Of a stretch of DNA of 64,000 nt, positions 1 to 64,000 are shown piece by piece. The stretch covers positions 136,085 to 200,084 of the forward strand of contig NIVC01002151.1 of the NCBI GenBank assembly GCA_002269645.1, read 5' to 3'. The translations under genes were made by a program, and so were the position numbers. The number at the start of each line of letters is the position of its first letter. Within the stretch, counting starts at the first letter, position 1. A model generated the notes under the pieces. It ran no database searches, was not told where the DNA came from, and saw nothing but the letters and a program-made list of their open reading frames with translations. The stretch is from Macrostomum lignano (lineage: Eukaryota).

Positions 1-65
1 AAAAGTGAGTTTCGTTTGATGATCTCAAAGTAGCTAGCTGCAAGGCCTGCAACTCAATTGCTGTA

Positions 66-3000
66 GAGAAGCTGGTCCACCTAACCTACAGACACAACTG
101 AAGCAGCTCTCTCAGTCTGTTTGAGGCTTTGGCTCTCAGAAGGTGGTCCACCTAACCTACAGACACAACTCGAACAGATTTCTCTGTCTGTTTGAGGCTC
201 TGGCTCTCAGAGCCGCCGAGAAAGTTTAGTGCCGAGAATGCTTCAGTTTGTTAGAATGCAATCAGAACAGATTCCTAGAAAGTGAGCTAGTCCAGCATCA
301 AGGCAGAACATCTGGATGTGTAAGGAGAGGCTCTCGGAGATTCCTGGCTCAGATTATCGCCTAGAAGTGCTGTGGAGTAGCTGGTCCGCCTAACCTACAG
401 ACACAACTCGAACAGATTTCTCTGTCTGTTTAGGGCTCTGGCTCTTAGGTGGTCCACATAACCTACAGACACAACTGAAGCAGCTCTCTCAGTCTGTTTG
501 AGGCTTTGGCTCTCAGTAGCTGGTCCACCTAACCTACAGACACAACTCGAACAGATTTCTCTGTCTGTTTAAGGCTCTGGCTCTCAGAGCCGCCGAGAAA
601 GCTTAGTGCCGAGAATGCTTCAGTTTGTTAGAATGCAATCAGAACAGATTCCTAGAAAGTGAGCTAGTCCAGCATCAAGGCAGAACATCTGGATGTGTAA
701 AGAGAGGCTCTCGGAGACTCCTGGCTCAGATTATCGCCTAGAAGTGCTTTGGAGTAGCTGGTCCACCTAACCTACAGACACAACTCGAACAGATTTCTGT
801 CTGTTTGAGGCTCTGGCTCTCAGAGCCGCCGAGAAAGCTTAGTGCCGAGAATGCTTCAGTTTGTTAGAATGCAATCAGAACAGATTCCTAGAAAGTGAGC
901 TAGTCCAGCATCAAGGCAGAACATCTGGATGTGTAACGAAAGTCTCTCGGAGACTCCTGGCTCAGATTATCGCCTAGAAGTGCTTTGGAGTAGCTGGTCC
1001 ACCTAACCTACAGACACAACTCGAACAGATTTCTCTGTCTGTTTAGGGCTCTGGCTCTCAGAGCCGCCGAGAAAGTTTAGTGCCGAGAATGCTTCAGTTT
1101 GTTAGAATGCAATCAGAACAGATTCCTAGAAAGTGAGCTAGTCCAGCATCAAGGCAGAACATCTGGATGTGTAACGAAAGTCTCTCGAAGACTCCTGGCT
1201 CAGATTATCGCCTAGAAGTGCTGTGGAGTAGCTGGTCCACCTAACCTACAGACACAACTCGAACAGATTTCTCTGTCTGTTTAGGGCTCTGGCTCTCAGA
1301 GCCGCCGAGAAAGTTTAGTGCCGAGAATGCTTCAGTTTGTTAGAATGCAATCAGAACAGATTCCTAGAAAGTGAGCTAGTCCAGCATCAAGGCAGAACAT
1401 CTGGATGTGTAAAGAGAGGCTCTCGGAGATTCCTGGCTCAGATTATCGCCTAGAAGTGCTGTAGAATAGCTGGTCCACCTAACCTACAGACACAACTCGA
1501 ACATATTTCTCTGTCTGTTTGAGGCTCTGGCTCTCAGAGCCGCCGAGAAAGCTTAGTGCCGAGAATGCTTCAGTTTGTTAGAATGCAATCAGAACAGATT
1601 CCTAGAAAGTGAGCTAGTCCAGCATCAAGGCAGAACATCTGGATGTGTAACGAAAGTCTCTCGGAGACTCCTGGCTCAGATTATCGCCTAGAAGTGCTGT
1701 GGAGTAGCTGGTCCACCTAACCTACAGACACAACTGGAACAGATTTCTCTGTCTGTTTAGGGCTCTGGCTCTCAGAGCCGCCGAGAAAGTTTAGTGCCGA
1801 GAATGCTTCAGTTTGTTAGAATGCAATCAGAACAGATTCCTAGAAAGTGAGCTAGTCCAGCATCAAGGCAGAACATCTGGATGTGTAAAAAGAGGCTCTC
1901 GGAGATTCCTGGCTCAGATTATCGCCTAGAAGTGCTGTAGAATAGCTGGTCCACCTAACCTACAGACACAACTCGAACATATTTCTCTGTCTGTTTGAGG
2001 CTCTGGCTCTCAGAGCCGCCGAGAAAGCTTAGTGCCGAGAATGCTTCAGTTTGTTAGAATGCATTCAGAACAGATTCCTAGAAAGTGAGCTAGTCCAGCA
2101 TCAAGGCAGAACATCTGGATGTGTAACGAAAGTCTCTCGGAGACTCCTGGCTCAGATTATCGCCTAGAAGTGCTTTGGAGTAGCTGGTCCACCTAACCTA
2201 CAGACACAACTCGAACATATTTCTCTGTCTGTTTAGGGCTCTGGCTCTCAGAGCCGCCGAGAAAGCTTAGTGCCGAGAATGCTTCAGTTTGTTAGAATGC
2301 AATCAGAACAGATTCCTAGAAAGTGAGCTAGTCCAGCATCAAGGCAGAACATCTGGATGTGTAACGAAAGTCTCTCGGAGACTCCTGGCTCAGATTATCG
2401 CCTAGAAGTGCTTTGGAGTAGCTGGTCCACCTAACCTACAGACACAACTCGAACAGATTTCTGTCTGTTTGAGGCTCTGGATCTCAGAGCCGCCGAGAAA
2501 GTTTAGTGCCGAGAATGCTTCAGTTTGTTAGAATGCAATCAGAACATATTCCTAGAAAGTGAGCTAGTCCAGCATCAAGGCAGAACATCTGGATGTGTAA
2601 CGAAAGTCTCTCGGAGACTCCTGGCTCAGATTATCGCCTAGAAGTGCTTTGGAGTAGCTGGTCCACCTAACCTACAGACACAACTCGAACAGATTTCTCT
2701 GTCTGTTTAGGGCTCTGGCTCTCAGAGCCGCCGAGAAAGCTTAGTGCCGAGAATGCTTCAGTTTGTTAGAATGCAATCAGAACAGATTCCTAGAAAGTGA
2801 GCTAGTCCAGCATCAAGGCAGAACATCTGGATGTGTAACGAGAGGCTCTCGGAGATTCCTGGCTCAGATTATCGCCTAGAAGTGCTGTAGAATAGCTGGT
2901 CCACCTAACCTACAGACACAACTCGAACATATTTCTCTGTCTGTTTGAGGCTCTGGCTCTCAGAGCCGCCGAGAAAGCTTAGTGCCGAGAATGCTTCAGT

Positions 3001-3990
3001 TTGTTAGAATGCAATCAGAACAGATTCCTAGAAAGTGAGCTAGTCCAGCATCAAGGCAGAACATCTGGATGTGTAACGAAAGTCTCTCGGAGACTCCTGG
3101 CTCAGATTATCGCCTAGAAGTGCTGTGGAGTAGCTGGTCCACCTAACCTACAGACACAACTCGAACAGATTTCTGTCTGTTTGAGGCTCTGGATCTCAGA
3201 GCCGCCGAGAAAGTTTAGTGCCGAGAATGCTTCAGTTTGTTAGAATGCAATCAGAACATATTCCTAGAAAGTGAGCTAGTCCAGCATCAAGGCAGAACAT
3301 CTGGATGTGTAACGAAAGTCTCTCGGAGACTCCTGGCTCAGATTATCGCCTAGAAGTGCTTTGGAGTAGCTGGTCCACCTAACCTACAGACACAACTCGA
3401 ACAGATTTCTCTGTCTGTTTAGGGCTCTGGCTCTCAGAGCCGCCGAGAAAGTTTAGTGCCGAGAATGCTTCAGTTTGTTAGAATGCAATCAGAACAGATT
3501 CCTAGAAAGTGAGCTAGTCCAGCATCAAGGCAGAACATCTGGATGTGTAACGAAAGTCTCTCGGAGACTCCTGGCTCAGATTATCGCCTAGAAGTGCTGT
3601 GGAGTAGCTGGTCCACCTAACCTACAGACACAACTCGAACAGATTTCTCTGTATGTTTGAGGCTCTGGCTCTTAGGTGGTCCACATAACCTACAGACACA
3701 ACTGAAGTAGCTCTCTCAGTCTGTTTGAGGCTTTGGCTCTCAGAAGGTGGTCCACCTAACCTACAGACACAACTCGAACAGATTTCTCTGTCTGTTTAGG
3801 GCTCTGGCTCTTAGGTGGTCCACATAACCTATAGACACAACTGAAGCAGCTCTCTCAGTCTGTTTGAGGCTTTGGCTCTCAGAAGGTGGTCCACCTAACC
3901 CACAGACACAACTCGAACAGATTTCTCTGTCTGTTTGAGGCTCTGGCTCTCAGGTGGTCCACATAACCTACAGACACAACTGGAACAGAT
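66..3990. repeat. Satellite array, 236-238 bp monomer, with ~60-70 bp sub-repeat tracts near both ends
   Basis: GAGTAGCTGGTCCACCTAACCTACAGACAC recurs at 752, 988, 1226 and onward; short GGTCCAC(C/A)TAACCTACAGACAC units are tandem at 66-200, 380-560 and 3610-3990. Confidence 0.95.
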
Positions 3991-5080
3991 TTCTGTGTCT
4001 GTTTGATTGTCAGTTAATTTTATTTTCTACCTTTGTAGGAGCCTGTGGTTGATTTTGTTCGCCTGAGCTCGACGAGACTGACTGCGTTTCACCGAGATGA
4101 AGGTTAAAACGAACTGTAAAAGAAGATTCAAACCACTAATTGACGAGAAATATAGAAAGGTTCATCATAGAGCTGAGCTGACGAAAGCGGTTTCGATGGC
4201 TGAGTAAGCTGAAATTCGTGAGAGAGGCAATGACAGATCAATAACAGAAGCGGTCCCGGACCACGGAAGCAGGGAAGGTCCAGGAGACTATTTCGTAGAA
4301 AAAATAAGAAGATTAAGCCATCATCTGCGTGAACAAAAAGATGAAAGTCGGTAAAATGATTGGCTTATCATATGATTGCTCACCAACTCATTCAGTATAA
4401 TAGGACTGGTGTAGTCAAATCAATTTAATTTCAGTTTTAGTAACTTTTGTCGTTATTAAAAATGCCCTTCAACTTCTTGTAGGCTCGTACTCGGATGACC
4501 TTTTTTAACTAATGGAATCTTACGTTTGTTAACATGTATTTGAAGCATACACTTTGACCTAAATTAGTTTTAATGAGTTTACAGTTAGTATTTGATATGA
4601 TTCGGTATTTATTTTCAAAATGCTTTATTTTCATTCACCTTCTTGTATTCACGCGACGCAACTAACTAATGCGATCGTACATTTGTTTAACCCGATTAAC
4701 CCGATTAGTAATGCTAAATAAATTGGTTTGAACTTGGGATATTTTCATTAAATGACGTCGTAACCCTTTTATCTGTTCTTTTTGAGGATTTCTGTTTTAA
4801 TTAGTTCAAAAGAACAGTTTAAAGCAATAAATTTTCTACAACGAAAGAGGTCTAACTAAACCAACTGTTTTTTTGCGGTCCACCTAACCCGGTCCCCAAA
4901 ACGTAGTTAGTGAACCACCACAGTTTCCCCGAACTGGCTATTCCGTCAAGTTAACAAAAAGATAACCCTAGCTAGCCTTTCGCGTTGTCAAAACAGACTC
5001 TATTTTTAACCGGAATTGCGTGGTCCACGTAACGCATTAACATAACTCAGGTCCCGCTAAACACACAGACAGTCGTAAGA

Positions 5081-5405
<325 letters not shown>

Positions 5406-6555
5406 AGCCTGTTAAAAATTCAAAGCACTCACTAGTCAAGGATTAAGTTGATTAAAATCCCGCGATAAGCATGCAGTGCTTGAGAACCTTCAATTTAGCT
5501 AAAATTGGCTTCGCTTGGCAAAAGGAGTAATTCGCGTTCACCTGCAAAACCGGAGCCTCGGGCGGACCCAGCTGATGGTTCGGCTTTTATCTACGCGGTC
5601 GAGCAGCCTATTATGAAAGCGAATTGAATTTGCGTGCCGCCCCTCCGTTAACAATTGCGATCGGGTCGGGTCTCCCTAGAGAGCAAGATGTGGAATTTTG
5701 TATAGGGGATCTCGGAGGAGAGACAAAGACAAAGGGAGAAAGGCAAAAAGATGGAGATTGCCCAAAAGCAGACTTTTTAAAGGTTTTAAGGCTATTGTGT
5801 GCTATTTTTCTGAGCCAAAAAATATGCGCATTGCAGCATACCAAAAATCTTCTTCACGCTGTCATTTATAGAGAAGATACGTTTCATGGACTCAATTATT
5901 CCGCTTCAGCAACCGAATAGAGGTAGTCAGCGCTATTATATCATTTCCTGTTCAAGCAATGCAAGACAATACACACTGTATATGCGTAGAATAGGATTTG
6001 CTGAGAGGAAAAATTTTGCGAAACATGCATGATAAGCTGCGCATGTCACACACTTTCTGTGACAGCTGATTCTGGTTCGCATAAGATTACAGCGTTAAGT
6101 TAGAAAATATCGACAGCAAAACTATTTAACGAGTAGCGTTTAAAGTACAGAGGTACGCTTACAATATCATATGACTATTTTGGGTAGCATAACATATACA
6201 CAGCAGTACACATGTACACATCGAGATCGCCCGCGAGGTCCACAAAAATTCAATAGAATTTTACATCAACTAATGCTGCAAGGTATTTACATGGTTGTAT
6301 AGGAATGAATTATATAAACTGCATGCTTACAGCCCGAATTCCAATGCTTTTTGACACATTTGATGCGCTATATAAGCTTGTATACATGCACGTACATGTA
6401 ACACAGCATGACGGCAAAGATTATATTCAATATTAAACGTCGTCAATTGTGTCACCCAATGGGACATTCAATTATTTTATTGAAGCCTGACTTGCGAGAG
6501 ATTAAATTTGTTCTCAAAAATTTTTTACCATGAAATAGTCGAGTTATAAATTTTA

Positions 6556-8202
6556 CGAGGGGTGTCCCAAAAGTCGGTGCACTTTCTTCACACAGCCTTT
6601 TCTGACCGATCAGAAATATACTTTTTTGCGATTGAATTCGTCCAAACTGCAAAACCTTTCGTCCACAAATGCTTTCTTAATGGGAGCTAAATTTAGATCA
6701 TACCATAGACAAGTGTGTTCACGCAAAACGGTTCATCCAGTTTGTAAAGCATTTCGTCCCCTAGACTAGAGACCGAGTGTACTGTTCCTACCATAGTTAA
6801 CACCCAATTGACAGTTCGCTTTTGCTACCACTACAGCTACAGCAACGCATATCTTCCATTCTGAACCCGGCAAAACAGTCGAAGATAAACCGAGGCCTGG
6901 CGGATGCACACTTTGAAGAGAGAGGTCGAAGCTGCACTGCACGTGATTACACAGGAGAAGTGCCAGCAATGGACCAATCACACTGTGGGTTACTACGGCC
7001 GCTGTTTGGACTACGAAGACATTTTGAACTAACATTCTAACAAGAGACACTGTTTTTACTTTGTTCAATATCTCGTGATATTAAATAAAGTCGCTCCGTT
7101 TAGCTGTTAGCTGTTTGGACGAATGGTTTAGACGAAATTTTTTACAAACTGGATGAACCGTTTTGCGTGAACACAGTTGTCTATGGTATAATCTAAATTT
7201 AGCTCCCATTAAGAAAGCGTTAGTGGACGAAAGGTTTTGCAGTTTGGACGAATTAAATCGCAAAAAAAGTATAGTAAGTCTGTTGCAGTTGAAAAGAGAA
7301 TTATCTGCCCGTTAAAATGACTTTCTGTTTATTTCTGTATGTGCTGGCATTCTTGAGATATGAGCACTTTTCTGCCCCATCCCCTGTGCTACTTTTACAA
7401 ATTGCCATAGACCAAAGCTTACCTGATGCATGAAACAATGAAACATTCAACGAATCAACAAAACATCAGCAACATGAAAGCTGAGGAAAGAACAGTCAAA
7501 AGTTAATCAACATTGTCCTGAGGCTTCTCCACATTGTCACCACTGGGTGCGCTGCACACTTCTGCCATCGGCTGTGCATGTCGTCAATGTCGTCAATCAA
7601 CAAAATCTGAGCGCGGCATCTCATGAAGGAGAATTTGGCGAGTCAATGCTTCCAGGCTCCCACGACAAGCAAAGATTTGTCCATGCAGCAGTTTCTTCCT
7701 CTTTGGAAAGAAGGCAAAGTCAGCTGTTGACAAATCCGGAGAGTAGAGTGGCAGTGAGAGCAGCACAAAATTTGCCTGCTCGATCGTCTCCTCCGTTTTC
7801 TTGGCCGTGTGGGACGTGCGTTGTCGACATGCACAGCCGATGGCAGAAGTGTGCAGCGCACCCAGTGGTGACTATGTGTGGAGAAGCCTCAGGACAATGT
7901 TGATTAACTGTTAACTGTTCTTTCCTCAGCTTTTTCATGTTGCGGATGTTTTGTTGATTCGTCGAATGTTTCATTGTTTCGTGCATCAGGTAAGCTTTGG
8001 TCTATGGCAATTTGTAAAAGTAGCACACGGGGTGGGGCAGAAAAGTGCTCATATCTCAAGAATGCCAACAGATACAGAAATAAACAGAAAGTCATTTTAA
8101 CGGGCAGATAATTCTCTTTTTAACTGCAACAGACTTAATATTTCTGATCGGTCAGAAAAGGCTGTAGTGAAGAAAGTGCACCGACTTTTGGGACACCCCT
8201 CG
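6556..8202. mobile_element. Non-autonomous mariner-like foldback element with very long (~370 bp) inverted arms
   Basis: TA|CGAGGGGTGTCCCAAAAGTCGGTGCAC at 6554 and its reverse complement ending 8202|TA; arms continue 7274-7585 vs 7825-8140. Confidence 0.85.
6619..7271. mobile_element. MITE/Tc1-IS630-type derivative with ~140 bp TIRs, nested in the left arm of the foldback element
   Basis: TACTTTTTTGCGATT...AATCGCAAAAAAAGTA with TA duplication (6617-6618, 7272-7273); interior (6860-7040) resembles a decayed DDE transposase C-terminus (TLKREVEAALHVITQEKCQQWTNHTVGYYGRCL). Confidence 0.75.
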
Positions 8203-9204
8203 TATATTGAAAAAGAGCTTTTTATTGATCGAGAGTTTGATTTCTTGTGAACAGTGCAGTGAACTTCAGCCATCTTTTAATATTAGTCGGGGCAGTTGCG
8301 TGTTAATTGGTATGCAGTTTTTAGTAGTAATTTTAATAGCTTTGGTACTACAACTGTATTTACGAAGTTTTTTAGCGATACACACATGTATGACTGCTGT
8401 TCAACATGCAGTTATTTAGTACAGGTGCACAATTTACCGGATTCTGTAAAATGGTAAAACAAAAGTATATACCTATGCCTAATAAATTATTTTTAAGAAT
8501 CCTATAGAGCATATTTTTTAGCTCACGTTCTTGTAGAAAAAAAGTGAATTAACCTGTAATTGTCTGGCTCTTTGTATTGACCATGAACCTAGGAAACCAA
8601 CTTTGTGATTACTTGAACTGAACTATTTTCATAGAAAATGGACTGTGACCTGGTAGATAGATAGATAGATAGATAGTAAGATAGATAAGATAGGTAGGTA
8701 GGTACAGGTAGGTAGGTAGATAGATAGATGGATAGCATCATGCCCATTCTACAAAAATCTCGAATCTTGTAATAACTAGTTTAATAATACTTTTAACGAG
8801 ACATTGCGTGAGAAGGCCCTAGCTACTAGTAAAGGAGAATGGGACTCAGAAGTAAGCAATACATAATGCCGAGACATGGCCATGGCTGGCTGCTTAGCTT
8901 AGCTAGTAGTAGTAGTAGTCCTGGTCCTGACTGACTGTTTTAAGTACAAACTACAACTACAAAGGAAGACAAGTAGACAAGCCCTGTATTGCATATTACC
9001 ATTATTGGATTTGCAATCCAGCGGTGCGGTACTTACTACTTAATAGGCCTATGTATTATGCTGCATTTTAACATTAGTTGTTTTAGTCCATATTTCACTA
9101 TTTTAGCCAGAGACTAAAGAGGTAACTTGTGCAGAATCCAGATGGCTATCCATTGCAACTAAAAAATTGGTTCAATGTATTGCACTAAGGCTCAAATTTC
9201 TACA

Positions 9205-9486
9205 GCAATGGCTAGAGTTCCAGCACCAGAACCCATTTTCTAAAAGCTATAGATCTGGTATTCCAGTAGTGCAATTTATGGGTATAATATAGCAGAAATA
9301 TTTTACATCTTTAATGGCTGGTTGATAGTGAGATTTTGTTAAGACAAGATCAAAACAAAATGATGAGATTCAAAACAAGATACTTCTAATGTTCAAAGAC
9401 TTCATTAGTAGATAATTGCCTGCTGAATACTACTGGATCCATAGCCATTAGAAAATGGGTTCCAGTGCCAGAACTCTAGCCATTGC
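9205..9486. mobile_element. Old MITE with ~70 bp inverted arms
   Basis: GCAATGGCTAGAGTTCCAGCACCAGAACCCATTTTCT at 9205 vs reverse complement ending 9486. Confidence 0.65.
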
Positions 9487-10737
9487 CAATTTCTGCAGCA
9501 AAGAAAGAAAGGGCTAGTTTTCGAGTTTTTGTATTTAGCCAAGGCCCTAGCTTTTTTAAAGAGCTTATATGATTTGATATGATTTCTTTTATCTTATATG
9601 ATTTGATTATTTGGCTATAATATAGAAATTAAAATCATCTCAATTGAAGTTAATTGATAATAAATAATAATTAATACTAAGTTCTAAAATCAGCAAAACA
9701 ACTTGAACATTAACATTTTAAACTGTGTATTATTTAAAGCCATGGATGGCGAGAACTTGCAGCACTGGGGCATGTGGGTAATAGTCTACTTTGGTAACAA
9801 CCATTTTGGTAACAGCACTTTGGTAACAAAAAATGACTATGTACATTGATAACAGCCATTTTGGTAACAGCCACACTTTGATAACACGTGAGAATAATAT
9901 AGTATGTATTAATTTATATGCTTCAAAAGAATGTGCAAACAAACTTTAAACCATGCATACCATGCATACCATGTGTTTAACTTATTTAAAAGTATTTTAA
10001 TAGGGTTCAGCCCATTTTGGCAAAGGAATTTTTGGCAAACGATGTTTTGGCAAAGATGAATTTTTTGTCTACATAGATGCACGTTTTAGCGAAAAAAATT
10101 AACCACTTTGGCAAAAAGATACTTATACATGTACAAGTATCTTTCAAATTATTCATTGACTGCATTGGACAGATATTTGTAGTTCAGTTTGCACATTTTA
10201 AAACTCACAACTTAGCTATATATAGCTAGATATATGTATATCATGCAAAGTGCAATTGATGGATTGTGTAAATAAATGTACACGTTTAAGATATACATTC
10301 TGCAAACAATTTAATTCAATTAGGATATGTGGTTAAATGATACTGTCTAGAGCATCAATGAAAGATCTGTTTACGACTGCACCATTCAAACCAACTATTG
10401 TACTTTGAGGCAGCGTAGGCAAATGAATAAGATGCAAGAAGCAATTGCAGGGTAGAAAAAGTCACAAAGGCTTGAAAGGTCAGTGCACACTTATATTGTA
10501 GTTAAACTACTAAGTATTGTAGATAGGGCATATGATGTAATAAATAGTGATATAGGCACAAATTTTGGTTTGGTATATTATATGCCAGAGCACCCTTGAT
10601 AGTTTTGGTATGTATTGTAACATCATTCGAGTCAAGAGTCTAGTCTTTAACTATTTATATATTGTATATCTATAATTTATAAATTAAAATGATTGAAGTT
10701 TATTTATTCAATAAGAAATAGAAAGTATTATTAGTTT

Positions 10738-11032
10738 CAGGTGTGTTGCCACTAGGGGGGGGGGGAGACAGAGGGTACAAGTCCCTCCCAGTAAAAGCTA
10801 TGGGGGGGCATGCCAGTGCTTTGCCCTCCCCCCACCCCACCTTTGTGAACTGTTGTGGTAATCAATAATTTTTCTTCAGGGCGCCAAATTATAGCGCTTT
10901 TGGTGCCAAAATGAGCGCTGACAACACAATTCTTAAAATAATGGAAATGTAGGAATTTACTCATGTACATGTACATGTTATTCTTGGCTCTGTCCCCCAT
11001 ACCATACCATAAAATCCATGGCGACGCCCCTG
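10738..11032. mobile_element. hAT-type MITE (295 bp)
   Basis: Imperfect TIR CAGGTGTGTTGCCA / TGGCGACGCCCCTG; perfect 8-bp TSD ATTAGTTT at 10730-10737 and 11033-11040. Confidence 0.85.
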
Positions 11033-11134
11033 ATTAGTTTTAAAATGTTATTTGCTATATGACACACTTGATTTATTGCACTAAATTAATAACTAATATT
11101 TGTTAAACTTGCAGCTAGACAAGCCGCACAAGGC

Positions 11135-13460
11135 ATGGTAGTAATCCACATTAAGAAAGGCGATCAGAGCCAGTTCCTATTTGAAACCACAGTGGCCCAG
11201 CCTGTGGACGAGTTCATTGCTCAAGCTGTCCAGGTGTACAATGGTCGACTAAAAATTGGTCGAATTTGCGACGAAATTAGCGAGTTGGAGAAGCACGGCT
11301 TGACTTTGCCGCCGAACATGCAGGGCCTCACAGATGAGCAGGTGACCGAATTGAAACTGCGCGACGAATGGGGCGAAAAGTGCACACCCAGCGGGGGGTT
11401 CGTTGAGAGCCGCGATCCCATTGGGCGACGGAACGGCCGGGCTCCAACTGAGAATATTGTTCAGGTGAGAACCTGGGGTGGAGCTGCTTGCTCAGGCTAC
11501 AGGCCGCAAATCTTATATATCAATTGTAAAGTTTCCACAGCTTGTGAACCTTCTGGGGACATTGTTAATTGACTGCCAGTGACATTTGACTGCCAGTGAC
11601 ATTTGACTGCCAGTGACATTTGACTGCCAGTGACATTTGACTCCCAGTGACACTTGACTGCCAGTGACACTTGACTTTCAGTGACATTTGACTGCCAGTG
11701 ACAATTGACTACTAGTGGCATTTGATGACTGCCAGTGACATTTGACTGCCAGTGACACTTGACTTTCAGTGACATTTGACTGCCAGTGACATTTGACTGC
11801 CAGTGACATTTTGACTGCCTGTGACATTTGACTGCCAGTGACATTTTGACTGCCTGTGACAATTGACTTTCAGTAACATTTGACTGCCAGTGACATTTTG
11901 ACTGCCTGTGACAATTGACTTTCAGTAACATTTGACTGTCAGTGACAATTGACTACTAGTGGCATTTGATGACTGCCAGTGACATTTGACTGCCAGTGAA
12001 ATTTGACTCCCAGTGACACTTGACTGCCAGTGACACTTGACTTTCAGTGACATTTGACTGTCAGTGACATTTTACTGTGAAAGTTTCAATTTTTATGTTT
12101 GAAAAAGAGATCAACTTGATTGTAAAACCATTACGAAAACAAACCCGCAGGTGCTGTCCAAAACTCGCAAAGAGGCGCGGCAGATGATCAGCAAAGATCT
12201 GGTTGCTGCTGGCCAGGCTGTCAACATGGCCAGCATCCAGGAGGCCTTGCAAATCCTCAGCGGCGCCATGACCATCGCCTACCCAATGGGACTGCCGCCG
12301 CACGAGCCAATCAGAATGGAGCTGCAGAACGAGGAGGATCTCTCTGGGACGCAGGTATGTACTCGTAGCTGCGTTTTGGAGAGACAGGGCAAGTCTCATT
12401 GAGATATGGATTCGTCTCATTGAGATATGGACTAGTCTTATTGAGATATCGACTAGTCTCATTGAGATATGGGCAAGTCTCATTGAGATATGGACTAGTC
12501 TCATTGAGATATGGACAAGTGTCATTGAGAAATTGGCAAGTCTCATTGAGACATGGACTAGTCTCATTGAGATATGAACTAGTCTTATTGAGATATGGAC
12601 TAGTCTAATTGAGATATGGACTTGTCTCATTGAGATATTGACTAGTCTCATTGAGATATGGACAAGTGTCATTGAGATATGGACAAGTCTCATTGAGACA
12701 TGGACTATTCTCATTGTGATATGAACTAGTCTTATTGAGATATGGACTAGTCTCATTGAGATATGAACTAGTCTCATTGAGATATGAACTAGTCTCATTG
12801 AGATATGAACTAGTCTAATTGAGATATGGACTAGTCTAATTGAGATAGGGACTAGTCTCATTGAGATATGGATTAGTCTCATTGAGATATGGGTAAATCT
12901 CATAGAGATTGGTTTAATGGGGCTCATATCTCGAAGAGAAATAGCGCAAGTCTCATAGAGAGACTAAATCTCATAGAGATTTATGTATTACACCTCATAT
13001 CAGTTGAGGCAAGTCTCATAGAAATTTGGGAAAAGTTTCAAGCATCAAAAATATTTTATCAAATCTCATAGAATACAGGACATGTTTTTACCCGTCATTC
13101 CATCATGCCGCGCCATCGCAGGCGAGTCTGGAGGTGATCCCACCCGGCGACGCCTCCGCGTGGTTCTCCGGCAAGGAGATGCAGGCTGGCAAACTGCTTA
13201 GCGACTATCTTGGCCGCAACGAGAAGTGCAAAGCCATCGTCAAGTTGGCTAAGCGTGGCCAGGGTCCGCCGGCCCGCGAGCCGGTCGTCTCCGAGCAGGA
13301 GCAGAAAGAGATGATGGCATTCTATTATCGCAAACAGCAGGAAGCTAAAAAGCTGGAGGAGAGTCGAGACGATTCCTACATGGACAGCGAGTGGGCGGAC
13401 AGCCAGCAGCTTAGGCGGGCTTTTCACGGGCTGTCCGACATCAAATGGGGACCAAAGTGA
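11135..13460 (+). CDS. CFAP298: Cilia- and flagella-associated protein 298 (C21orf59/Kurly), 290 aa; exons 11135-11464, 12151-12354, 13122-13460
   Basis: Motifs LPPNMQGLTDEQ, DPIGRRNGRAP, YPMGLPPHEPIRME, GQGPPAREP, FHGLSDIKWGPK match the family; GT-AG phase-0 introns give a continuous 290-aa frame. Confidence 0.95.
11570..12075. repeat. 17-bp minisatellite (GACTGCCAGTGACATTT)n in CFAP298 intron 1
   Basis: Direct reading. Confidence 0.95.
12392..12890. repeat. 21-bp minisatellite (GTCTCATTGAGATATGGACTA)n in CFAP298 intron 2
   Basis: Direct reading; 7-aa periodic ORF on the minus strand. Confidence 0.95.
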
Positions 13461-14738
13461 TTCAAGTTCTTTGCTAATTAAATATCTTTGATGTCTTGAC
13501 TAATGAACACAGCAGTATGACACATTCCGTCCAAAACACCATTAATTCATTGGTTATTTATTTGTACCAACAACGTAACTGTAAAACGCAACGTAACTTA
13601 AATAAATGATCACTGCACTCGATCTCTGCCGTGCTTCAAAAGGTCTTGTACTCGTCGTTTAAGTCTCACATGAAAAGAAAGTTTGACGTCATTTATATTT
13701 TTTGTTTACTGCATTTTTTAGTTTGATATAAACCGTCAATCTCTTTTTCGCACCGCGCTTGCATTCCTAAGAATCCCACGATCTATACTTAACATACTTA
13801 AGGTTAAATATTCGATCTACTTCTAATCAGGTTAACTTAGGAAACGCTTCCCCTAATTTACTTGCCTACTGGCTCGTAGGGCTTAGATCGTCTACACGTA
13901 TGAGCCAAGGACCATTGTATAATATATACAACATGTTAATGCCCCGTCATATATAGTGGTCCTTGGTATGCGCACCAGTATTTCATGAAAATTACGCCGA
14001 AAGCAATATTTTCTCTCTTTGTAATAAGTCAAGAAAAAGAAGTAACCATGCTAAGATATTTAAAATAGCGCTGTTTAAACTTACATACATTTCCAAGAAA
14101 AGCACGCCTTTTGGCGCGCATTTCAAATTGATAGAGGCTTGCGCACTACCAATGTTTTAATCTTTACAACATTATAAACCAATCCATCTACAACAAAGAA
14201 GAACTCTTTATTGGATTTGTTGACTATGAAAAAGCCTTCGATAGCTTAAATCAACCGACCCTTTGGTGCAAAACGGATAATCAGGGTATTAAAGGTCAAA
14301 TGATGGAACTTATCAAGAACATGCATAAAAATGCCTGCTTCATTCTAAAAAAGATGATGATGATGATGAAACCCAGCCAATCCCAATATCTAAAGGTGTT
14401 CTTCAAGGCAACCCTCTCTCTACCATCCTTTTTGAACTATATATTGACGACATTGTTGAATATCTTGAACTCTCTAGCGCTAGGCGCTCTCTTACGAGAT
14501 CTGCTTTCCCACTCATCCTACTCTTTGCAGACGATCAAGCCATTCTAGCTAAAAACAAAGACGAACTTCAAGACACATTTACGACTATGGAAAATTACTG
14601 CAAACAAAATTACTTGAAAGTAAACGCAAGCAAAACAAAGTTCATGCAGGGCAATACCAGACAAAAAAACGACACAGATAGCATTGCTACAAAAATATAC
14701 TACGACAACCAAGAAATAGAAGAAGTAAATGAATTTAA

Positions 14739-14839
14739 GGAAGGTCCATAAGGAAGACAAACCATTGAGACCCATTGTGTCTATGCTGAACACGGCTGAA
14801 TATGAGCTGGCTAAATTTCTAGACTCATTTATCAAGCCA
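14739..14839 (+). mobile_element. 101-bp Penelope-like reverse transcriptase fragment
   Basis: Translates KVHKEDKPLRPIVSMLNTAEYELAKFLDSFIKP; flanked by 13-bp direct repeat TAAATGAATTTAA (14726-14738, 14840-14852). Confidence 0.75.
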
Positions 14840-14896
14840 TAAATGAATTTAAATACCTGGGAATTATTTTTGAACCAAAAAACAGCTTTAAAAAAT

Positions 14897-15870
14897 GGGC
14901 CGTATGAATAAAACGTGAGAAAATCTTTAAAGATTATCTTTCGAGCCAAGAATTTCTTTAAAGAAATTCTTTTCCGGCAAGAAAATCTGTTGGAGAAAAT
15001 CTTACGAGTCAAGATATTCTAGAAAAGACATGAATAAAAGTTTCTCGGCTCGTGAGATTTTCTCGGCGACTGCCACTTGGCTGAAAGTTGTCTAGGGCCC
15101 AAACCAAGATGTCGGTGACGTGGAATCGACGGCCGTCTCCTCAGGCTTGGGCGCAGCCCATGCTGTGTCTATGGCTAAAACCACGTGAACACCGAAAATC
15201 CGTCCAGAAAAATCCTACTAGAAAGTGGCAAAATCCATGTGGAGTTTACCTGAACATCAGGTGACAGGAAAGTCACTTTGCTTTGAAATTTTACCCTGAG
15301 ATTGAGCGTCCTGGCATCGAATGGTTGCCAATTTTTTACATGTATATCGTGATTACACCGGATTGAAAGCCAGGGTTGCTCAGGTACCGCAGCGTGATCT
15401 CCATCTTCTGTTTCGGTGTCAGCGCACCGCCCCTTGTCTCGGAAGTATGTCCTAGGAAGCGCGTTGTCAGAAAGGTCACGTGATCCTCAGTGAATCGATG
15501 AAGCTGTCTATATGTCTCCACTGGAGTGGCCTGTCGGGGCAGGTACTCCTTGGTCTTTCTGATCTGAAGGAACATCTCGTGTCTCGTGTATGGGCGCTGA
15601 AGATTCGCTTGAGCCAGAGAAAGAGTTGCTCGCATAAAACTCAAGTGTCGGCTCTCTCGGCGAGAAAATCACGTCTTTTATTCATCAGAAAGCAAGAAAA
15701 TCTTTTCCTCGTGAGATTTTCTTGCCGAGCAAATCTTTTCTTGTGAAAGCTCGAGATTTTCTTGGCGAGAAAATCTTGCAAGAAACTCGCAGTTTTTTAT
15801 TCTTATAAACGCAAGAAATTCTTGGATTTCTTGCAAGAAAAAAATTTCTTTTTTTTTATTCATACGGCCC
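14897..15870 (-). mobile_element. PIF/Harbinger deletion derivative
   Basis: TIR GGGCCGTATGAATAAAA, 3-bp TSD AAT; minus-strand ORF 15336-15644 with HARBI1-like N-terminal motif (HRFTEDHVTFL..RGGALTPKQKMEITLRYLSNPGFQ). Confidence 0.85.
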
Positions 15871-18800
15871 AATGTATTGAACACCAAACTAAGCAGGGAT
15901 ATACAGCCATGTTTTCCCTACTCCATAGGGTAAAGAATACGTCCCTAGACATCACACTCATTCGCAGACTATTTGACGCGCTTGTTACCCCCGTTATCAC
16001 TTACGGTTGTGAGCTCTGGGGCCCTCTGGCTACCATGTCTGATACAAAAGCTATTGATAATATTCAGCTGAAATTCTACAAATATCTCCTCAATCTACCA
16101 AAATTTGCTAGCAACAGTGTGATATCATCAGAACTTGAGCTTACTCCAATCTCTCAACGAATCGCTAAAACCTACCTCATCTACTGGCTGAAGATTAGAC
16201 ACAAAAAACTCTGCCAAACGACTCCAGAAATTTTCTACTCAAACACCAGCCAAAAAAATCCATGGAAAACAAATGTACTAAAGAAACTGGAAAGTATAGA
16301 CTTAAAAGCACTAACTGAAGATAAACTTTCCCAAAGCTTTAATAACGAGAAATACCTAGTGAAAAAGCACCTCAAGATACACAGAGAAAGAGAACTTAGC
16401 CAAAAGCTAGAGAATCAGCAACATATTAAACTCTACAAAAACGCCTATCTCTACAAAAAAATCTGCAGGCCCGACCTTTCAGATTACTTTCCATGCACTT
16501 TTAGAAACAAAAAATTCCTAACAACCCTCCTAAAACTGAAATGCGAAATTACACCCAACATTTTCTCTCATGAAACATGTAGACTGTGTTGAGCGAGAAA
16601 TGGTTCCGATATCCTACATTACTTGACCGAATGTCCACAAACTGAAAAGATCAGAAAAAAATACTTCTGTCAGTACCTCTTAAATGACAAGCAAGTACAC
16701 AAGTTAGGATATGCTACAAATGAAAAAAGAGTCAGAAAAGAGCTCACTGGTGTAGCTAAAATATATGAAGTCATGAATAGCTAAAACAGTTATGCAAACT
16801 GAAACAGACATATCAGCAGTGTAATAAATCCGCTTTTCTTTTGTTTATTCATTTACTGTCTTTTTAATTTCCTATTTAATTAGCATTTAATTAGTATTTA
16901 ATTAGTTTCCTATCTAATACCTATTTAAATCGTCGCTATTCGTTTTAACGTTAAAGTTCTTTCGAAGTTCGTTTTTGTTCATTTTTCGTTCGTTTTTCAC
17001 GCTTTGAAATATTGCGCGCTTGCAAAATACTACATCTTTTTACAAAAAACGCTCTTTCAAATACCTTACAAATACCTTACAAATATCGTAACTCGCATCG
17101 TAACTCGTGTAAAAAATTTAACCTTTTGAACAAATTTAACCTTTTGAACTTAATCGTAATTAAACAACTAATGCTAAAATAACTTAAATACACAGAAATA
17201 TACTGGCCAAACAGGCTTCTTGCCTGAGCCAACTTACTACTACTACTACTACTATCTGACATCATCGACGTATAATTTGGTATATCATAAATGATCGAAC
17301 TCGTATACGGGTTATGTATAAATGGCTGCTGATTGTGTTCAATCAATTTGGGGGGGGCGCAAACTTCTTAATCTAGGCCCTATCAATATCATGGATTGCC
17401 ATGTTACATTATCTTATCCGATGCCCATCGAATATAGCCTGGCTATTCCAATTTAATAGATTTTTTAATTTTAGCTAAGCCTAGGCGTAGGGGCCACAGC
17501 TAGGGCCAGGCCGGTAGGTCTATATCTGTAAATTTTCTATAGTAAAGCCAGATGGCTATATTTGAACACCTTAAGCATCCATAAAAAAGAAAAAGGGCTA
17601 GCTTTGCATGTTTGGCAATGGCCTACTTAACTTATTCTTTTTATAGCCCAACTAGTAATTAGTAGGCCTAGCCTATAGTTTGTTTGATAGCAAGGCATCA
17701 TCTAATTATGAATATATTGCTTTTTCTAGGCCTTATATAGCCATAGGCTATGTCCTATGACTTGTCAATGTCAATAGTTCTAACATTGCTACTGCTAGTA
17801 GTTATGGTATTGTATAGCACCTCCAGTTAGAATTAGGGAGGGAGATGTAACCAGTCATTTTGCCTTTAAACTGTTTTGGCCATGAACATTTTGCCCCCAG
17901 ACCATTTTGCCCCCAGACTGTTTTGCCTATAGACCATTTTGGCCATGGACTATTTCGCCTTTGAGTCAATTATACTAGTTTGGCTAAGGTGGCAATAAAT
18001 GCCCCAAATTTGCAAAAAATCGACAGATCCTATTCTTTTTGTATTTCTGGTATTACCAAACCCTTTCTTTTTTTCTTTTCCTCTGATTAAAATGGCTTAT
18101 GCCTTATATGCTTTTGAAAAGAAAGACTTTCTTAGAAAAAAAAAACTTGTAATAATTTATAACCACAATAGACACAAAGACACAATTTAATAATTAATTT
18201 GTATTGTAGGCCTACCAGCAATTCATATTTTATTACATATTAAAACAAAAAATTAGCATTGAAAAAGACAAAATTAAAGACATATATATATATCCAACAT
18301 CTCTAAATTATATAGTTACCATTATAGCCAAAATGCCTATAGCAAAACTATTTTATAGACAAAACAAACTATGGGCAAAATGTCTATAGCTGAAATGGTT
18401 TAGGGGCAAAATAACTGGAATTCAGATGGTTAGAAAGTTAGGCCTAGATTTGTCTTTTGGACTATAGGCCCTACTATTTTTTTACCCTAGTTAGATTGCC
18501 TATAGACTATTCATCTACTAGTGCTAGGCCTATATAGTAGATAATGATGAATAAATAAATAATACCATTCCTTGCAATGATAATTACTAGCAATACCAGG
18601 GTCTAATTATTAGGCTTAAGTTGCTTAACTTATTATTTTCTTATTAATAGATGGTCTTTTGTAAGTTTTGTTCTAAGACAATATCATTTAACACTTTATA
18701 CCATATTACCATAAATACTCCTAATCTTGTATATATGTTACTATGTTATATAGTCATTAAAATGTATAAAAAACAAAACTTTCATTTATTAGATAAAGCA

Positions 18801-19964
18801 GAAAATTCTCTAGGTTTTTTAAGTCTTTTATGAAATGAAGAAGTACTTAAAGTATATAATGATATTGTAGCACTGTAGCTAAAACTTGAACTTGGGTTGT
18901 TTTTCATCAATCAATGGTCTTTTTATACTTTTGCACATATAACATGGCTTCTAGAAACTATAGTCTTATTTTCACAAACTGTAAGAACTTTCTATTTTAT
19001 CTAATACCATTTTAATAGTTTAAAAGCTTTTAAATAAGCTAAAAATAGTTCCTTAAGTGGACAAAATAAAAAACATTGAGAAAAGAGTTTAACAAACAAG
19101 TCAAGACAAATGCCAATATATTATAGCTCATGTTATAGTATAGGCTTTTTTAGATGATAAAAAAAGAAAAAGAAAAAATATTTATTGAAATATTTATAAG
19201 CTATTATTACCTTCTATAAAAGTATAAAAAGTATTTCATTCATTTTATTTTTTAAAGAAATTTTGTCTGTTTAAATTTTCAAATTTTCAATGGCAATTCC
19301 AATTGCCATTGGATTATTAGGAAAAAAATTATATTGGAAGTTATTAGAGTCTAATAGCAATGACTTGATTTAGCCACAGGGGGCTTTGTATATCCAGATA
19401 TAGCAAGGTATTGCTAGCTATTTTGCAATATAATATTATTAAAAAATATTGGTTTTTAGTATTCTAATATCTAAAAGATATCACTGATAGTATCAAAGTA
19501 TTGGATTTGTGCCCAACCAACACTATATAATATATTTAATTCTGCAAGTTTCCTTGTACTTGCAAAAAATTTCTAAGTTTAATATGATTTATGATTAATA
19601 TTTCTAAGTTTATTATGATTTTTAAACTTCCATTTGAACTATTTATCTACTAGTGGATAAATATTCTACTACCCATTAGATGGTCACCCCCTTGCAAATT
19701 TTAGAATTAGACCAATATATTCATACACATACATGCGCAACTGCTGGCTGACCTGGCCGATCCGGCCACCGTAAATCGTGGCTGACCAGGGGTAAGTCGC
19801 AAAATTGAGTCAACCAAAAACAGAAAAACACAAGAACCAAGAAAGGCAAGAGGAAAGCGAAATAAAGAGCAGTTCAGGGAAAATGGTGAAGCAAAAGAAA
19901 AACAATTCGCAAAAGAAGCAAACTAAGTTGTAAAAATAATCAGGTACTGGTAAGTCGCAACAGG

Positions 19965-20570
19965 AATCAGGTAAGTCGCAAAAGAAGCAAACTATGTCGC
20001 AAAAAGGATCAGGTAAGTCGCAAAAGGGTTAGGTAAGTCGCAAAAGGATTAGGTAAGTCGCAAAAGGGTTAGGTAAGTCGCAAAAGGATTAGGTAAGTCG
20101 CAAAAGGATTAGGTAAGTCGCAAAAAGGATCAGGTAAGTCGCAAAAAGAATCAGGTAAGTCGCAAAAGGATCAGCAAAGTCGCAAAAGGATTAGGTAACT
20201 CGCAAAAAGGATTAGGTAAGTCGCAAAAAGGATTAAGTAAGTCGCAAAAAGGATTAGGTAAGTCGCAAAAGGGTTAGGTAAGTCGCAAAAGGATTAGGTA
20301 AGTCGCAAAAGGATTAGGTAAGTCGCAAAAAGGATTAGGTAAGTCGCAAAAGGGTTAGGTAAGTCGCAAAAAGGATTAGGTAAGTCGCAAAAGGGTTAGG
20401 TAAGTCGCAAAAGGATTAGGTAAGTCGCAAAAGGGTTAGGTAAGTCGCAAAAAGGATTAGGTAAGTCGCAAAAGGGTTAGGTAAGTCGCAAAAGGATTAG
20501 GTAAGTCGCAAAAGGATTAGGTAAGTCGCAAAAAGGATTAGGTAAGTCGCAAAAAGAAGCAACTAAGTCG
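19965..20570. repeat. ~20-bp tandem array (AGGTAAGTCGCAAAAGGATT)n, an expansion of the element's subterminal motif
   Basis: TAAGTCGCA also occurs at 19794, 21963 and 21987, and as TGCGACTTA in copy C. Confidence 0.9.
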
Positions 20571-20824
20571 CAATAAGAGGGAAGTAAGTCACAATCAGAG
20601 GCAATCAGGGGGTAGTAGGTGCAAGTGTGGCAGGAGAGCAAAAACAGAATAGAAGCCTTCAACAACAGACAAGATCTTTGAAATCAGAAGCCCGCGTCAA
20701 CAGTTTCCCATTGATTTCTTAAACTCTGGAGCAGGGGTCGGCAAACTCCGGCTCGCGAAGCCCCTCTATCTGGCCCTCGCCCCTCGGGTTCTTTGAAACT
20801 TCCTAACTACGAGTAGCAAGGTTG

Positions 20825-21445
20825 GTGTCTCTTCAACTCTCATCTCTCTCTTCTTCTCTACCTTGCCTCCCCTCTTCTCTCTCCCCCCCTTTTCCCTCTT
20901 CTCTCTCCTCTCATTTTTACTCTCCTCTCTTCTCCCCCTTTCTCTCTACCCTTTCTCCTCAATGCCCTCTTCTCTCCTCTTATCTTCAGCAAAAATATGT
21001 GCATATTTTCTTTCTTCAAAGTAGAGGGAATAGAAGATTAGAGATAAGCAAACAGAGGAGAGGCGAGCGATGCGATGGGAGAAAAGATAGAAAAGGAGAG
21101 AAAAGCTGAGGGAGGAAAAAGAGATGAGAGAGAAGAGGAGATGAGAGGAAAGAGGAAAGAAAAGATGATGGATGAGATCAGAAGAGAGGAAAGAGGAAAG
21201 AGGAGAGAGTAGATGAGAGAAGAGAGGATAAAGAGGAGATGAGAGGAGAGTGAAGAGAGGAGAGATGAGAGAGTAGAAAAGAGAGGAGAGATAAGATGAG
21301 AGAGTAGAGTGGAATGGAGAGAGACGAGAGGAGAGATAAGAATGTAGAGAGGAGACAGAAGAGATAGGAGAGGAGAGGAAAGAGAGAAGGGATAAGGGAT
21401 GAGAGAGAAAAGAAAAAGAGGATGAGAAGATTGAGGAATGGAGAG
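20825..21445. repeat. CT-rich followed by GA-rich low-complexity tracts
   Basis: Direct reading. Confidence 0.9.
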
Positions 21446-21871
21446 AATTTGCAAAGGCCTCAAATCTTAGTTTAACATGCATTACTCCCATCTTTGCCTT
21501 TTTCCTAACTGTTAACAAGTTTTTGTTTGAGCATGACTTCAAATTTAGAATCTATGCAAAAATAGTTCCGGGAATTAGAATTCAGTGGTTTAAAAATCTG
21601 TGGGTTTTCACAGCTTGTATCTCTACTGGATTCGTATTCTGCATCTGATGAGCCATCTGAATCAGGGCTCTCATCTTCCATGCCAAATCGTCTAGCAAAT
21701 CGTTCTTGAGCTATAGGTCACACTGTATTCACTTCACTTACTTCTGGACATTCATGAATCATGACTTTTGTAGTATGCTCACTACACTGTACTGACAATT
21801 TACTAATTGCTTCATGCCGCCACTAGATGACACTGATTAGCTGTTATAAAAACGCGGAATCTGCACGCAGC

Positions 21872-21935
21872 ACTAATTAGCTGGCGAGGCATTTAGCTTT
21901 AAAAATATGGTCATAGTTACTCCTGCCGTTTACCT
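21872..21935 (-). other. 28S rRNA helix 69-71-like fragment inside element A
   Basis: Minus strand AGGTAAACGGCAGGAGTAACTATGACCATATTTTTAAAGCTAAATGCCTCGCCAGCTAATTAGT; 51/64 ungapped to the remembered eukaryotic 28S sequence. Confidence 0.8.
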
Positions 21936-22031
21936 AAAGTTTTTGCTTGGCTCTTTCATAGGTAAGTCGCATTTTTTATCGAAAACTAAGTCGCACGGCC
22001 AGCGTAATTTCAGAAGTTGCGCATGTATGTT

Positions 22032-22272
22032 CATACATGCGCAACCCCCCTGATTTACACTGGCTATGCAACTTACCTGTAAAAGAAACCCTAACGCAAT
22101 TTTGGGTAAACGGCAGGAGTAACTATAACTGTCTTATAAGGGCTAAATTCCTCGTCATCTAATTAGTACTACGCCTGTATTTTTAGGCTGGGCATTTTTG
22201 TGACTTACCCCTGGTCCACCACAATTTACAGTGGCCAGATCGGCCAGGTCGGCCAGCAGTTGCGCATGTATG
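22032..22272 (+). mobile_element. hAT-type MITE, short copy B of the CATACATGCGCAAC family
   Basis: Both TIRs present; flanks AATATATT (19714-19721) and AATTTGTT (22273-22280) are a degenerate TSD if copy A is removed. Confidence 0.8.
22104..22167 (+). other. 28S rRNA helix 69-71-like fragment inside element B
   Basis: GGGTAAACGGCAGGAGTAACTATAACTGTCTTATAAGGGCTAAATTCCTCGTCATCTAATTAGT; 54/64 ungapped to the remembered eukaryotic 28S sequence. Confidence 0.85.
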
Positions 22273-22791
22273 AATTTGTTAGGCTAAAAAAATCTATAAA
22301 AATGTGCATAATAAAAAACTATGGTCACCTAGGGAGGGATAGGAGAATAATCACCCTCTAGGGGGGATGGGAAAAAAGTCACATAGGAGCTACAGCCTCC
22401 TTTGCCCCATCTCATCTGTACCACCAAAATATTTATTGCAATAAAAATTTAATTTTTTAATATGTATATTATCATTTCTTAATTTTAAATCAATAAATTT
22501 AACATCATTTCATGCCCATTAGGGCCCATCCTCAAGGCACAGGAAATGTGCTGGTATGTTCTCAGCAGTCAGATGAACAGGTTAAACTGCCTCACCACTC
22601 GTTGCTTGACAATTTTAGATTGCCTGCAATCCATTAAAAACCTTCTATTTAGGACTTTATAGTTTAAAAGTACTGCAACCAATAAACTAATTAGAATCCG
22701 ACTTATTTGCCGAAATAATTAAGTGCATAGTTACTACCGCCTATATACCCTAATAAAATATATATTTAAAATTCAGGCTCAAACCAAGACA

Positions 22792-25099
22792 ATGCCGAAC
22801 AAGAACAAGTCGGCAGTGAATGCATCTAATAGTGGGCCGCCTCGGCCCGACAGCAATGACAATAAGAAACAGAAAACTAATAAAAAGCCAAAGAAAGATG
22901 ATGCCAGCTCCATAGTTGGCCTGAAGCAGCGCCTGAGCAGCATCCGCAACAAGCAGCGCAGGCAGGCCGCCTACCAGCAGGTCCGACAGGCCGAGCGTAA
23001 GGCCAAGGAGGCCGCCGTGAAGCTTCGCCGACGAAACGGTGCCGACAACGGCGCTGCCGGCCCAGCCAAGGAGCCACACACGCTGGAATCGCTGCGCCTG
23101 CCGGATGCCACCATGACTGGCCCGGCTGGGGACGCTGAGGTCGATGCTGAGGAGGCAGCCGACGAGTTTGCCGACATTCTTGACGCTGCTGGCGCTGGAG
23201 GCGAAGGTTGGCTACCGGATAATTGCGGCTTATTCTTTCGCCATTTTTACCTAGGGGTGCCATTTTTACATAGGGGTGCCATTTTACCTAGGGATGCCAT
23301 TTTTACCTAGAAGTGCTATTTTTACTGGGGGTGCCATTAAGGGTTGCCATATTTACCCAGAGGTGCCATTTTACTCAGGGAGGGGTACCATTTTGTCACA
23401 TTGGTACTGCCTTACGCATGGGTTTCCATATTTTTACCTAAGAAGCCATTTTTCTGCAATCGGTCAAACCCGAAAAAATGTCGATTTCCCCACCCCCAGG
23501 CCAAGCTCGCCTGCCCCGCCTGCTGGTCACTCACGCCGACGAGGTCGGCCGACGCACAGCCGCCTTCTGCCGTTGCCTGGCGCGCACCGTCCCCAACGCC
23601 GTGTTCTGCCGGCGTCGCCGACTGCCTCTCGGTCGGGTGCTCGCCGCCGCCAAGGCCAAGGAGTTCACCGCTGTGATGGTGCGCGATAATTTATCTACAC
23701 GTTTTTGAAATTTAGCAGCCTGTCTTTATTAAGCTACTGTTAGTAGAGCGAATTGCATTTTTATCTTGTATTTGTAATAACACAGAGCTTGCATATTTAT
23801 GCCTTTAGTGTTCAAAGTTACCATGGACTCATTTCGATAATTGATGCTTTATTTAAATCAATAATTTTTTATCTTTAATGGGTTGTAGCCTAGTGATTGG
23901 AGCGTCGGATACACGACTGAAAGGTCGGGTGTTCGATTCTCAACCCACTCGAAACAGATTGTGTCCTTGAGCAAGACAGTTAACTCTGCATTGCTTCAGT
24001 TCACCCAGCTGTAAAATGGGTGCCAGCATTAGCTGGGGTAAATTGAGGGTGTGTGTGGCGACCCTCTCAGTCCTTGGACTGAACAGCCGTACGCAGCCTT
24101 CAGATGCGCCGCGCAATAGCTGCGGCTGAGCTGTCGGTTGCACATCTGGCCATTAGGGCAGGTGTAATCAATTATTAATATTCTTTAAATGCACTTCTTG
24201 AATTCGGAATCAATTGCAGCTCGAAAGATCTTACGCTTAATTCAGTGTTGAAAGTTAATTAATTTCGATACATATCGGCAGTCGATCTTTTTAACGCCTT
24301 CTTAAAGACAGACAAATCAGAAAAATCTCCAGTGTTTAAATGTACTTTTCGATACATATCGTTAAATCAATTTTCAATCTAATCTTGATTTAATATTTCG
24401 CAGATTTAATAAAAATCCCCATTCTGAAAAAAGTTCTTTTCGATACATGTCGGTAATCGATCCTACCTAGGTTAGCAATGCCTCAGATCAGAAAAAAATC
24501 CCTGATTCTATTTGATGTACTCCCAAAGTCTTAATCGTAGGTCGGAAATCATCCTGTTTTTAACTTTAATTTCGATACATATCGGTAACTTTGGTCTAAC
24601 GCAGATAATTGGCGAGCACGACAAGAAGCCGTGCACCGCCCTGCTAACCCACCTACCGGCTGGGCCCACCTTCGCCTTCCGCCTGTCGAGCGTCCGGCTG
24701 CCCCGCGAGCTGCCCCGCCCGCCCGAGGACGACAAGCCGGAGACTGTGGCGCCGCAGGTGCTCTGCAATCGATTCCACACCCGTCTGGGCCGTCGGGTCG
24801 CCCGCGGCCTGGCCGCCATCTTCCCAGGCGCCAGCGGTGTGGCGCCGGCACGCCCGTGTGGTGACTTTTCACAATCAGCGCGACTACGTGTTCTTCCGGC
24901 ACCATCGCTACATCCTGCGCCAGCCTGGGTCCGGCGCCAAACCAGGCGCGAAGCCGCGCTGCGCTCTGCAAGAGGTCGGGCCCAGGTTCACCCTGAAGCT
25001 GCGCTCGCTGCAAACCGGACCGCTTGCGCCGGCGGCGGCTACGAGTGGCTGCACAAACGGCACGAGATGGACCAGAGTAGGAGGCGCTTCTTTCTCTGA
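22792..25099 (+). CDS. RPF1: Ribosome production factor 1 (Brix domain); exons 22792-23206, 23500-23678, 24605-25099; two compensating frameshifts in exon 3
   Basis: [103 protein letters not shown]; GT-AG junctions keep the frame. Confidence 0.9.
23238..23380. repeat. Degenerate ~20-bp repeat (CCATTTTTACCTAGGGGTG) in RPF1 intron 1
   Basis: Direct reading. Confidence 0.8.
23880..24165 (+). mobile_element. tRNA-derived SINE with CORE-like domain, in RPF1 intron 2
   Basis: A-box TAGCCTAGTGATTGG, B-box GTTCGATTC, then GTCCTTGAGCAAGACAGTTAAC...CAGCTGTAAAATGGG resembling the MIR/CORE domain; second copy at 31295-31502. Confidence 0.8.
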
Positions 25100-25194
25100 T
25101 TTTGGCGCCACCTGGCGTGTCTCACACCGGTTTCTGCTGGCTAACTGACTGCCTGCCATTGTGCTTCCTCACGCGATCTCGTCTCGATACCGCC

Positions 25195-27252
25195 CTTCCG
25201 TCTCTTCCGCCCCTCCTCCCGTCTCTTCCGCCCCTCCTCCCGTCTCTTCCGCCCCTCCTCCCGTCTCTTCCGCCCCTCCTCCCGTCTCTTCCGCCCTTCT
25301 CCCGTCTCTTCCGCCCGTCCTCCCGTCTCTTCCACCCCTCCTCCCGTCTCTTCCGCCCTTCTCCCGTCTCTTCCGCCCCTCCTCCCGTCTCTTCCGCCCC
25401 TCCTCCCGTCTCTTCCGCCCTTCTCCCGTCTCTTCCGCCCTTCTCCCGTCTCTTCCGCCCCTCCTCCCGTCTCTTCCGCCCCTCCTCCCGTCTCTTCCGC
25501 CCCTCCTCCCGTCTCTTCCGCCCTTCTCCCGTCTCTTCCGCCCGTCCTCCCGTCTCTTCCGCCCGTCCTCCCGTCTCTTCCACCCCTCCTCCCGTCTCTT
25601 CCGCCCCTCCTCCCGTCCCTTCCGCCCTTCTCCCGTCTCTTCCACCCCTCCTCCCGTCTCATCCGCCCCTCCTCCCGTCTCTTCCGCCCCTCCTCCCGTC
25701 TCTTCCGCCCCTCCTCCCGTCTCTTCCGCCCCTCCTCCCGTCTCTTCCGCCCCTCCTCCCGTCTCTTCCGCCCCTCTTCCCGTCTCCTCTGCCCCTTCTC
25801 CCGTCTCTTCCGCCCCTCCTCCCGTCTCTTCCGCCCCTCCTCCCGTCTCTTCCGCCCGTCCTCCCGTCTCTTCCGCCCTTCTCCCGTCTCTTCCGCCCCC
25901 TCCTCCCGTCTCTTCCGCCCGTCCTCCCGTCTCTTCCGCCCCTCCTCCCGTCTCTTCCGCCCTCCTCCCGTCTCTTCCGCCCGTCCTCCCGTCTCTTCCA
26001 CCCCTCCTCCCGTCTCTTCCACCCCTCCTCCCGTCTCTTCCACCCCTCCTCCCGTCTCTTCCACCCCTCCTCCCGTCTCTTCCACCCCTCCTCCCGTCTC
26101 TTCCGCCCTTCTCCCGTCTCTTCCGCCCCTCCTCCCGTCTCTTCCGCCCTTCTCCCGTCTCTTCCGCCCTTCTCCCGTCTCTTCCGCCCTTCTCCCGTCT
26201 CTTCCGCCCTTCTCCCGTCTCTTCCGCCCGTTCTCCCGTCTCTTCCGCCCGTTCTCCCGTCTCTTCCGCCCCCTCCTCCCGTCTCTTCCGCCCCTCCTCC
26301 CGTCTCTTCCGCCCTTCTCCCGTCTCTTCCGCCCTTCTCCCGTCTCTTTCGCGCCGTTCTCCGTCTCTTCCGCCCCTCTCCCGTCTCTTTCCGCCCCTCT
26401 TCCCGCCTCTTCGCCCTCCTCCCGTCTCTTCCGCCCTTCTCCCGTCTCTTCCGTCCCTCCTCCCGTCTCTTCCGCCCCTCCTCCCGTCTCTTCCGTCCCT
26501 CCTCCCGTCTCTTCCGCCCCTCCTCCCGTCTCTTCCTCCCCTCTTCCCGTCTCTTCCGTCCCTCCTCCCGTCTCTTCCGTCCCTCCTCCCGTCTCTTCCT
26601 CCCGTCTCTTCCGCCCCTTCTCCCGTCTCTTCCGTCCCTCCTCCCGTCTCTTCTTCCCGTCTCTTCCGCCCCTCTTGCCGTCTCCTCTGCCCCTCCTCCC
26701 GTCTCTTCCGCCCTTCTCCCGTCTCTTCCGTCCCTCCTCCCGTCTCTTCCTCCCCTCTTCCCGTCTCTTCCGTCCCTCCTCCCGTCTCTTCCTCCCGTCT
26801 CTTCCGCCCGTTCTCCCGTCTCTTCCTCCCCTCTTCCCGTCTCTTCCGTCCCTCCTCCCGTCTCTTCCGCCCCTCCTCCCGTCTCTTCCGTCCCTTCTCC
26901 CGTCTCTTCCTCCCGTCTCTTCCGTCCCTCCTCCCGTCTCTTCCTCCCGTCTCTTCCGTCCCTCCTCCCGTCTCTTCCTCCCGTCTCTTCCGCCCGTTCT
27001 CCCGTCTCTTCCTCCCCTCTTCCCGTCTCTTCCGTCCCTCCTCCCGTCTCTTCCGCCCCTCCTCCCGTCTCTTCCGTCCCTCCTCCCGTCTCTTCCTCCC
27101 GTCTCTTCCGTCCCTCCTCCCGTCTCTTCCGCCCCCTCCTCCCGTCTCTTCCGCCCCTCCTCCCGTCTCTTCCGCCCCCTCCTCCCGTCTCTTCCGCCCC
27201 TCCTCCCGTCTCTTCCGCCCTTCTCCCGTCTCTTCCGCCTTCTCCCGTCTCT
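25195..27252. repeat. 21-bp C-rich minisatellite (CCGTCTCTTCCGCCCCTCCTC)n running into the gap
   Basis: Direct reading. Confidence 0.97.
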
Positions 27253-28188
27253 NNNNNNNNNNNNNNNNNNNNNNNNNNNNNNNNNNNNNNNNNNNNNNNN
27301 NNNNNNNNNNNNNNNNNNNNNNNNNNNNNNNNNNNNNNNNNNNNNNNNNNNNNNNNNNNNNNNNNNNNNNNNNNNNNNNNNNNNNNNNNNNNNNNNNNNN
27401 NNNNNNNNNNNNNNNNNNNNNNNNNNNNNNNNNNNNNNNNNNNNNNNNNNNNNNNNNNNNNNNNNNNNNNNNNNNNNNNNNNNNNNNNNNNNNNNNNNNN
27501 NNNNNNNNNNNNNNNNNNNNNNNNNNNNNNNNNNNNNNNNNNNNNNNNNNNNNNNNNNNNNNNNNNNNNNNNNNNNNNNNNNNNNNNNNNNNNNNNNNNN
27601 NNNNNNNNNNNNNNNNNNNNNNNNNNNNNNNNNNNNNNNNNNNNNNNNNNNNNNNNNNNNNNNNNNNNNNNNNNNNNNNNNNNNNNNNNNNNNNNNNNNN
27701 NNNNNNNNNNNNNNNNNNNNNNNNNNNNNNNNNNNNNNNNNNNNNNNNNNNNNNNNNNNNNNNNNNNNNNNNNNNNNNNNNNNNNNNNNNNNNNNNNNNN
27801 NNNNNNNNNNNNNNNNNNNNNNNNNNNNNNNNNNNNNNNNNNNNNNNNNNNNNNNNNNNNNNNNNNNNNNNNNNNNNNNNNNNNNNNNNNNNNNNNNNNN
27901 NNNNNNNNNNNNNNNNNNNNNNNNNNNNNNNNNNNNNNNNNNNNNNNNNNNNNNNNNNNNNNNNNNNNNNNNNNNNNNNNNNNNNNNNNNNNNNNNNNNN
28001 NNNNNNNNNNNNNNNNNNNNNNNNNNNNNNNNNNNNNNNNNNNNNNNNNNNNNNNNNNNNNNNNNNNNNNNNNNNNNNNNNNNNNNNNNNNNNNNNNNNN
28101 NNNNNNNNNNNNNNNNNNNNNNNNNNNNNNNNNNNNNNNNNNNNNNNNNNNNNNNNNNNNNNNNNNNNNNNNNNNNNNNNNNNNNNNN
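27253..28188. other. Assembly gap (N run)
   Basis: 936 N. Confidence 1.
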
Positions 28189-28879
28189 TCAGCGTTCTCT
28201 TGCAATTTGGCCGAAGCGATTAAGTCTATACGAGTGTTATTTGACTGATAAAATATAATAACTGTTAATATAATATGATGTGCATTTCGTTGGCGGCATT
28301 TTGTTTAATAAAAAATAATTCAACGCCAAGTTGATAGTTATATTAGCAAGTAGCTTCCTAAAAGAAGCGTCGCTTTTCACAGAACGGTGAAGCAGCGGCG
28401 AGAAAGGGGGAGAGAGAGAGAGAGCGAGAACATGCTGTTTAAATCTATAGCTACCAGCTGTGCAGTTCGAGAGTGCCGCCAAAATTCCACTTTTCTTAGT
28501 CTCTCTTAGCGTCTTGTTGTACCCTGAAGCCAAAGCTTATTTTTGTGTCGGTATTTGTTTTTGCCTCGGGCAAATTTATCTCGGATGGCTTCGGCCATAG
28601 ACTATAAAACGGCGCGGCTGGAATTGCTTCTGCCATAGACGAATATATCTAAACTCATTTGTCATTTCAAGTATTGCCTTAATGGCCCTGGAAGCGACGC
28701 TGGGTTGCCCAATCCCAAATTTTATACATTGGCTGGACGAGCTTCAGAGCACAGCAGCACGCTCTCACACAATTAGGCTTGACTTCGGTCTTGCTTCAAC
28801 TGCGGAAGATTGCTGGATGGTGAATATGTTGGAGTCTAGAATCGGTTGCTATGGATGCTTAAAATGTGTTGTTGCTAGG

Positions 28880-29120
28880 ACGGCTTGCTAATAGAGTCTA
28901 GAATCGATAATCAGTTGCCAAGGACGCCAAGAATGGTAAATCGGTTGCTAGGGACGCACAGAATCGAAAACCGGTTGCTAAGGACGCCTAGAATCGACAA
29001 TCGGTTTCTAATGACACCTAAAACCGGTAATTGTTGTTCTAAGATCGCCTAGAATCGATAATCCGTTGCTAAGGACGCCTAGAATCGATAATCAGTTGCT
29101 AAGGACGCGTAGAACCGGTC
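28880..29120. repeat. Degenerate ~30-bp repeat (AGGACGCCTAGAATCGATAATCGGTTGCTA)
   Basis: Direct reading. Confidence 0.8.
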
Positions 29121-29666
29121 GCCAAGGAGCCGGTTTTAATCATGCATTTAAATTGTCCATAATTCTTACTACATAACTTTGCAGGGCCAATACTGTACAT
29201 GTGTAGCTGGCGTATCTGGAATTTCCTTCCTTCATATAACTGGTGCAACAATCGCTTTATCAATTTCCGTCTTTGCACTTATGAAAGCAGACGCGCGTGC
29301 ATCCATGGATGCATTATCTGCACTTTTCCATTATCTAATTGAAAGATATTGTTCGCTATAGCTATGGTCGTCAGCCTGAATTGGCTGTGGCAATATATTT
29401 CCTGCAGCGGGTTCGTCTACGCAAGGCACAGGACCAGCAATAACCAGGAAATGGTGCGGATAGCAGCTGCTGCTTTTGCTTTTAATGCTTTCCTGTTGCC
29501 GCGTTGCTGGATGCTGCGGCTCGAGTTTAGGGGATTGGACCGGGTACGCAGAGGAGAATTATCCCAAAAACGTCAGTTTCAATTATTTTTGTCAGAGGCT
29601 GGTGCAATACAATGTATGCTGTAGCAAATACTCTCAGTGCAGTTTTCAACCCTCCCGTAGCCTCAC

Positions 29667-31275
29667 GTGTGCTAGTGTTCTACATGTAATCAGTATGGTG
29701 TGCTAGTGTTCTACATGTAATCAGTATGGTGTGCTAGTGTTCTACATGTAATCAGTATGGTGTGCTAGTGTTCTACATGTAATCAGTATGGTGTGCTAGT
29801 GTTCTACATGCAATCAGTATGGTGTGCTAGTGTTCTACATGTAATCAGTATGGTGTGCTAGTGTTCTACATGCAATCAGTATGGTGTGCTAGTGTTCTAC
29901 ATGTAATCAGTATGGTGTGCTAGTGTTCTACATGTAATCAGTATGGTGTGCTAGTGTTTTACATGTAATCAGTATGGTGTGCTAGTGTTCTACATGTAAT
30001 CAGTATGGTGTGCTAGTGTTCTACATGTAATCAGTATGGTGTGCTAGTGTTCTACATGTAATCAGTATGGTGTGCTAGTGTTCTACATGTAATCAGTATG
30101 ATGTGCTAGTGTTCTACATGTAATCAGTATGGTGTGCTAGTGTTCTACATGCAATCAGTATGGTGTGCTAGTGTTCTACATGTAATCAGTATGGTGTGCT
30201 AGTGTTTTACATGTAATCAGTATGGTGTGCTAGTGTTCTACATGCAATCAGTATAGTGTGCTAGTGTTCTACATGTAATCAGTATGGTGTGCTAGTGTTC
30301 TACATGCAATCAGTATGGTGTGCTAGTGTTCTACGTGTAATCAGTATGGTGTGCTAGTGTTCTACATGTAATCAGTATGGTGTGCTAGTGTTCTACATGC
30401 AATCAGTATGGTGTGCTAGTGTTCTACATGTAATCAGTATGGTGTGCTAGTGTTCTACATGTAATCAGTATGGTGTGCTAGTGTTCTACATGTAATCAGT
30501 ATGATGTGCTAGTGTTCTACATGCAATCAGTATGGTGTGCTAGTGTTCTACATGTAATCAGTATGGTGTGCTAGTGTTCTACATGCAATCAGTATGGTGT
30601 GCTAGGGTTCTAGATGTAATCAGTATGGTGTGCTAGTGTTCTAGATGTAATCAGTATGGTGTGCTAGTGTTCTACATGTAATCAGTATGGTGTGCTAGTG
30701 TTCTACATGCAATCAGTATGGTGTGCTAGTGTTCTACATGTAATCAGTATGGTGTGCTAGTGTTCTACATGCAATCAGTATGGTGTGCTAGTGTTCTACA
30801 TGCAATCAGTATGGTGTGCTAGTGTTCTACATGTAATCAGTATGGTGTGCTAGTGTTCTACATGCAATCAGTATGGTGTGCTAGTGTTCTACATGTAATC
30901 AGTATGGTGTGCTAGTGTTCTACATGTAATCAGTATGGTGTGCTAGTGTTCTACATGTAATCAGTATGGTGTGCTATTGTTCTACTTGTAATCAGTATGA
31001 TGTGCTAGTGTTCTACATGTAATCAGTATGGTGTGCTAGTGTTCTACATGTAATCAGTATGGTGTGCTAGTGTTCTACATGTAATCAGTATGGTGTGCTA
31101 GTGTTCTACATGTAATCAGTATGGTGTGCTAGTGTTCTACATGTATTCAGTATGGTGTGCTAGTGTTCTACATGTAATCAGTATGGTGTGCTAGTGTTCT
31201 ACATGTAATCAGTATGGTGTGCTAGTGTTCTACATGTAATCAGTATGGTGTGCTAGTGTTCTAGTGTTCTACATG
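29667..31275. repeat. 31-bp minisatellite (GTGCTAGTGTTCTACATGTAATCAGTATGGT)n
   Basis: Period 31 (TGCTAG at 29701, 29732 and onward); highly homogeneous. Confidence 0.98.
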
Positions 31276-31294
31276 TTCTAGCACACCAATGGGC

Positions 31295-31502
31295 ACAGCT
31301 ACCTCAATGGGCAGATGTGCAACCGACAGCTCAGCGGCAGCTATTGTGCGGCCCATCTGAAGGCTGCGTACGGCTGTTCAGTCCGAAGACTGCAGAGTTA
31401 ATTGTCTTGCTCAAGGACACAAATTGTTCCGAGTGGGTCGGGAATCGAACCCTCGACCTGTCAGTCGTGAATCCGACGCTCTAACCACTAGGCTACGGCC
31501 CC
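31295..31502 (-). mobile_element. tRNA-derived SINE, second copy with internal deletion
   Basis: Minus strand GGGCCGTAGCCTAGTGGTTAGAGCGTCGGATTCACGACTGACAGGTCGAGGGTTCGATTCCCG..; shares 3' part GGACTGAACAGCCGTACGCAGCCTTCAGATG with the 23880 copy. Confidence 0.8.
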
Positions 31503-31676
31503 CTAGTTATGATAACATAGATGCGGAGAGCAGGGGGACATGTCCCCCTCCAGTGAAACCTTTTGGGGGGACATACCAATGCTTTGTCCCCCCCAACCCC
31601 ACCTTGTAACCCGTTTTGGGAATCAATAATTTTGCTTCAGGTCGACAAAACGTAGCGCCCGTGTTCTTTTAGTATT

Positions 31677-36941
<5,265 letters not shown>

Positions 36942-36983
36942 TTCTTTTAGTATTTATAGTATTAGTACTTTTAATATTAATAT

Positions 36984-37470
36984 TTGAGTGCCTGTGACGC
37001 TAAAATGAGTGCCTGCGGCGCTAAAATAAGTGCCTGCGGCGCTAAAATGAGTGCCTGCGGCGCTAAAATGAGTGCCCACGGCGCTAAAATGAGTGCCTGT
37101 GGCGCTAAAATGAGTGCCCACGGCGCTAAAATGAGTGCCTGCGGCGCTAAAATGAGTGCCTGCGGCGCTAAAATGAGTGCCTGCGGCGCTAAAATGAGTG
37201 CCTGCGGCGCTAAAATGAGTGCCTGCGGCGCTAAAATGAGTGCCTGCGGCGCTAAAATGAGTGCCTGCGGCGCTAAAATGAGTGCCTGCGGCGCTAAAAT
37301 AAGTGCCTGCGGCGCTAAAATGAGTGCCTGCGGTGCTAAAATGAGTGCCTGCGGCGCTAAAATGAGTGCCTGCGGCGCTAAAATAAGTGCCTGCGGCGCT
37401 AAAATAAGTGCCTGCGGCGCTAAAATAAGTGCCTGCGGCGCTAAAATAAGTGCCTGCGGCGCTAAAATAC
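36984..37470. repeat. 21-bp minisatellite (GAGTGCCTGCGGCGCTAAAAT)n
   Basis: Direct reading. Confidence 0.97.
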
Positions 37471-38024
37471 TAAAAAACTAAATGAGTGCCAGCATATGGA
37501 TATATATATATATAATTACGCTCGTAAATATATATATGCATATGGATCTATTAGCTAGTTAATAAGGCAAGTAAAATATGTGAAATATTTACTTGAAAGG
37601 CCATCCATGCCAGCAAAACGCTAGAAAAGTACAAGGATCTCTCGAACAATGTCCTGGGCCTGTACATTAGCATCAGATCCTTGACTAGCTGCTGGAACCC
37701 CCGCTGTTCTGAAATTTAATAATTAATTGCTTCCCTCTTGGCTACGCCCCGAGCTCTCCGGCTGAAATCCGGACCCCACTCGAGGGCAGTCCAGAAAGAA
37801 GATCCACATTGCGTGTTGAGCAATCAGCCCAGTGAGACAAGCAGACTCTGGCATGGGTTATTAATCATGACAGATCCGCTTGAAAATTCGAAATTGCTAG
37901 GAATCGAAAAATGTCGATAAAAATTAATTTATTTTTTATAGCTTCTGTTGCTGGGTCGAATTGTAGCTGATTCTCGCGCCTGATTGGTAGAGGGTTTGCG
38001 TGCAGGAATATCTTAGCAAAATTG

Positions 38025-38408
38025 AGTTTGATTTAGAGTTCGAGTTCAATTTCAAGTTCGAGTTCGAGTTCGAGTTTATGTTCGAGTTCAAGTTCGAGTT
38101 CAAGTTCGAGTTCAAGTTCGAGTTCGAGTTCAAGTTCGAGTTCAAGCTCGAGTTTAAATTCGAGTTCGAGTTCAATTTCAAGTTCGAGTTTAAGTTCGAG
38201 TTCAAGTTCGAGTTCGAGTTCAAGTTCGAGTTCAAGCTCGAGTTTAAATTCGAGTTCGAGTTCAAGTTCGAGTTCAAGTTCGAGTTCAAGATCGAGTTTA
38301 AATTCGAGTTCGAGTTCAAGTTCAAGTTCGAGTCTGAGTTCGAGTTTGAGTTCGAGTTCAAGTTCAAGTTCGAGTTTGAGTTTGAGTTCAAATTCGAGCT
38401 CGAGTTCG
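38025..38408. repeat. Hexamer repeat (TTCGAG/TTCAAG)n
   Basis: Direct reading. Confidence 0.95.
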
Positions 38409-38882
38409 AATACCAATGCACCAAACATCGCTGTGTCAATCAAACGCTCTATTCGCGGACGCACTAGATTTGGGAAGCCAAAAGCTGATACTTTCCAAAG
38501 TCCCACACAATCTGCAGCTGCCATCAGGGCAGGTACTAAAAGGAAGTGCGATTTCGGTCCAGCAATCTGCAGCTATTTTTAAACTCGCCACCAAAACCAA
38601 ATCCTCTTTTGCTTTCTGACGTTCCAGAAAATGAATTGCATTTGGGGCCGCCGATCTTCGCTTTGCTTTCGACGTGCCTGCGGTGAAGGGTTTGGTTAAA
38701 TTGCCCCCCCCCTGCCCCCCGTGTCCCCGCGGTGCCAGCATCTATCTAGGAATCTCTGTATGAACTCTAGGCTGGGCCAGAACACTCCCTGCTACAGTGT
38801 TAGATCTTAACAGCAGATCTGGGGGGGACCTTGCCAAAGCATTGTTATGGAGGCTACAACTTGAACTGCAAAGATCTTATAG

Positions 38883-40286
<1,404 letters not shown>

Positions 40287-40654
40287 TAAGCTTTCATACC
40301 CCATCAACAAGCTAGAGATCAATGTACATACTTTCTGGGTTTTTAGATAGCATTAAAACTATTTAAAGTGACTCCAATGCTAATACTCAAAGTTAGGCTA
40401 TTCGGAAGTCGTATTGGTGACAGATATCGATCGGAAATGATTAAAATTCGAACGGCTGGAGTGGATCGCGCTGCACTGCTCTTCTATGAAATTTCGTATA
40501 ATTTTCTGTTTGTCAGTTTTGCTTCCTGTAGCATTGAGTACTGCTGCCAGTGCGCTTGCAGACGCTTCTGGGGAAACCTGATGGGAAGGTTGGGAGAAAA
40601 ATAGGGAAACGGGAAATTGTAGTTTTGAGGTGGAAAGAGGAAAGAGAGGAGAGA

Positions 40655-40975
40655 TAGGGCAAAGAGGGGAGAGAGGGCAAAGAGGGGAGAGAGGGCAAAG
40701 AGGGGAGAGAGGGCAAAGCGGAGAGAGAGGGCAAAGAGAGGAGAGAGGGCAAAAAGGGGAGAGAGGGCAAAGAGGGGAGAGAGGGCAAATAGGGGAGAGA
40801 GGGTAGAGGGGAGAGAGGGCAAATAGGGGAGAGAGGGCAAATAGGGAGAGAGGGTAGAGGGGAGAGAGGGCAAATAGGGGAGAGAGGGCAAATAGGGGAG
40901 AGAGGGTAGAGGGGAGAGAGGGCAAATAGGGGAGAGAGGGCAAAGAGGGGAGAGAGGGCAAATAGGGGAGAGAGG
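40655..40975. repeat. ~18-bp purine-rich repeat (AGAGGGGAGAGAGGGCAA)n
   Basis: Direct reading. Confidence 0.92.
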
Positions 40976-41457
40976 AGAACAGGAGTAAAAGGAGCGGAGA
41001 AGTAGAGAGGCCATCTGAGAAATCGTTGGCAGCCCGATTTCCCAGATCCTACAGAGGTAATTCGGGGCCGCTAGCAACGCTCCTTATTGCCAGTGTGCAT
41101 TCAAACAGATAAAATGCTACTAATACGCTCACTAGCCAGACAATTCCTAATTGTGCTCCGTAAATTCTTAGCCCTGATTAGCATAACCCTAGCTCAGCTT
41201 GCAGTTAATTCGCCAGATGTGTTGGCAAGAGTCAGACTTGAGGGAATACGCTGAGCTACAGAATAAATTTGGCATGTTTTGCATTCGCCTCTCAGCAGAC
41301 CCCAGCTGGCTGTTGCACTCTGTGCTAATTGCAACAGCGGGGGGCAGCTTTCATAGCGATGAAAAAATACTCGGCATACAGAGAGCTTCGGTGCACCGCT
41401 GGATGGCAGCTCAGTTCCGGATGCGAGTTAAACATGCTGTGGTTGTTCTCAGATGAC

Positions 41458-41880
41458 CGTTTTGGCGCCTCTTCAATCCCAGTTTTGGCGCTTTTTCAAT
41501 CCCAGTTTTGGCGCTTTTTCAATCCCAGTTTTGGCTCTTTTTCAGTCCCAGTTTTGGCGCTTTTTCAGTCCCAGTTTTGGCGCTTTTTCAATCCCAGTTT
41601 TGGCTCTTTTTCAGTCCCAGTTTTGGCGCTTTTTCAGTCCCAGTTTTGGCGCTTTTTCAATCCCAGTTTTGGCGCTTTTTCAATCCCAGTTTTGGCGCTT
41701 TTTCAATCCCAGTTTTGGCGCTTTTTCAATCCCAGTTTTGGCGCCTCTTCAATCCCAGTTTTGGCGCTTTTTCAATCCCAGTTTTGGCGCTTTTTCAGTC
41801 CCAGTTTTGGCGCTTTTTCAGTCCCAGTTTTGGCGCTTTTTCAGTCCCAGTTTTGGCGCTTTTTCAGTCCCAGTTTTTCG
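41458..41880. repeat. 23-bp minisatellite (CAGTTTTGGCGCTTTTTCAATCC)n
   Basis: Direct reading. Confidence 0.95.
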
Positions 41881-43119
41881 TCTTCCAGCAACAGTTTTAA
41901 CAAAGGCGGACCACAGTTTCAAAACCCTTTTAATAAAGCCTCAAGATAAGTCATTCAGATCAACAGACCTTTTTCAATATTGATTGCAGCACTTGTTCTG
42001 CTGTTCAAGGGAGTTGCTTGGGGATTTCTTTACCAGAAAATCATTTCACGCTGGGGCAGCGCTGTTTGTTAGAATGGAGACCAGATGGTTAAAATTGGAT
42101 AAGGAGTGAAACTATAAGAGGAGAAAAGACGAGAGCTGACCCAGAAACAGGGGGGCAAGTAACGAGGAGAATTATCCTTTGCTAAGAAACATTTGGCCAA
42201 CCCAGAAGAGAAAATGCTTGTCCCGGCTGCTTGGCCATTCATTTCGGACTGCGAACATCTCCATTCTGCCCCCTGCCCGCAAAGTCCCCCCCGGGCAGAT
42301 TGCTGCCCCCCATCCCGAGGCCCCAAGAGCTTTGATAGCTTCGAAAGCTTGGCCTCCCTAAAACACGCTGACAAGGGGGAGGCGAGAGAGAGGGAGAGAC
42401 TGCAGCAGCTGTACGAGTAATGGCTGCTGTAAGGGAGAGGCAGACCAGAGGGCGTGGTGGGGCTTCAAATGGACTGCCTGCAGCAGCAGCAGCAGCAGCA
42501 GTGAGGGGGGTAGCTTAGCATTTTTGTGCCGTGCGCCCACCAAAAGTGCAGACGGATCGCTGATTACCGATACTGCCTGGCTGCCTGACTGACTGAACGG
42601 CCCGCAGCGCCTCCTGTGCAGCTTCAGAAGCAATGGTTGAGGAAGGGACAGTGAAGAACAGCGGGCGCATTGTTCGGCTTTTTCGGTCTTCACAACTGCA
42701 CTGGACAGTCCAGAGCCCCGCTCGCGAACTGCAGCGGCCAATGGGAGAGGGGCGAAGACTAGAGGGTAGCGGAGAGGCTGCTGGGGACGATGCGGCACTA
42801 AGAGCATCGGTGGACAGAGTTGCGCTTCCTGTTGCAGTACACACCAACGGGCGGGGGATAAGATACAGCACCGGAGAGTCGGGCAATTTACGCCCAAAGT
42901 GGATTTTAGTTTCCACTGCTGCAGTGGCTGTCCATAGGCCAGCGTCTGACAGCTCGCATTCATAGCCTTCGAGCAGCGCTCTCGCGGCTTGTCAACCTCG
43001 CCAAGTGGGCCGTCTGTTCCTGCTGGTTCAGCGCTACCGACAGCGCGCACGATCGGCCCTCAGCCGTCGATGCTGAGTAGCTGGTGGCGGCAGCGGCAGA
43101 TCGGCAAAACCATTGCGCC

Positions 43120-46100
43120 ATGGCCACTGCCACCACGGCCGCTTCTGCTTCAACGAAGCTGCTCACGACTGCGGCTGCGGCAACGACGACAGCTGCGACA
43201 GCCGCGGCAGCCGCCAACGGAACTCGCTCGTCGCTGGCGGGCCCGCTGGCCTGCACCGGCCAGCGCAAGTGGTACATCTTCCTGGCCAGCAGCGGCATCG
43301 TGCTCCTTGGCGGCGTCCTGTTCGTCCTTGTCTACCGCCTGCTGTCGCACCTGGCCGGCAAGATCGGGGCCGGCAGGGCCGGCGCCGCCGGCAAGCAGCC
43401 GGAGAACAAGGAGAAAACGGATGACAGCGGAGACGAGGATGAGGCCGACGAGTCAACCGAAGAGGAAGTCGAAGTCGGCTGGCTGACGGAGGCCAAGGAC
43501 TGGGCGGGCGAGCTGATCTCCGGCCAGACCACCACAGGCCGCATCCTGGTGGTGCTGGTGTTCCTGATCAGCATCGCCTCCCTCATGGTGTACATCATCG
43601 ACACGGCCAGCATGAAGCAGACCGAGGAGTGCATCCGCTGGTCGGACAGCCTGTCCCAGCAAATCGATCTCGCCTTCAATGTCATCTTCCTGATCTACTT
43701 CTTCATCCGGTTCATCGCCGCCCAGGACAAGCTGCTGTTCTGGTTCGAGATGTACAGCCTGGTGGACATCCTGACCATACCGCCGTCGTTTGTCTCAATC
43801 TACCTGAACCGCAACTGGATCGGGCTGCGCTCGACTCGAGCTCTGCGCATCCTCAGCCTGCCGGACGTGCTGCAGTACCTGAACATTCTGAAGACCAGCA
43901 CGAGCATCCGGCTGTTCCAACTCATGACATTCTTCGCCTCCCTGGTGCTCACCGCGGCCGGCTTCGTGCACCTGATTGAGAACTCGGGCGACCCGCCGTC
44001 ATTCACCAATCCGAACATCAGCTTCAACATGACCTATCCGACCTGCATCTATTTTGTTATCGTGACAATGTCGACTGTGGGCTACGGCGACATCTATTGC
44101 ACCACGAGCACCGGCCGGCTGTTCTCCGCCCTGGTGATCATGGGCGGTCTGGCCGTGTTCGCCAACTCCATCCCGGAGATCGCAGACATTCTCAGCTCGC
44201 GCAACAAGTACGGCGGCTACTACCGCAAGGAGGCCGGCAAGCAGCACATCGTGCTGTGCGGCCACATCACCTACGAGTCCGTGGCCAACTTCCTCGGCGA
44301 CTTCCTGCACGAGGACCGCGAAGATGTTGACGTCCAGATTGTGATTCTGGACAAGCACGTGCCCGACCTGGAGCTGCAGGGCCTGTTCAAGCGTCACTTC
44401 ACCCAGGTGGAGTTCTTCCAGGGCTCCGTGATGAACTCCAAGGACCTGTCCCGGGTGGGCCTGGAGACGGCGGACGCTTGCCTGGTGCTGGCCAACAAGT
44501 ACTGCCCCGACCCGGATGCTGAGGATGCGGCCAACATCATGCGCGTGATCTCCATCAAGAACTTCTACGAGCGGATCAAGGTGATCATCCAGCTGATGCA
44601 GTACCACAACAAGACTTACCTGCTGAACATCCCCAGCTGGGACTGGAAGCAGGGCGATGATGCCGTCTGCATCGCCGAGCTGAAGCTGGGCTTCCTGGCG
44701 CAGAGCTGCCTGGCGTTCGGCTTCTCCACCCTGCTGGCCAACCTATTCACCATGCGCAGCTACAAGGACGACAAGGCCATGCCGAAGTGGCTCAACAACT
44801 ACCTGGAGGGCGCCGGCATGGAGATGTACACCGAGTACCTGTCGCCGGCGTTCGAAGGCCTGACGTTTCCCATGGCGGCTGAGCTCTGCTTCACCAGGCT
44901 GAACCTGCTGCTCATTGCTGTAGAGGCCAAGAACGACCAGGGCACGGAGAGCTGCATCGCCATCAACCCCAAGGAGAACATCCGCATCGAGCAGGGCACG
45001 CAGGGCTTCTTCATCGCCCAAGCGGCCGAGGAGGTCAAGAAGGCGTTTTTCTTCTGCAAACGCTGCCACGGCGACGTCGAAGACTCGCGTCTGATAAAGA
45101 AGTGCCGCTGCAAAACTTCTGTGGCGATAACGGCCAAGTCAAAGTCGCAATCAAAGCAAAAGCAACTGCAACAACAGCAGCAGCAAAAGCAGCAGCATCA
45201 GCAGCAGGCAGCAAATCCCAGGAGCAGAAATCACCCGGGCCAGGGCCAGAACTCGCTACCGGTTGCTACGGGCGGCTTGGGCGACGGAGGCGGCGCGAGT
45301 CCTGGCCGGCACCTGCAGCTGCCGGGATCGGCTCCGGAGCCGGGGGACATCAGCCACAGCAGCCGGCACGGCAAGCTCTCTGTGGCGCACACCAACCCGA
45401 TCTCGCTGCAGAAGCTGCACGATCAGATGGACCGCAAGTTCGACTCCACTGGAATGTTCCACTGGTGTCCAGATGTGAACTTCGAGGACGCGATTCTGGA
45501 CCGCGAGCAGGTCACGGCGACGGTGTACTCTAACCACATCGTCGTCTGCCTGTTCGCCGACGCTGGCAGCCCGTTGATCGGCCTGCGCAACTTCGTGATG
45601 CCGCTTCGGGCGAGCAACTTTCATTATCACGACCTCAAGCACGTGATCTTCGTAGGCAACGCCGACTACATGCGGCGCGAGTGGAAGACGCTGATGAATT
45701 TTCCCAAGCTGAGCATCTTCCCCGGCTCCCCGCTCAACCGGTCCAACCTGCGCGCGGTCAACATCAACCTGGCCGAGATCTGCGTGGTGCTGAGCTCGAA
45801 GCAGGCTTCGAATCTGGACGACCCGACTCTGGCCGATAAGGAGGCCATTCTGTGCTCGCTGAACATCAAGGCGATGAAGTTCGACACCGAGGCTCCACCG
45901 ACTCAGCAGGTCGCCACCACGCCACCGAGCTCCAATAACAATGTCCGAATCCTGACTGAGCTCTCCATGGACGATAACGTCCAGTTCCTCGAGCAGGACG
46001 ACGACGATGACCCCGACATCGAGCTGTACATGACGCAGCCGTTCGCCTGCGGCACCTCGTTTGCCATCAGCGTGCTCGACTCGCTCATGAGCACGGCCTA

Positions 46101-46605
46101 TTTCAACGAGAATGCGCTGACGCTAATCCGGACGCTCATCACGGGCGGAGCAACGCCTGAGCTTGAGCAGATCCTGGCCGAGGGCGCCGGCATTCGCGGC
46201 GGCTTCAGCACGCCGGAGTCGTTGGCAAACCGGGACAGATCGCGAGTCTCCCAGCTGGCGGTTGACGACGAACGACTTCGAGAATTTGTCACCGGAGCCG
46301 GGGCGGTGTACTCCGACCTGTTTCTGGGCGCTCTGCACCGGTACGGCATCCTCTGCATCGGCCTGTACCGGCTGCTCACCCCGCCGGAAGAGGGCAAGCA
46401 GACGCTCAAGAAGCGCTACATCATCACGAATCCGCCGGCCAAATTCCCGGTGCTGCTGTCGGATAGGGTGGTCTGCCTGCAGCGGTTCACCAACCAGCAC
46501 GAGGGCCGGCACAGCCACGGCAGCGGCGCAGCAAGCGGCGGCCCCGGTGGCTCCTCAATTGGCCGGCCGCCTCCGGGAGGCCTGCAGCACCAGAGATCCG
46601 CATGA
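43120..46605 (+). CDS. slo: Large-conductance Ca2+-activated K+ channel alpha subunit (Slo1/BK), 1161 aa from the first in-frame ATG, single exon
   Basis: S0 [25 protein letters not shown], pore [12 protein letters not shown]1 HIVLCGHIT, heme motif CKRCH, calcium bowl [24 protein letters not shown]; uninterrupted ORF; AATAAA near 46889. Confidence 0.97.
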
Positions 46606-48004
46606 GCCGTCGTTGCGTTGCCTGCAGTCTGTTTTGTCAACGAACCTGTGCTCTTTTACAGACGAGAACCGCATCGAATGCGCCGGAAACAAACAGAAAT
46701 TTACACGCACTGCAGCTGCAGTAACAGTTGAGCACCCTTGCCTTTCTCTACACTTTAACAGCTTCCCTTCGGATGCGCCCCAACCTTCTCACCGCCGGCG
46801 ATGCGTTCTCTTAACCCGCCATTCAATACCGACAGGTCGTCCGATTGTTTGCCATCAGGTGGGGCCATCGTGTAAAACTTATTCGCGAATAAATAATTTT
46901 TTTTACCTTCTAATGTGCCAGGTGATTTCAGTAGTGTTTTGTACTTCCTCTGGATAAAATCAGGTGACATTCTCAGAATCAGCATAGCCCATCTAACTAA
47001 CGCGTCTTTTATTTATTATTTATTAAAGGCAGGGGGGTTGTGTGCACCCTGGCGCACTTTAAGCGACATAGGCACACAACCGGCGAGAGGCATTACTGCC
47101 CATTCCGCCGACTCCCCTGAGCAGGCATACAAGCGCGCGCGGATACGTACGCAGGCACACACTCACACAGGAGTGTACAGCTGGGCTGCTCTGGGGCGCA
47201 GAAGTCAAGCAACGCTATTTGTGATTAGAACTTCTTCAAGAGCTCTTCAACGCCACTATGGGGCCTAGCCATAGTCAAGAGTCAATTGACGTCAAATCTC
47301 TTCCTTTGATTCTGAGATATCCCGAGTCATTTTAATAACTTGCTCACCTTGCTCACACACATCGACATTTGTCCCCAACATTATTATCAAGCAGTTTTGA
47401 TTTAACATAGCTTCAATTCATCATAGCAAACCTCTACCTGTTCACTAACTTCATTGGAATTAACATAGCCATCAACTTCGATCTCATTGGTTTACAATAA
47501 ATTAATTATCCTTAAGTCCAATAGACTAATCTGATAAACATCTTCTATCTGGCCTGAACCCTCCCAGGTTTTATAATGCCACCTCAGGACCTGTCATATT
47601 GTTTGAACTTTTCTTTTACCAAACCAGACAATTTGACAAGAGCACAAGAAAGAATTGTTGGTTTAATGCTTTATTTTTCTCCGCATGGCAACTCACAAGT
47701 GTCTCACCTTTAGATGTTTTTTGATGATTAACTTGCTGAAGACTTTGTTGCGGCTTCTGTCTGAAGCGTTTTGCTCTATCCCAAATTCCTGCCCAATCTG
47801 AAACCAGTTCGCTTGTGTAACATTAATTAACTTCATTGTGAATTTGTGAATTTGTGCTCTCTGTTTCACTTAACTCTGCCCACCGTTTGGACTCACACCG
47901 ACTCATCGGCAGGTGGCAAACTCTGCAAATACACGAAGTATATTACCAAAAAAATTACCGATTTTAAACTCAGTCTCTTGGATTAACTGTTACAGTAGAG
48001 TTCA

Positions 48005-48345
48005 TCTCACTGTTAGATACGGTTTTGACCATCTGTTACAGCTAATCTCACTGTTAGATACGGGTTAGACCATCTGTTACAGCTAATCTCACTGTTAGAT
48101 ACGGGTTAGACCATCTGTTACACCAGATCTCACTGTTAGATACGGGTTAGACCATCTGTTACAGCAAATCTCACTGTTAGATACGGGTTAGACCATCTGT
48201 TACAGCAGATCTCACTGTTAGATACGGGTTAGACAATCTGTTACAGCAGATCTCACTGTTAGATACGGGTTAGACCATCTGTTACAGCAGATCTCACTGT
48301 TAGATACGGGTTAGACCATCTGTTACAGCAGATCTCACTGTTAGA
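48005..48345. repeat. 41-bp minisatellite
   Basis: CTCACTGTTAGATACGGGTTAGACCATCTGTTACAGCAGAT, period 41. Confidence 0.95.
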
Positions 48346-51218
48346 ATTTTTGGGTTCTCAAGCTAACAAGTACTCAAAAGGCCCAGCATCCTGACCGGTC
48401 TCAAAGTCAAAGAAATTCATCTCAGTTTTAGGATTCGAAGTTAATTAACTAAGGCTGTTTGTGTCTCATCTCAAGATAAGAATTAATCAATCCATTCTGT
48501 TTGAGGGATATCCAACTCAGTTCTGAGTTACTTTGAAGAAAGTGAAGACTGCGTTAGACAAATCAGCAGGAGGAAAACACTGTAAACGCAGTTTACATGC
48601 ATCTGATAGATGGCAAAGAATGAATCTGGGGTCTTCGCGGGGACGAGAGGAAGTTGAGATAGCTAGAGCGGAAAGGATGGGGAATGATAATGCTGGAACA
48701 GGAAAGATGGGAGACGAATGCGTAGCTAAAGAAGACAAGGTGGAGAGGGGCATGAGCAGCTGGTAAGAAGACTCGATGAAGGTAAAGGAAAGAATGCTGT
48801 ACTGTGTGTGGAGCTAGGACCAGAGCGTACAGTTAATGGAGAGAGAAAATGTCCGGACAACTACATGTATTTAGATATAGGTCAAGCCGGAGTTACGAGC
48901 TACCTGTGATTTGCTTTGAAGAAATAGCCATGAAATTCCATCGCGACCAAGTCCTGAGCGGTTCGCTCAACCTGCACATCCGCAAGCTGTCCGCAAGCCG
49001 TCTCCATCGCCAGTGCTGGATCAGAGAGAGCCGATGCGCTGTCACCACCAGCAAACTGTTGAGCTGTGGCCGCCGAGCCGGCCTGAGGCAAGTCAGCTGG
49101 CCGTCAGCGCGGATCCGAAGGTGAAGCGCCACAGCTACGGCTGCTTCCTGCCTGAGATCTGCATTGAAAGCGACGTCGATCTAACGACTGAAGCAGTCGA
49201 TCAGTCGTCGGTCTCAGACTTTGGTGAGGCCAAGGAACTGTTGGAAGATCAGCGCCAGGTGGAGACAACTGGTAGAGACGGCAGACACGAGCAACTCATC
49301 ACTGAGCTGTGAACAAATGGCGTGTACGTCGTACATGCATGCATATATGAAGATGATTTGAATATCTTACGTCGAAGTTACAATGAATTCAACTTTTCTG
49401 GAGCAGAAAGATTGGATAGCTTGTTTCTTAGAAAGTCTGAGAAAGAAAAGCAAAAATACATAGGGCATCCTGTATACATGTGTAGGGGATTGCCTAATAA
49501 AGAGTAGCAAGAAAAGAGTGTTAAGCGTATCTTACAAATGATAGCTCGTACGAGCATTAAGGTTGGCTAACCAGTCTATATATAGGCTTTCGCGATTTGA
49601 ACTCTTTTGAGCACACAGTGTTTGTACTTATAAATCTTAGCTCGTACACTGTCTGACAGAAAGCTCTTATTAGACTCTTTTTAGTCGTATATTTGAGCAC
49701 TTACTTTACAAAAGGCGAAAGAACGTTTTCCTAGCAATCACAGTATAATCTACGTATACACCACGTATAATACTAACTACAAACTAAAAATATAAGGCAT
49801 AAATTGTTAAATCTTTGGCCTGGCTGTCGGGAAACTGATGATTGGTTCGTCTTTGCTAATTTGCTAACTTCTAACTCTTTGTTACGAGCGTATTGCAAGT
49901 TCCTTTTTGGGAATTGCTGGTAGGAAATCCTTATACGAGAAAACTTTTTTCTGCTAAGTCTGTCACTATCGAAACAAGTTCAACGTATAGCATGGTTATG
50001 GATCGAACTGGTAAGTCATCATCATTGCAATTCTATATTTTATTAATGGAATCAAACTCATAATTTGAACTACCTTGACTTAGGTACAACTATATCTAGG
50101 AGCTAAAATGATTTCACGATTTCATGAATTATCACATAACTAGACTTCCGACTCAGAAAGGCTATCACTCAAAAACCTGCTAGTTCGCGCATAGCCACTA
50201 TTAACTGTGTCTAAATATATTATAATATTTCGAAACTCAACCTCTCGTGTCTAATTTGCTCCTCAGGTGGCGCTACCGAGTGATTTTTTGAGGGGGGGGG
50301 TCTCCCCAAAAATGGAAGGCATAGAAGGGGCGTTCTGCGATCTTTTCATTACCGAGACTGCACGCTCGTAACAGCGGACCTGCCTAATCTGCTACGAGAT
50401 CAGGAGCGGGGCTAACCAATATTCTGATGCTTGAGCTGCTGGCAGCTAAGGGCCAAGGCCCCTTTATTTAAGGAGGTTATCTCATTGGTCCCTCCCTTCC
50501 ACCTACGTAAAGCAACAAAGTTATTGGGATTATTTTGGGGCTAATTCGAGTATTGTACTAACTTGATGCCCTTTCCAATCGTCACAACTGATCACCCTTC
50601 CACTGCTTTACTCCGAACAATGTACACTGATGGTGGTTGCTCTAAACTGTGCCTCTTTCACTGCTTTATTCACTCCGAACAATGTACACTGATTGTGGTT
50701 GCTCTAAACCGTGCCCCTTTCACTGCTTTATTCACTCCGAACAATGTACACTGATGGTGGTTGCTCTAAACTGTACCTCTTGCACTGCTTTATTCACTCC
50801 GAACAATGTACACTGATGGTGGTTGCTCTAAACTGTACCTCTTGCACTGCTTTATTCACTCCGAACAATGTACACTGATGGTGGTTGCTCTAAACTGCAC
50901 CTCTTGCACTGCTTTATTCACTCCGAACAATGTACACTGATGGTTGCTCTAAACCAGTGTTGCCACTACAGCAACCAAAGAAATTATCGCAGGATAAGAA
51001 AAAAATCGCAGGAACAAATTTCTTATTTGTCATAGAGAAAAAGGCGCCAGTATGCGAAAACAACTTTCTTTTTTAGCTTTCCATTTCTAATTCCATCTTC
51101 TATTTGACTAAAAAAACTACTACAATTTGCAATAACTGCATGCAACTCTCATTTACGCCGAATCAGTGAAGTAATCATACAACACAAGCATTTTCTTAAG
51201 GGAAGACAGGCATACATA

Positions 51219-51826
51219 CACTCAGCAACAGTCGAAACCGCCACCCCACCGAGAGGCGACCTCTCTCTCACCTCAACTGCAAGTGACGCAACTTGCACCA
51301 CGGCGCGGCCAAAGCTGGGTGAGAGTGAATTCCAGGATGAGAGTACAAAATGGACTGGGGTTGGGGTTGGGAGTGCAACAGTACACGTGACAATGGTCAG
51401 GCATATGACAGACGCTGAACGATGGCGCGCTGTTGGCATGCTAGAAGCTGGTGCATCCATCAGCGCAGTTGCTCGCCAATTTGGCCGATCACATTCAACA
51501 ATTCGAGCGCTGTTAACGAAGTCCCAAGAGACTGGTAGTGTTCAGCACGCAGCCATAGGCAGCCAGCGCCATGATCTCCGCGACTCAACAGCCAGGGCAA
51601 ATCGACGTCTGCTGCGGATTGTCAGGCGAACTCCAACTGCGCCAGCCACCCTGCTCCGTCTAATGTGGGATGAAAGAAGCAGATGGGGTATCCCCTGATT
51701 GCCCTCTCCTGCATTCACTCTCACCCAGCTCCAGCCACGCCGTGGCGCAAGCCACGCCACCCGCAGCCGAGGTGAGAGAGAAGTCGCCTCTCTCGGTAGG
51801 GCGGCGGTTTCGACTGTTGCTGAGTG
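51219..51826 (+). mobile_element. Mini Tc1-like element (608 bp) nested in the hAT element
   Basis: TA|CACTCAGCAACAGTCGAAACC and GGTTTCGACTGTTGCTGAGTG|CA; ~120 bp imperfect inverted arms. Confidence 0.85.
51393..51698 (+). CDS. Tc1-type transposase N-terminal HTH DNA-binding domain only (101 aa)
   Basis: RWRAVGMLEAGASISAVARQFGRSHSTIRALLTKSQETGSV..; no DDE domain; open frame with ATG and stop. Confidence 0.7.
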   Translation: MVRHMTDAERWRAVGMLEAGASISAVARQFGRSHSTIRALLTKSQETGSVQHAAIGSQRHDLRDSTARANRRLLRIVRRTPTAPATLLRLMWDERSRWGIP

Positions 51827-54189
51827 CATAATATAGAATACTGATGTTCATTATGGAACCGACCCGAGCAACCAACTAAAACACAAGACGCTACCTACGA
51901 CCGCTGATGAGTAATAACAATTTTACAACTAAATTTTGTGCTATATTCCAGTTGTCTGAATCTGTTCTCAATTCTATATAGCTGAAATGAATTCTCTTAA
52001 TATTTTAATTGTTGATCAATGTCGGTTACTGTAGGGGAAGAAATACTTTTACGTGAATCTTTGTTTGGCTAGTCAAACGTTAGTCAGGCAAAACTGCAGG
52101 CTCTTCAGTGGATGTTCATTTTTTCTTTGGAACCTTTGGCAGGACAGATTGAGCGCCGAACTCCGGCTGTCTCTTTCGCCGAGCCGTTTCGTCAGCAGCT
52201 TTCTTCAGTGCTCGCTCGACCGCAGCATGCTCAATCTCCTTTCGCCGAGCTTCAAAACCGGAGGCTTGCATAGCCTCACGCTATATTGATGACATTCATG
52301 ACACTTGAATTGAGCACAAAATGAAACACAGTACTTGAAAAAAGTTGAAAAGACTGGTGTCCACAAAAATCGCAGGAAATGAGCAAAATAGACAAAATTA
52401 TCGCTGAGCGATAAAAAATCACAGTGGTGGCAACACTGCTCTAAACTGTACCTCTTGCACTGCTTTCTTCACTCCGAACAATGTACACTGATGGTGGTTG
52501 CTCTAAACCGTGCCCCTTTCACTGCTTTATTCACTCCGAACAATGTACACTGATGGTGGTTGCTCTAAACTGTACCTCTTGCACTGCTTTCTTCACTCCG
52601 AACAATGTACACTGATGGTGGTTGCTCTAAACCGTGCCCCTTTCACTGCTTTATTCACTCCGAACAATGTACACTGATTGTGGTTGCTCTAAACTGTACC
52701 TCTTGCACTGCTTTATCCACTCCGAACAATGTACACTGATTGTGGTTGCTCTAAACTGTACCTCTTGCACTGCTTTATCCACTCCGAACAATGTACACTG
52801 ATGGTGGTTGCTCTAAACCGTACCTCTTGCACTGCTTTATTCACTCCGAACAATGTACACTGATGGTGGTTGCTCTAAACCGTACCTCTTGCACTGCTTT
52901 ATTCACTCCGAACAATGTACACTGATGGTGGTTGCTCTAAACTGTGCCTCTTTCACTGCTTTATTCGCTCCTAACAATGTACACTCATGGTACTATATCG
53001 AGTCAATTTATTATTAAAACTATCGATATTAAAAATGAATTTCAAATTTAGTGCCACATGTGACAAAGCTATTTAGCTATACTGACAACCCGATCAAGAA
53101 CTTTAATCATCGGGTAGCAATATGTATCAGATTAAACATGCCTTTTGAGGGAGTTATTTGTATAAATCACGAGGGCCTGAGGCCCGAGGGATTTATGAAA
53201 ATAACTCCTGAAAAAGGCATGTGTAATCTCCTATAAACCATGGACATAAAGACTTTACGGGATATTATTGAATATTACCAAATAAAATCCCGGAGAACGC
53301 AAATATTGTCACGGAAAGTCTTAATTTCTATGGATTATATTATCTTTACAAATATGACCAAATTTGCTGACAAGATTCACACAAATTAAAAATAATTACA
53401 CTTGTGGAGGAGAATCGGTAGCGCAAGATAAAAATAATTAGCATGACACTTAGCCAAATGATGTCTAAAATAGTTCAAAATATATAGTACAGTAAAAAAC
53501 ACAGACGTCAGATAATGAAAGCACAATATCTAAAAAATACGAACTTCGTAAGCAGTCAACGCACCTGTACACACCTGGATGATATTCAAGTTAGTAGAAA
53601 TTGCAGCATAAGTAGTGTGCAGCGAGTGTGCTTAGGACACGACAATCAAAGAAATGTGAGACCGAATTATAAGAAAACAATTTTTATGCATAATTTACTA
53701 CTATCAGATACATCTAATGTAAAATTATTTTCTTAAAAATAGAAAAGATTAGCATTATACATTATTGGCAATTTAGGTTTCCAATTTAACAATACTGTAT
53801 TTTTTAATATTTGAATGGAAACTGCACAAATTGAATCGCAATTCTGCAATCATGATTTACAGGATAAAAATAGAGATGATAGAATCGGAGTTTTTTTTAT
53901 AAAATTAGTGCGTGACATCAAACAGGAAAGATCACTGAAACAACTAGATAGGTCACTCGCTAAAATTCGCCTATTCATTCTTTTTCATTAGCAAATTTAG
54001 GTTTTCTGCCTTTATTTATAAAATTGTTTTTTATGAAGACATTTAGTTTCTGAAGCTACACTTAAAGCCAGTGCTTTTGCAGAGCGAGCAAGAGAGAAAA
54101 GGGATGGCACCCCGGCCCCCAGCCAGGCTGATAAACAGTTGGACTTTTCTCATGCCCGCTTGTGTCTGACTTTGACATTTTATCATACT

Positions 54190-54860
54190 GCTCTCTCATT
54201 GGCTGAGCTAGATTGGGCCTGCCCCCTAGGCTGAGTGGCGTCCGTCTAACTTTAACCTCTCTCCTGCTCTTTCATTGGCTGAGCTAGATTGGGCCTGCCC
54301 CTAGGCTGAGTTTCGTCCGTCTAACTTCAACCTCTCTCCTGCTCTTTCATTGGCTGGGCTAGATTGGGCCTGCCCCTAGGCTGAGTTTCGTCCGTCTAAC
54401 TTTAACCTCTCTCCTGCTCTTTCATTGGCTGGGCTAGATTGGGCCTGCCCCTAGGCTGAGTTTCGTCCGTCTAACTTCAACCTCTCTCCTGCTCTTTCAT
54501 TGGCTGGGCTAGATTGGGCCTGCCCCTAGGCTGAGTTTCGTCCGTCTAACTTCAACCTCTCTCCTGCTCTTTCATTGGCTGGGCTAGATTGGGCCTGCCC
54601 CTAGGCTGAGTTTCGTCCGTCTAACTTTAACCTCTCTCCTGCTCTTTCATTGGCTGGGCTAGATTGGGCCTGCTCCTAGGCTGAGTTTCGTCCGTCTAAT
54701 TTTGACCTCTCTCCCTAGTGCTCCCTCATTGGCTGGGCTAGATTGGGCTGCTCCCCCTAGGCTGAGTTTCGTCCGTCTAATTTTGACCTCTCTCCCTAGT
54801 GCTCCCTCATTGGCTGGGCTAGATTGGGCTGCTCCCCCTAGGCTGAGTTTCGTCCGTCTT
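54190..54860. repeat. 75-bp minisatellite downstream of spinster
   Basis: TTCATTGG at 54271, 54346 and onward, period 75. Confidence 0.93.
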
Positions 54861-55521
54861 GTGTTCAATTACATCGAATTAAATGCCTGTTGTTCATTCT
54901 CAACCCAATATTCTCGGGCCGCAAACCCAGAGGAAAGAAAAGCCACATAAATTTAAGTGACACTTTTCAGTAGCGCAGAAAAACTACTGAAAAAGAGTAG
55001 ACGCCTACTTTTTCACAACTTTTTAAAGTGACGCATCTAGTTATGTCAGTTTCTGTAAGTAACACCAAGCAAAGGTAATAAATCACAATATACTCGCTTC
55101 ATCCGGGAATCAAACGTTAGATTAAAACATCGATAAATCTTTATACAATAGAGAATGACACAAATAGCTCGTACTAGTAATCTACTAGTGTAGGTCCGCA
55201 GTTCGATGAATCCACAAGCGTTGCGTAGCATTGGTTTCAAGCTAACCTATGGGGTTTGCTTATATGCGAAACTGCGAGCTTGTAAGGCTGGTAATTGTAC
55301 GAGTAATAAAAAAACTATCGGGTTTAGGAAATTTTCCAGCTTGTAATCTTGTCCGAATTTTTTGTCATTTCCAGCTTATGTAATTTTGAACCCGCCCTTT
55401 CGAGAGTTTTTTTTCGTAATTTCAAAGTTATGTCATTTTGAACTTGTGTCATTTTTATATTTGTCATTTTGTCGAACTCTACATTTTTTGGAGCCTGTGC
55501 ACCCCACCGACCCCAGCCAAA

Positions 55522-58503
55522 TCAAGCAATAGCATTGGCATCCCAGTTAACCACCAGACCGCCATTGTTATCATTGTTATCATGCTGCTGCTGATCCCCA
55601 TCACAGGAAGAGGCCTGCAAACTAGCGGGCGGTGTGTAAGCCTCGCCCTCTGTTCGATAATACCGATTCGCTTCCCGTTCAATTCGAATCACTCTCTCGC
55701 AGTCGGCCAGGTAAGTCAGCGAGCAGGCTAGGAAGGCGCCGCCACCCAGCACGGACACGAAACAGCAGCAGTACATGGCCAGCTGCAGGGCGCTGAATTT
55801 CACAGCTACCGAGGCCGAGTTTTTGGCAATCAGATCCGACGCCAGGCCAACCAGGTAAGGCGAACCGGCGTCTCCCAGCAGGTGGCTGGCCAATATATTG
55901 ATACTAGTAGCCATTGACCGCCTGGTTGGCACCGTCACTCTCAGTGTGATCTCATTAACCAGAGCCCAGTTCAAGCACAGCAGCAACTCCGTGGCGAACA
56001 TCAGCACCAAGGTTAGGTACACGCTAACTGGCACCAGGTACAGGGTGGCCCACAGGAACGGGCCAGCCAGCAACAGGCCTGCGCCGTTCACAATGGGATC
56101 AATATTCGGCATTCGATGGCGCAGCCGCCTGGCGATCTCGCTGCCCAGCGCCACCCCGGCGATGCCAGCCACGCAGGTGACAATGCCGAAGCCCAGGGCG
56201 GCTTGGTCGGGTTTAACTGGGCCGCCGCGCAATTGCAGATCCAAGTCCAGCATCAGCGGAGTCCACCAGGTCAGGGCGCCGGCTACGAAGGCAACAGCGG
56301 TGAAGCCGAGGGTGTTGAGCATGAAGCTGCGATTGCGCAGCAGATGGCGGACATCGTCCCGCCAGGAGGTGGCGTGCATGTGCGTGGATTTCTCGGCTTG
56401 GCCGCAGGCCGGCTCCCGGAACTGGAGCAGCAGCAACAGGACGCAGACCACGCCTTGGAAAGGGTTTGGGAGATTCTGATAAGATCTACCTGAAGATTTC
56501 ATTACTCAACCTGAAGATTTCAATAATCTACCTGAAGATTTCAATAATCTACCTGCAGATCTACGTGAAGATTTCAATAATCTACCTGAAGATTTCAATA
56601 ATCTACCTGCAGATCTACGTGAAGATTTCAATAATCTACCTGAAGATTTCAATAATTTACCTGAAGATTTCAATAATCTACCTGAAGATTTCAATAATCT
56701 ACCTGCAGATCTACGTGAAGATTTCAATAATCTACCTGAAGATTTCAATAATCTACCCGAAGATTTCAATAATCTATCTGAAGATTTCATTTATCTACCT
56801 GAAGATTTCATTTATCTACCTGAAGATTTCAATAATCTACCTGAAGATTTCAATAATCTACCTGAAGATTTCAATAATCTACCTGAAGATTTCAATAATC
56901 TACCTGAAGATTTCAATAATCTACCCGAAGATTTCAATAATCTACCCGAAGATTTTAATAATCTACCTGAAGATTTCAATAATCTATCTGAAGATTTCAT
57001 TTATCTACCTGAAGATTTCATTTATCTACCTGAAGATTTCAATTATCTACCTGAAGATTTCATTTATCTACCTGAAGATTTCAATTATCTACCTGAAGAT
57101 TTCAATTATCTACCTGAAGATTTCAATAATCTACCTGAAGATCTACGTGAAGATTTTATTAATCTACCTGAAGATTTCAATTTAATCTACCTGAAGATTT
57201 CAATAATCTACCTGAAGATTTCAATAATCTACCCGAAGATTTCAATAATCTACCTGAAGATTTCAATAATCTATCTGAAGATTTCATTTATCTACCTGAA
57301 GATTTCATTTATCTACCTGAAGATTTCAATTATCTACCTGAAGATTTCATTTATCTACCTGAAGATTTCAATTATCTACCTGAAGATTTCAATTATCTAC
57401 CTGAAGATTTCAATTATCTACCTGAAGATTTCAATAATCTACCTGAAGATTTCAATAATCTACCTGAAGATTTCAATAATCTACCTGAAGATATACGTGA
57501 AGATTTTATTAATCTACCTGACGATTTCAATAATCTACCTGAAGATTTCAATTTATTCTACCTGAAGATTTCAATTTATTCTACCTGAAGATTTCAATAA
57601 TCTACCTGAAGATTTCAATAATCTACCTGAAAATTTTATTAATCTACCTGAAAGTCCAATAATCTACCTGAAGATTCGGAGATAATCTACCTGAATATAC
57701 CGAGATAATCTATCTGAGGATCCAGATACTATTACAGAGATCCAGCAGCAGGATAATAAGCCCTTTAACAACCTCAATCCTCTTGAACAGCAAAACAACA
57801 ATCCTAAAACTTGAAACTCACCAAGACCTGGCGTGACCCGTAGCGCTGATCTCCAGCTATCGGCTGCCTGAGCCACCTGGCCGCCAACCACGTAGCCCAG
57901 ACCGCTGCCCAGGGGTACCTGCAGATTGAACACAATCAATGCCACGGTGCGAGCGTCGCCCACAAACAAATCGGCCACAATAGGTGTTGACACCGTAATA
58001 TAAGAGGCTTCGCCAATGCCAACTAGGCAACGGGTTAGCAGGAACAGGCCGAACTGGTTCTTAGGCACGAACGAACTGGCCAAAGTGACCGCAGACCAGG
58101 CGAGCACACCGCCAATCATGATGGTCTTGCGGCTCCACAGACTGCCAGGACTGCCGCGATCGCCCAAGTAGCCAAATAACGGACTAAGCAGCATGTAGGA
58201 TACAATAAATGAAGTCTGCAATAATCCAGCTTCACTATTGTCTATTTTGTAATCTTTTTCGATTCGATCGAGTACTGCTGCTACGGTGAATCTGTCCATA
58301 TAGTTGAGCAAATTAATGCAGCACAGTACAGCAATTGAGATCAGAGCTTCGGATTTGCTGATTGTTGGCTGACTGCCAGATGAGTTGTCTATGGTTGAGC
58401 CATCAGCGGTGGTCACCTGCGCATCGTCCTGCAGGTCGACGTGATCAACTTCTTCATTGTCAGTGATTGAGGCAGTCTGACTAGCGTCAATGTAAGCAGA
58501 CAT
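55522..58503 (-). CDS. SPNS1: Spinster-family MFS transporter, ~537 aa; exons 58503-57822 and 56453-55522
   Basis: NLLNYMDRFTVA, AGLLQTSFI, TRCLVGIGEASY, ALRVTPGL|GVVCVLLLL..REP, LGFTAVAFVAG, SHLLGDAGSPYLVG; GTGAGT donor and AAG acceptor in phase 1. Confidence 0.93.
56483..57720. repeat. 21-bp minisatellite (CTACCTGAAGATTTCAATAAT)n filling the spinster intron
   Basis: Direct reading. Confidence 0.97.
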
Positions 58504-61500
58504 GCTGATGACTAGATAGTCTGGGATTTGTTTGGGACATGAGAATATTGGGAGAAAATATAGAACTTTTATAAGGTTTTTATAACAATATTTTGTTTTA
58601 ACCTTTTTGTTTTGTTTTTTTTATTTTAAGAGTATTCTAACAAAGTTTTTAATGTATTTTGAATCAATTTTTATGAGATAGCAAAGTAAAAAAATTGCAC
58701 AAAATCTCCAAGATGCCATTTTTGAGAAAAGTATTGATAGTATCTATTATTTTGAAAAGATTTAAAAAAGAGATTTGATTTTAGATATTTAGGGAATTAC
58801 TTCAATCTTCATCAAAAGAACACAAAAGATTAAACAAAAGAATTATGGATTACAAAGAAACTAGCTATACCCTATCAGAATATTTTTTCTGTATAATAAA
58901 CTTAACCAGAGTTCTCCAACAATGACAATATAAAATAGCTTCAATGAGCATACTTGATTTCTCTATGATCTTTGTATAAGTCACATAGTCACTTTTGGTA
59001 TATTTATAAGATATAATAATATATCATAGTCTAAAACATAACTTAAAAATTAATTAAAATAATTATTATGTCTATACAACTTTTTATAGGTTTCAATAAT
59101 GCTAGAAATATAGATAAGATAAAATGAAAATTTAATAATAATTTAATTCGATTTTAGTATAAGTCAGTAAGACAAATTAATAAGTTAATTAGTAATTAAG
59201 TACCTTATGATTATGCTCTAGGATTCTAGCTATACAAAATGAAACCCTAGGAAAAGTTTTATAAGACTTGGAATGTGAGGACATATTGTAGAGTGCTATA
59301 TCTCCCAAGAAAAGTCATACAAATTGTTAACATACTACTTATAAATTTTATTCAGTAATATAGCAAAGAGCACGTACAAAAATAAGTATTGAACCATGAC
59401 TACACTTATGTTAACCAATCGAAACTGCAAAAAAGTTGGTCATGTTATTTTAGTAACCAACCAATCACTCGTGACCCACAATTGTCAAGTCTAACCCTAT
59501 CTGCAATTCATCATCTGGCTTGCACCCAGTCTGCACCAAGCAAACCAATCAAACGCTACAGAAAAACACCAGATATGGTAACCAATCATTTGTGCTTACA
59601 CTAGAATAGTTGCACAACTTTCTGCCCTGTCATGCTTGACAGCGGCCAGAAGCTGAACCTTTGACATTTTCAGAAATTGTACCCAGTGCACAATTAATAA
59701 CCCCATGAGGGTCTGATTGCCTATAAATACAAGTGGTCCGGAATGGACCCAGAGCCAACAACTTCTCCAAGAGAGAGAAGCTCCAAAGAGGAAGCCATAG
59801 TTGGACTTCCTGGAATCAAGTCAACCGAGCCTTGGTTGAGTTCTTGTGGTAAGCCTTACTCATTTGTGCCCATTGTGTGAGACATCTTGCTTAAGTCTAG
59901 TGTGACTTGAGTTTGTTTGAGTCTGTTGAGACTCTTGAGTCTAGTTAGACTCCACTGGTTGCAGTCTCCAGAAGGACTGCCCCTGATATATCTTAGAAGA
60001 CTATCAGTGGTTTCTGGAGCTATACCTAGAGTGCATAGAGGCACTGCTAGAAGGAGTAGGCTTATATTAAATGGCAGTTTGGCTCAGGGTACCCATTGTT
60101 AATTTGGAAGCTTCCTATTGGTCCGAATGACAGATTCTGGCCAGAACTAACTTCTACAGAAGAGAAGAAGGAAACTCGGACCTGATCTATACCTGAAGAC
60201 GTCTAGAAGTCTACAAGATCTACTGAGAGATCTATAGTTGAGAACTACTCAAGGATGAGAGCTACGAATCTAGATTAAAGGTAATTGAATACCTTCAGTT
60301 GACTTACTGGGTTGCCTAGCTACAGAGCTAGAAGTGATTGCTCCTTGATTATTGGAAGTTGGGTAATAAGGAACATCAATATAGAGGCTTTGCATGTTAG
60401 CACTAGAGCTTGGTAATCAAAAAAATATGACATACTAACCCAACTAGCTTTGGGTACTCTGACCATTCAGCTAGGCAAAGCTACAATTAAGCAAGTCTTT
60501 AGTAAGCTATTGAACTTCTTAACAAAAAATTCAACAAGCTTAGTAAATTGTTGATTGATGCCTACCTTTTTGTTTGATACTATGTACACTAATCTGGGCT
60601 AGCTAGTGAAAAGAGTCTATAACCTGCAAAAACTTTCCATTGACAAATGTCTACATTCAGTCAGCTAGGAAGGCTTGCTAGCATTTATAGAATTCCTTCA
60701 ATAGCAAAAAAATGCTAATAAGGCCAAGAAAGATGCATAAAACAGATAGAAGAGCAGCTTGCTGCTAAGATTGAAGTAAACAAAAAGAAGATAGAATTAG
60801 AAGTTGCTAAAAAGTTGGCTACAGAGCATGAAAAATTGAAGCTAAGAAGCAAGCTACTTTAGCTATGCTACTTGAGTACTAGAAGAAAATTGTTAAAAGA
60901 GCAAGAGGCCAGAGCTCTATATGATGATGCCAAGTTACTAAAGAGAAAGTTGATGACTCAAGATAAGCTAGCTGCAAAAGTGCTGAAAAAAGCTGCAAGG
61001 ATGATATACAAAACAAATTAATGCTGCTTTTTTCATCAAAATTGTTATGTCATTTTCAATTTTGATATGCCATTGGCATTAAATATAAAATAGCACTTTG
61101 TAAGTTCATATTACTGTTTCTTTTTAGGATAATATTTGAACAAATTTAAAAGCAAAACTGAAATTTAAATTGGGGATTCAGCATTAGCAATTTGGCAATG
61201 GCATAATGGCAAAAATCATTTAAGCCATTGTAGCATACGAGGCTCGTAATAGCATCAAAATCATTATGTCATTTTTAGTTTTGACATTTCATGGCATGCC
61301 TATGACACAAAAAAACCTAGCTGCTATGCAAATCACTAACAAACAAAAAATGGTATAAATTAGTAACAATTAAGATAATATTATACATTGTGATAGAAGC
61401 CAGGTGGGATAAGATGATTGGGATCCCAGCCAATATTAGGGCCTAGTATCCTAGATTTGTTATTGTACAAATAGAAAGGAATTGAGATAAAGCAAAAAAT

Positions 61501-61697
61501 AATTAAAAACTACCATATTTGGCTTATAAAAAGCAATAACTACAATCTTTGCTAGTTTAAATTATTAATATATTATCCATTAATTCCATTATCTAACTGA
61601 TAATAATATTATAGCATTTCTTGGTCAATTTGGTCCTAGAAGCAGTCAATTTAATCTGCAATAGAGAACTCCAATTCAATTTGCTAACACTAGAGAT

Positions 61698-61976
61698 CAT
61701 ACATGCGCAACCTCCGAAATTCGGTTGGCCATGCGACTTAGTTTTAACAAAAATGCGACGTAGTTTTTGGCCAAAAATGCGACTTACATGTAAAAAACCC
61801 TAAAGCAAAATTAATGCAACTTTGGGTAAATGGCAGGAATAACTATGACGGTCTTATTAAGCCAAAATGCCTCGTCAGCTACTTAGTACTACTACTTGGT
61901 TATTTTTTTGGGTGGGCATTTTTGCGACTTCCTTGGTTGGCTGCCAAATCGGTCGGCCGACTGTTGCGCATGTATG
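61698..61976 (+). mobile_element. hAT-type MITE, copy C (279 bp) of the CATACATGCGCAAC family
   Basis: 14-bp perfect TIRs; perfect 8-bp TSD CTAGAGAT at 61690-61697 and 61977-61984. Confidence 0.92.
61824..61887 (+). other. 28S rRNA helix 69-71-like fragment inside element C
   Basis: GGGTAAATGGCAGGAATAACTATGACGGTCTTATTAAGCCAAAATGCCTCGTCAGCTACTTAGT; 50/64 ungapped to the remembered eukaryotic 28S sequence. Confidence 0.8.
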
Positions 61977-62106
61977 CTAGAGATATGTCTATGGCCAAAT
62001 AGACTATTTTGTTTTACTTAATTTAAAATAAATACACAAAATAAGTGCCCCCAGGATTAAATTGAGTGGAATGAAACAGCATATTCAGCCATAGACATAT
62101 CTTTAG
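61977..62106. mobile_element. Small inverted-repeat element (~130 bp)
   Basis: CTAGAGATATGTCTATGGC ... GCCATAGACATATCTTTAG. Confidence 0.55.
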
Positions 62107-62839
62107 TAATGGCAGAATGAATTGGAATTTACTATTTCAGATTTAATTGAGTGCTTCTAGGACCAAATTAACTGGGAAATGTTATAATAGTGTAACAGAT
62201 GCCTTGCCTTCAAGTTTATATTATACAATTTTGCCAAACATGCAAAAAACTAAGAAACACAATTTGTTATATATATATTTTTCAAGATATTTTTGCAAAT
62301 TAATTTTTGTTTAAAACTACTAAAAAATTTAGTATAAATAGATGCAATCTAAGCCAAGGAGAGAGCAATTTGCTCTAGTGCAGTTCCTAAGAAAGAAGTA
62401 ATCAGTGAGCATACTAAGAAAGGTGTGTTCTAAGCAAATATAAGTGAAGCCGTTTTCTGAGTTATTCATTTGTAAAAGTAAGAGGAAAGTAAACTGAAGT
62501 ATATACACTATATACTACTAAAAAGTAGAAGTAGTAAAAGAATACAAAGTAGATCCTAAATCAATATATATAAGAATAACTGGAGGCTATGACCCTCTGA
62601 TTTCAGTTACGTCTAGGATTTGGAAAATATATGCAATATATATACCAGTAAGCCAATGGCAATATACCACCCAGGCCAAATTACTAATAAAATGCTACCA
62701 GAATAACAGAAAAACAATACTTGTAAAAGCTAAATGGTATTCCAAGAATTATACTTAGACAAATACTCAGATATATTCTAAAAAATAATATTATTTAATA
62801 GACTCATTCTAAGATTAATAAACTCATAATTTATTAATA

Positions 62840-63905
62840 CAAGGGTTGTTCGGAAAGTCCAGAATCAAACATGCATATATTTTTTGAGTCACTACTTTGT
62901 CTTGAAACTTTATACCATAGACAAATATCATACCCTGAATGTTTTAAATCAAGTGGTCTTGTTTAAGCCAGGAATTTCCTTCTTGCAGTGTTTTTAGTCA
63001 CACACGAATTCCATCACTATGCTGAATAACGAAAAAGCAAAGCAAAGTATCATTTGGTTTTTGTGGAAACAAGGAAAGCAACAGGCAGAAATTCTTTGCA
63101 AGTTGCAAGCAATGTATGGCAAATGTGCACCATCAAAAACAATGGTCAACAAGAAGGTGCAGCATTTTGAAGATGGCTGGGAGATAGTCAATGACCTTCC
63201 ACAGAATGGCTAGCCTGCCACCACGGTCAACAGGTCAAACATTGAGCTTGTGCATCGTGCTCTAGTGTTGACTGCCGAGCTACAGTGCGAGAGTTGTCAA
63301 CCATTACTGGCATCTCATCAATGGCCATTCATTCAATCTTGATGGTTAAGCTCAGTATGTCATGCATTGTTGCTCATTGGGTCCCGAAACTTCTGACTGA
63401 CCAGCAGCAGCGAGAGCGGGTCCAGGTGTGTTGGCAGCTCCTCCAGTCATATCGCAGTGATCCCAACTTTTTGGACCAGATTGTGACTGGGGATGAATCC
63501 TTGTTTCATTATAGTGAGCCAGAGTCCAAGATGCAGAGCAGTGTATAGAAGGCCAGCCATGAGCCCACACCTGTCAAGGCCCTGACTGCACTTTAGCTGG
63601 AAAGCAAATGGCCACCATCTTCTAGGACAAGGAGGTTTTCTGCTCATTGAATGGCTTCCTTGTGGTGCACAATAAACAGTGAGTACTACATCTAAGTCCT
63701 GCAGAAGTTGCGTGAAGGCCATCAAGGCCAGCGGCGTGGCAAACTGAGCCATGGTATCCTGCTTCAGTACGACAATGCCAGGCCGCACACCAGCTAGGCA
63801 ACAATGGCTGCCATTCGGACCTGGGCTTTGAAGTGCTGCCACACCCACCCTACTTGCTGGACCTCGCACCCAGTGACTTCTGGCTATTCAGAGAGATGAA
63901 AAAAC
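62840..63905 (+). pseudogene. Decayed mariner (DD34D-type) transposon; transposase from ATG 63019 with stops and frameshifts
   Basis: TA|CAAGGGTTGTTCGGAAAGT left end; WVPKLL, IVTGDES, QYDNARPH and a frameshifted HPPYSPDLAPSDF-like motif. Confidence 0.9.
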
Positions 63906-64000
63906 CTTCGAGGTTGCCAGTACAGCTCTCTATAGCATCGGCCATCAGCAGTAGGTCAGGGGTCAGGTCAGGGGTCACCTGCCGATTTCTATGCTTCTAG

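Follow-up and report, generated by a model that had tools for sequence, protein, structure and literature searches.

Introduction

Few mobile elements contain sequence of rRNA origin. SINE28, 5S-derived SINEs and the Cassandra and Ajax TRIMs disperse such sequence as retrotransposons (PMC4994717; PMC10946416 Table 2), and in the 5S-derived elements the rRNA part provides the promoter. Pokey/mPok of Daphnia (piggyBac superfamily), a DNA transposon with MITE derivatives, inserts at TTAA adjoining GGTAGCCAAATGCCTCGTCA and carries rDNA-derived sequence internally (PMC4912750; PMC10946416). A non-LTR retrotransposon has internalised 28S sequence from around its own target (PMC5035012), an acquisition associated with a change of insertion site. 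MITEs and Pack-type elements (transduplication) are short, non-coding, multi-copy elements with inverted termini, target duplications and a host-derived internal segment, taken in their case from protein-coding genes. A 2024 review of rRNA-derived mobile elements lists 5S-derived SINEs and TRIMs, SINE28, and Pokey with its IGS repeats; a DNA transposon with 28S coding sequence is absent from that list (PMC10946416).

Here we describe a family from the flatworm Macrostomum lignano that would add one member to this group. The evidence supports a mobile, non-coding, non-autonomous DNA transposon and, judged by sequence similarity, its internal segment derives from the H69-H71 region of the 28S rRNA gene (~65-85 nt). 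The layout is that of MITEs and Pack-type elements, but the cargo is a 28S rRNA coding piece instead of a protein-coding one and is retained across diverged subfamilies. Pokey is likewise tied to the same 28S stretch, although its cargo comes from IGS/ITS and it resides inside 28S with TTAA duplications, whereas in M. lignano the copies are surrounded by ordinary non-rDNA sequence and have 8-bp duplications. Unlike SINE28, the 5S SINEs and the TRIMs, the carrier is a cut-and-paste element, and its fragment has no known promoter function; nor does the family have a demonstrable link between acquisition and insertion-site shift of the kind found in the non-LTR retrotransposon. The cargo is unusual, and nothing here shows any role for the host. 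The family would spread many near-copies of a highly conserved, often-targeted 28S stretch across the genome of a model flatworm, and is of practical relevance in M. lignano to rRNA masking, read mapping and repeat annotation.

Results

Three copies with identical inverted termini

The sequence analysed (the window) is the final 64 kb of M. lignano contig NIVC01002151.1. A first-pass annotation had proposed three copies with common 14-bp termini, two of them with perfect 8-bp target duplications, and both claims were confirmed. Exact occurrences of CATACATGCGCAAC in the window number six, against a chance expectation of 0.27, and form three inverted pairs (19728/22016, 22032/22259 and 61698/61963). 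The copies and their flanking features are as follows.

19728..22029, minus strand: copy A, 2302 bp, both termini perfect
19720..19727, no strand: left target-site duplication of A, TTCATACA, pairing with 22030-22037 (8/8)
22030..22037, no strand: right target-site duplication of A, TTCATACA; its last 6 nt (22032-22037) double as the start of the B terminus
19949..20554, minus strand: tandem array in A, ~30 units of 20 bp, each with TGCGACTTA
22032..22272, plus strand: copy B, 241 bp, perfect termini
61698..61976, plus strand: copy C, 279 bp, perfect termini
61690..61697, no strand: left target-site duplication of C, CTAGAGAT, pairing with 61977-61984 (8/8)
61977..61984, no strand: right target-site duplication of C, CTAGAGAT, pairing with 61690-61697

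The overlap of 6 nt between A's right duplication and the beginning of B's terminus shows that A inserted into the end of B. When A is removed, the reconstructed flanks of B read AATATATT and AATTTGTT and match at 6 of 8 positions.

Copies B and C have the size and structure of MITEs (non-coding, with short ORFs only, inverted termini and target duplications). Copy A, at 2.3 kb, is a relative enlarged by repeats and gave no Pfam match. Its homology to B and C covers the 5′ 170 nt, which include the core described below, and the 3′ 80 nt; the interior is filler composed of the tandem array and simple repeats. No recognisable coding sequence was found in this interior; a transposase remnant was considered and rejected, as all that was found is a 58-aa ORF with no Pfam hit. 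The motif TGCGACTTA is the family's subterminal motif and occurs as direct repeats: copies A and C contain all 33 exact occurrences in the window, every one oriented in the element sense (0.42 expected). Sensitive blastn and nhmmer searches detected no further copies in the window beyond A, B and C.

An assembly gap (27253-28188) follows a CT-rich minisatellite and lies between the copies, inside none of them; no claim on the family relies on continuity across it. For the gene adjoining B an RPF1/Brix-like identity was considered and dropped, as a Pfam search gave no match.

A 28S-like core in each copy

Matches to 28S at 51, 54 and 50 of 64 core positions had been reported for A, B and C, and these counts were reproduced.

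21871..21934, minus strand: 28S-like core of A, 51/64; blastn E 3e-14; Rfam LSU_rRNA_eukarya E 0.37
22104..22167, plus strand: 28S-like core of B, 54/64; blastn E 5e-17; Rfam E 0.0016, model positions 2199-2320
61807..61887, plus strand: 28S-like region of C, containing the 64-nt core 61824-61887, 50/64; blastn E 5e-11

In C, the gapped alignment to real 28S runs ~17 nt further 5′ of the core (AAATTAATGCAA versus AAATTCAAGCAA). The similarity proposed by the first reading thus holds at blastn E values of 5e-17 to 5e-11 against real eukaryotic 28S, with local-alignment z-scores of 22-29 against shuffles. The E values come from a search with a real 28S segment from a metagenome contig as query, for which the three cores were the only matches in the window. 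Homology was judged against the 28S of other eukaryotes and the Rfam model rather than the host's own 28S.

Could the resemblance be due to chance, or the locus be a plain rDNA pseudogene instead of transposon cargo? The Rfam gathering score of 50 was reached by no core (best 23.4 bits), and the model left C unmatched. Against this stand the blastn values, z-scores above 22, and the position of each core within perfect inverted termini and target duplications beyond which the sequence is non-rDNA. We regard this reading, the least probable of those considered, as already refuted by the termini, the target duplications and the 28S matches. An rRNA gene or rDNA pseudogene was likewise rejected as an annotation: scores are below gathering level, the surroundings are transposon sequence, and rRNA helices H69 and H71 are not maintained in the cores (2-4 of 6 pairs kept). 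Two further classes were set aside. A site-specific rDNA insertion of the R2, R1 or Pokey type would split 28S and have its two halves on the outside, whereas the 28S-like piece found here is contiguous and internal. A SINE such as SINE28, which would have no inverted termini and an A-rich or LINE-derived tail, is at odds with perfect inverted termini, 8-bp duplications and the lack of a tail.

The three copies have the same core junctions and the same G-to-A change, and the GGCAGGAG variant is present in all of them. These shared junctions and the shared variant show that the family acquired its 28S fragment once. The variant is not diagnostic of the element, because a metagenome scan with it recovered genuine 28S genes and no element relatives. 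The proposal that a DNA transposon captured and dispersed an rRNA segment is therefore upheld by the common junctions, inverted termini and target duplications.

Relatives at other M. lignano loci

Additional loci were drawn from contigs encoding BK-channel and Spinster paralogues, ~250 kb in all and largely near-identical duplicate contigs; a LINE ORF used as query for further loci returned 4 proteins. Beyond the window, this harvest contained two new core-bearing relatives and one core-less element. The count for roughly 130-150 kb of non-redundant sequence is five independent copies with a core and one relative that lacks it but has the same terminus.

One relative, L004o (L004, about 4910-5165), is an old decayed copy that has lost its termini and left block, as would be expected of a copy that no longer serves as a source. 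The other, L004d (L004 8258-8328), has its core within a very different sequence context. It matches 28S at 41 of 45 block positions and 8 of 18 in the middle (p 2e-4), and outside the core resembles A, B and C at the level of motifs only. Its membership in the family is doubtful because its 3′ end is missing, and it could be an independent 28S fragment instead. Copy C recurs in the duplicate contig NIVC01004089.1 (L002 6542-6838) at 97.7% identity, and the insertions C, L004o and L004d are each found in duplicate contigs that are ~99% identical. These insertions predate the most recent genome duplication.

Conserved blocks and a divergent middle

In ungapped comparison with 28S, the two flanks of each core (hereafter blocks) match at 20-22 of 23 positions, against 9-10 of 18 positions for the middle; no sequence within 3 mismatches of the I-PpoI 15-mer occurs in the whole window. 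Among A, B and C, identity is 100% in the termini, 87-96% in the left block, 84-88% in the right block and 56-67% in the middle, compared with 55-78% in other internal sequence, a figure possibly understated since the non-core parts are AT-rich and indel-prone and their alignment uncertain. The blocks exceed the remaining interior in all three pairs (Fisher p 0.002-0.011), comparisons that are not independent of each other. On the question raised earlier, whether the core is more conserved than the rest of the element, the flanks (84-96%) are and the middle is not. The conserved 28S-like flanks, known from five copies, hint at a role in cis.

The explanation we favour, and consider probable, is a cut-and-paste family that captured 28S sequence once, in which two blocks are retained as a cis-acting module and the middle is unconstrained. 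The element is bounded by the 14-bp inverted termini CATACATGCGCAAC within 8-bp target duplications, has TGCGACTTA as a direct subterminal repeat, and would presumably be mobilised by a transposase encoded elsewhere. Its lineage captured ~65-85 nt of 28S (H69-H71) a single time and every descendant has the piece, and selection in the lineage of source elements may have retained its two halves (~23 nt each). The blocks might serve as a protein-binding site or as an expression element from an autonomous parent. Between the blocks, the 18 nt that contain the R2 and I-PpoI cleavage site would have drifted from an already damaged ancestor. If the middle is unconstrained and drifting, the altered cut site is a by-product and not a design. 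Should flank conservation hold genome-wide, the family would offer a tractable example of how captured host sequence turns into a working transposon part.

A pure passenger, captured by chance and without a role, is a rather unlikely but credible alternative. Capture could have occurred by template switching in gap repair, or by two nearby elements co-moving with the intervening DNA, and reviews describe host-fragment capture by DNA transposons as common. Flank conservation would then be a sampling and alignment effect: the sample is five copies, the AT-rich non-core sequence has many indels, and the rRNA helices are broken. Moreover, A and B share 90% identity over their last 80 nt, matching the level of the blocks, and the elements may therefore be mosaics that did not diverge uniformly. 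What speaks against a passenger is block conservation above the remaining interior in 3/3 pairs and the recurrence of intact flanks around a scrambled middle in the diverged L004d.

The first-pass annotation had described a 28S segment with its cut site altered, and had raised the idea of a non-cleavable decoy. As a description this stands, but the data lean against targeted disruption. Under the decoy reading, or that of a scar left by an R2-type nuclease, the flanks would preserve the binding sites of a 28S-specific retrotransposon protein or homing endonuclease, and the middle would have become uncuttable through selection or through repeated cleavage followed by imprecise repair. Relative to the R2 cut site, the conserved blocks span roughly -36 to -11 and +4 to +28, about where, reportedly, R2 protein contacts DNA in work on Bombyx. 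In addition, the middle varies from copy to copy, no copy keeps the I-PpoI 15-mer, and flatworms have R2 elements (PMC5035012). Part of the lesion (consensus CTTATTAAGGCT), however, is common to A, B, C and L004o and hence ancestral rather than recurrent, and divergence in the middle equals ordinary interior divergence, so that an extra force is unnecessary. The window's single LINE has an APE-type endonuclease and no R2 was seen; 28S specificity has been lost in some R2 families of flatworms (PMC5035012); and host-level decoy selection over thousands of dispersed copies would be hard to sustain. We consider a decoy or scar very improbable, and drift of the middle at the rate of the rest of the element the better reading of these sequences. 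A further proposal, which appears unlikely, though less so than a decoy, is that the two 28S blocks form a bipartite module under selection, a mimic of the target to which either the transposase of the element itself or a protein of the rDNA-binding or R2 type would bind. In that case sequence from a ribosomal gene would have become a working component of a cut-and-paste element, perhaps as a reflection of an ancestry associated with rDNA.

Classification

The hAT assignment made initially is plausible but unproven. In its favour, the target-site duplications are 8 bp (8/8 in A and C, 6/8 in B), as expected for hAT; duplications of this length are not exclusive to hAT, being also a feature of P and some other superfamilies. 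The consensus of hAT termini starts with YARNG, whereas the 14-bp termini of the family begin CATAC and depart from it at positions 3 and 5. Among three sites, CTAGAGAT fits the hAT target consensus nTnnnnAn, and TTCATACA and the B flanks do not. An autonomous partner with the same termini, which the first reading had anticipated, did not emerge: neither the window nor ~250 kb from other loci of M. lignano yielded additional termini or a transposase.

The nested A/B pair

The captured segment had also been suggested to act as a source of rRNA-matching small RNAs or as a tether to the nucleolus, which we judge slightly less probable still than a decoy. B or C alone is without a suitable structure, and the one structure that would favour the idea is an accident of a single nested insertion, not a family property: the head-to-head A/B pair would form a hairpin of 320 nt that pairs one core with the other (-150 kcal/mol, z -16).

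Structure of the MITE family

Six exact occurrences of CATACATGCGCAAC were found in the window, against 0.27 expected, and they resolve into the three perfect inverted pairs that the first-pass annotation had described. These pairs bound three copies of the family:

19728-22029, minus strand: copy A, with target duplication TTCATACA at either side
22032-22272, plus strand: copy B, whose flanks agree at 6 of 8 positions once A is taken out
61698-61976, plus strand: copy C, with target duplication CTAGAGAT at either side

Perfect 8-bp target duplications, claimed earlier for two copies, were confirmed for both A and C. The first six bases of the B terminus fall within the right duplication of A, and the simplest history is that B is the older element and A jumped into its extreme end, an insertion that accounts for the head-to-head arrangement of the two. 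Sensitive searches detected no additional copies in the window. The sole run of Ns (27253-28188), with a CT-rich minisatellite as its left flank, separates the A/B pair from C and falls outside every copy. Since every copy is in unbroken sequence, the finding is independent of continuity or frame across the gap.

A subterminal motif, TGCGACTTA, occurs exactly 33 times in the window (0.42 expected), always within A or C, in the element sense and close to both ends. A tandem array inside A (19949-20554) repeats a 20-bp unit (GGTAAGTCGCAAAAGGATTA) about 30 times. Because each unit holds the TGCGACTTA motif, a probable transposase-binding site has expanded into a minisatellite. Apart from the array, the interior of A holds simple repeats and an ORF of 58 aa for which Pfam returned nothing; A is a non-autonomous element, and B and C are without coding capacity.

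A and B stand head to head with 2 bp between them, and the region 21860-22180, taken as one strand, is predicted to form a hairpin over its 320 nt, with the two 28S-like cores paired (-150 kcal/mol, z -16). The same region gave weak, spurious matches to Rfam miRNA families. The suggestion that the family is a source of rRNA-matching small RNAs is unsupported, the support lent by the predicted hairpin being accidental.

Copies at other loci

About 250 kb of further M. lignano loci, reached through M. lignano genes, contained the following:

L002 (duplicate contig NIVC01004089.1, 98.95% identical to the region), 6542-6838: second C, 97.7% identical, with one mismatch in each terminus
L004, about 4910-5165: old decayed copy, right block kept, left block and termini degenerate
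L004, 8258-8328: core within a very different sequence context, with a possible terminus-like ACACAGGCGCAAAC plus AAAATGCAATTAAG motif upstream
L007, about 2120-2281: 165-bp element ending in the family terminus GTTGCGCATGTATG, without a 28S-like core, its interior internally palindromic and unrelated to the family

The second C and the window copy are separated by 6 substitutions. The second C also has an 18-bp insertion close to its 3′ end, similar to the GGCCAG-repeat region that is longer in A and B. Both L004 copies are common to three contigs that are about 99% identical. These additional copies establish that the family is dispersed and diverse, and at least three insertions are older than the latest duplication or allele split.

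The proposed hAT type is plausible. Short termini and 8-bp duplications would suit a hAT element, but the terminus CATAC departs from the YARNG consensus, one of three sites fits the hAT target consensus, and no transposase partner was found in the window or in the 250 kb of other loci. Termini of the P superfamily begin with CATG and its duplications are also 8 bp, and the family may belong there instead. We file it provisionally as a hAT-like MITE.

Homology of the core to 28S rRNA

The 28S query was a genuine segment from a metagenome contig (L027), the reference thus being 28S of other eukaryotes rather than the host's own. Its matches in the window were confined to the three cores (E 5e-17, 3e-14 and 5e-11), and local alignments of core and 28S scored z 22-29 relative to shuffles. 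The ungapped identities given previously, 51, 54 and 50 of 64, were reproduced exactly; the gapped alignment of C reaches about 81-84 nt. Among Rfam families, the eukaryotic LSU model scored best with B (E 0.0016, over model positions 2199-2320) and with A (E 0.37); C had no match to it, and none of the copies reached the gathering score.

The H69-H71 stretch is nearly invariant across dozens of eukaryotic 28S genes recovered from metagenomes. Some environmental 28S genes (L009, L012, L015, L017, L024, L026, L030, L040, L041 and L060) are broken exactly within ...GACTCTCTTAAGG by unrelated sequence, which shows frequent invasion of the site. A metagenomic satellite of about 635 bp (L051) has 51-bp sub-repeats embedding the left 28S block.

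Conservation pattern within the core

Pairwise identity among copies A, B and C
Termini: 100%
Left 28S-like block, 23 nt: 87-96%
Middle, 18 nt: 56-67%
Right 28S-like block, 25 nt: 84-88%
Remaining interior, aligned columns: 55-78%

The blocks were more conserved than the rest in every pair (Fisher p 0.002-0.011; pairs not independent). Within the core, the two flanking blocks (84-96%) thus exceed the remaining interior and the middle (56-67%) does not; the middle is like ordinary interior, and the conserved flanks are the outlier. Compared with 28S, each copy matched at 41-44 of 46 flank positions and 9-10 of 18 in the middle (p 3e-4 to 2e-3), in agreement with the reported clustering of mismatches at the cut site. 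The diverged L004 core (8258-8328) showed the same contrast (blocks 41/45, middle 8/18; p 2e-4). As a description, the altered cut site also stands, no I-PpoI 15-mer within three mismatches occurring in the entire window. Four copies (A, B, C and the old decayed one in L004) share part of the middle's departure from 28S (consensus CTTATTAAGGCT vs. CTTAAGGTAGCC), so this change was already in their ancestor. Helices H69 and H71 keep 2-4 of 6 pairs, which makes an rRNA-like fold unlikely as the conserved feature.

A non-autonomous cut-and-paste family that captured a 28S fragment a single time and has dispersed it is well supported. Tentatively, the two blocks would serve the transposon as a module in cis and be kept by selection in the source-element lineage, with the cut-site region between them simply free of constraint. 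The main rival is a neutral passenger, with flank conservation a small-sample and alignment effect. An R2 decoy or nuclease scar is unsupported: block placement fits the R2 protein contacts around the cut site, but no observation here requires such a reading, and the only LINE in the window is unlike R2, its endonuclease being of the APE type. Loss of 28S specificity in some flatworm R2 families (PMC5035012) also speaks against it. The conserved-flank pattern is the sole feature deserving genome-wide pursuit.

Comparison with known elements

In a 2024 review of rDNA and transposable elements (PMC10946416), the elements listed with rDNA-derived sequence are Pokey (IGS repeats), SINEs and TRIMs derived from 5S, and SINE28. 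No DNA transposon carrying a piece of 28S coding sequence is among them, and targeted literature searches found none. Whereas Pokey carries IGS repeats, the M. lignano family carries a 28S coding fragment. Judged from the literature, the family adds a new case, with unusual cargo, to a known kind of event, the capture of a host fragment by a transposon, although it may already be annotated in Dfam or Repbase. The original observation was accurate and the element is real, while the functional ideas attached to it are unsupported.

Genomic surroundings

ORFs just downstream of B (22723-25099), without a Pfam match, may represent a ribosome-biogenesis (RPF1/Brix-type) gene with possible frame errors. 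Long micro- and minisatellite arrays occur throughout the window (25100-27252 and, e.g., 5081-5446, 36984-37481, 38000-40300 and 56466-57185); they produce spurious ORFs of hundreds of codons, and the assembly gap breaks one array. Two further features were identified:

31700-36350, minus strand: degenerate non-LTR retrotransposon, APE-type endonuclease and reverse-transcriptase fragment with frameshifts, not R2-like
43084-46605: intronless BK (slowpoke) potassium-channel gene of 1161-1173 aa, its 1173-aa ORF 100% identical to an M. lignano BK-channel protein

Positions 58501-64000 match the reversed end of contig NIVC01002151.1 (assembly GCA_002269645.1) at 100% identity, and the contig terminates at position 64000, which makes the window its final 64 kb. 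The M. lignano genome is highly repetitive and recently duplicated, and the BK gene has near-identical copies on at least three contigs, consistent with recent genome duplication.

What the first reader, a model, noticed from the sequence alone, without database searches (positions are those of the whole stretch)
43120..46605. Completely intronless Slo1/BK channel gene
Seen: a 3486-nt uninterrupted ORF with S0-S6, the TVGYGD filter, both RCK domains, the CKRCH heme motif and an intact calcium bowl. The three other genes in the window all have introns. Established: Slo1/KCNMA1 in vertebrates, Drosophila and C. elegans is a many-exon gene diversified by alternative splicing. Inference: a functional retrogene or wholesale intron loss that fixes one isoform, possibly with diversity supplied by paralogs instead of splicing. 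No poly(A) remnant or TSD is visible, which suggests an old event.
Basis: partly seen in the sequence, partly recalled or inferred. Interest (0 to 1): 0.72.

Follow-up and report, generated by a model that had tools for sequence, protein, structure and literature searches.

The report
Intronless BK channel genes in Macrostomum
The window comes from the flatworm Macrostomum lignano and carries an intact, selectively constrained BK/Slo1 potassium-channel gene with no introns in its 3.5-kb coding sequence, but every Slo1 copy and paralog I could check in this intron-poor genome is the same, so this is an old lineage trait and not a recent retrogene.

Summary
Window 43120-46605 (+) is one 3486-nt ORF encoding a complete 1161-aa Slo1/BK channel. 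It is identical to a transcript-derived GenBank gene model of Macrostomum lignano.

An annelid ortholog has 21 coding introns and a mollusc ortholog has 25. Nineteen positions are shared, and the flatworm gene has none of them.

This is not a locus-specific retrogene. All three genomic copies of this gene are single-exon, and so are all three copies of a paralog about 72% identical to it. A third paralog exists, but its DNA was not obtainable. The closest outside relative, a PacBio HiFi DNA contig from a coral-reef metagenome, is also uninterrupted.

There is no poly(A) remnant, no target-site duplication above chance, and no intron-bearing parent. The copies evolve under strong purifying selection (24 synonymous and 3 non-synonymous differences, no indels, dN/dS 0.04).

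Neighbouring genes keep only 1-2 introns, and the genome as a whole is intron-poor. The best reading is an ancient, complete, probably cDNA-mediated intron loss that predates the paralog duplications. Whether it happened in place or by retrogene replacement cannot be told here. Interest is modest.

The parts
43120..46605 (+). Single-exon CDS of Slo1/BK channel paralog A (1161 aa plus stop). Identical to a GenBank M. lignano gene model (P0171).
43264..43344 (+). S0 transmembrane segment ([27 protein letters not shown], aa 49-75). S0 is the extra helix that marks Slo1.
   Evidence: alignment to Aplysia BK; invariant C45/R49/W51
43546..44208 (+). S1-S6 voltage-sensor and pore module (Pfam Ion_trans, aa 143-363).
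43813..43881 (+). S4 with three conserved arginines (R237, R240, R243).
44074..44091 (+). K+ selectivity filter TVGYGD (aa 319-324).
44656..44922 (+). BK_channel_a segment of RCK1 (aa 513-601). RCK1 as a whole spans about aa 373-667.
45055..45069 (+). CKRCH (CXXCH) heme-binding-type motif (aa 646-650).
45121..45429 (+). Q-rich, low-complexity RCK1-RCK2 linker (aa 668-770). Older WormBase models place weak in-frame 'introns' in this region (45034 or 45076 to 45318).
45529..45936 (+). RCK2 core (Slo-like_RCK best stretch, aa 804-939).
45982..46017 (+). Calcium bowl [12 protein letters not shown] (aa 955-966).
46114..46479 (+). Slowpoke_C (TrkA_C-like) domain (aa 999-1120).
42634..43119 (+). Upstream block, 99.2% identical and gap-free between the diverged genomic copies, while sequence further upstream is 92-93% identical with many indels. 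Putative 5'UTR and core promoter (inference).
46606..47181 (+). Downstream conserved block (97.7-99.7% between copies). Putative 3'UTR, with AATAAA at 46888-46893. No genomic A-tract.

Best explanation
This is a working Slo1/BK channel gene of the free-living flatworm Macrostomum lignano. It encodes a voltage- and Ca2+-gated K+ channel alpha subunit. The protein has an S0-S6 membrane part with a TVGYG pore, and a cytosolic gating ring made of RCK1 and RCK2 with the calcium bowl.

The coding sequence lost all ancestral spliceosomal introns long ago. This happened before the duplications that produced at least three Slo1 paralogs (A, B, C). It probably also happened before the split from the unknown reef animal represented by contig L003.

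The most likely mechanism (inferred) is reverse-transcriptase-mediated. Either a full-length cDNA converted the gene in place, or an ancient retrocopy replaced the parent. The lineage's genes are intron-poor in general. The recent polyploidy of M. lignano then tripled each paralog.

Shown: ORF integrity, family membership, absence of the 19 ancestral intron positions, the same state in all checkable copies and paralogs, and purifying selection.

Inferred: the mechanism and timing of loss, transcription (from the origin of the gene model), and channel activity.
For: Identity and source:
- The ORF and its domains are intact.
- The window protein is a GenBank M. lignano protein. The window equals contig NIVC01002151.1.

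Ancestral state:
- Capitella Slo1 has 21 coding introns and Elysia has 25. Nineteen positions are shared within 1 aa, and none is present here.
- JGI metagenome fragments from other animals show the same exon borders, at query residues 448/498-549/588.

The lineage norm:
- Gene A on three contigs is a 3486-nt single exon.
- Paralog B on three contigs is single-exon (L008 intact at 1081 aa). The truncated models in L001 and L011 are in single-exon loci 99.75-99.78% identical to L008; the L001 shift was traced to one extra T in a T-run.
- In an NJ tree, A, B and C form one clade (100% bootstrap) and L003 is its sister (100%).
- L003 is an uninterrupted 1105-aa ORF in PacBio HiFi DNA. It shares a Gln at the E374-equivalent position found in none of 11 other protostomes.

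Function:
- Window copy versus L002: 24 synonymous and 3 non-synonymous differences, no indel in 3486 nt, dN/dS 0.039. The flanks carry roughly one gap opening per 80-170 nt.
- A versus B: dN/dS 0.13.

Transcription:
- GenBank Mlig_3_7 gene models derive only from RNA-seq and transcript assemblies (PMC5730564).

Intron-poor background:
- Published figures are a mean exon of 721 nt and about 3-5 introns per gene (PMC10468722; PMC5730564).
- The neighbouring spinster-like gene has 1 intron in 1.6 kb of CDS. The CFAP298-like gene has 2 in 0.9 kb.
Against: - No RNA reads were examined here. Transcription and absence of splicing rest on where the GenBank model came from.
- At the published density of about 1.2-1.6 introns per kb of transcript, a 3.5-kb CDS with none is still in the low tail (rough Poisson 0.3-2%). 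Genome-wide attrition alone is therefore not a comfortable explanation. Some gene-specific event is implied, but its nature is unresolved.
- DNA of paralog C could not be obtained. Its WormBase model has two small gaps relative to B that could be introns or model artefacts.
- The organism behind L003 is unknown. The tree contained protostomes only, so long-branch attraction is not excluded.
- No other flatworm Slo1 gene structure was retrieved. The point on the flatworm tree where the introns disappeared is not fixed.
Confidence: 0.72

Rival explanations
1. A classical, fairly recent functional retrogene: an LINE-mediated copy of a processed mRNA from an intron-bearing slo1 parent that still sits elsewhere in the genome.
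For: The CDS has no introns. A non-LTR retrotransposon with endonuclease and RT domains lies about 7 kb upstream at 32044-36343 (-), so the machinery exists in this genome.
Against: No poly(A) remnant, and no TSD above the shuffle expectation. Every M. lignano Slo1 protein found falls in the A/B/C clade, and every locus with DNA is single-exon, so no parent is seen. A versus B dS is about 1.65, so the intronless state is old. The three A copies share long colinear flanks, meaning they arose by DNA-level duplication.
Confidence: 0.05
2. An ancient retrogene replaced the ancestral multi-exon gene ('orphan retrogene'), then duplicated into A, B and C. This is the retroposition version of the best explanation.
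For: At least 19 introns are absent at once, in a genome that still keeps about 3-5 introns per gene. No parent is left. No homology was found between the A and B flanks, and neighbour genes are not shared within the 6-8.7 kb of B-locus flank examined.
Against: No hallmark survives. The same pattern follows from in-place conversion by a cDNA, or from serial losses. Neighbouring genes have also lost most introns without being retrogenes.
Confidence: 0.25
3. Assembly artefact or cDNA contamination: the intronless sequence is a transcript assembled into the genome.
For: None beyond the absence of introns.
Against: The gene sits inside three independent contigs of 90-436 kb. Their flanks are colinear, repeat-rich and diverged, while the CDS is conserved. 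Paralog B shows the same picture on three further contigs.
Confidence: 0.01
4. A processed pseudogene or decaying copy that merely retains an open frame.
For: Two annotated B copies are truncated by frameshifts.
Against: 24 synonymous to 3 non-synonymous changes and no indels in gene A. All functional motifs are intact. The B frameshift examined is +1 T in a T7 run of a PacBio CLR assembly, and copy L008 is intact.
Confidence: 0.02
5. The ORF is not truly intron-free. An in-frame 'exitron' in the RCK1-RCK2 linker is spliced in some transcripts, as two WormBase models suggest. That would give isoform diversity at the classical Slo1 splice hotspot.
For: Models P0002 and P0003 join ...AQAAEE or ...CKRCHGD to [10 protein letters not shown] through GT...AG boundaries with a shared acceptor at 45318/45319.
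Against: The donors are weak (GTCAAG, GTCGAA, against GTGAGA and GTATGT in the CFAP298-like gene). The acceptor has no pyrimidine tract. Both models delete residues conserved in all Slo1 proteins, including the CXXCH motif or the KKCRCK stretch. The RNA-seq-derived GenBank model is unspliced.
Confidence: 0.07

Closest known systems
Slo1 / KCNMA1 / slowpoke / SLO-1 BK channel alpha subunits (solved: Aplysia 5tj6, Drosophila 7pxe, human 6v22 and others)
   Same: Full colinear architecture: S0-S6, TVGYGD, RCK1, RCK2, calcium bowl and the CXXCH motif. Identity to other protostome orthologs is 64-67% on 922 ungapped columns. PDB matches have E=0.
   Different: The coding sequence has no introns, against 21 in Capitella and 25 in Elysia. 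There are three paralogs instead of one alternatively spliced gene. The human E374-equivalent Mg2+-site position is Gln (residue numbering from my own knowledge). The linker is Q-rich and the N-terminus is Ala/Thr-rich.
Vertebrate Kv1 (KCNA, Shaker-type) genes with intronless coding regions (established knowledge, not tested here)
   Same: An ion-channel family whose invertebrate counterpart (Drosophila Shaker) diversifies by alternative splicing. In one lineage it exists as several single-coding-exon paralogs, so diversity comes from gene number.
   Different: It is a different channel family. No functional differentiation of the Macrostomum paralogs has been shown.
Orphan retrogenes / retrogene replacement of the parental gene, and cDNA-mediated intron loss by homologous recombination (general mechanisms, established knowledge)
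   Same: Complete, simultaneous absence of many ancestral introns in a functional gene, with no intron-bearing parent in the genome.
   Different: None of the diagnostic marks (poly(A), TSD, changed synteny) could be demonstrated. The event predates a paralog radiation, and dS is saturated.
Partly intron-reduced Slo1 genes of unidentified small animals in environmental DNA (L032, L034, L035)
   Same: Several ancestral introns in RCK1 are fused out. For example, query residues 375-666 lie in one exon in L032.
   Different: These genes still keep several short introns. Their taxa are unknown.

Membership tests
Slo1/BK channel alpha subunit | Six-TM voltage-gated-like core plus an extra N-terminal S0 helix | tested here: met
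   Pfam Ion_trans covers aa 143-363. The S0 stretch aligns to Aplysia BK from residue 11.
Slo1/BK channel alpha subunit | K+ selectivity filter TVGYG | tested here: met
   TVGYGD at aa 319-324.
Slo1/BK channel alpha subunit | Tandem RCK1 and RCK2 gating-ring domains | tested here: met
   Slo-like_RCK in two stretches (9e-72), BK_channel_a and Slowpoke_C. Colinear match to solved gating rings 3naf and 3mt5.
Slo1/BK channel alpha subunit | Calcium bowl (run of Asp in RCK2) and RCK1 Ca2+-site residues. These distinguish Slo1 from Slo2 and Slo3. | tested here: met
   [12 protein letters not shown]. The DREDVDV, FTMRS and MEMYTEY motifs are conserved. Slo3 (4hpf) and Slo2 (8hir, 5u70) score far lower than Slo1.
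Slo1/BK channel alpha subunit | Large-conductance K+ current gated by voltage and Ca2+ | not testable with these tools
   Needs heterologous expression and patch clamp.
Retrogene (processed gene copy) | Lacks the introns of its source gene | tested here: met
   0 of the 19 conserved spiralian intron positions are present.
Retrogene (processed gene copy) | Poly(A) tract remnant 3' of the copy | tested here: not met
   No A-run or A-rich 30-mer within 1.3 kb of the stop.
Retrogene (processed gene copy) | Flanking target-site duplications | tested here: not met
   The longest shared direct repeat is 10 nt, equal to the shuffle median.
Retrogene (processed gene copy) | Intron-bearing parental gene elsewhere in the genome | tested here: not met
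   Only the A, B and C groups were found among M. lignano proteins, and all loci with DNA are single-exon. Caveat: the search was of proteins, not the whole assembly.
Retrogene (processed gene copy) | New genomic position relative to ancestral synteny | not tested
   No flatworm or spiralian synteny data were retrievable with these tools.

The most novel reading that the evidence does not exclude
In the macrostomid lineage an ancient retrocopy replaced the many-exon slo1 gene. That abolished the alternative splicing that tunes BK channels in other animals. Functional diversity was then rebuilt by gene duplication: paralogs A, B and C carry E, D and Q at one Mg2+-site position, and all carry Gln at the other. 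This would be a BK-channel parallel to the intronless vertebrate Kv1 family.
Probability: 0.2. Interest if true: 0.5.

Novelty: new member of a known kind. Interest (0 to 1): 0.3.

Why it matters
Slo1 is a textbook example of a channel whose properties are tuned by extensive alternative splicing. A lineage in which the whole family is single-exon shows that this mode of regulation is dispensable. It also offers a natural test of whether paralogs can take over the role of splice isoforms.

There is a practical side too. M. lignano is a transgenic flatworm model, and intronless 3.2-3.5-kb BK genes can be cloned directly from genomic DNA for electrophysiology or for anthelmintic-target work.

The result also cautions that, in this genome, absence of introns is not evidence of retroposition.

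Tried and rejected
- A third protein search with the species-specific linker (window 44920-45520), meant to fish out transcript fragments, returned nothing, not even the parent protein. Direct RNA evidence was therefore not obtained.
- Paralog C (P0004, P0175) exists only as UniRef/WormBase models. No DNA could be fetched for it.
- P0010 (Logan contigs L004-L006) ranked just after the M. lignano proteins and L003, but it is a cephalopod transcript and so irrelevant.
- A scan of JGI metagenome contigs with the A/B/C/L003 alignment found 228 Slo1-encoding stretches. None was closer to Macrostomum or to L003 than the named species. L026 is an arthropod-like transcript.
- I tried to identify the L003 organism. 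Its flanks carry no other gene, and the source paper does not give the coral host of the HiFi samples in its main text.
- A literature search for 'slowpoke' plus 'intronless' gave 0 papers. 'Macrostomum' plus 'intron loss' gave nothing relevant, and papers on flatworm SLO-1 say nothing about gene structure.
- Rfam found nothing in the window.
- Pfam did not confirm the third neighbouring gene as Brix/RPF1.
- I tested whether the paralogs diverge in the regions that are mutually exclusive exons in insects and nematodes. They do not; identity there is 0.83-0.90.
Full report
**What is there.** Window 43120-46605 (+) is a single open reading frame of 3486 nt, or 1161 aa. Pfam finds Ion_trans, BK_channel_a, two Slo-like_RCK stretches and Slowpoke_C. 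A search of solved structures gives E=0 matches to Aplysia BK, Drosophila Slowpoke and human KCNMA1. The alignment is colinear in two blocks separated only by the poorly conserved RCK1-RCK2 linker. Slo3 and Slo2 score far lower. In a 15-sequence alignment the filter TVGYGD, three S4 arginines, the RCK1 Ca2+-site motifs, the CXXCH motif (CKRCH) and the calcium bowl are all intact.

**Where it comes from.** The protein matches at 100% identity 'hypothetical protein BOX15_Mlig033072g1' of Macrostomum lignano, which UniProt calls 'BK channel'. The cluster look-up shows that the window's own product is P0171, found on two contigs. The window matches contig NIVC01002151.1 exactly, in the CDS and in 1 kb of flank on each side. 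The GenBank gene models of this assembly come only from genome-guided RNA-seq and transcript assembly (StringTie, TACO, TBONE, TransDecoder; PMC5730564). The existence of an unspliced model is therefore indirect evidence of an unspliced transcript. I could not inspect reads.

**How unusual the structure is relative to other animals.** I chained exact exon matches of the annotated proteins onto their own loci. Capitella teleta Slo1 has 22 coding exons over 21 kb. Elysia chlorotica Slo1 has 26 over 64 kb. Nineteen intron positions coincide within 1 aa, so they were present in the lophotrochozoan ancestor. None exists in the flatworm gene. Slo1 fragments from other animals in JGI metagenomes show the same exon borders, and a few unidentified small animals have partly fused exons.

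**Is it a locus-specific retrogene? No.**
- Gene A exists on three contigs, each as the same 3486-nt single exon.
- Paralog B is about 72% identical overall and 78% identical on conserved columns. It exists on three further contigs. L008 carries an intact 1081-aa single exon.
- The truncated B models in L001 and L011 sit in single-exon loci that are 99.75-99.78% identical to L008, with 2 and 5 gap openings.
- The L001 frameshift is one extra T in a T-run, the typical error of a PacBio CLR assembly.
- A third paralog, C, is known only as protein models.
- In a neighbour-joining tree on 922 ungapped columns, A, B and C form one clade (100% bootstrap). Its sister, also at 100%, is P0005/L003.
- L003 is a 6.4-kb Logan contig of run ERR14224704. 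The source paper identifies that run as PacBio HiFi sequencing of DNA from a Tara Pacific coral sample. Its 1105-aa Slo1 ORF is uninterrupted in genomic DNA.
- L003 shares with A, B and C a Gln at the position of human E374, which is Glu in all 11 other protostomes in the alignment. That argues the grouping is real. However, the organism is unknown and the tree had no non-protostome outgroup.
- No M. lignano Slo1 outside the A/B/C clade appeared in two protein searches.
- The flanks share no direct repeat longer than chance allows, and there is no A-tract. The only candidate signal is AATAAA at 46888.

The broader idea of old, wholesale intron loss stands.

**Is it functional? Yes, as far as sequence can show.**
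- The window copy and the L002 copy differ at 27 of 3486 positions. Of these, 24 are synonymous and 3 are not, and there is no indel. Nei-Gojobori dN/dS is 0.039.
- The flanks of the same two copies are 92-97% identical with frequent indels.
- Two flank blocks are better conserved: a 486-nt block just upstream of the ATG (99.2%, no gap) and about 576 nt downstream. I read these as UTRs and core promoter.
- A versus B gives dN 0.21 and dS about 1.65 (near saturation), for a ratio of 0.13.

**Background.**
- Published annotations give M. lignano about 3-5 introns per gene and a mean exon of 721 nt. That is roughly a fifth of the intron density of the Capitella and Elysia slo1 genes.
- In the window, the spinster-like MFS gene (545 aa) has a single intron that splits the MFS_1 profile at position 157. 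The CFAP298-like gene has two introns.
- From my own recollection, the human orthologs have about 11 and 6 coding introns.
- If each ancestral intron had about a 0.2 chance of retention, the probability of losing all 19-21 independently would be about 1%. A Poisson estimate from the published density gives 0.3-2%.
- The gene is therefore in the low tail of an intron-poor genome. This is compatible with genome-wide attrition acting on thousands of genes. It is explained more economically by one cDNA-mediated event that removed all introns together.
- Whether that event was conversion in place or retroposition followed by loss of the parent cannot be decided here. No hallmark survives, A and B flanks share no homology or neighbour genes within the 6-8.7 kb of B-locus flank examined, and no synteny data were available.

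**Paralogs versus splicing.**
- A, B and C differ mostly in the N-terminus, the S0-S1 linker, the RCK1-RCK2 linker and the C-tail. These regions also vary between species.
- They are 83-90% identical in the segments that are mutually exclusive exons in insects and nematodes.
- One point hints at functional divergence. The position of human E399, a Mg2+ ligand (numbering from my own knowledge), is E in A, D in B and Q in C.
- This is suggestive only.

**Cryptic splicing.**
- Two WormBase models of gene A (P0002, P0003) remove 95 or 81 codons of the linker in frame.
- The implied donors are GTCAAG and GTCGAA. The acceptor lacks a pyrimidine tract. Both models delete residues that are conserved in all Slo1 proteins.
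- I regard them as ab initio artefacts. RNA-seq would settle it.

**Verdict.** This is a real, intact, constrained BK channel gene with an uncommon but lineage-wide gene structure. The protein is an ordinary family member and is already in public databases. I found no paper noting that it is intronless. Novelty is modest and lies in gene-structure evolution.

Noticed in passing
window 56484-57695; 11569-12077; 12392-12892: The introns of the neighbouring genes are almost entirely minisatellite arrays. These are the spinster-like intron (period 21/42, about 1.2 kb) and the two CFAP298-like introns (period 17 and period 21). On the coding (-) strand the spinster array unit reads ...TTCAG|GTAGAT..., so each unit carries both an acceptor-like and a donor-like signal.
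   Followed up: partly
window 19949-20577: A tandem array (period 20/61/81) whose unit GGTAAGTCGCAAAAGGGATTA contains a perfect 5' splice-site consensus, GGTAAGT, repeated about 30 times.
   Followed up: no
window 43120-46605 versus L008 6001-9246: Gene A has a very high GC3 of 0.85. Paralog B has 0.63 and neighbouring genes have 0.53-0.74. Possible causes are biased gene conversion or expression-linked codon bias. Not explained.
   Followed up: no
window aa 406 (nt 44335-44337) and aa 431 (nt 44410-44412): The position equivalent to the human Mg2+ ligand E374 is Gln in A, B, C and L003 only. The E399 equivalent is E, D and Q in A, B and C respectively (human numbering from my own knowledge). 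Mg2+ modulation may be altered and may differ among paralogs.
   Followed up: partly
window 32044-36343 (-) and 15762-16592 (+): A non-LTR retrotransposon with endonuclease (Exo_endo_phos_2) and reverse-transcriptase fragments, split over several ORFs, lies about 7 kb upstream of slo1. A second ORF, possibly the tail of a retroelement, has no Pfam hit.
   Followed up: partly
window 25194-27252 and about 27250-28150: A CT-rich 21-nt minisatellite of about 99 copies runs into an assembly gap of Ns. It produces the extreme GC and AT skew and the spurious 1000-aa ORFs in this region.
   Followed up: no
window 43070: An out-of-frame ATG lies 50 nt upstream of the slo1 start. It opens a 165-aa ORF (42989-43486 frame) that overlaps the start codon. 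If it lies within the 5'UTR it would act as an overlapping uORF. Alternatively the mature 5' end or trans-splice site lies downstream of it.
   Followed up: no
L001 8584-8590; L011: The GenBank models of paralog B copies g1 (872 aa) and g3 (475 aa) are truncated by frameshifts. The one examined (L001) is +1 T in a homopolymer, an assembly error and not decay. L008 (g2) is intact.
   Followed up: yes
L003 412-3729: The reef-metagenome Slo1 has Cys in place of the third S4 arginine, and TMPTVGYGD instead of TMSTVGYGD. The organism is unidentified. The sample is coral tissue DNA, whose host the main text does not give.
   Followed up: partly
L032 4120-5097; L034 3639-4163; L035 2730-3290: Environmental DNA contigs from unidentified small animals carry Slo1 genes with several ancestral RCK1 introns fused out and very short remaining introns. 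Partial intron reduction in Slo1 is therefore not confined to Macrostomum.
   Followed up: partly
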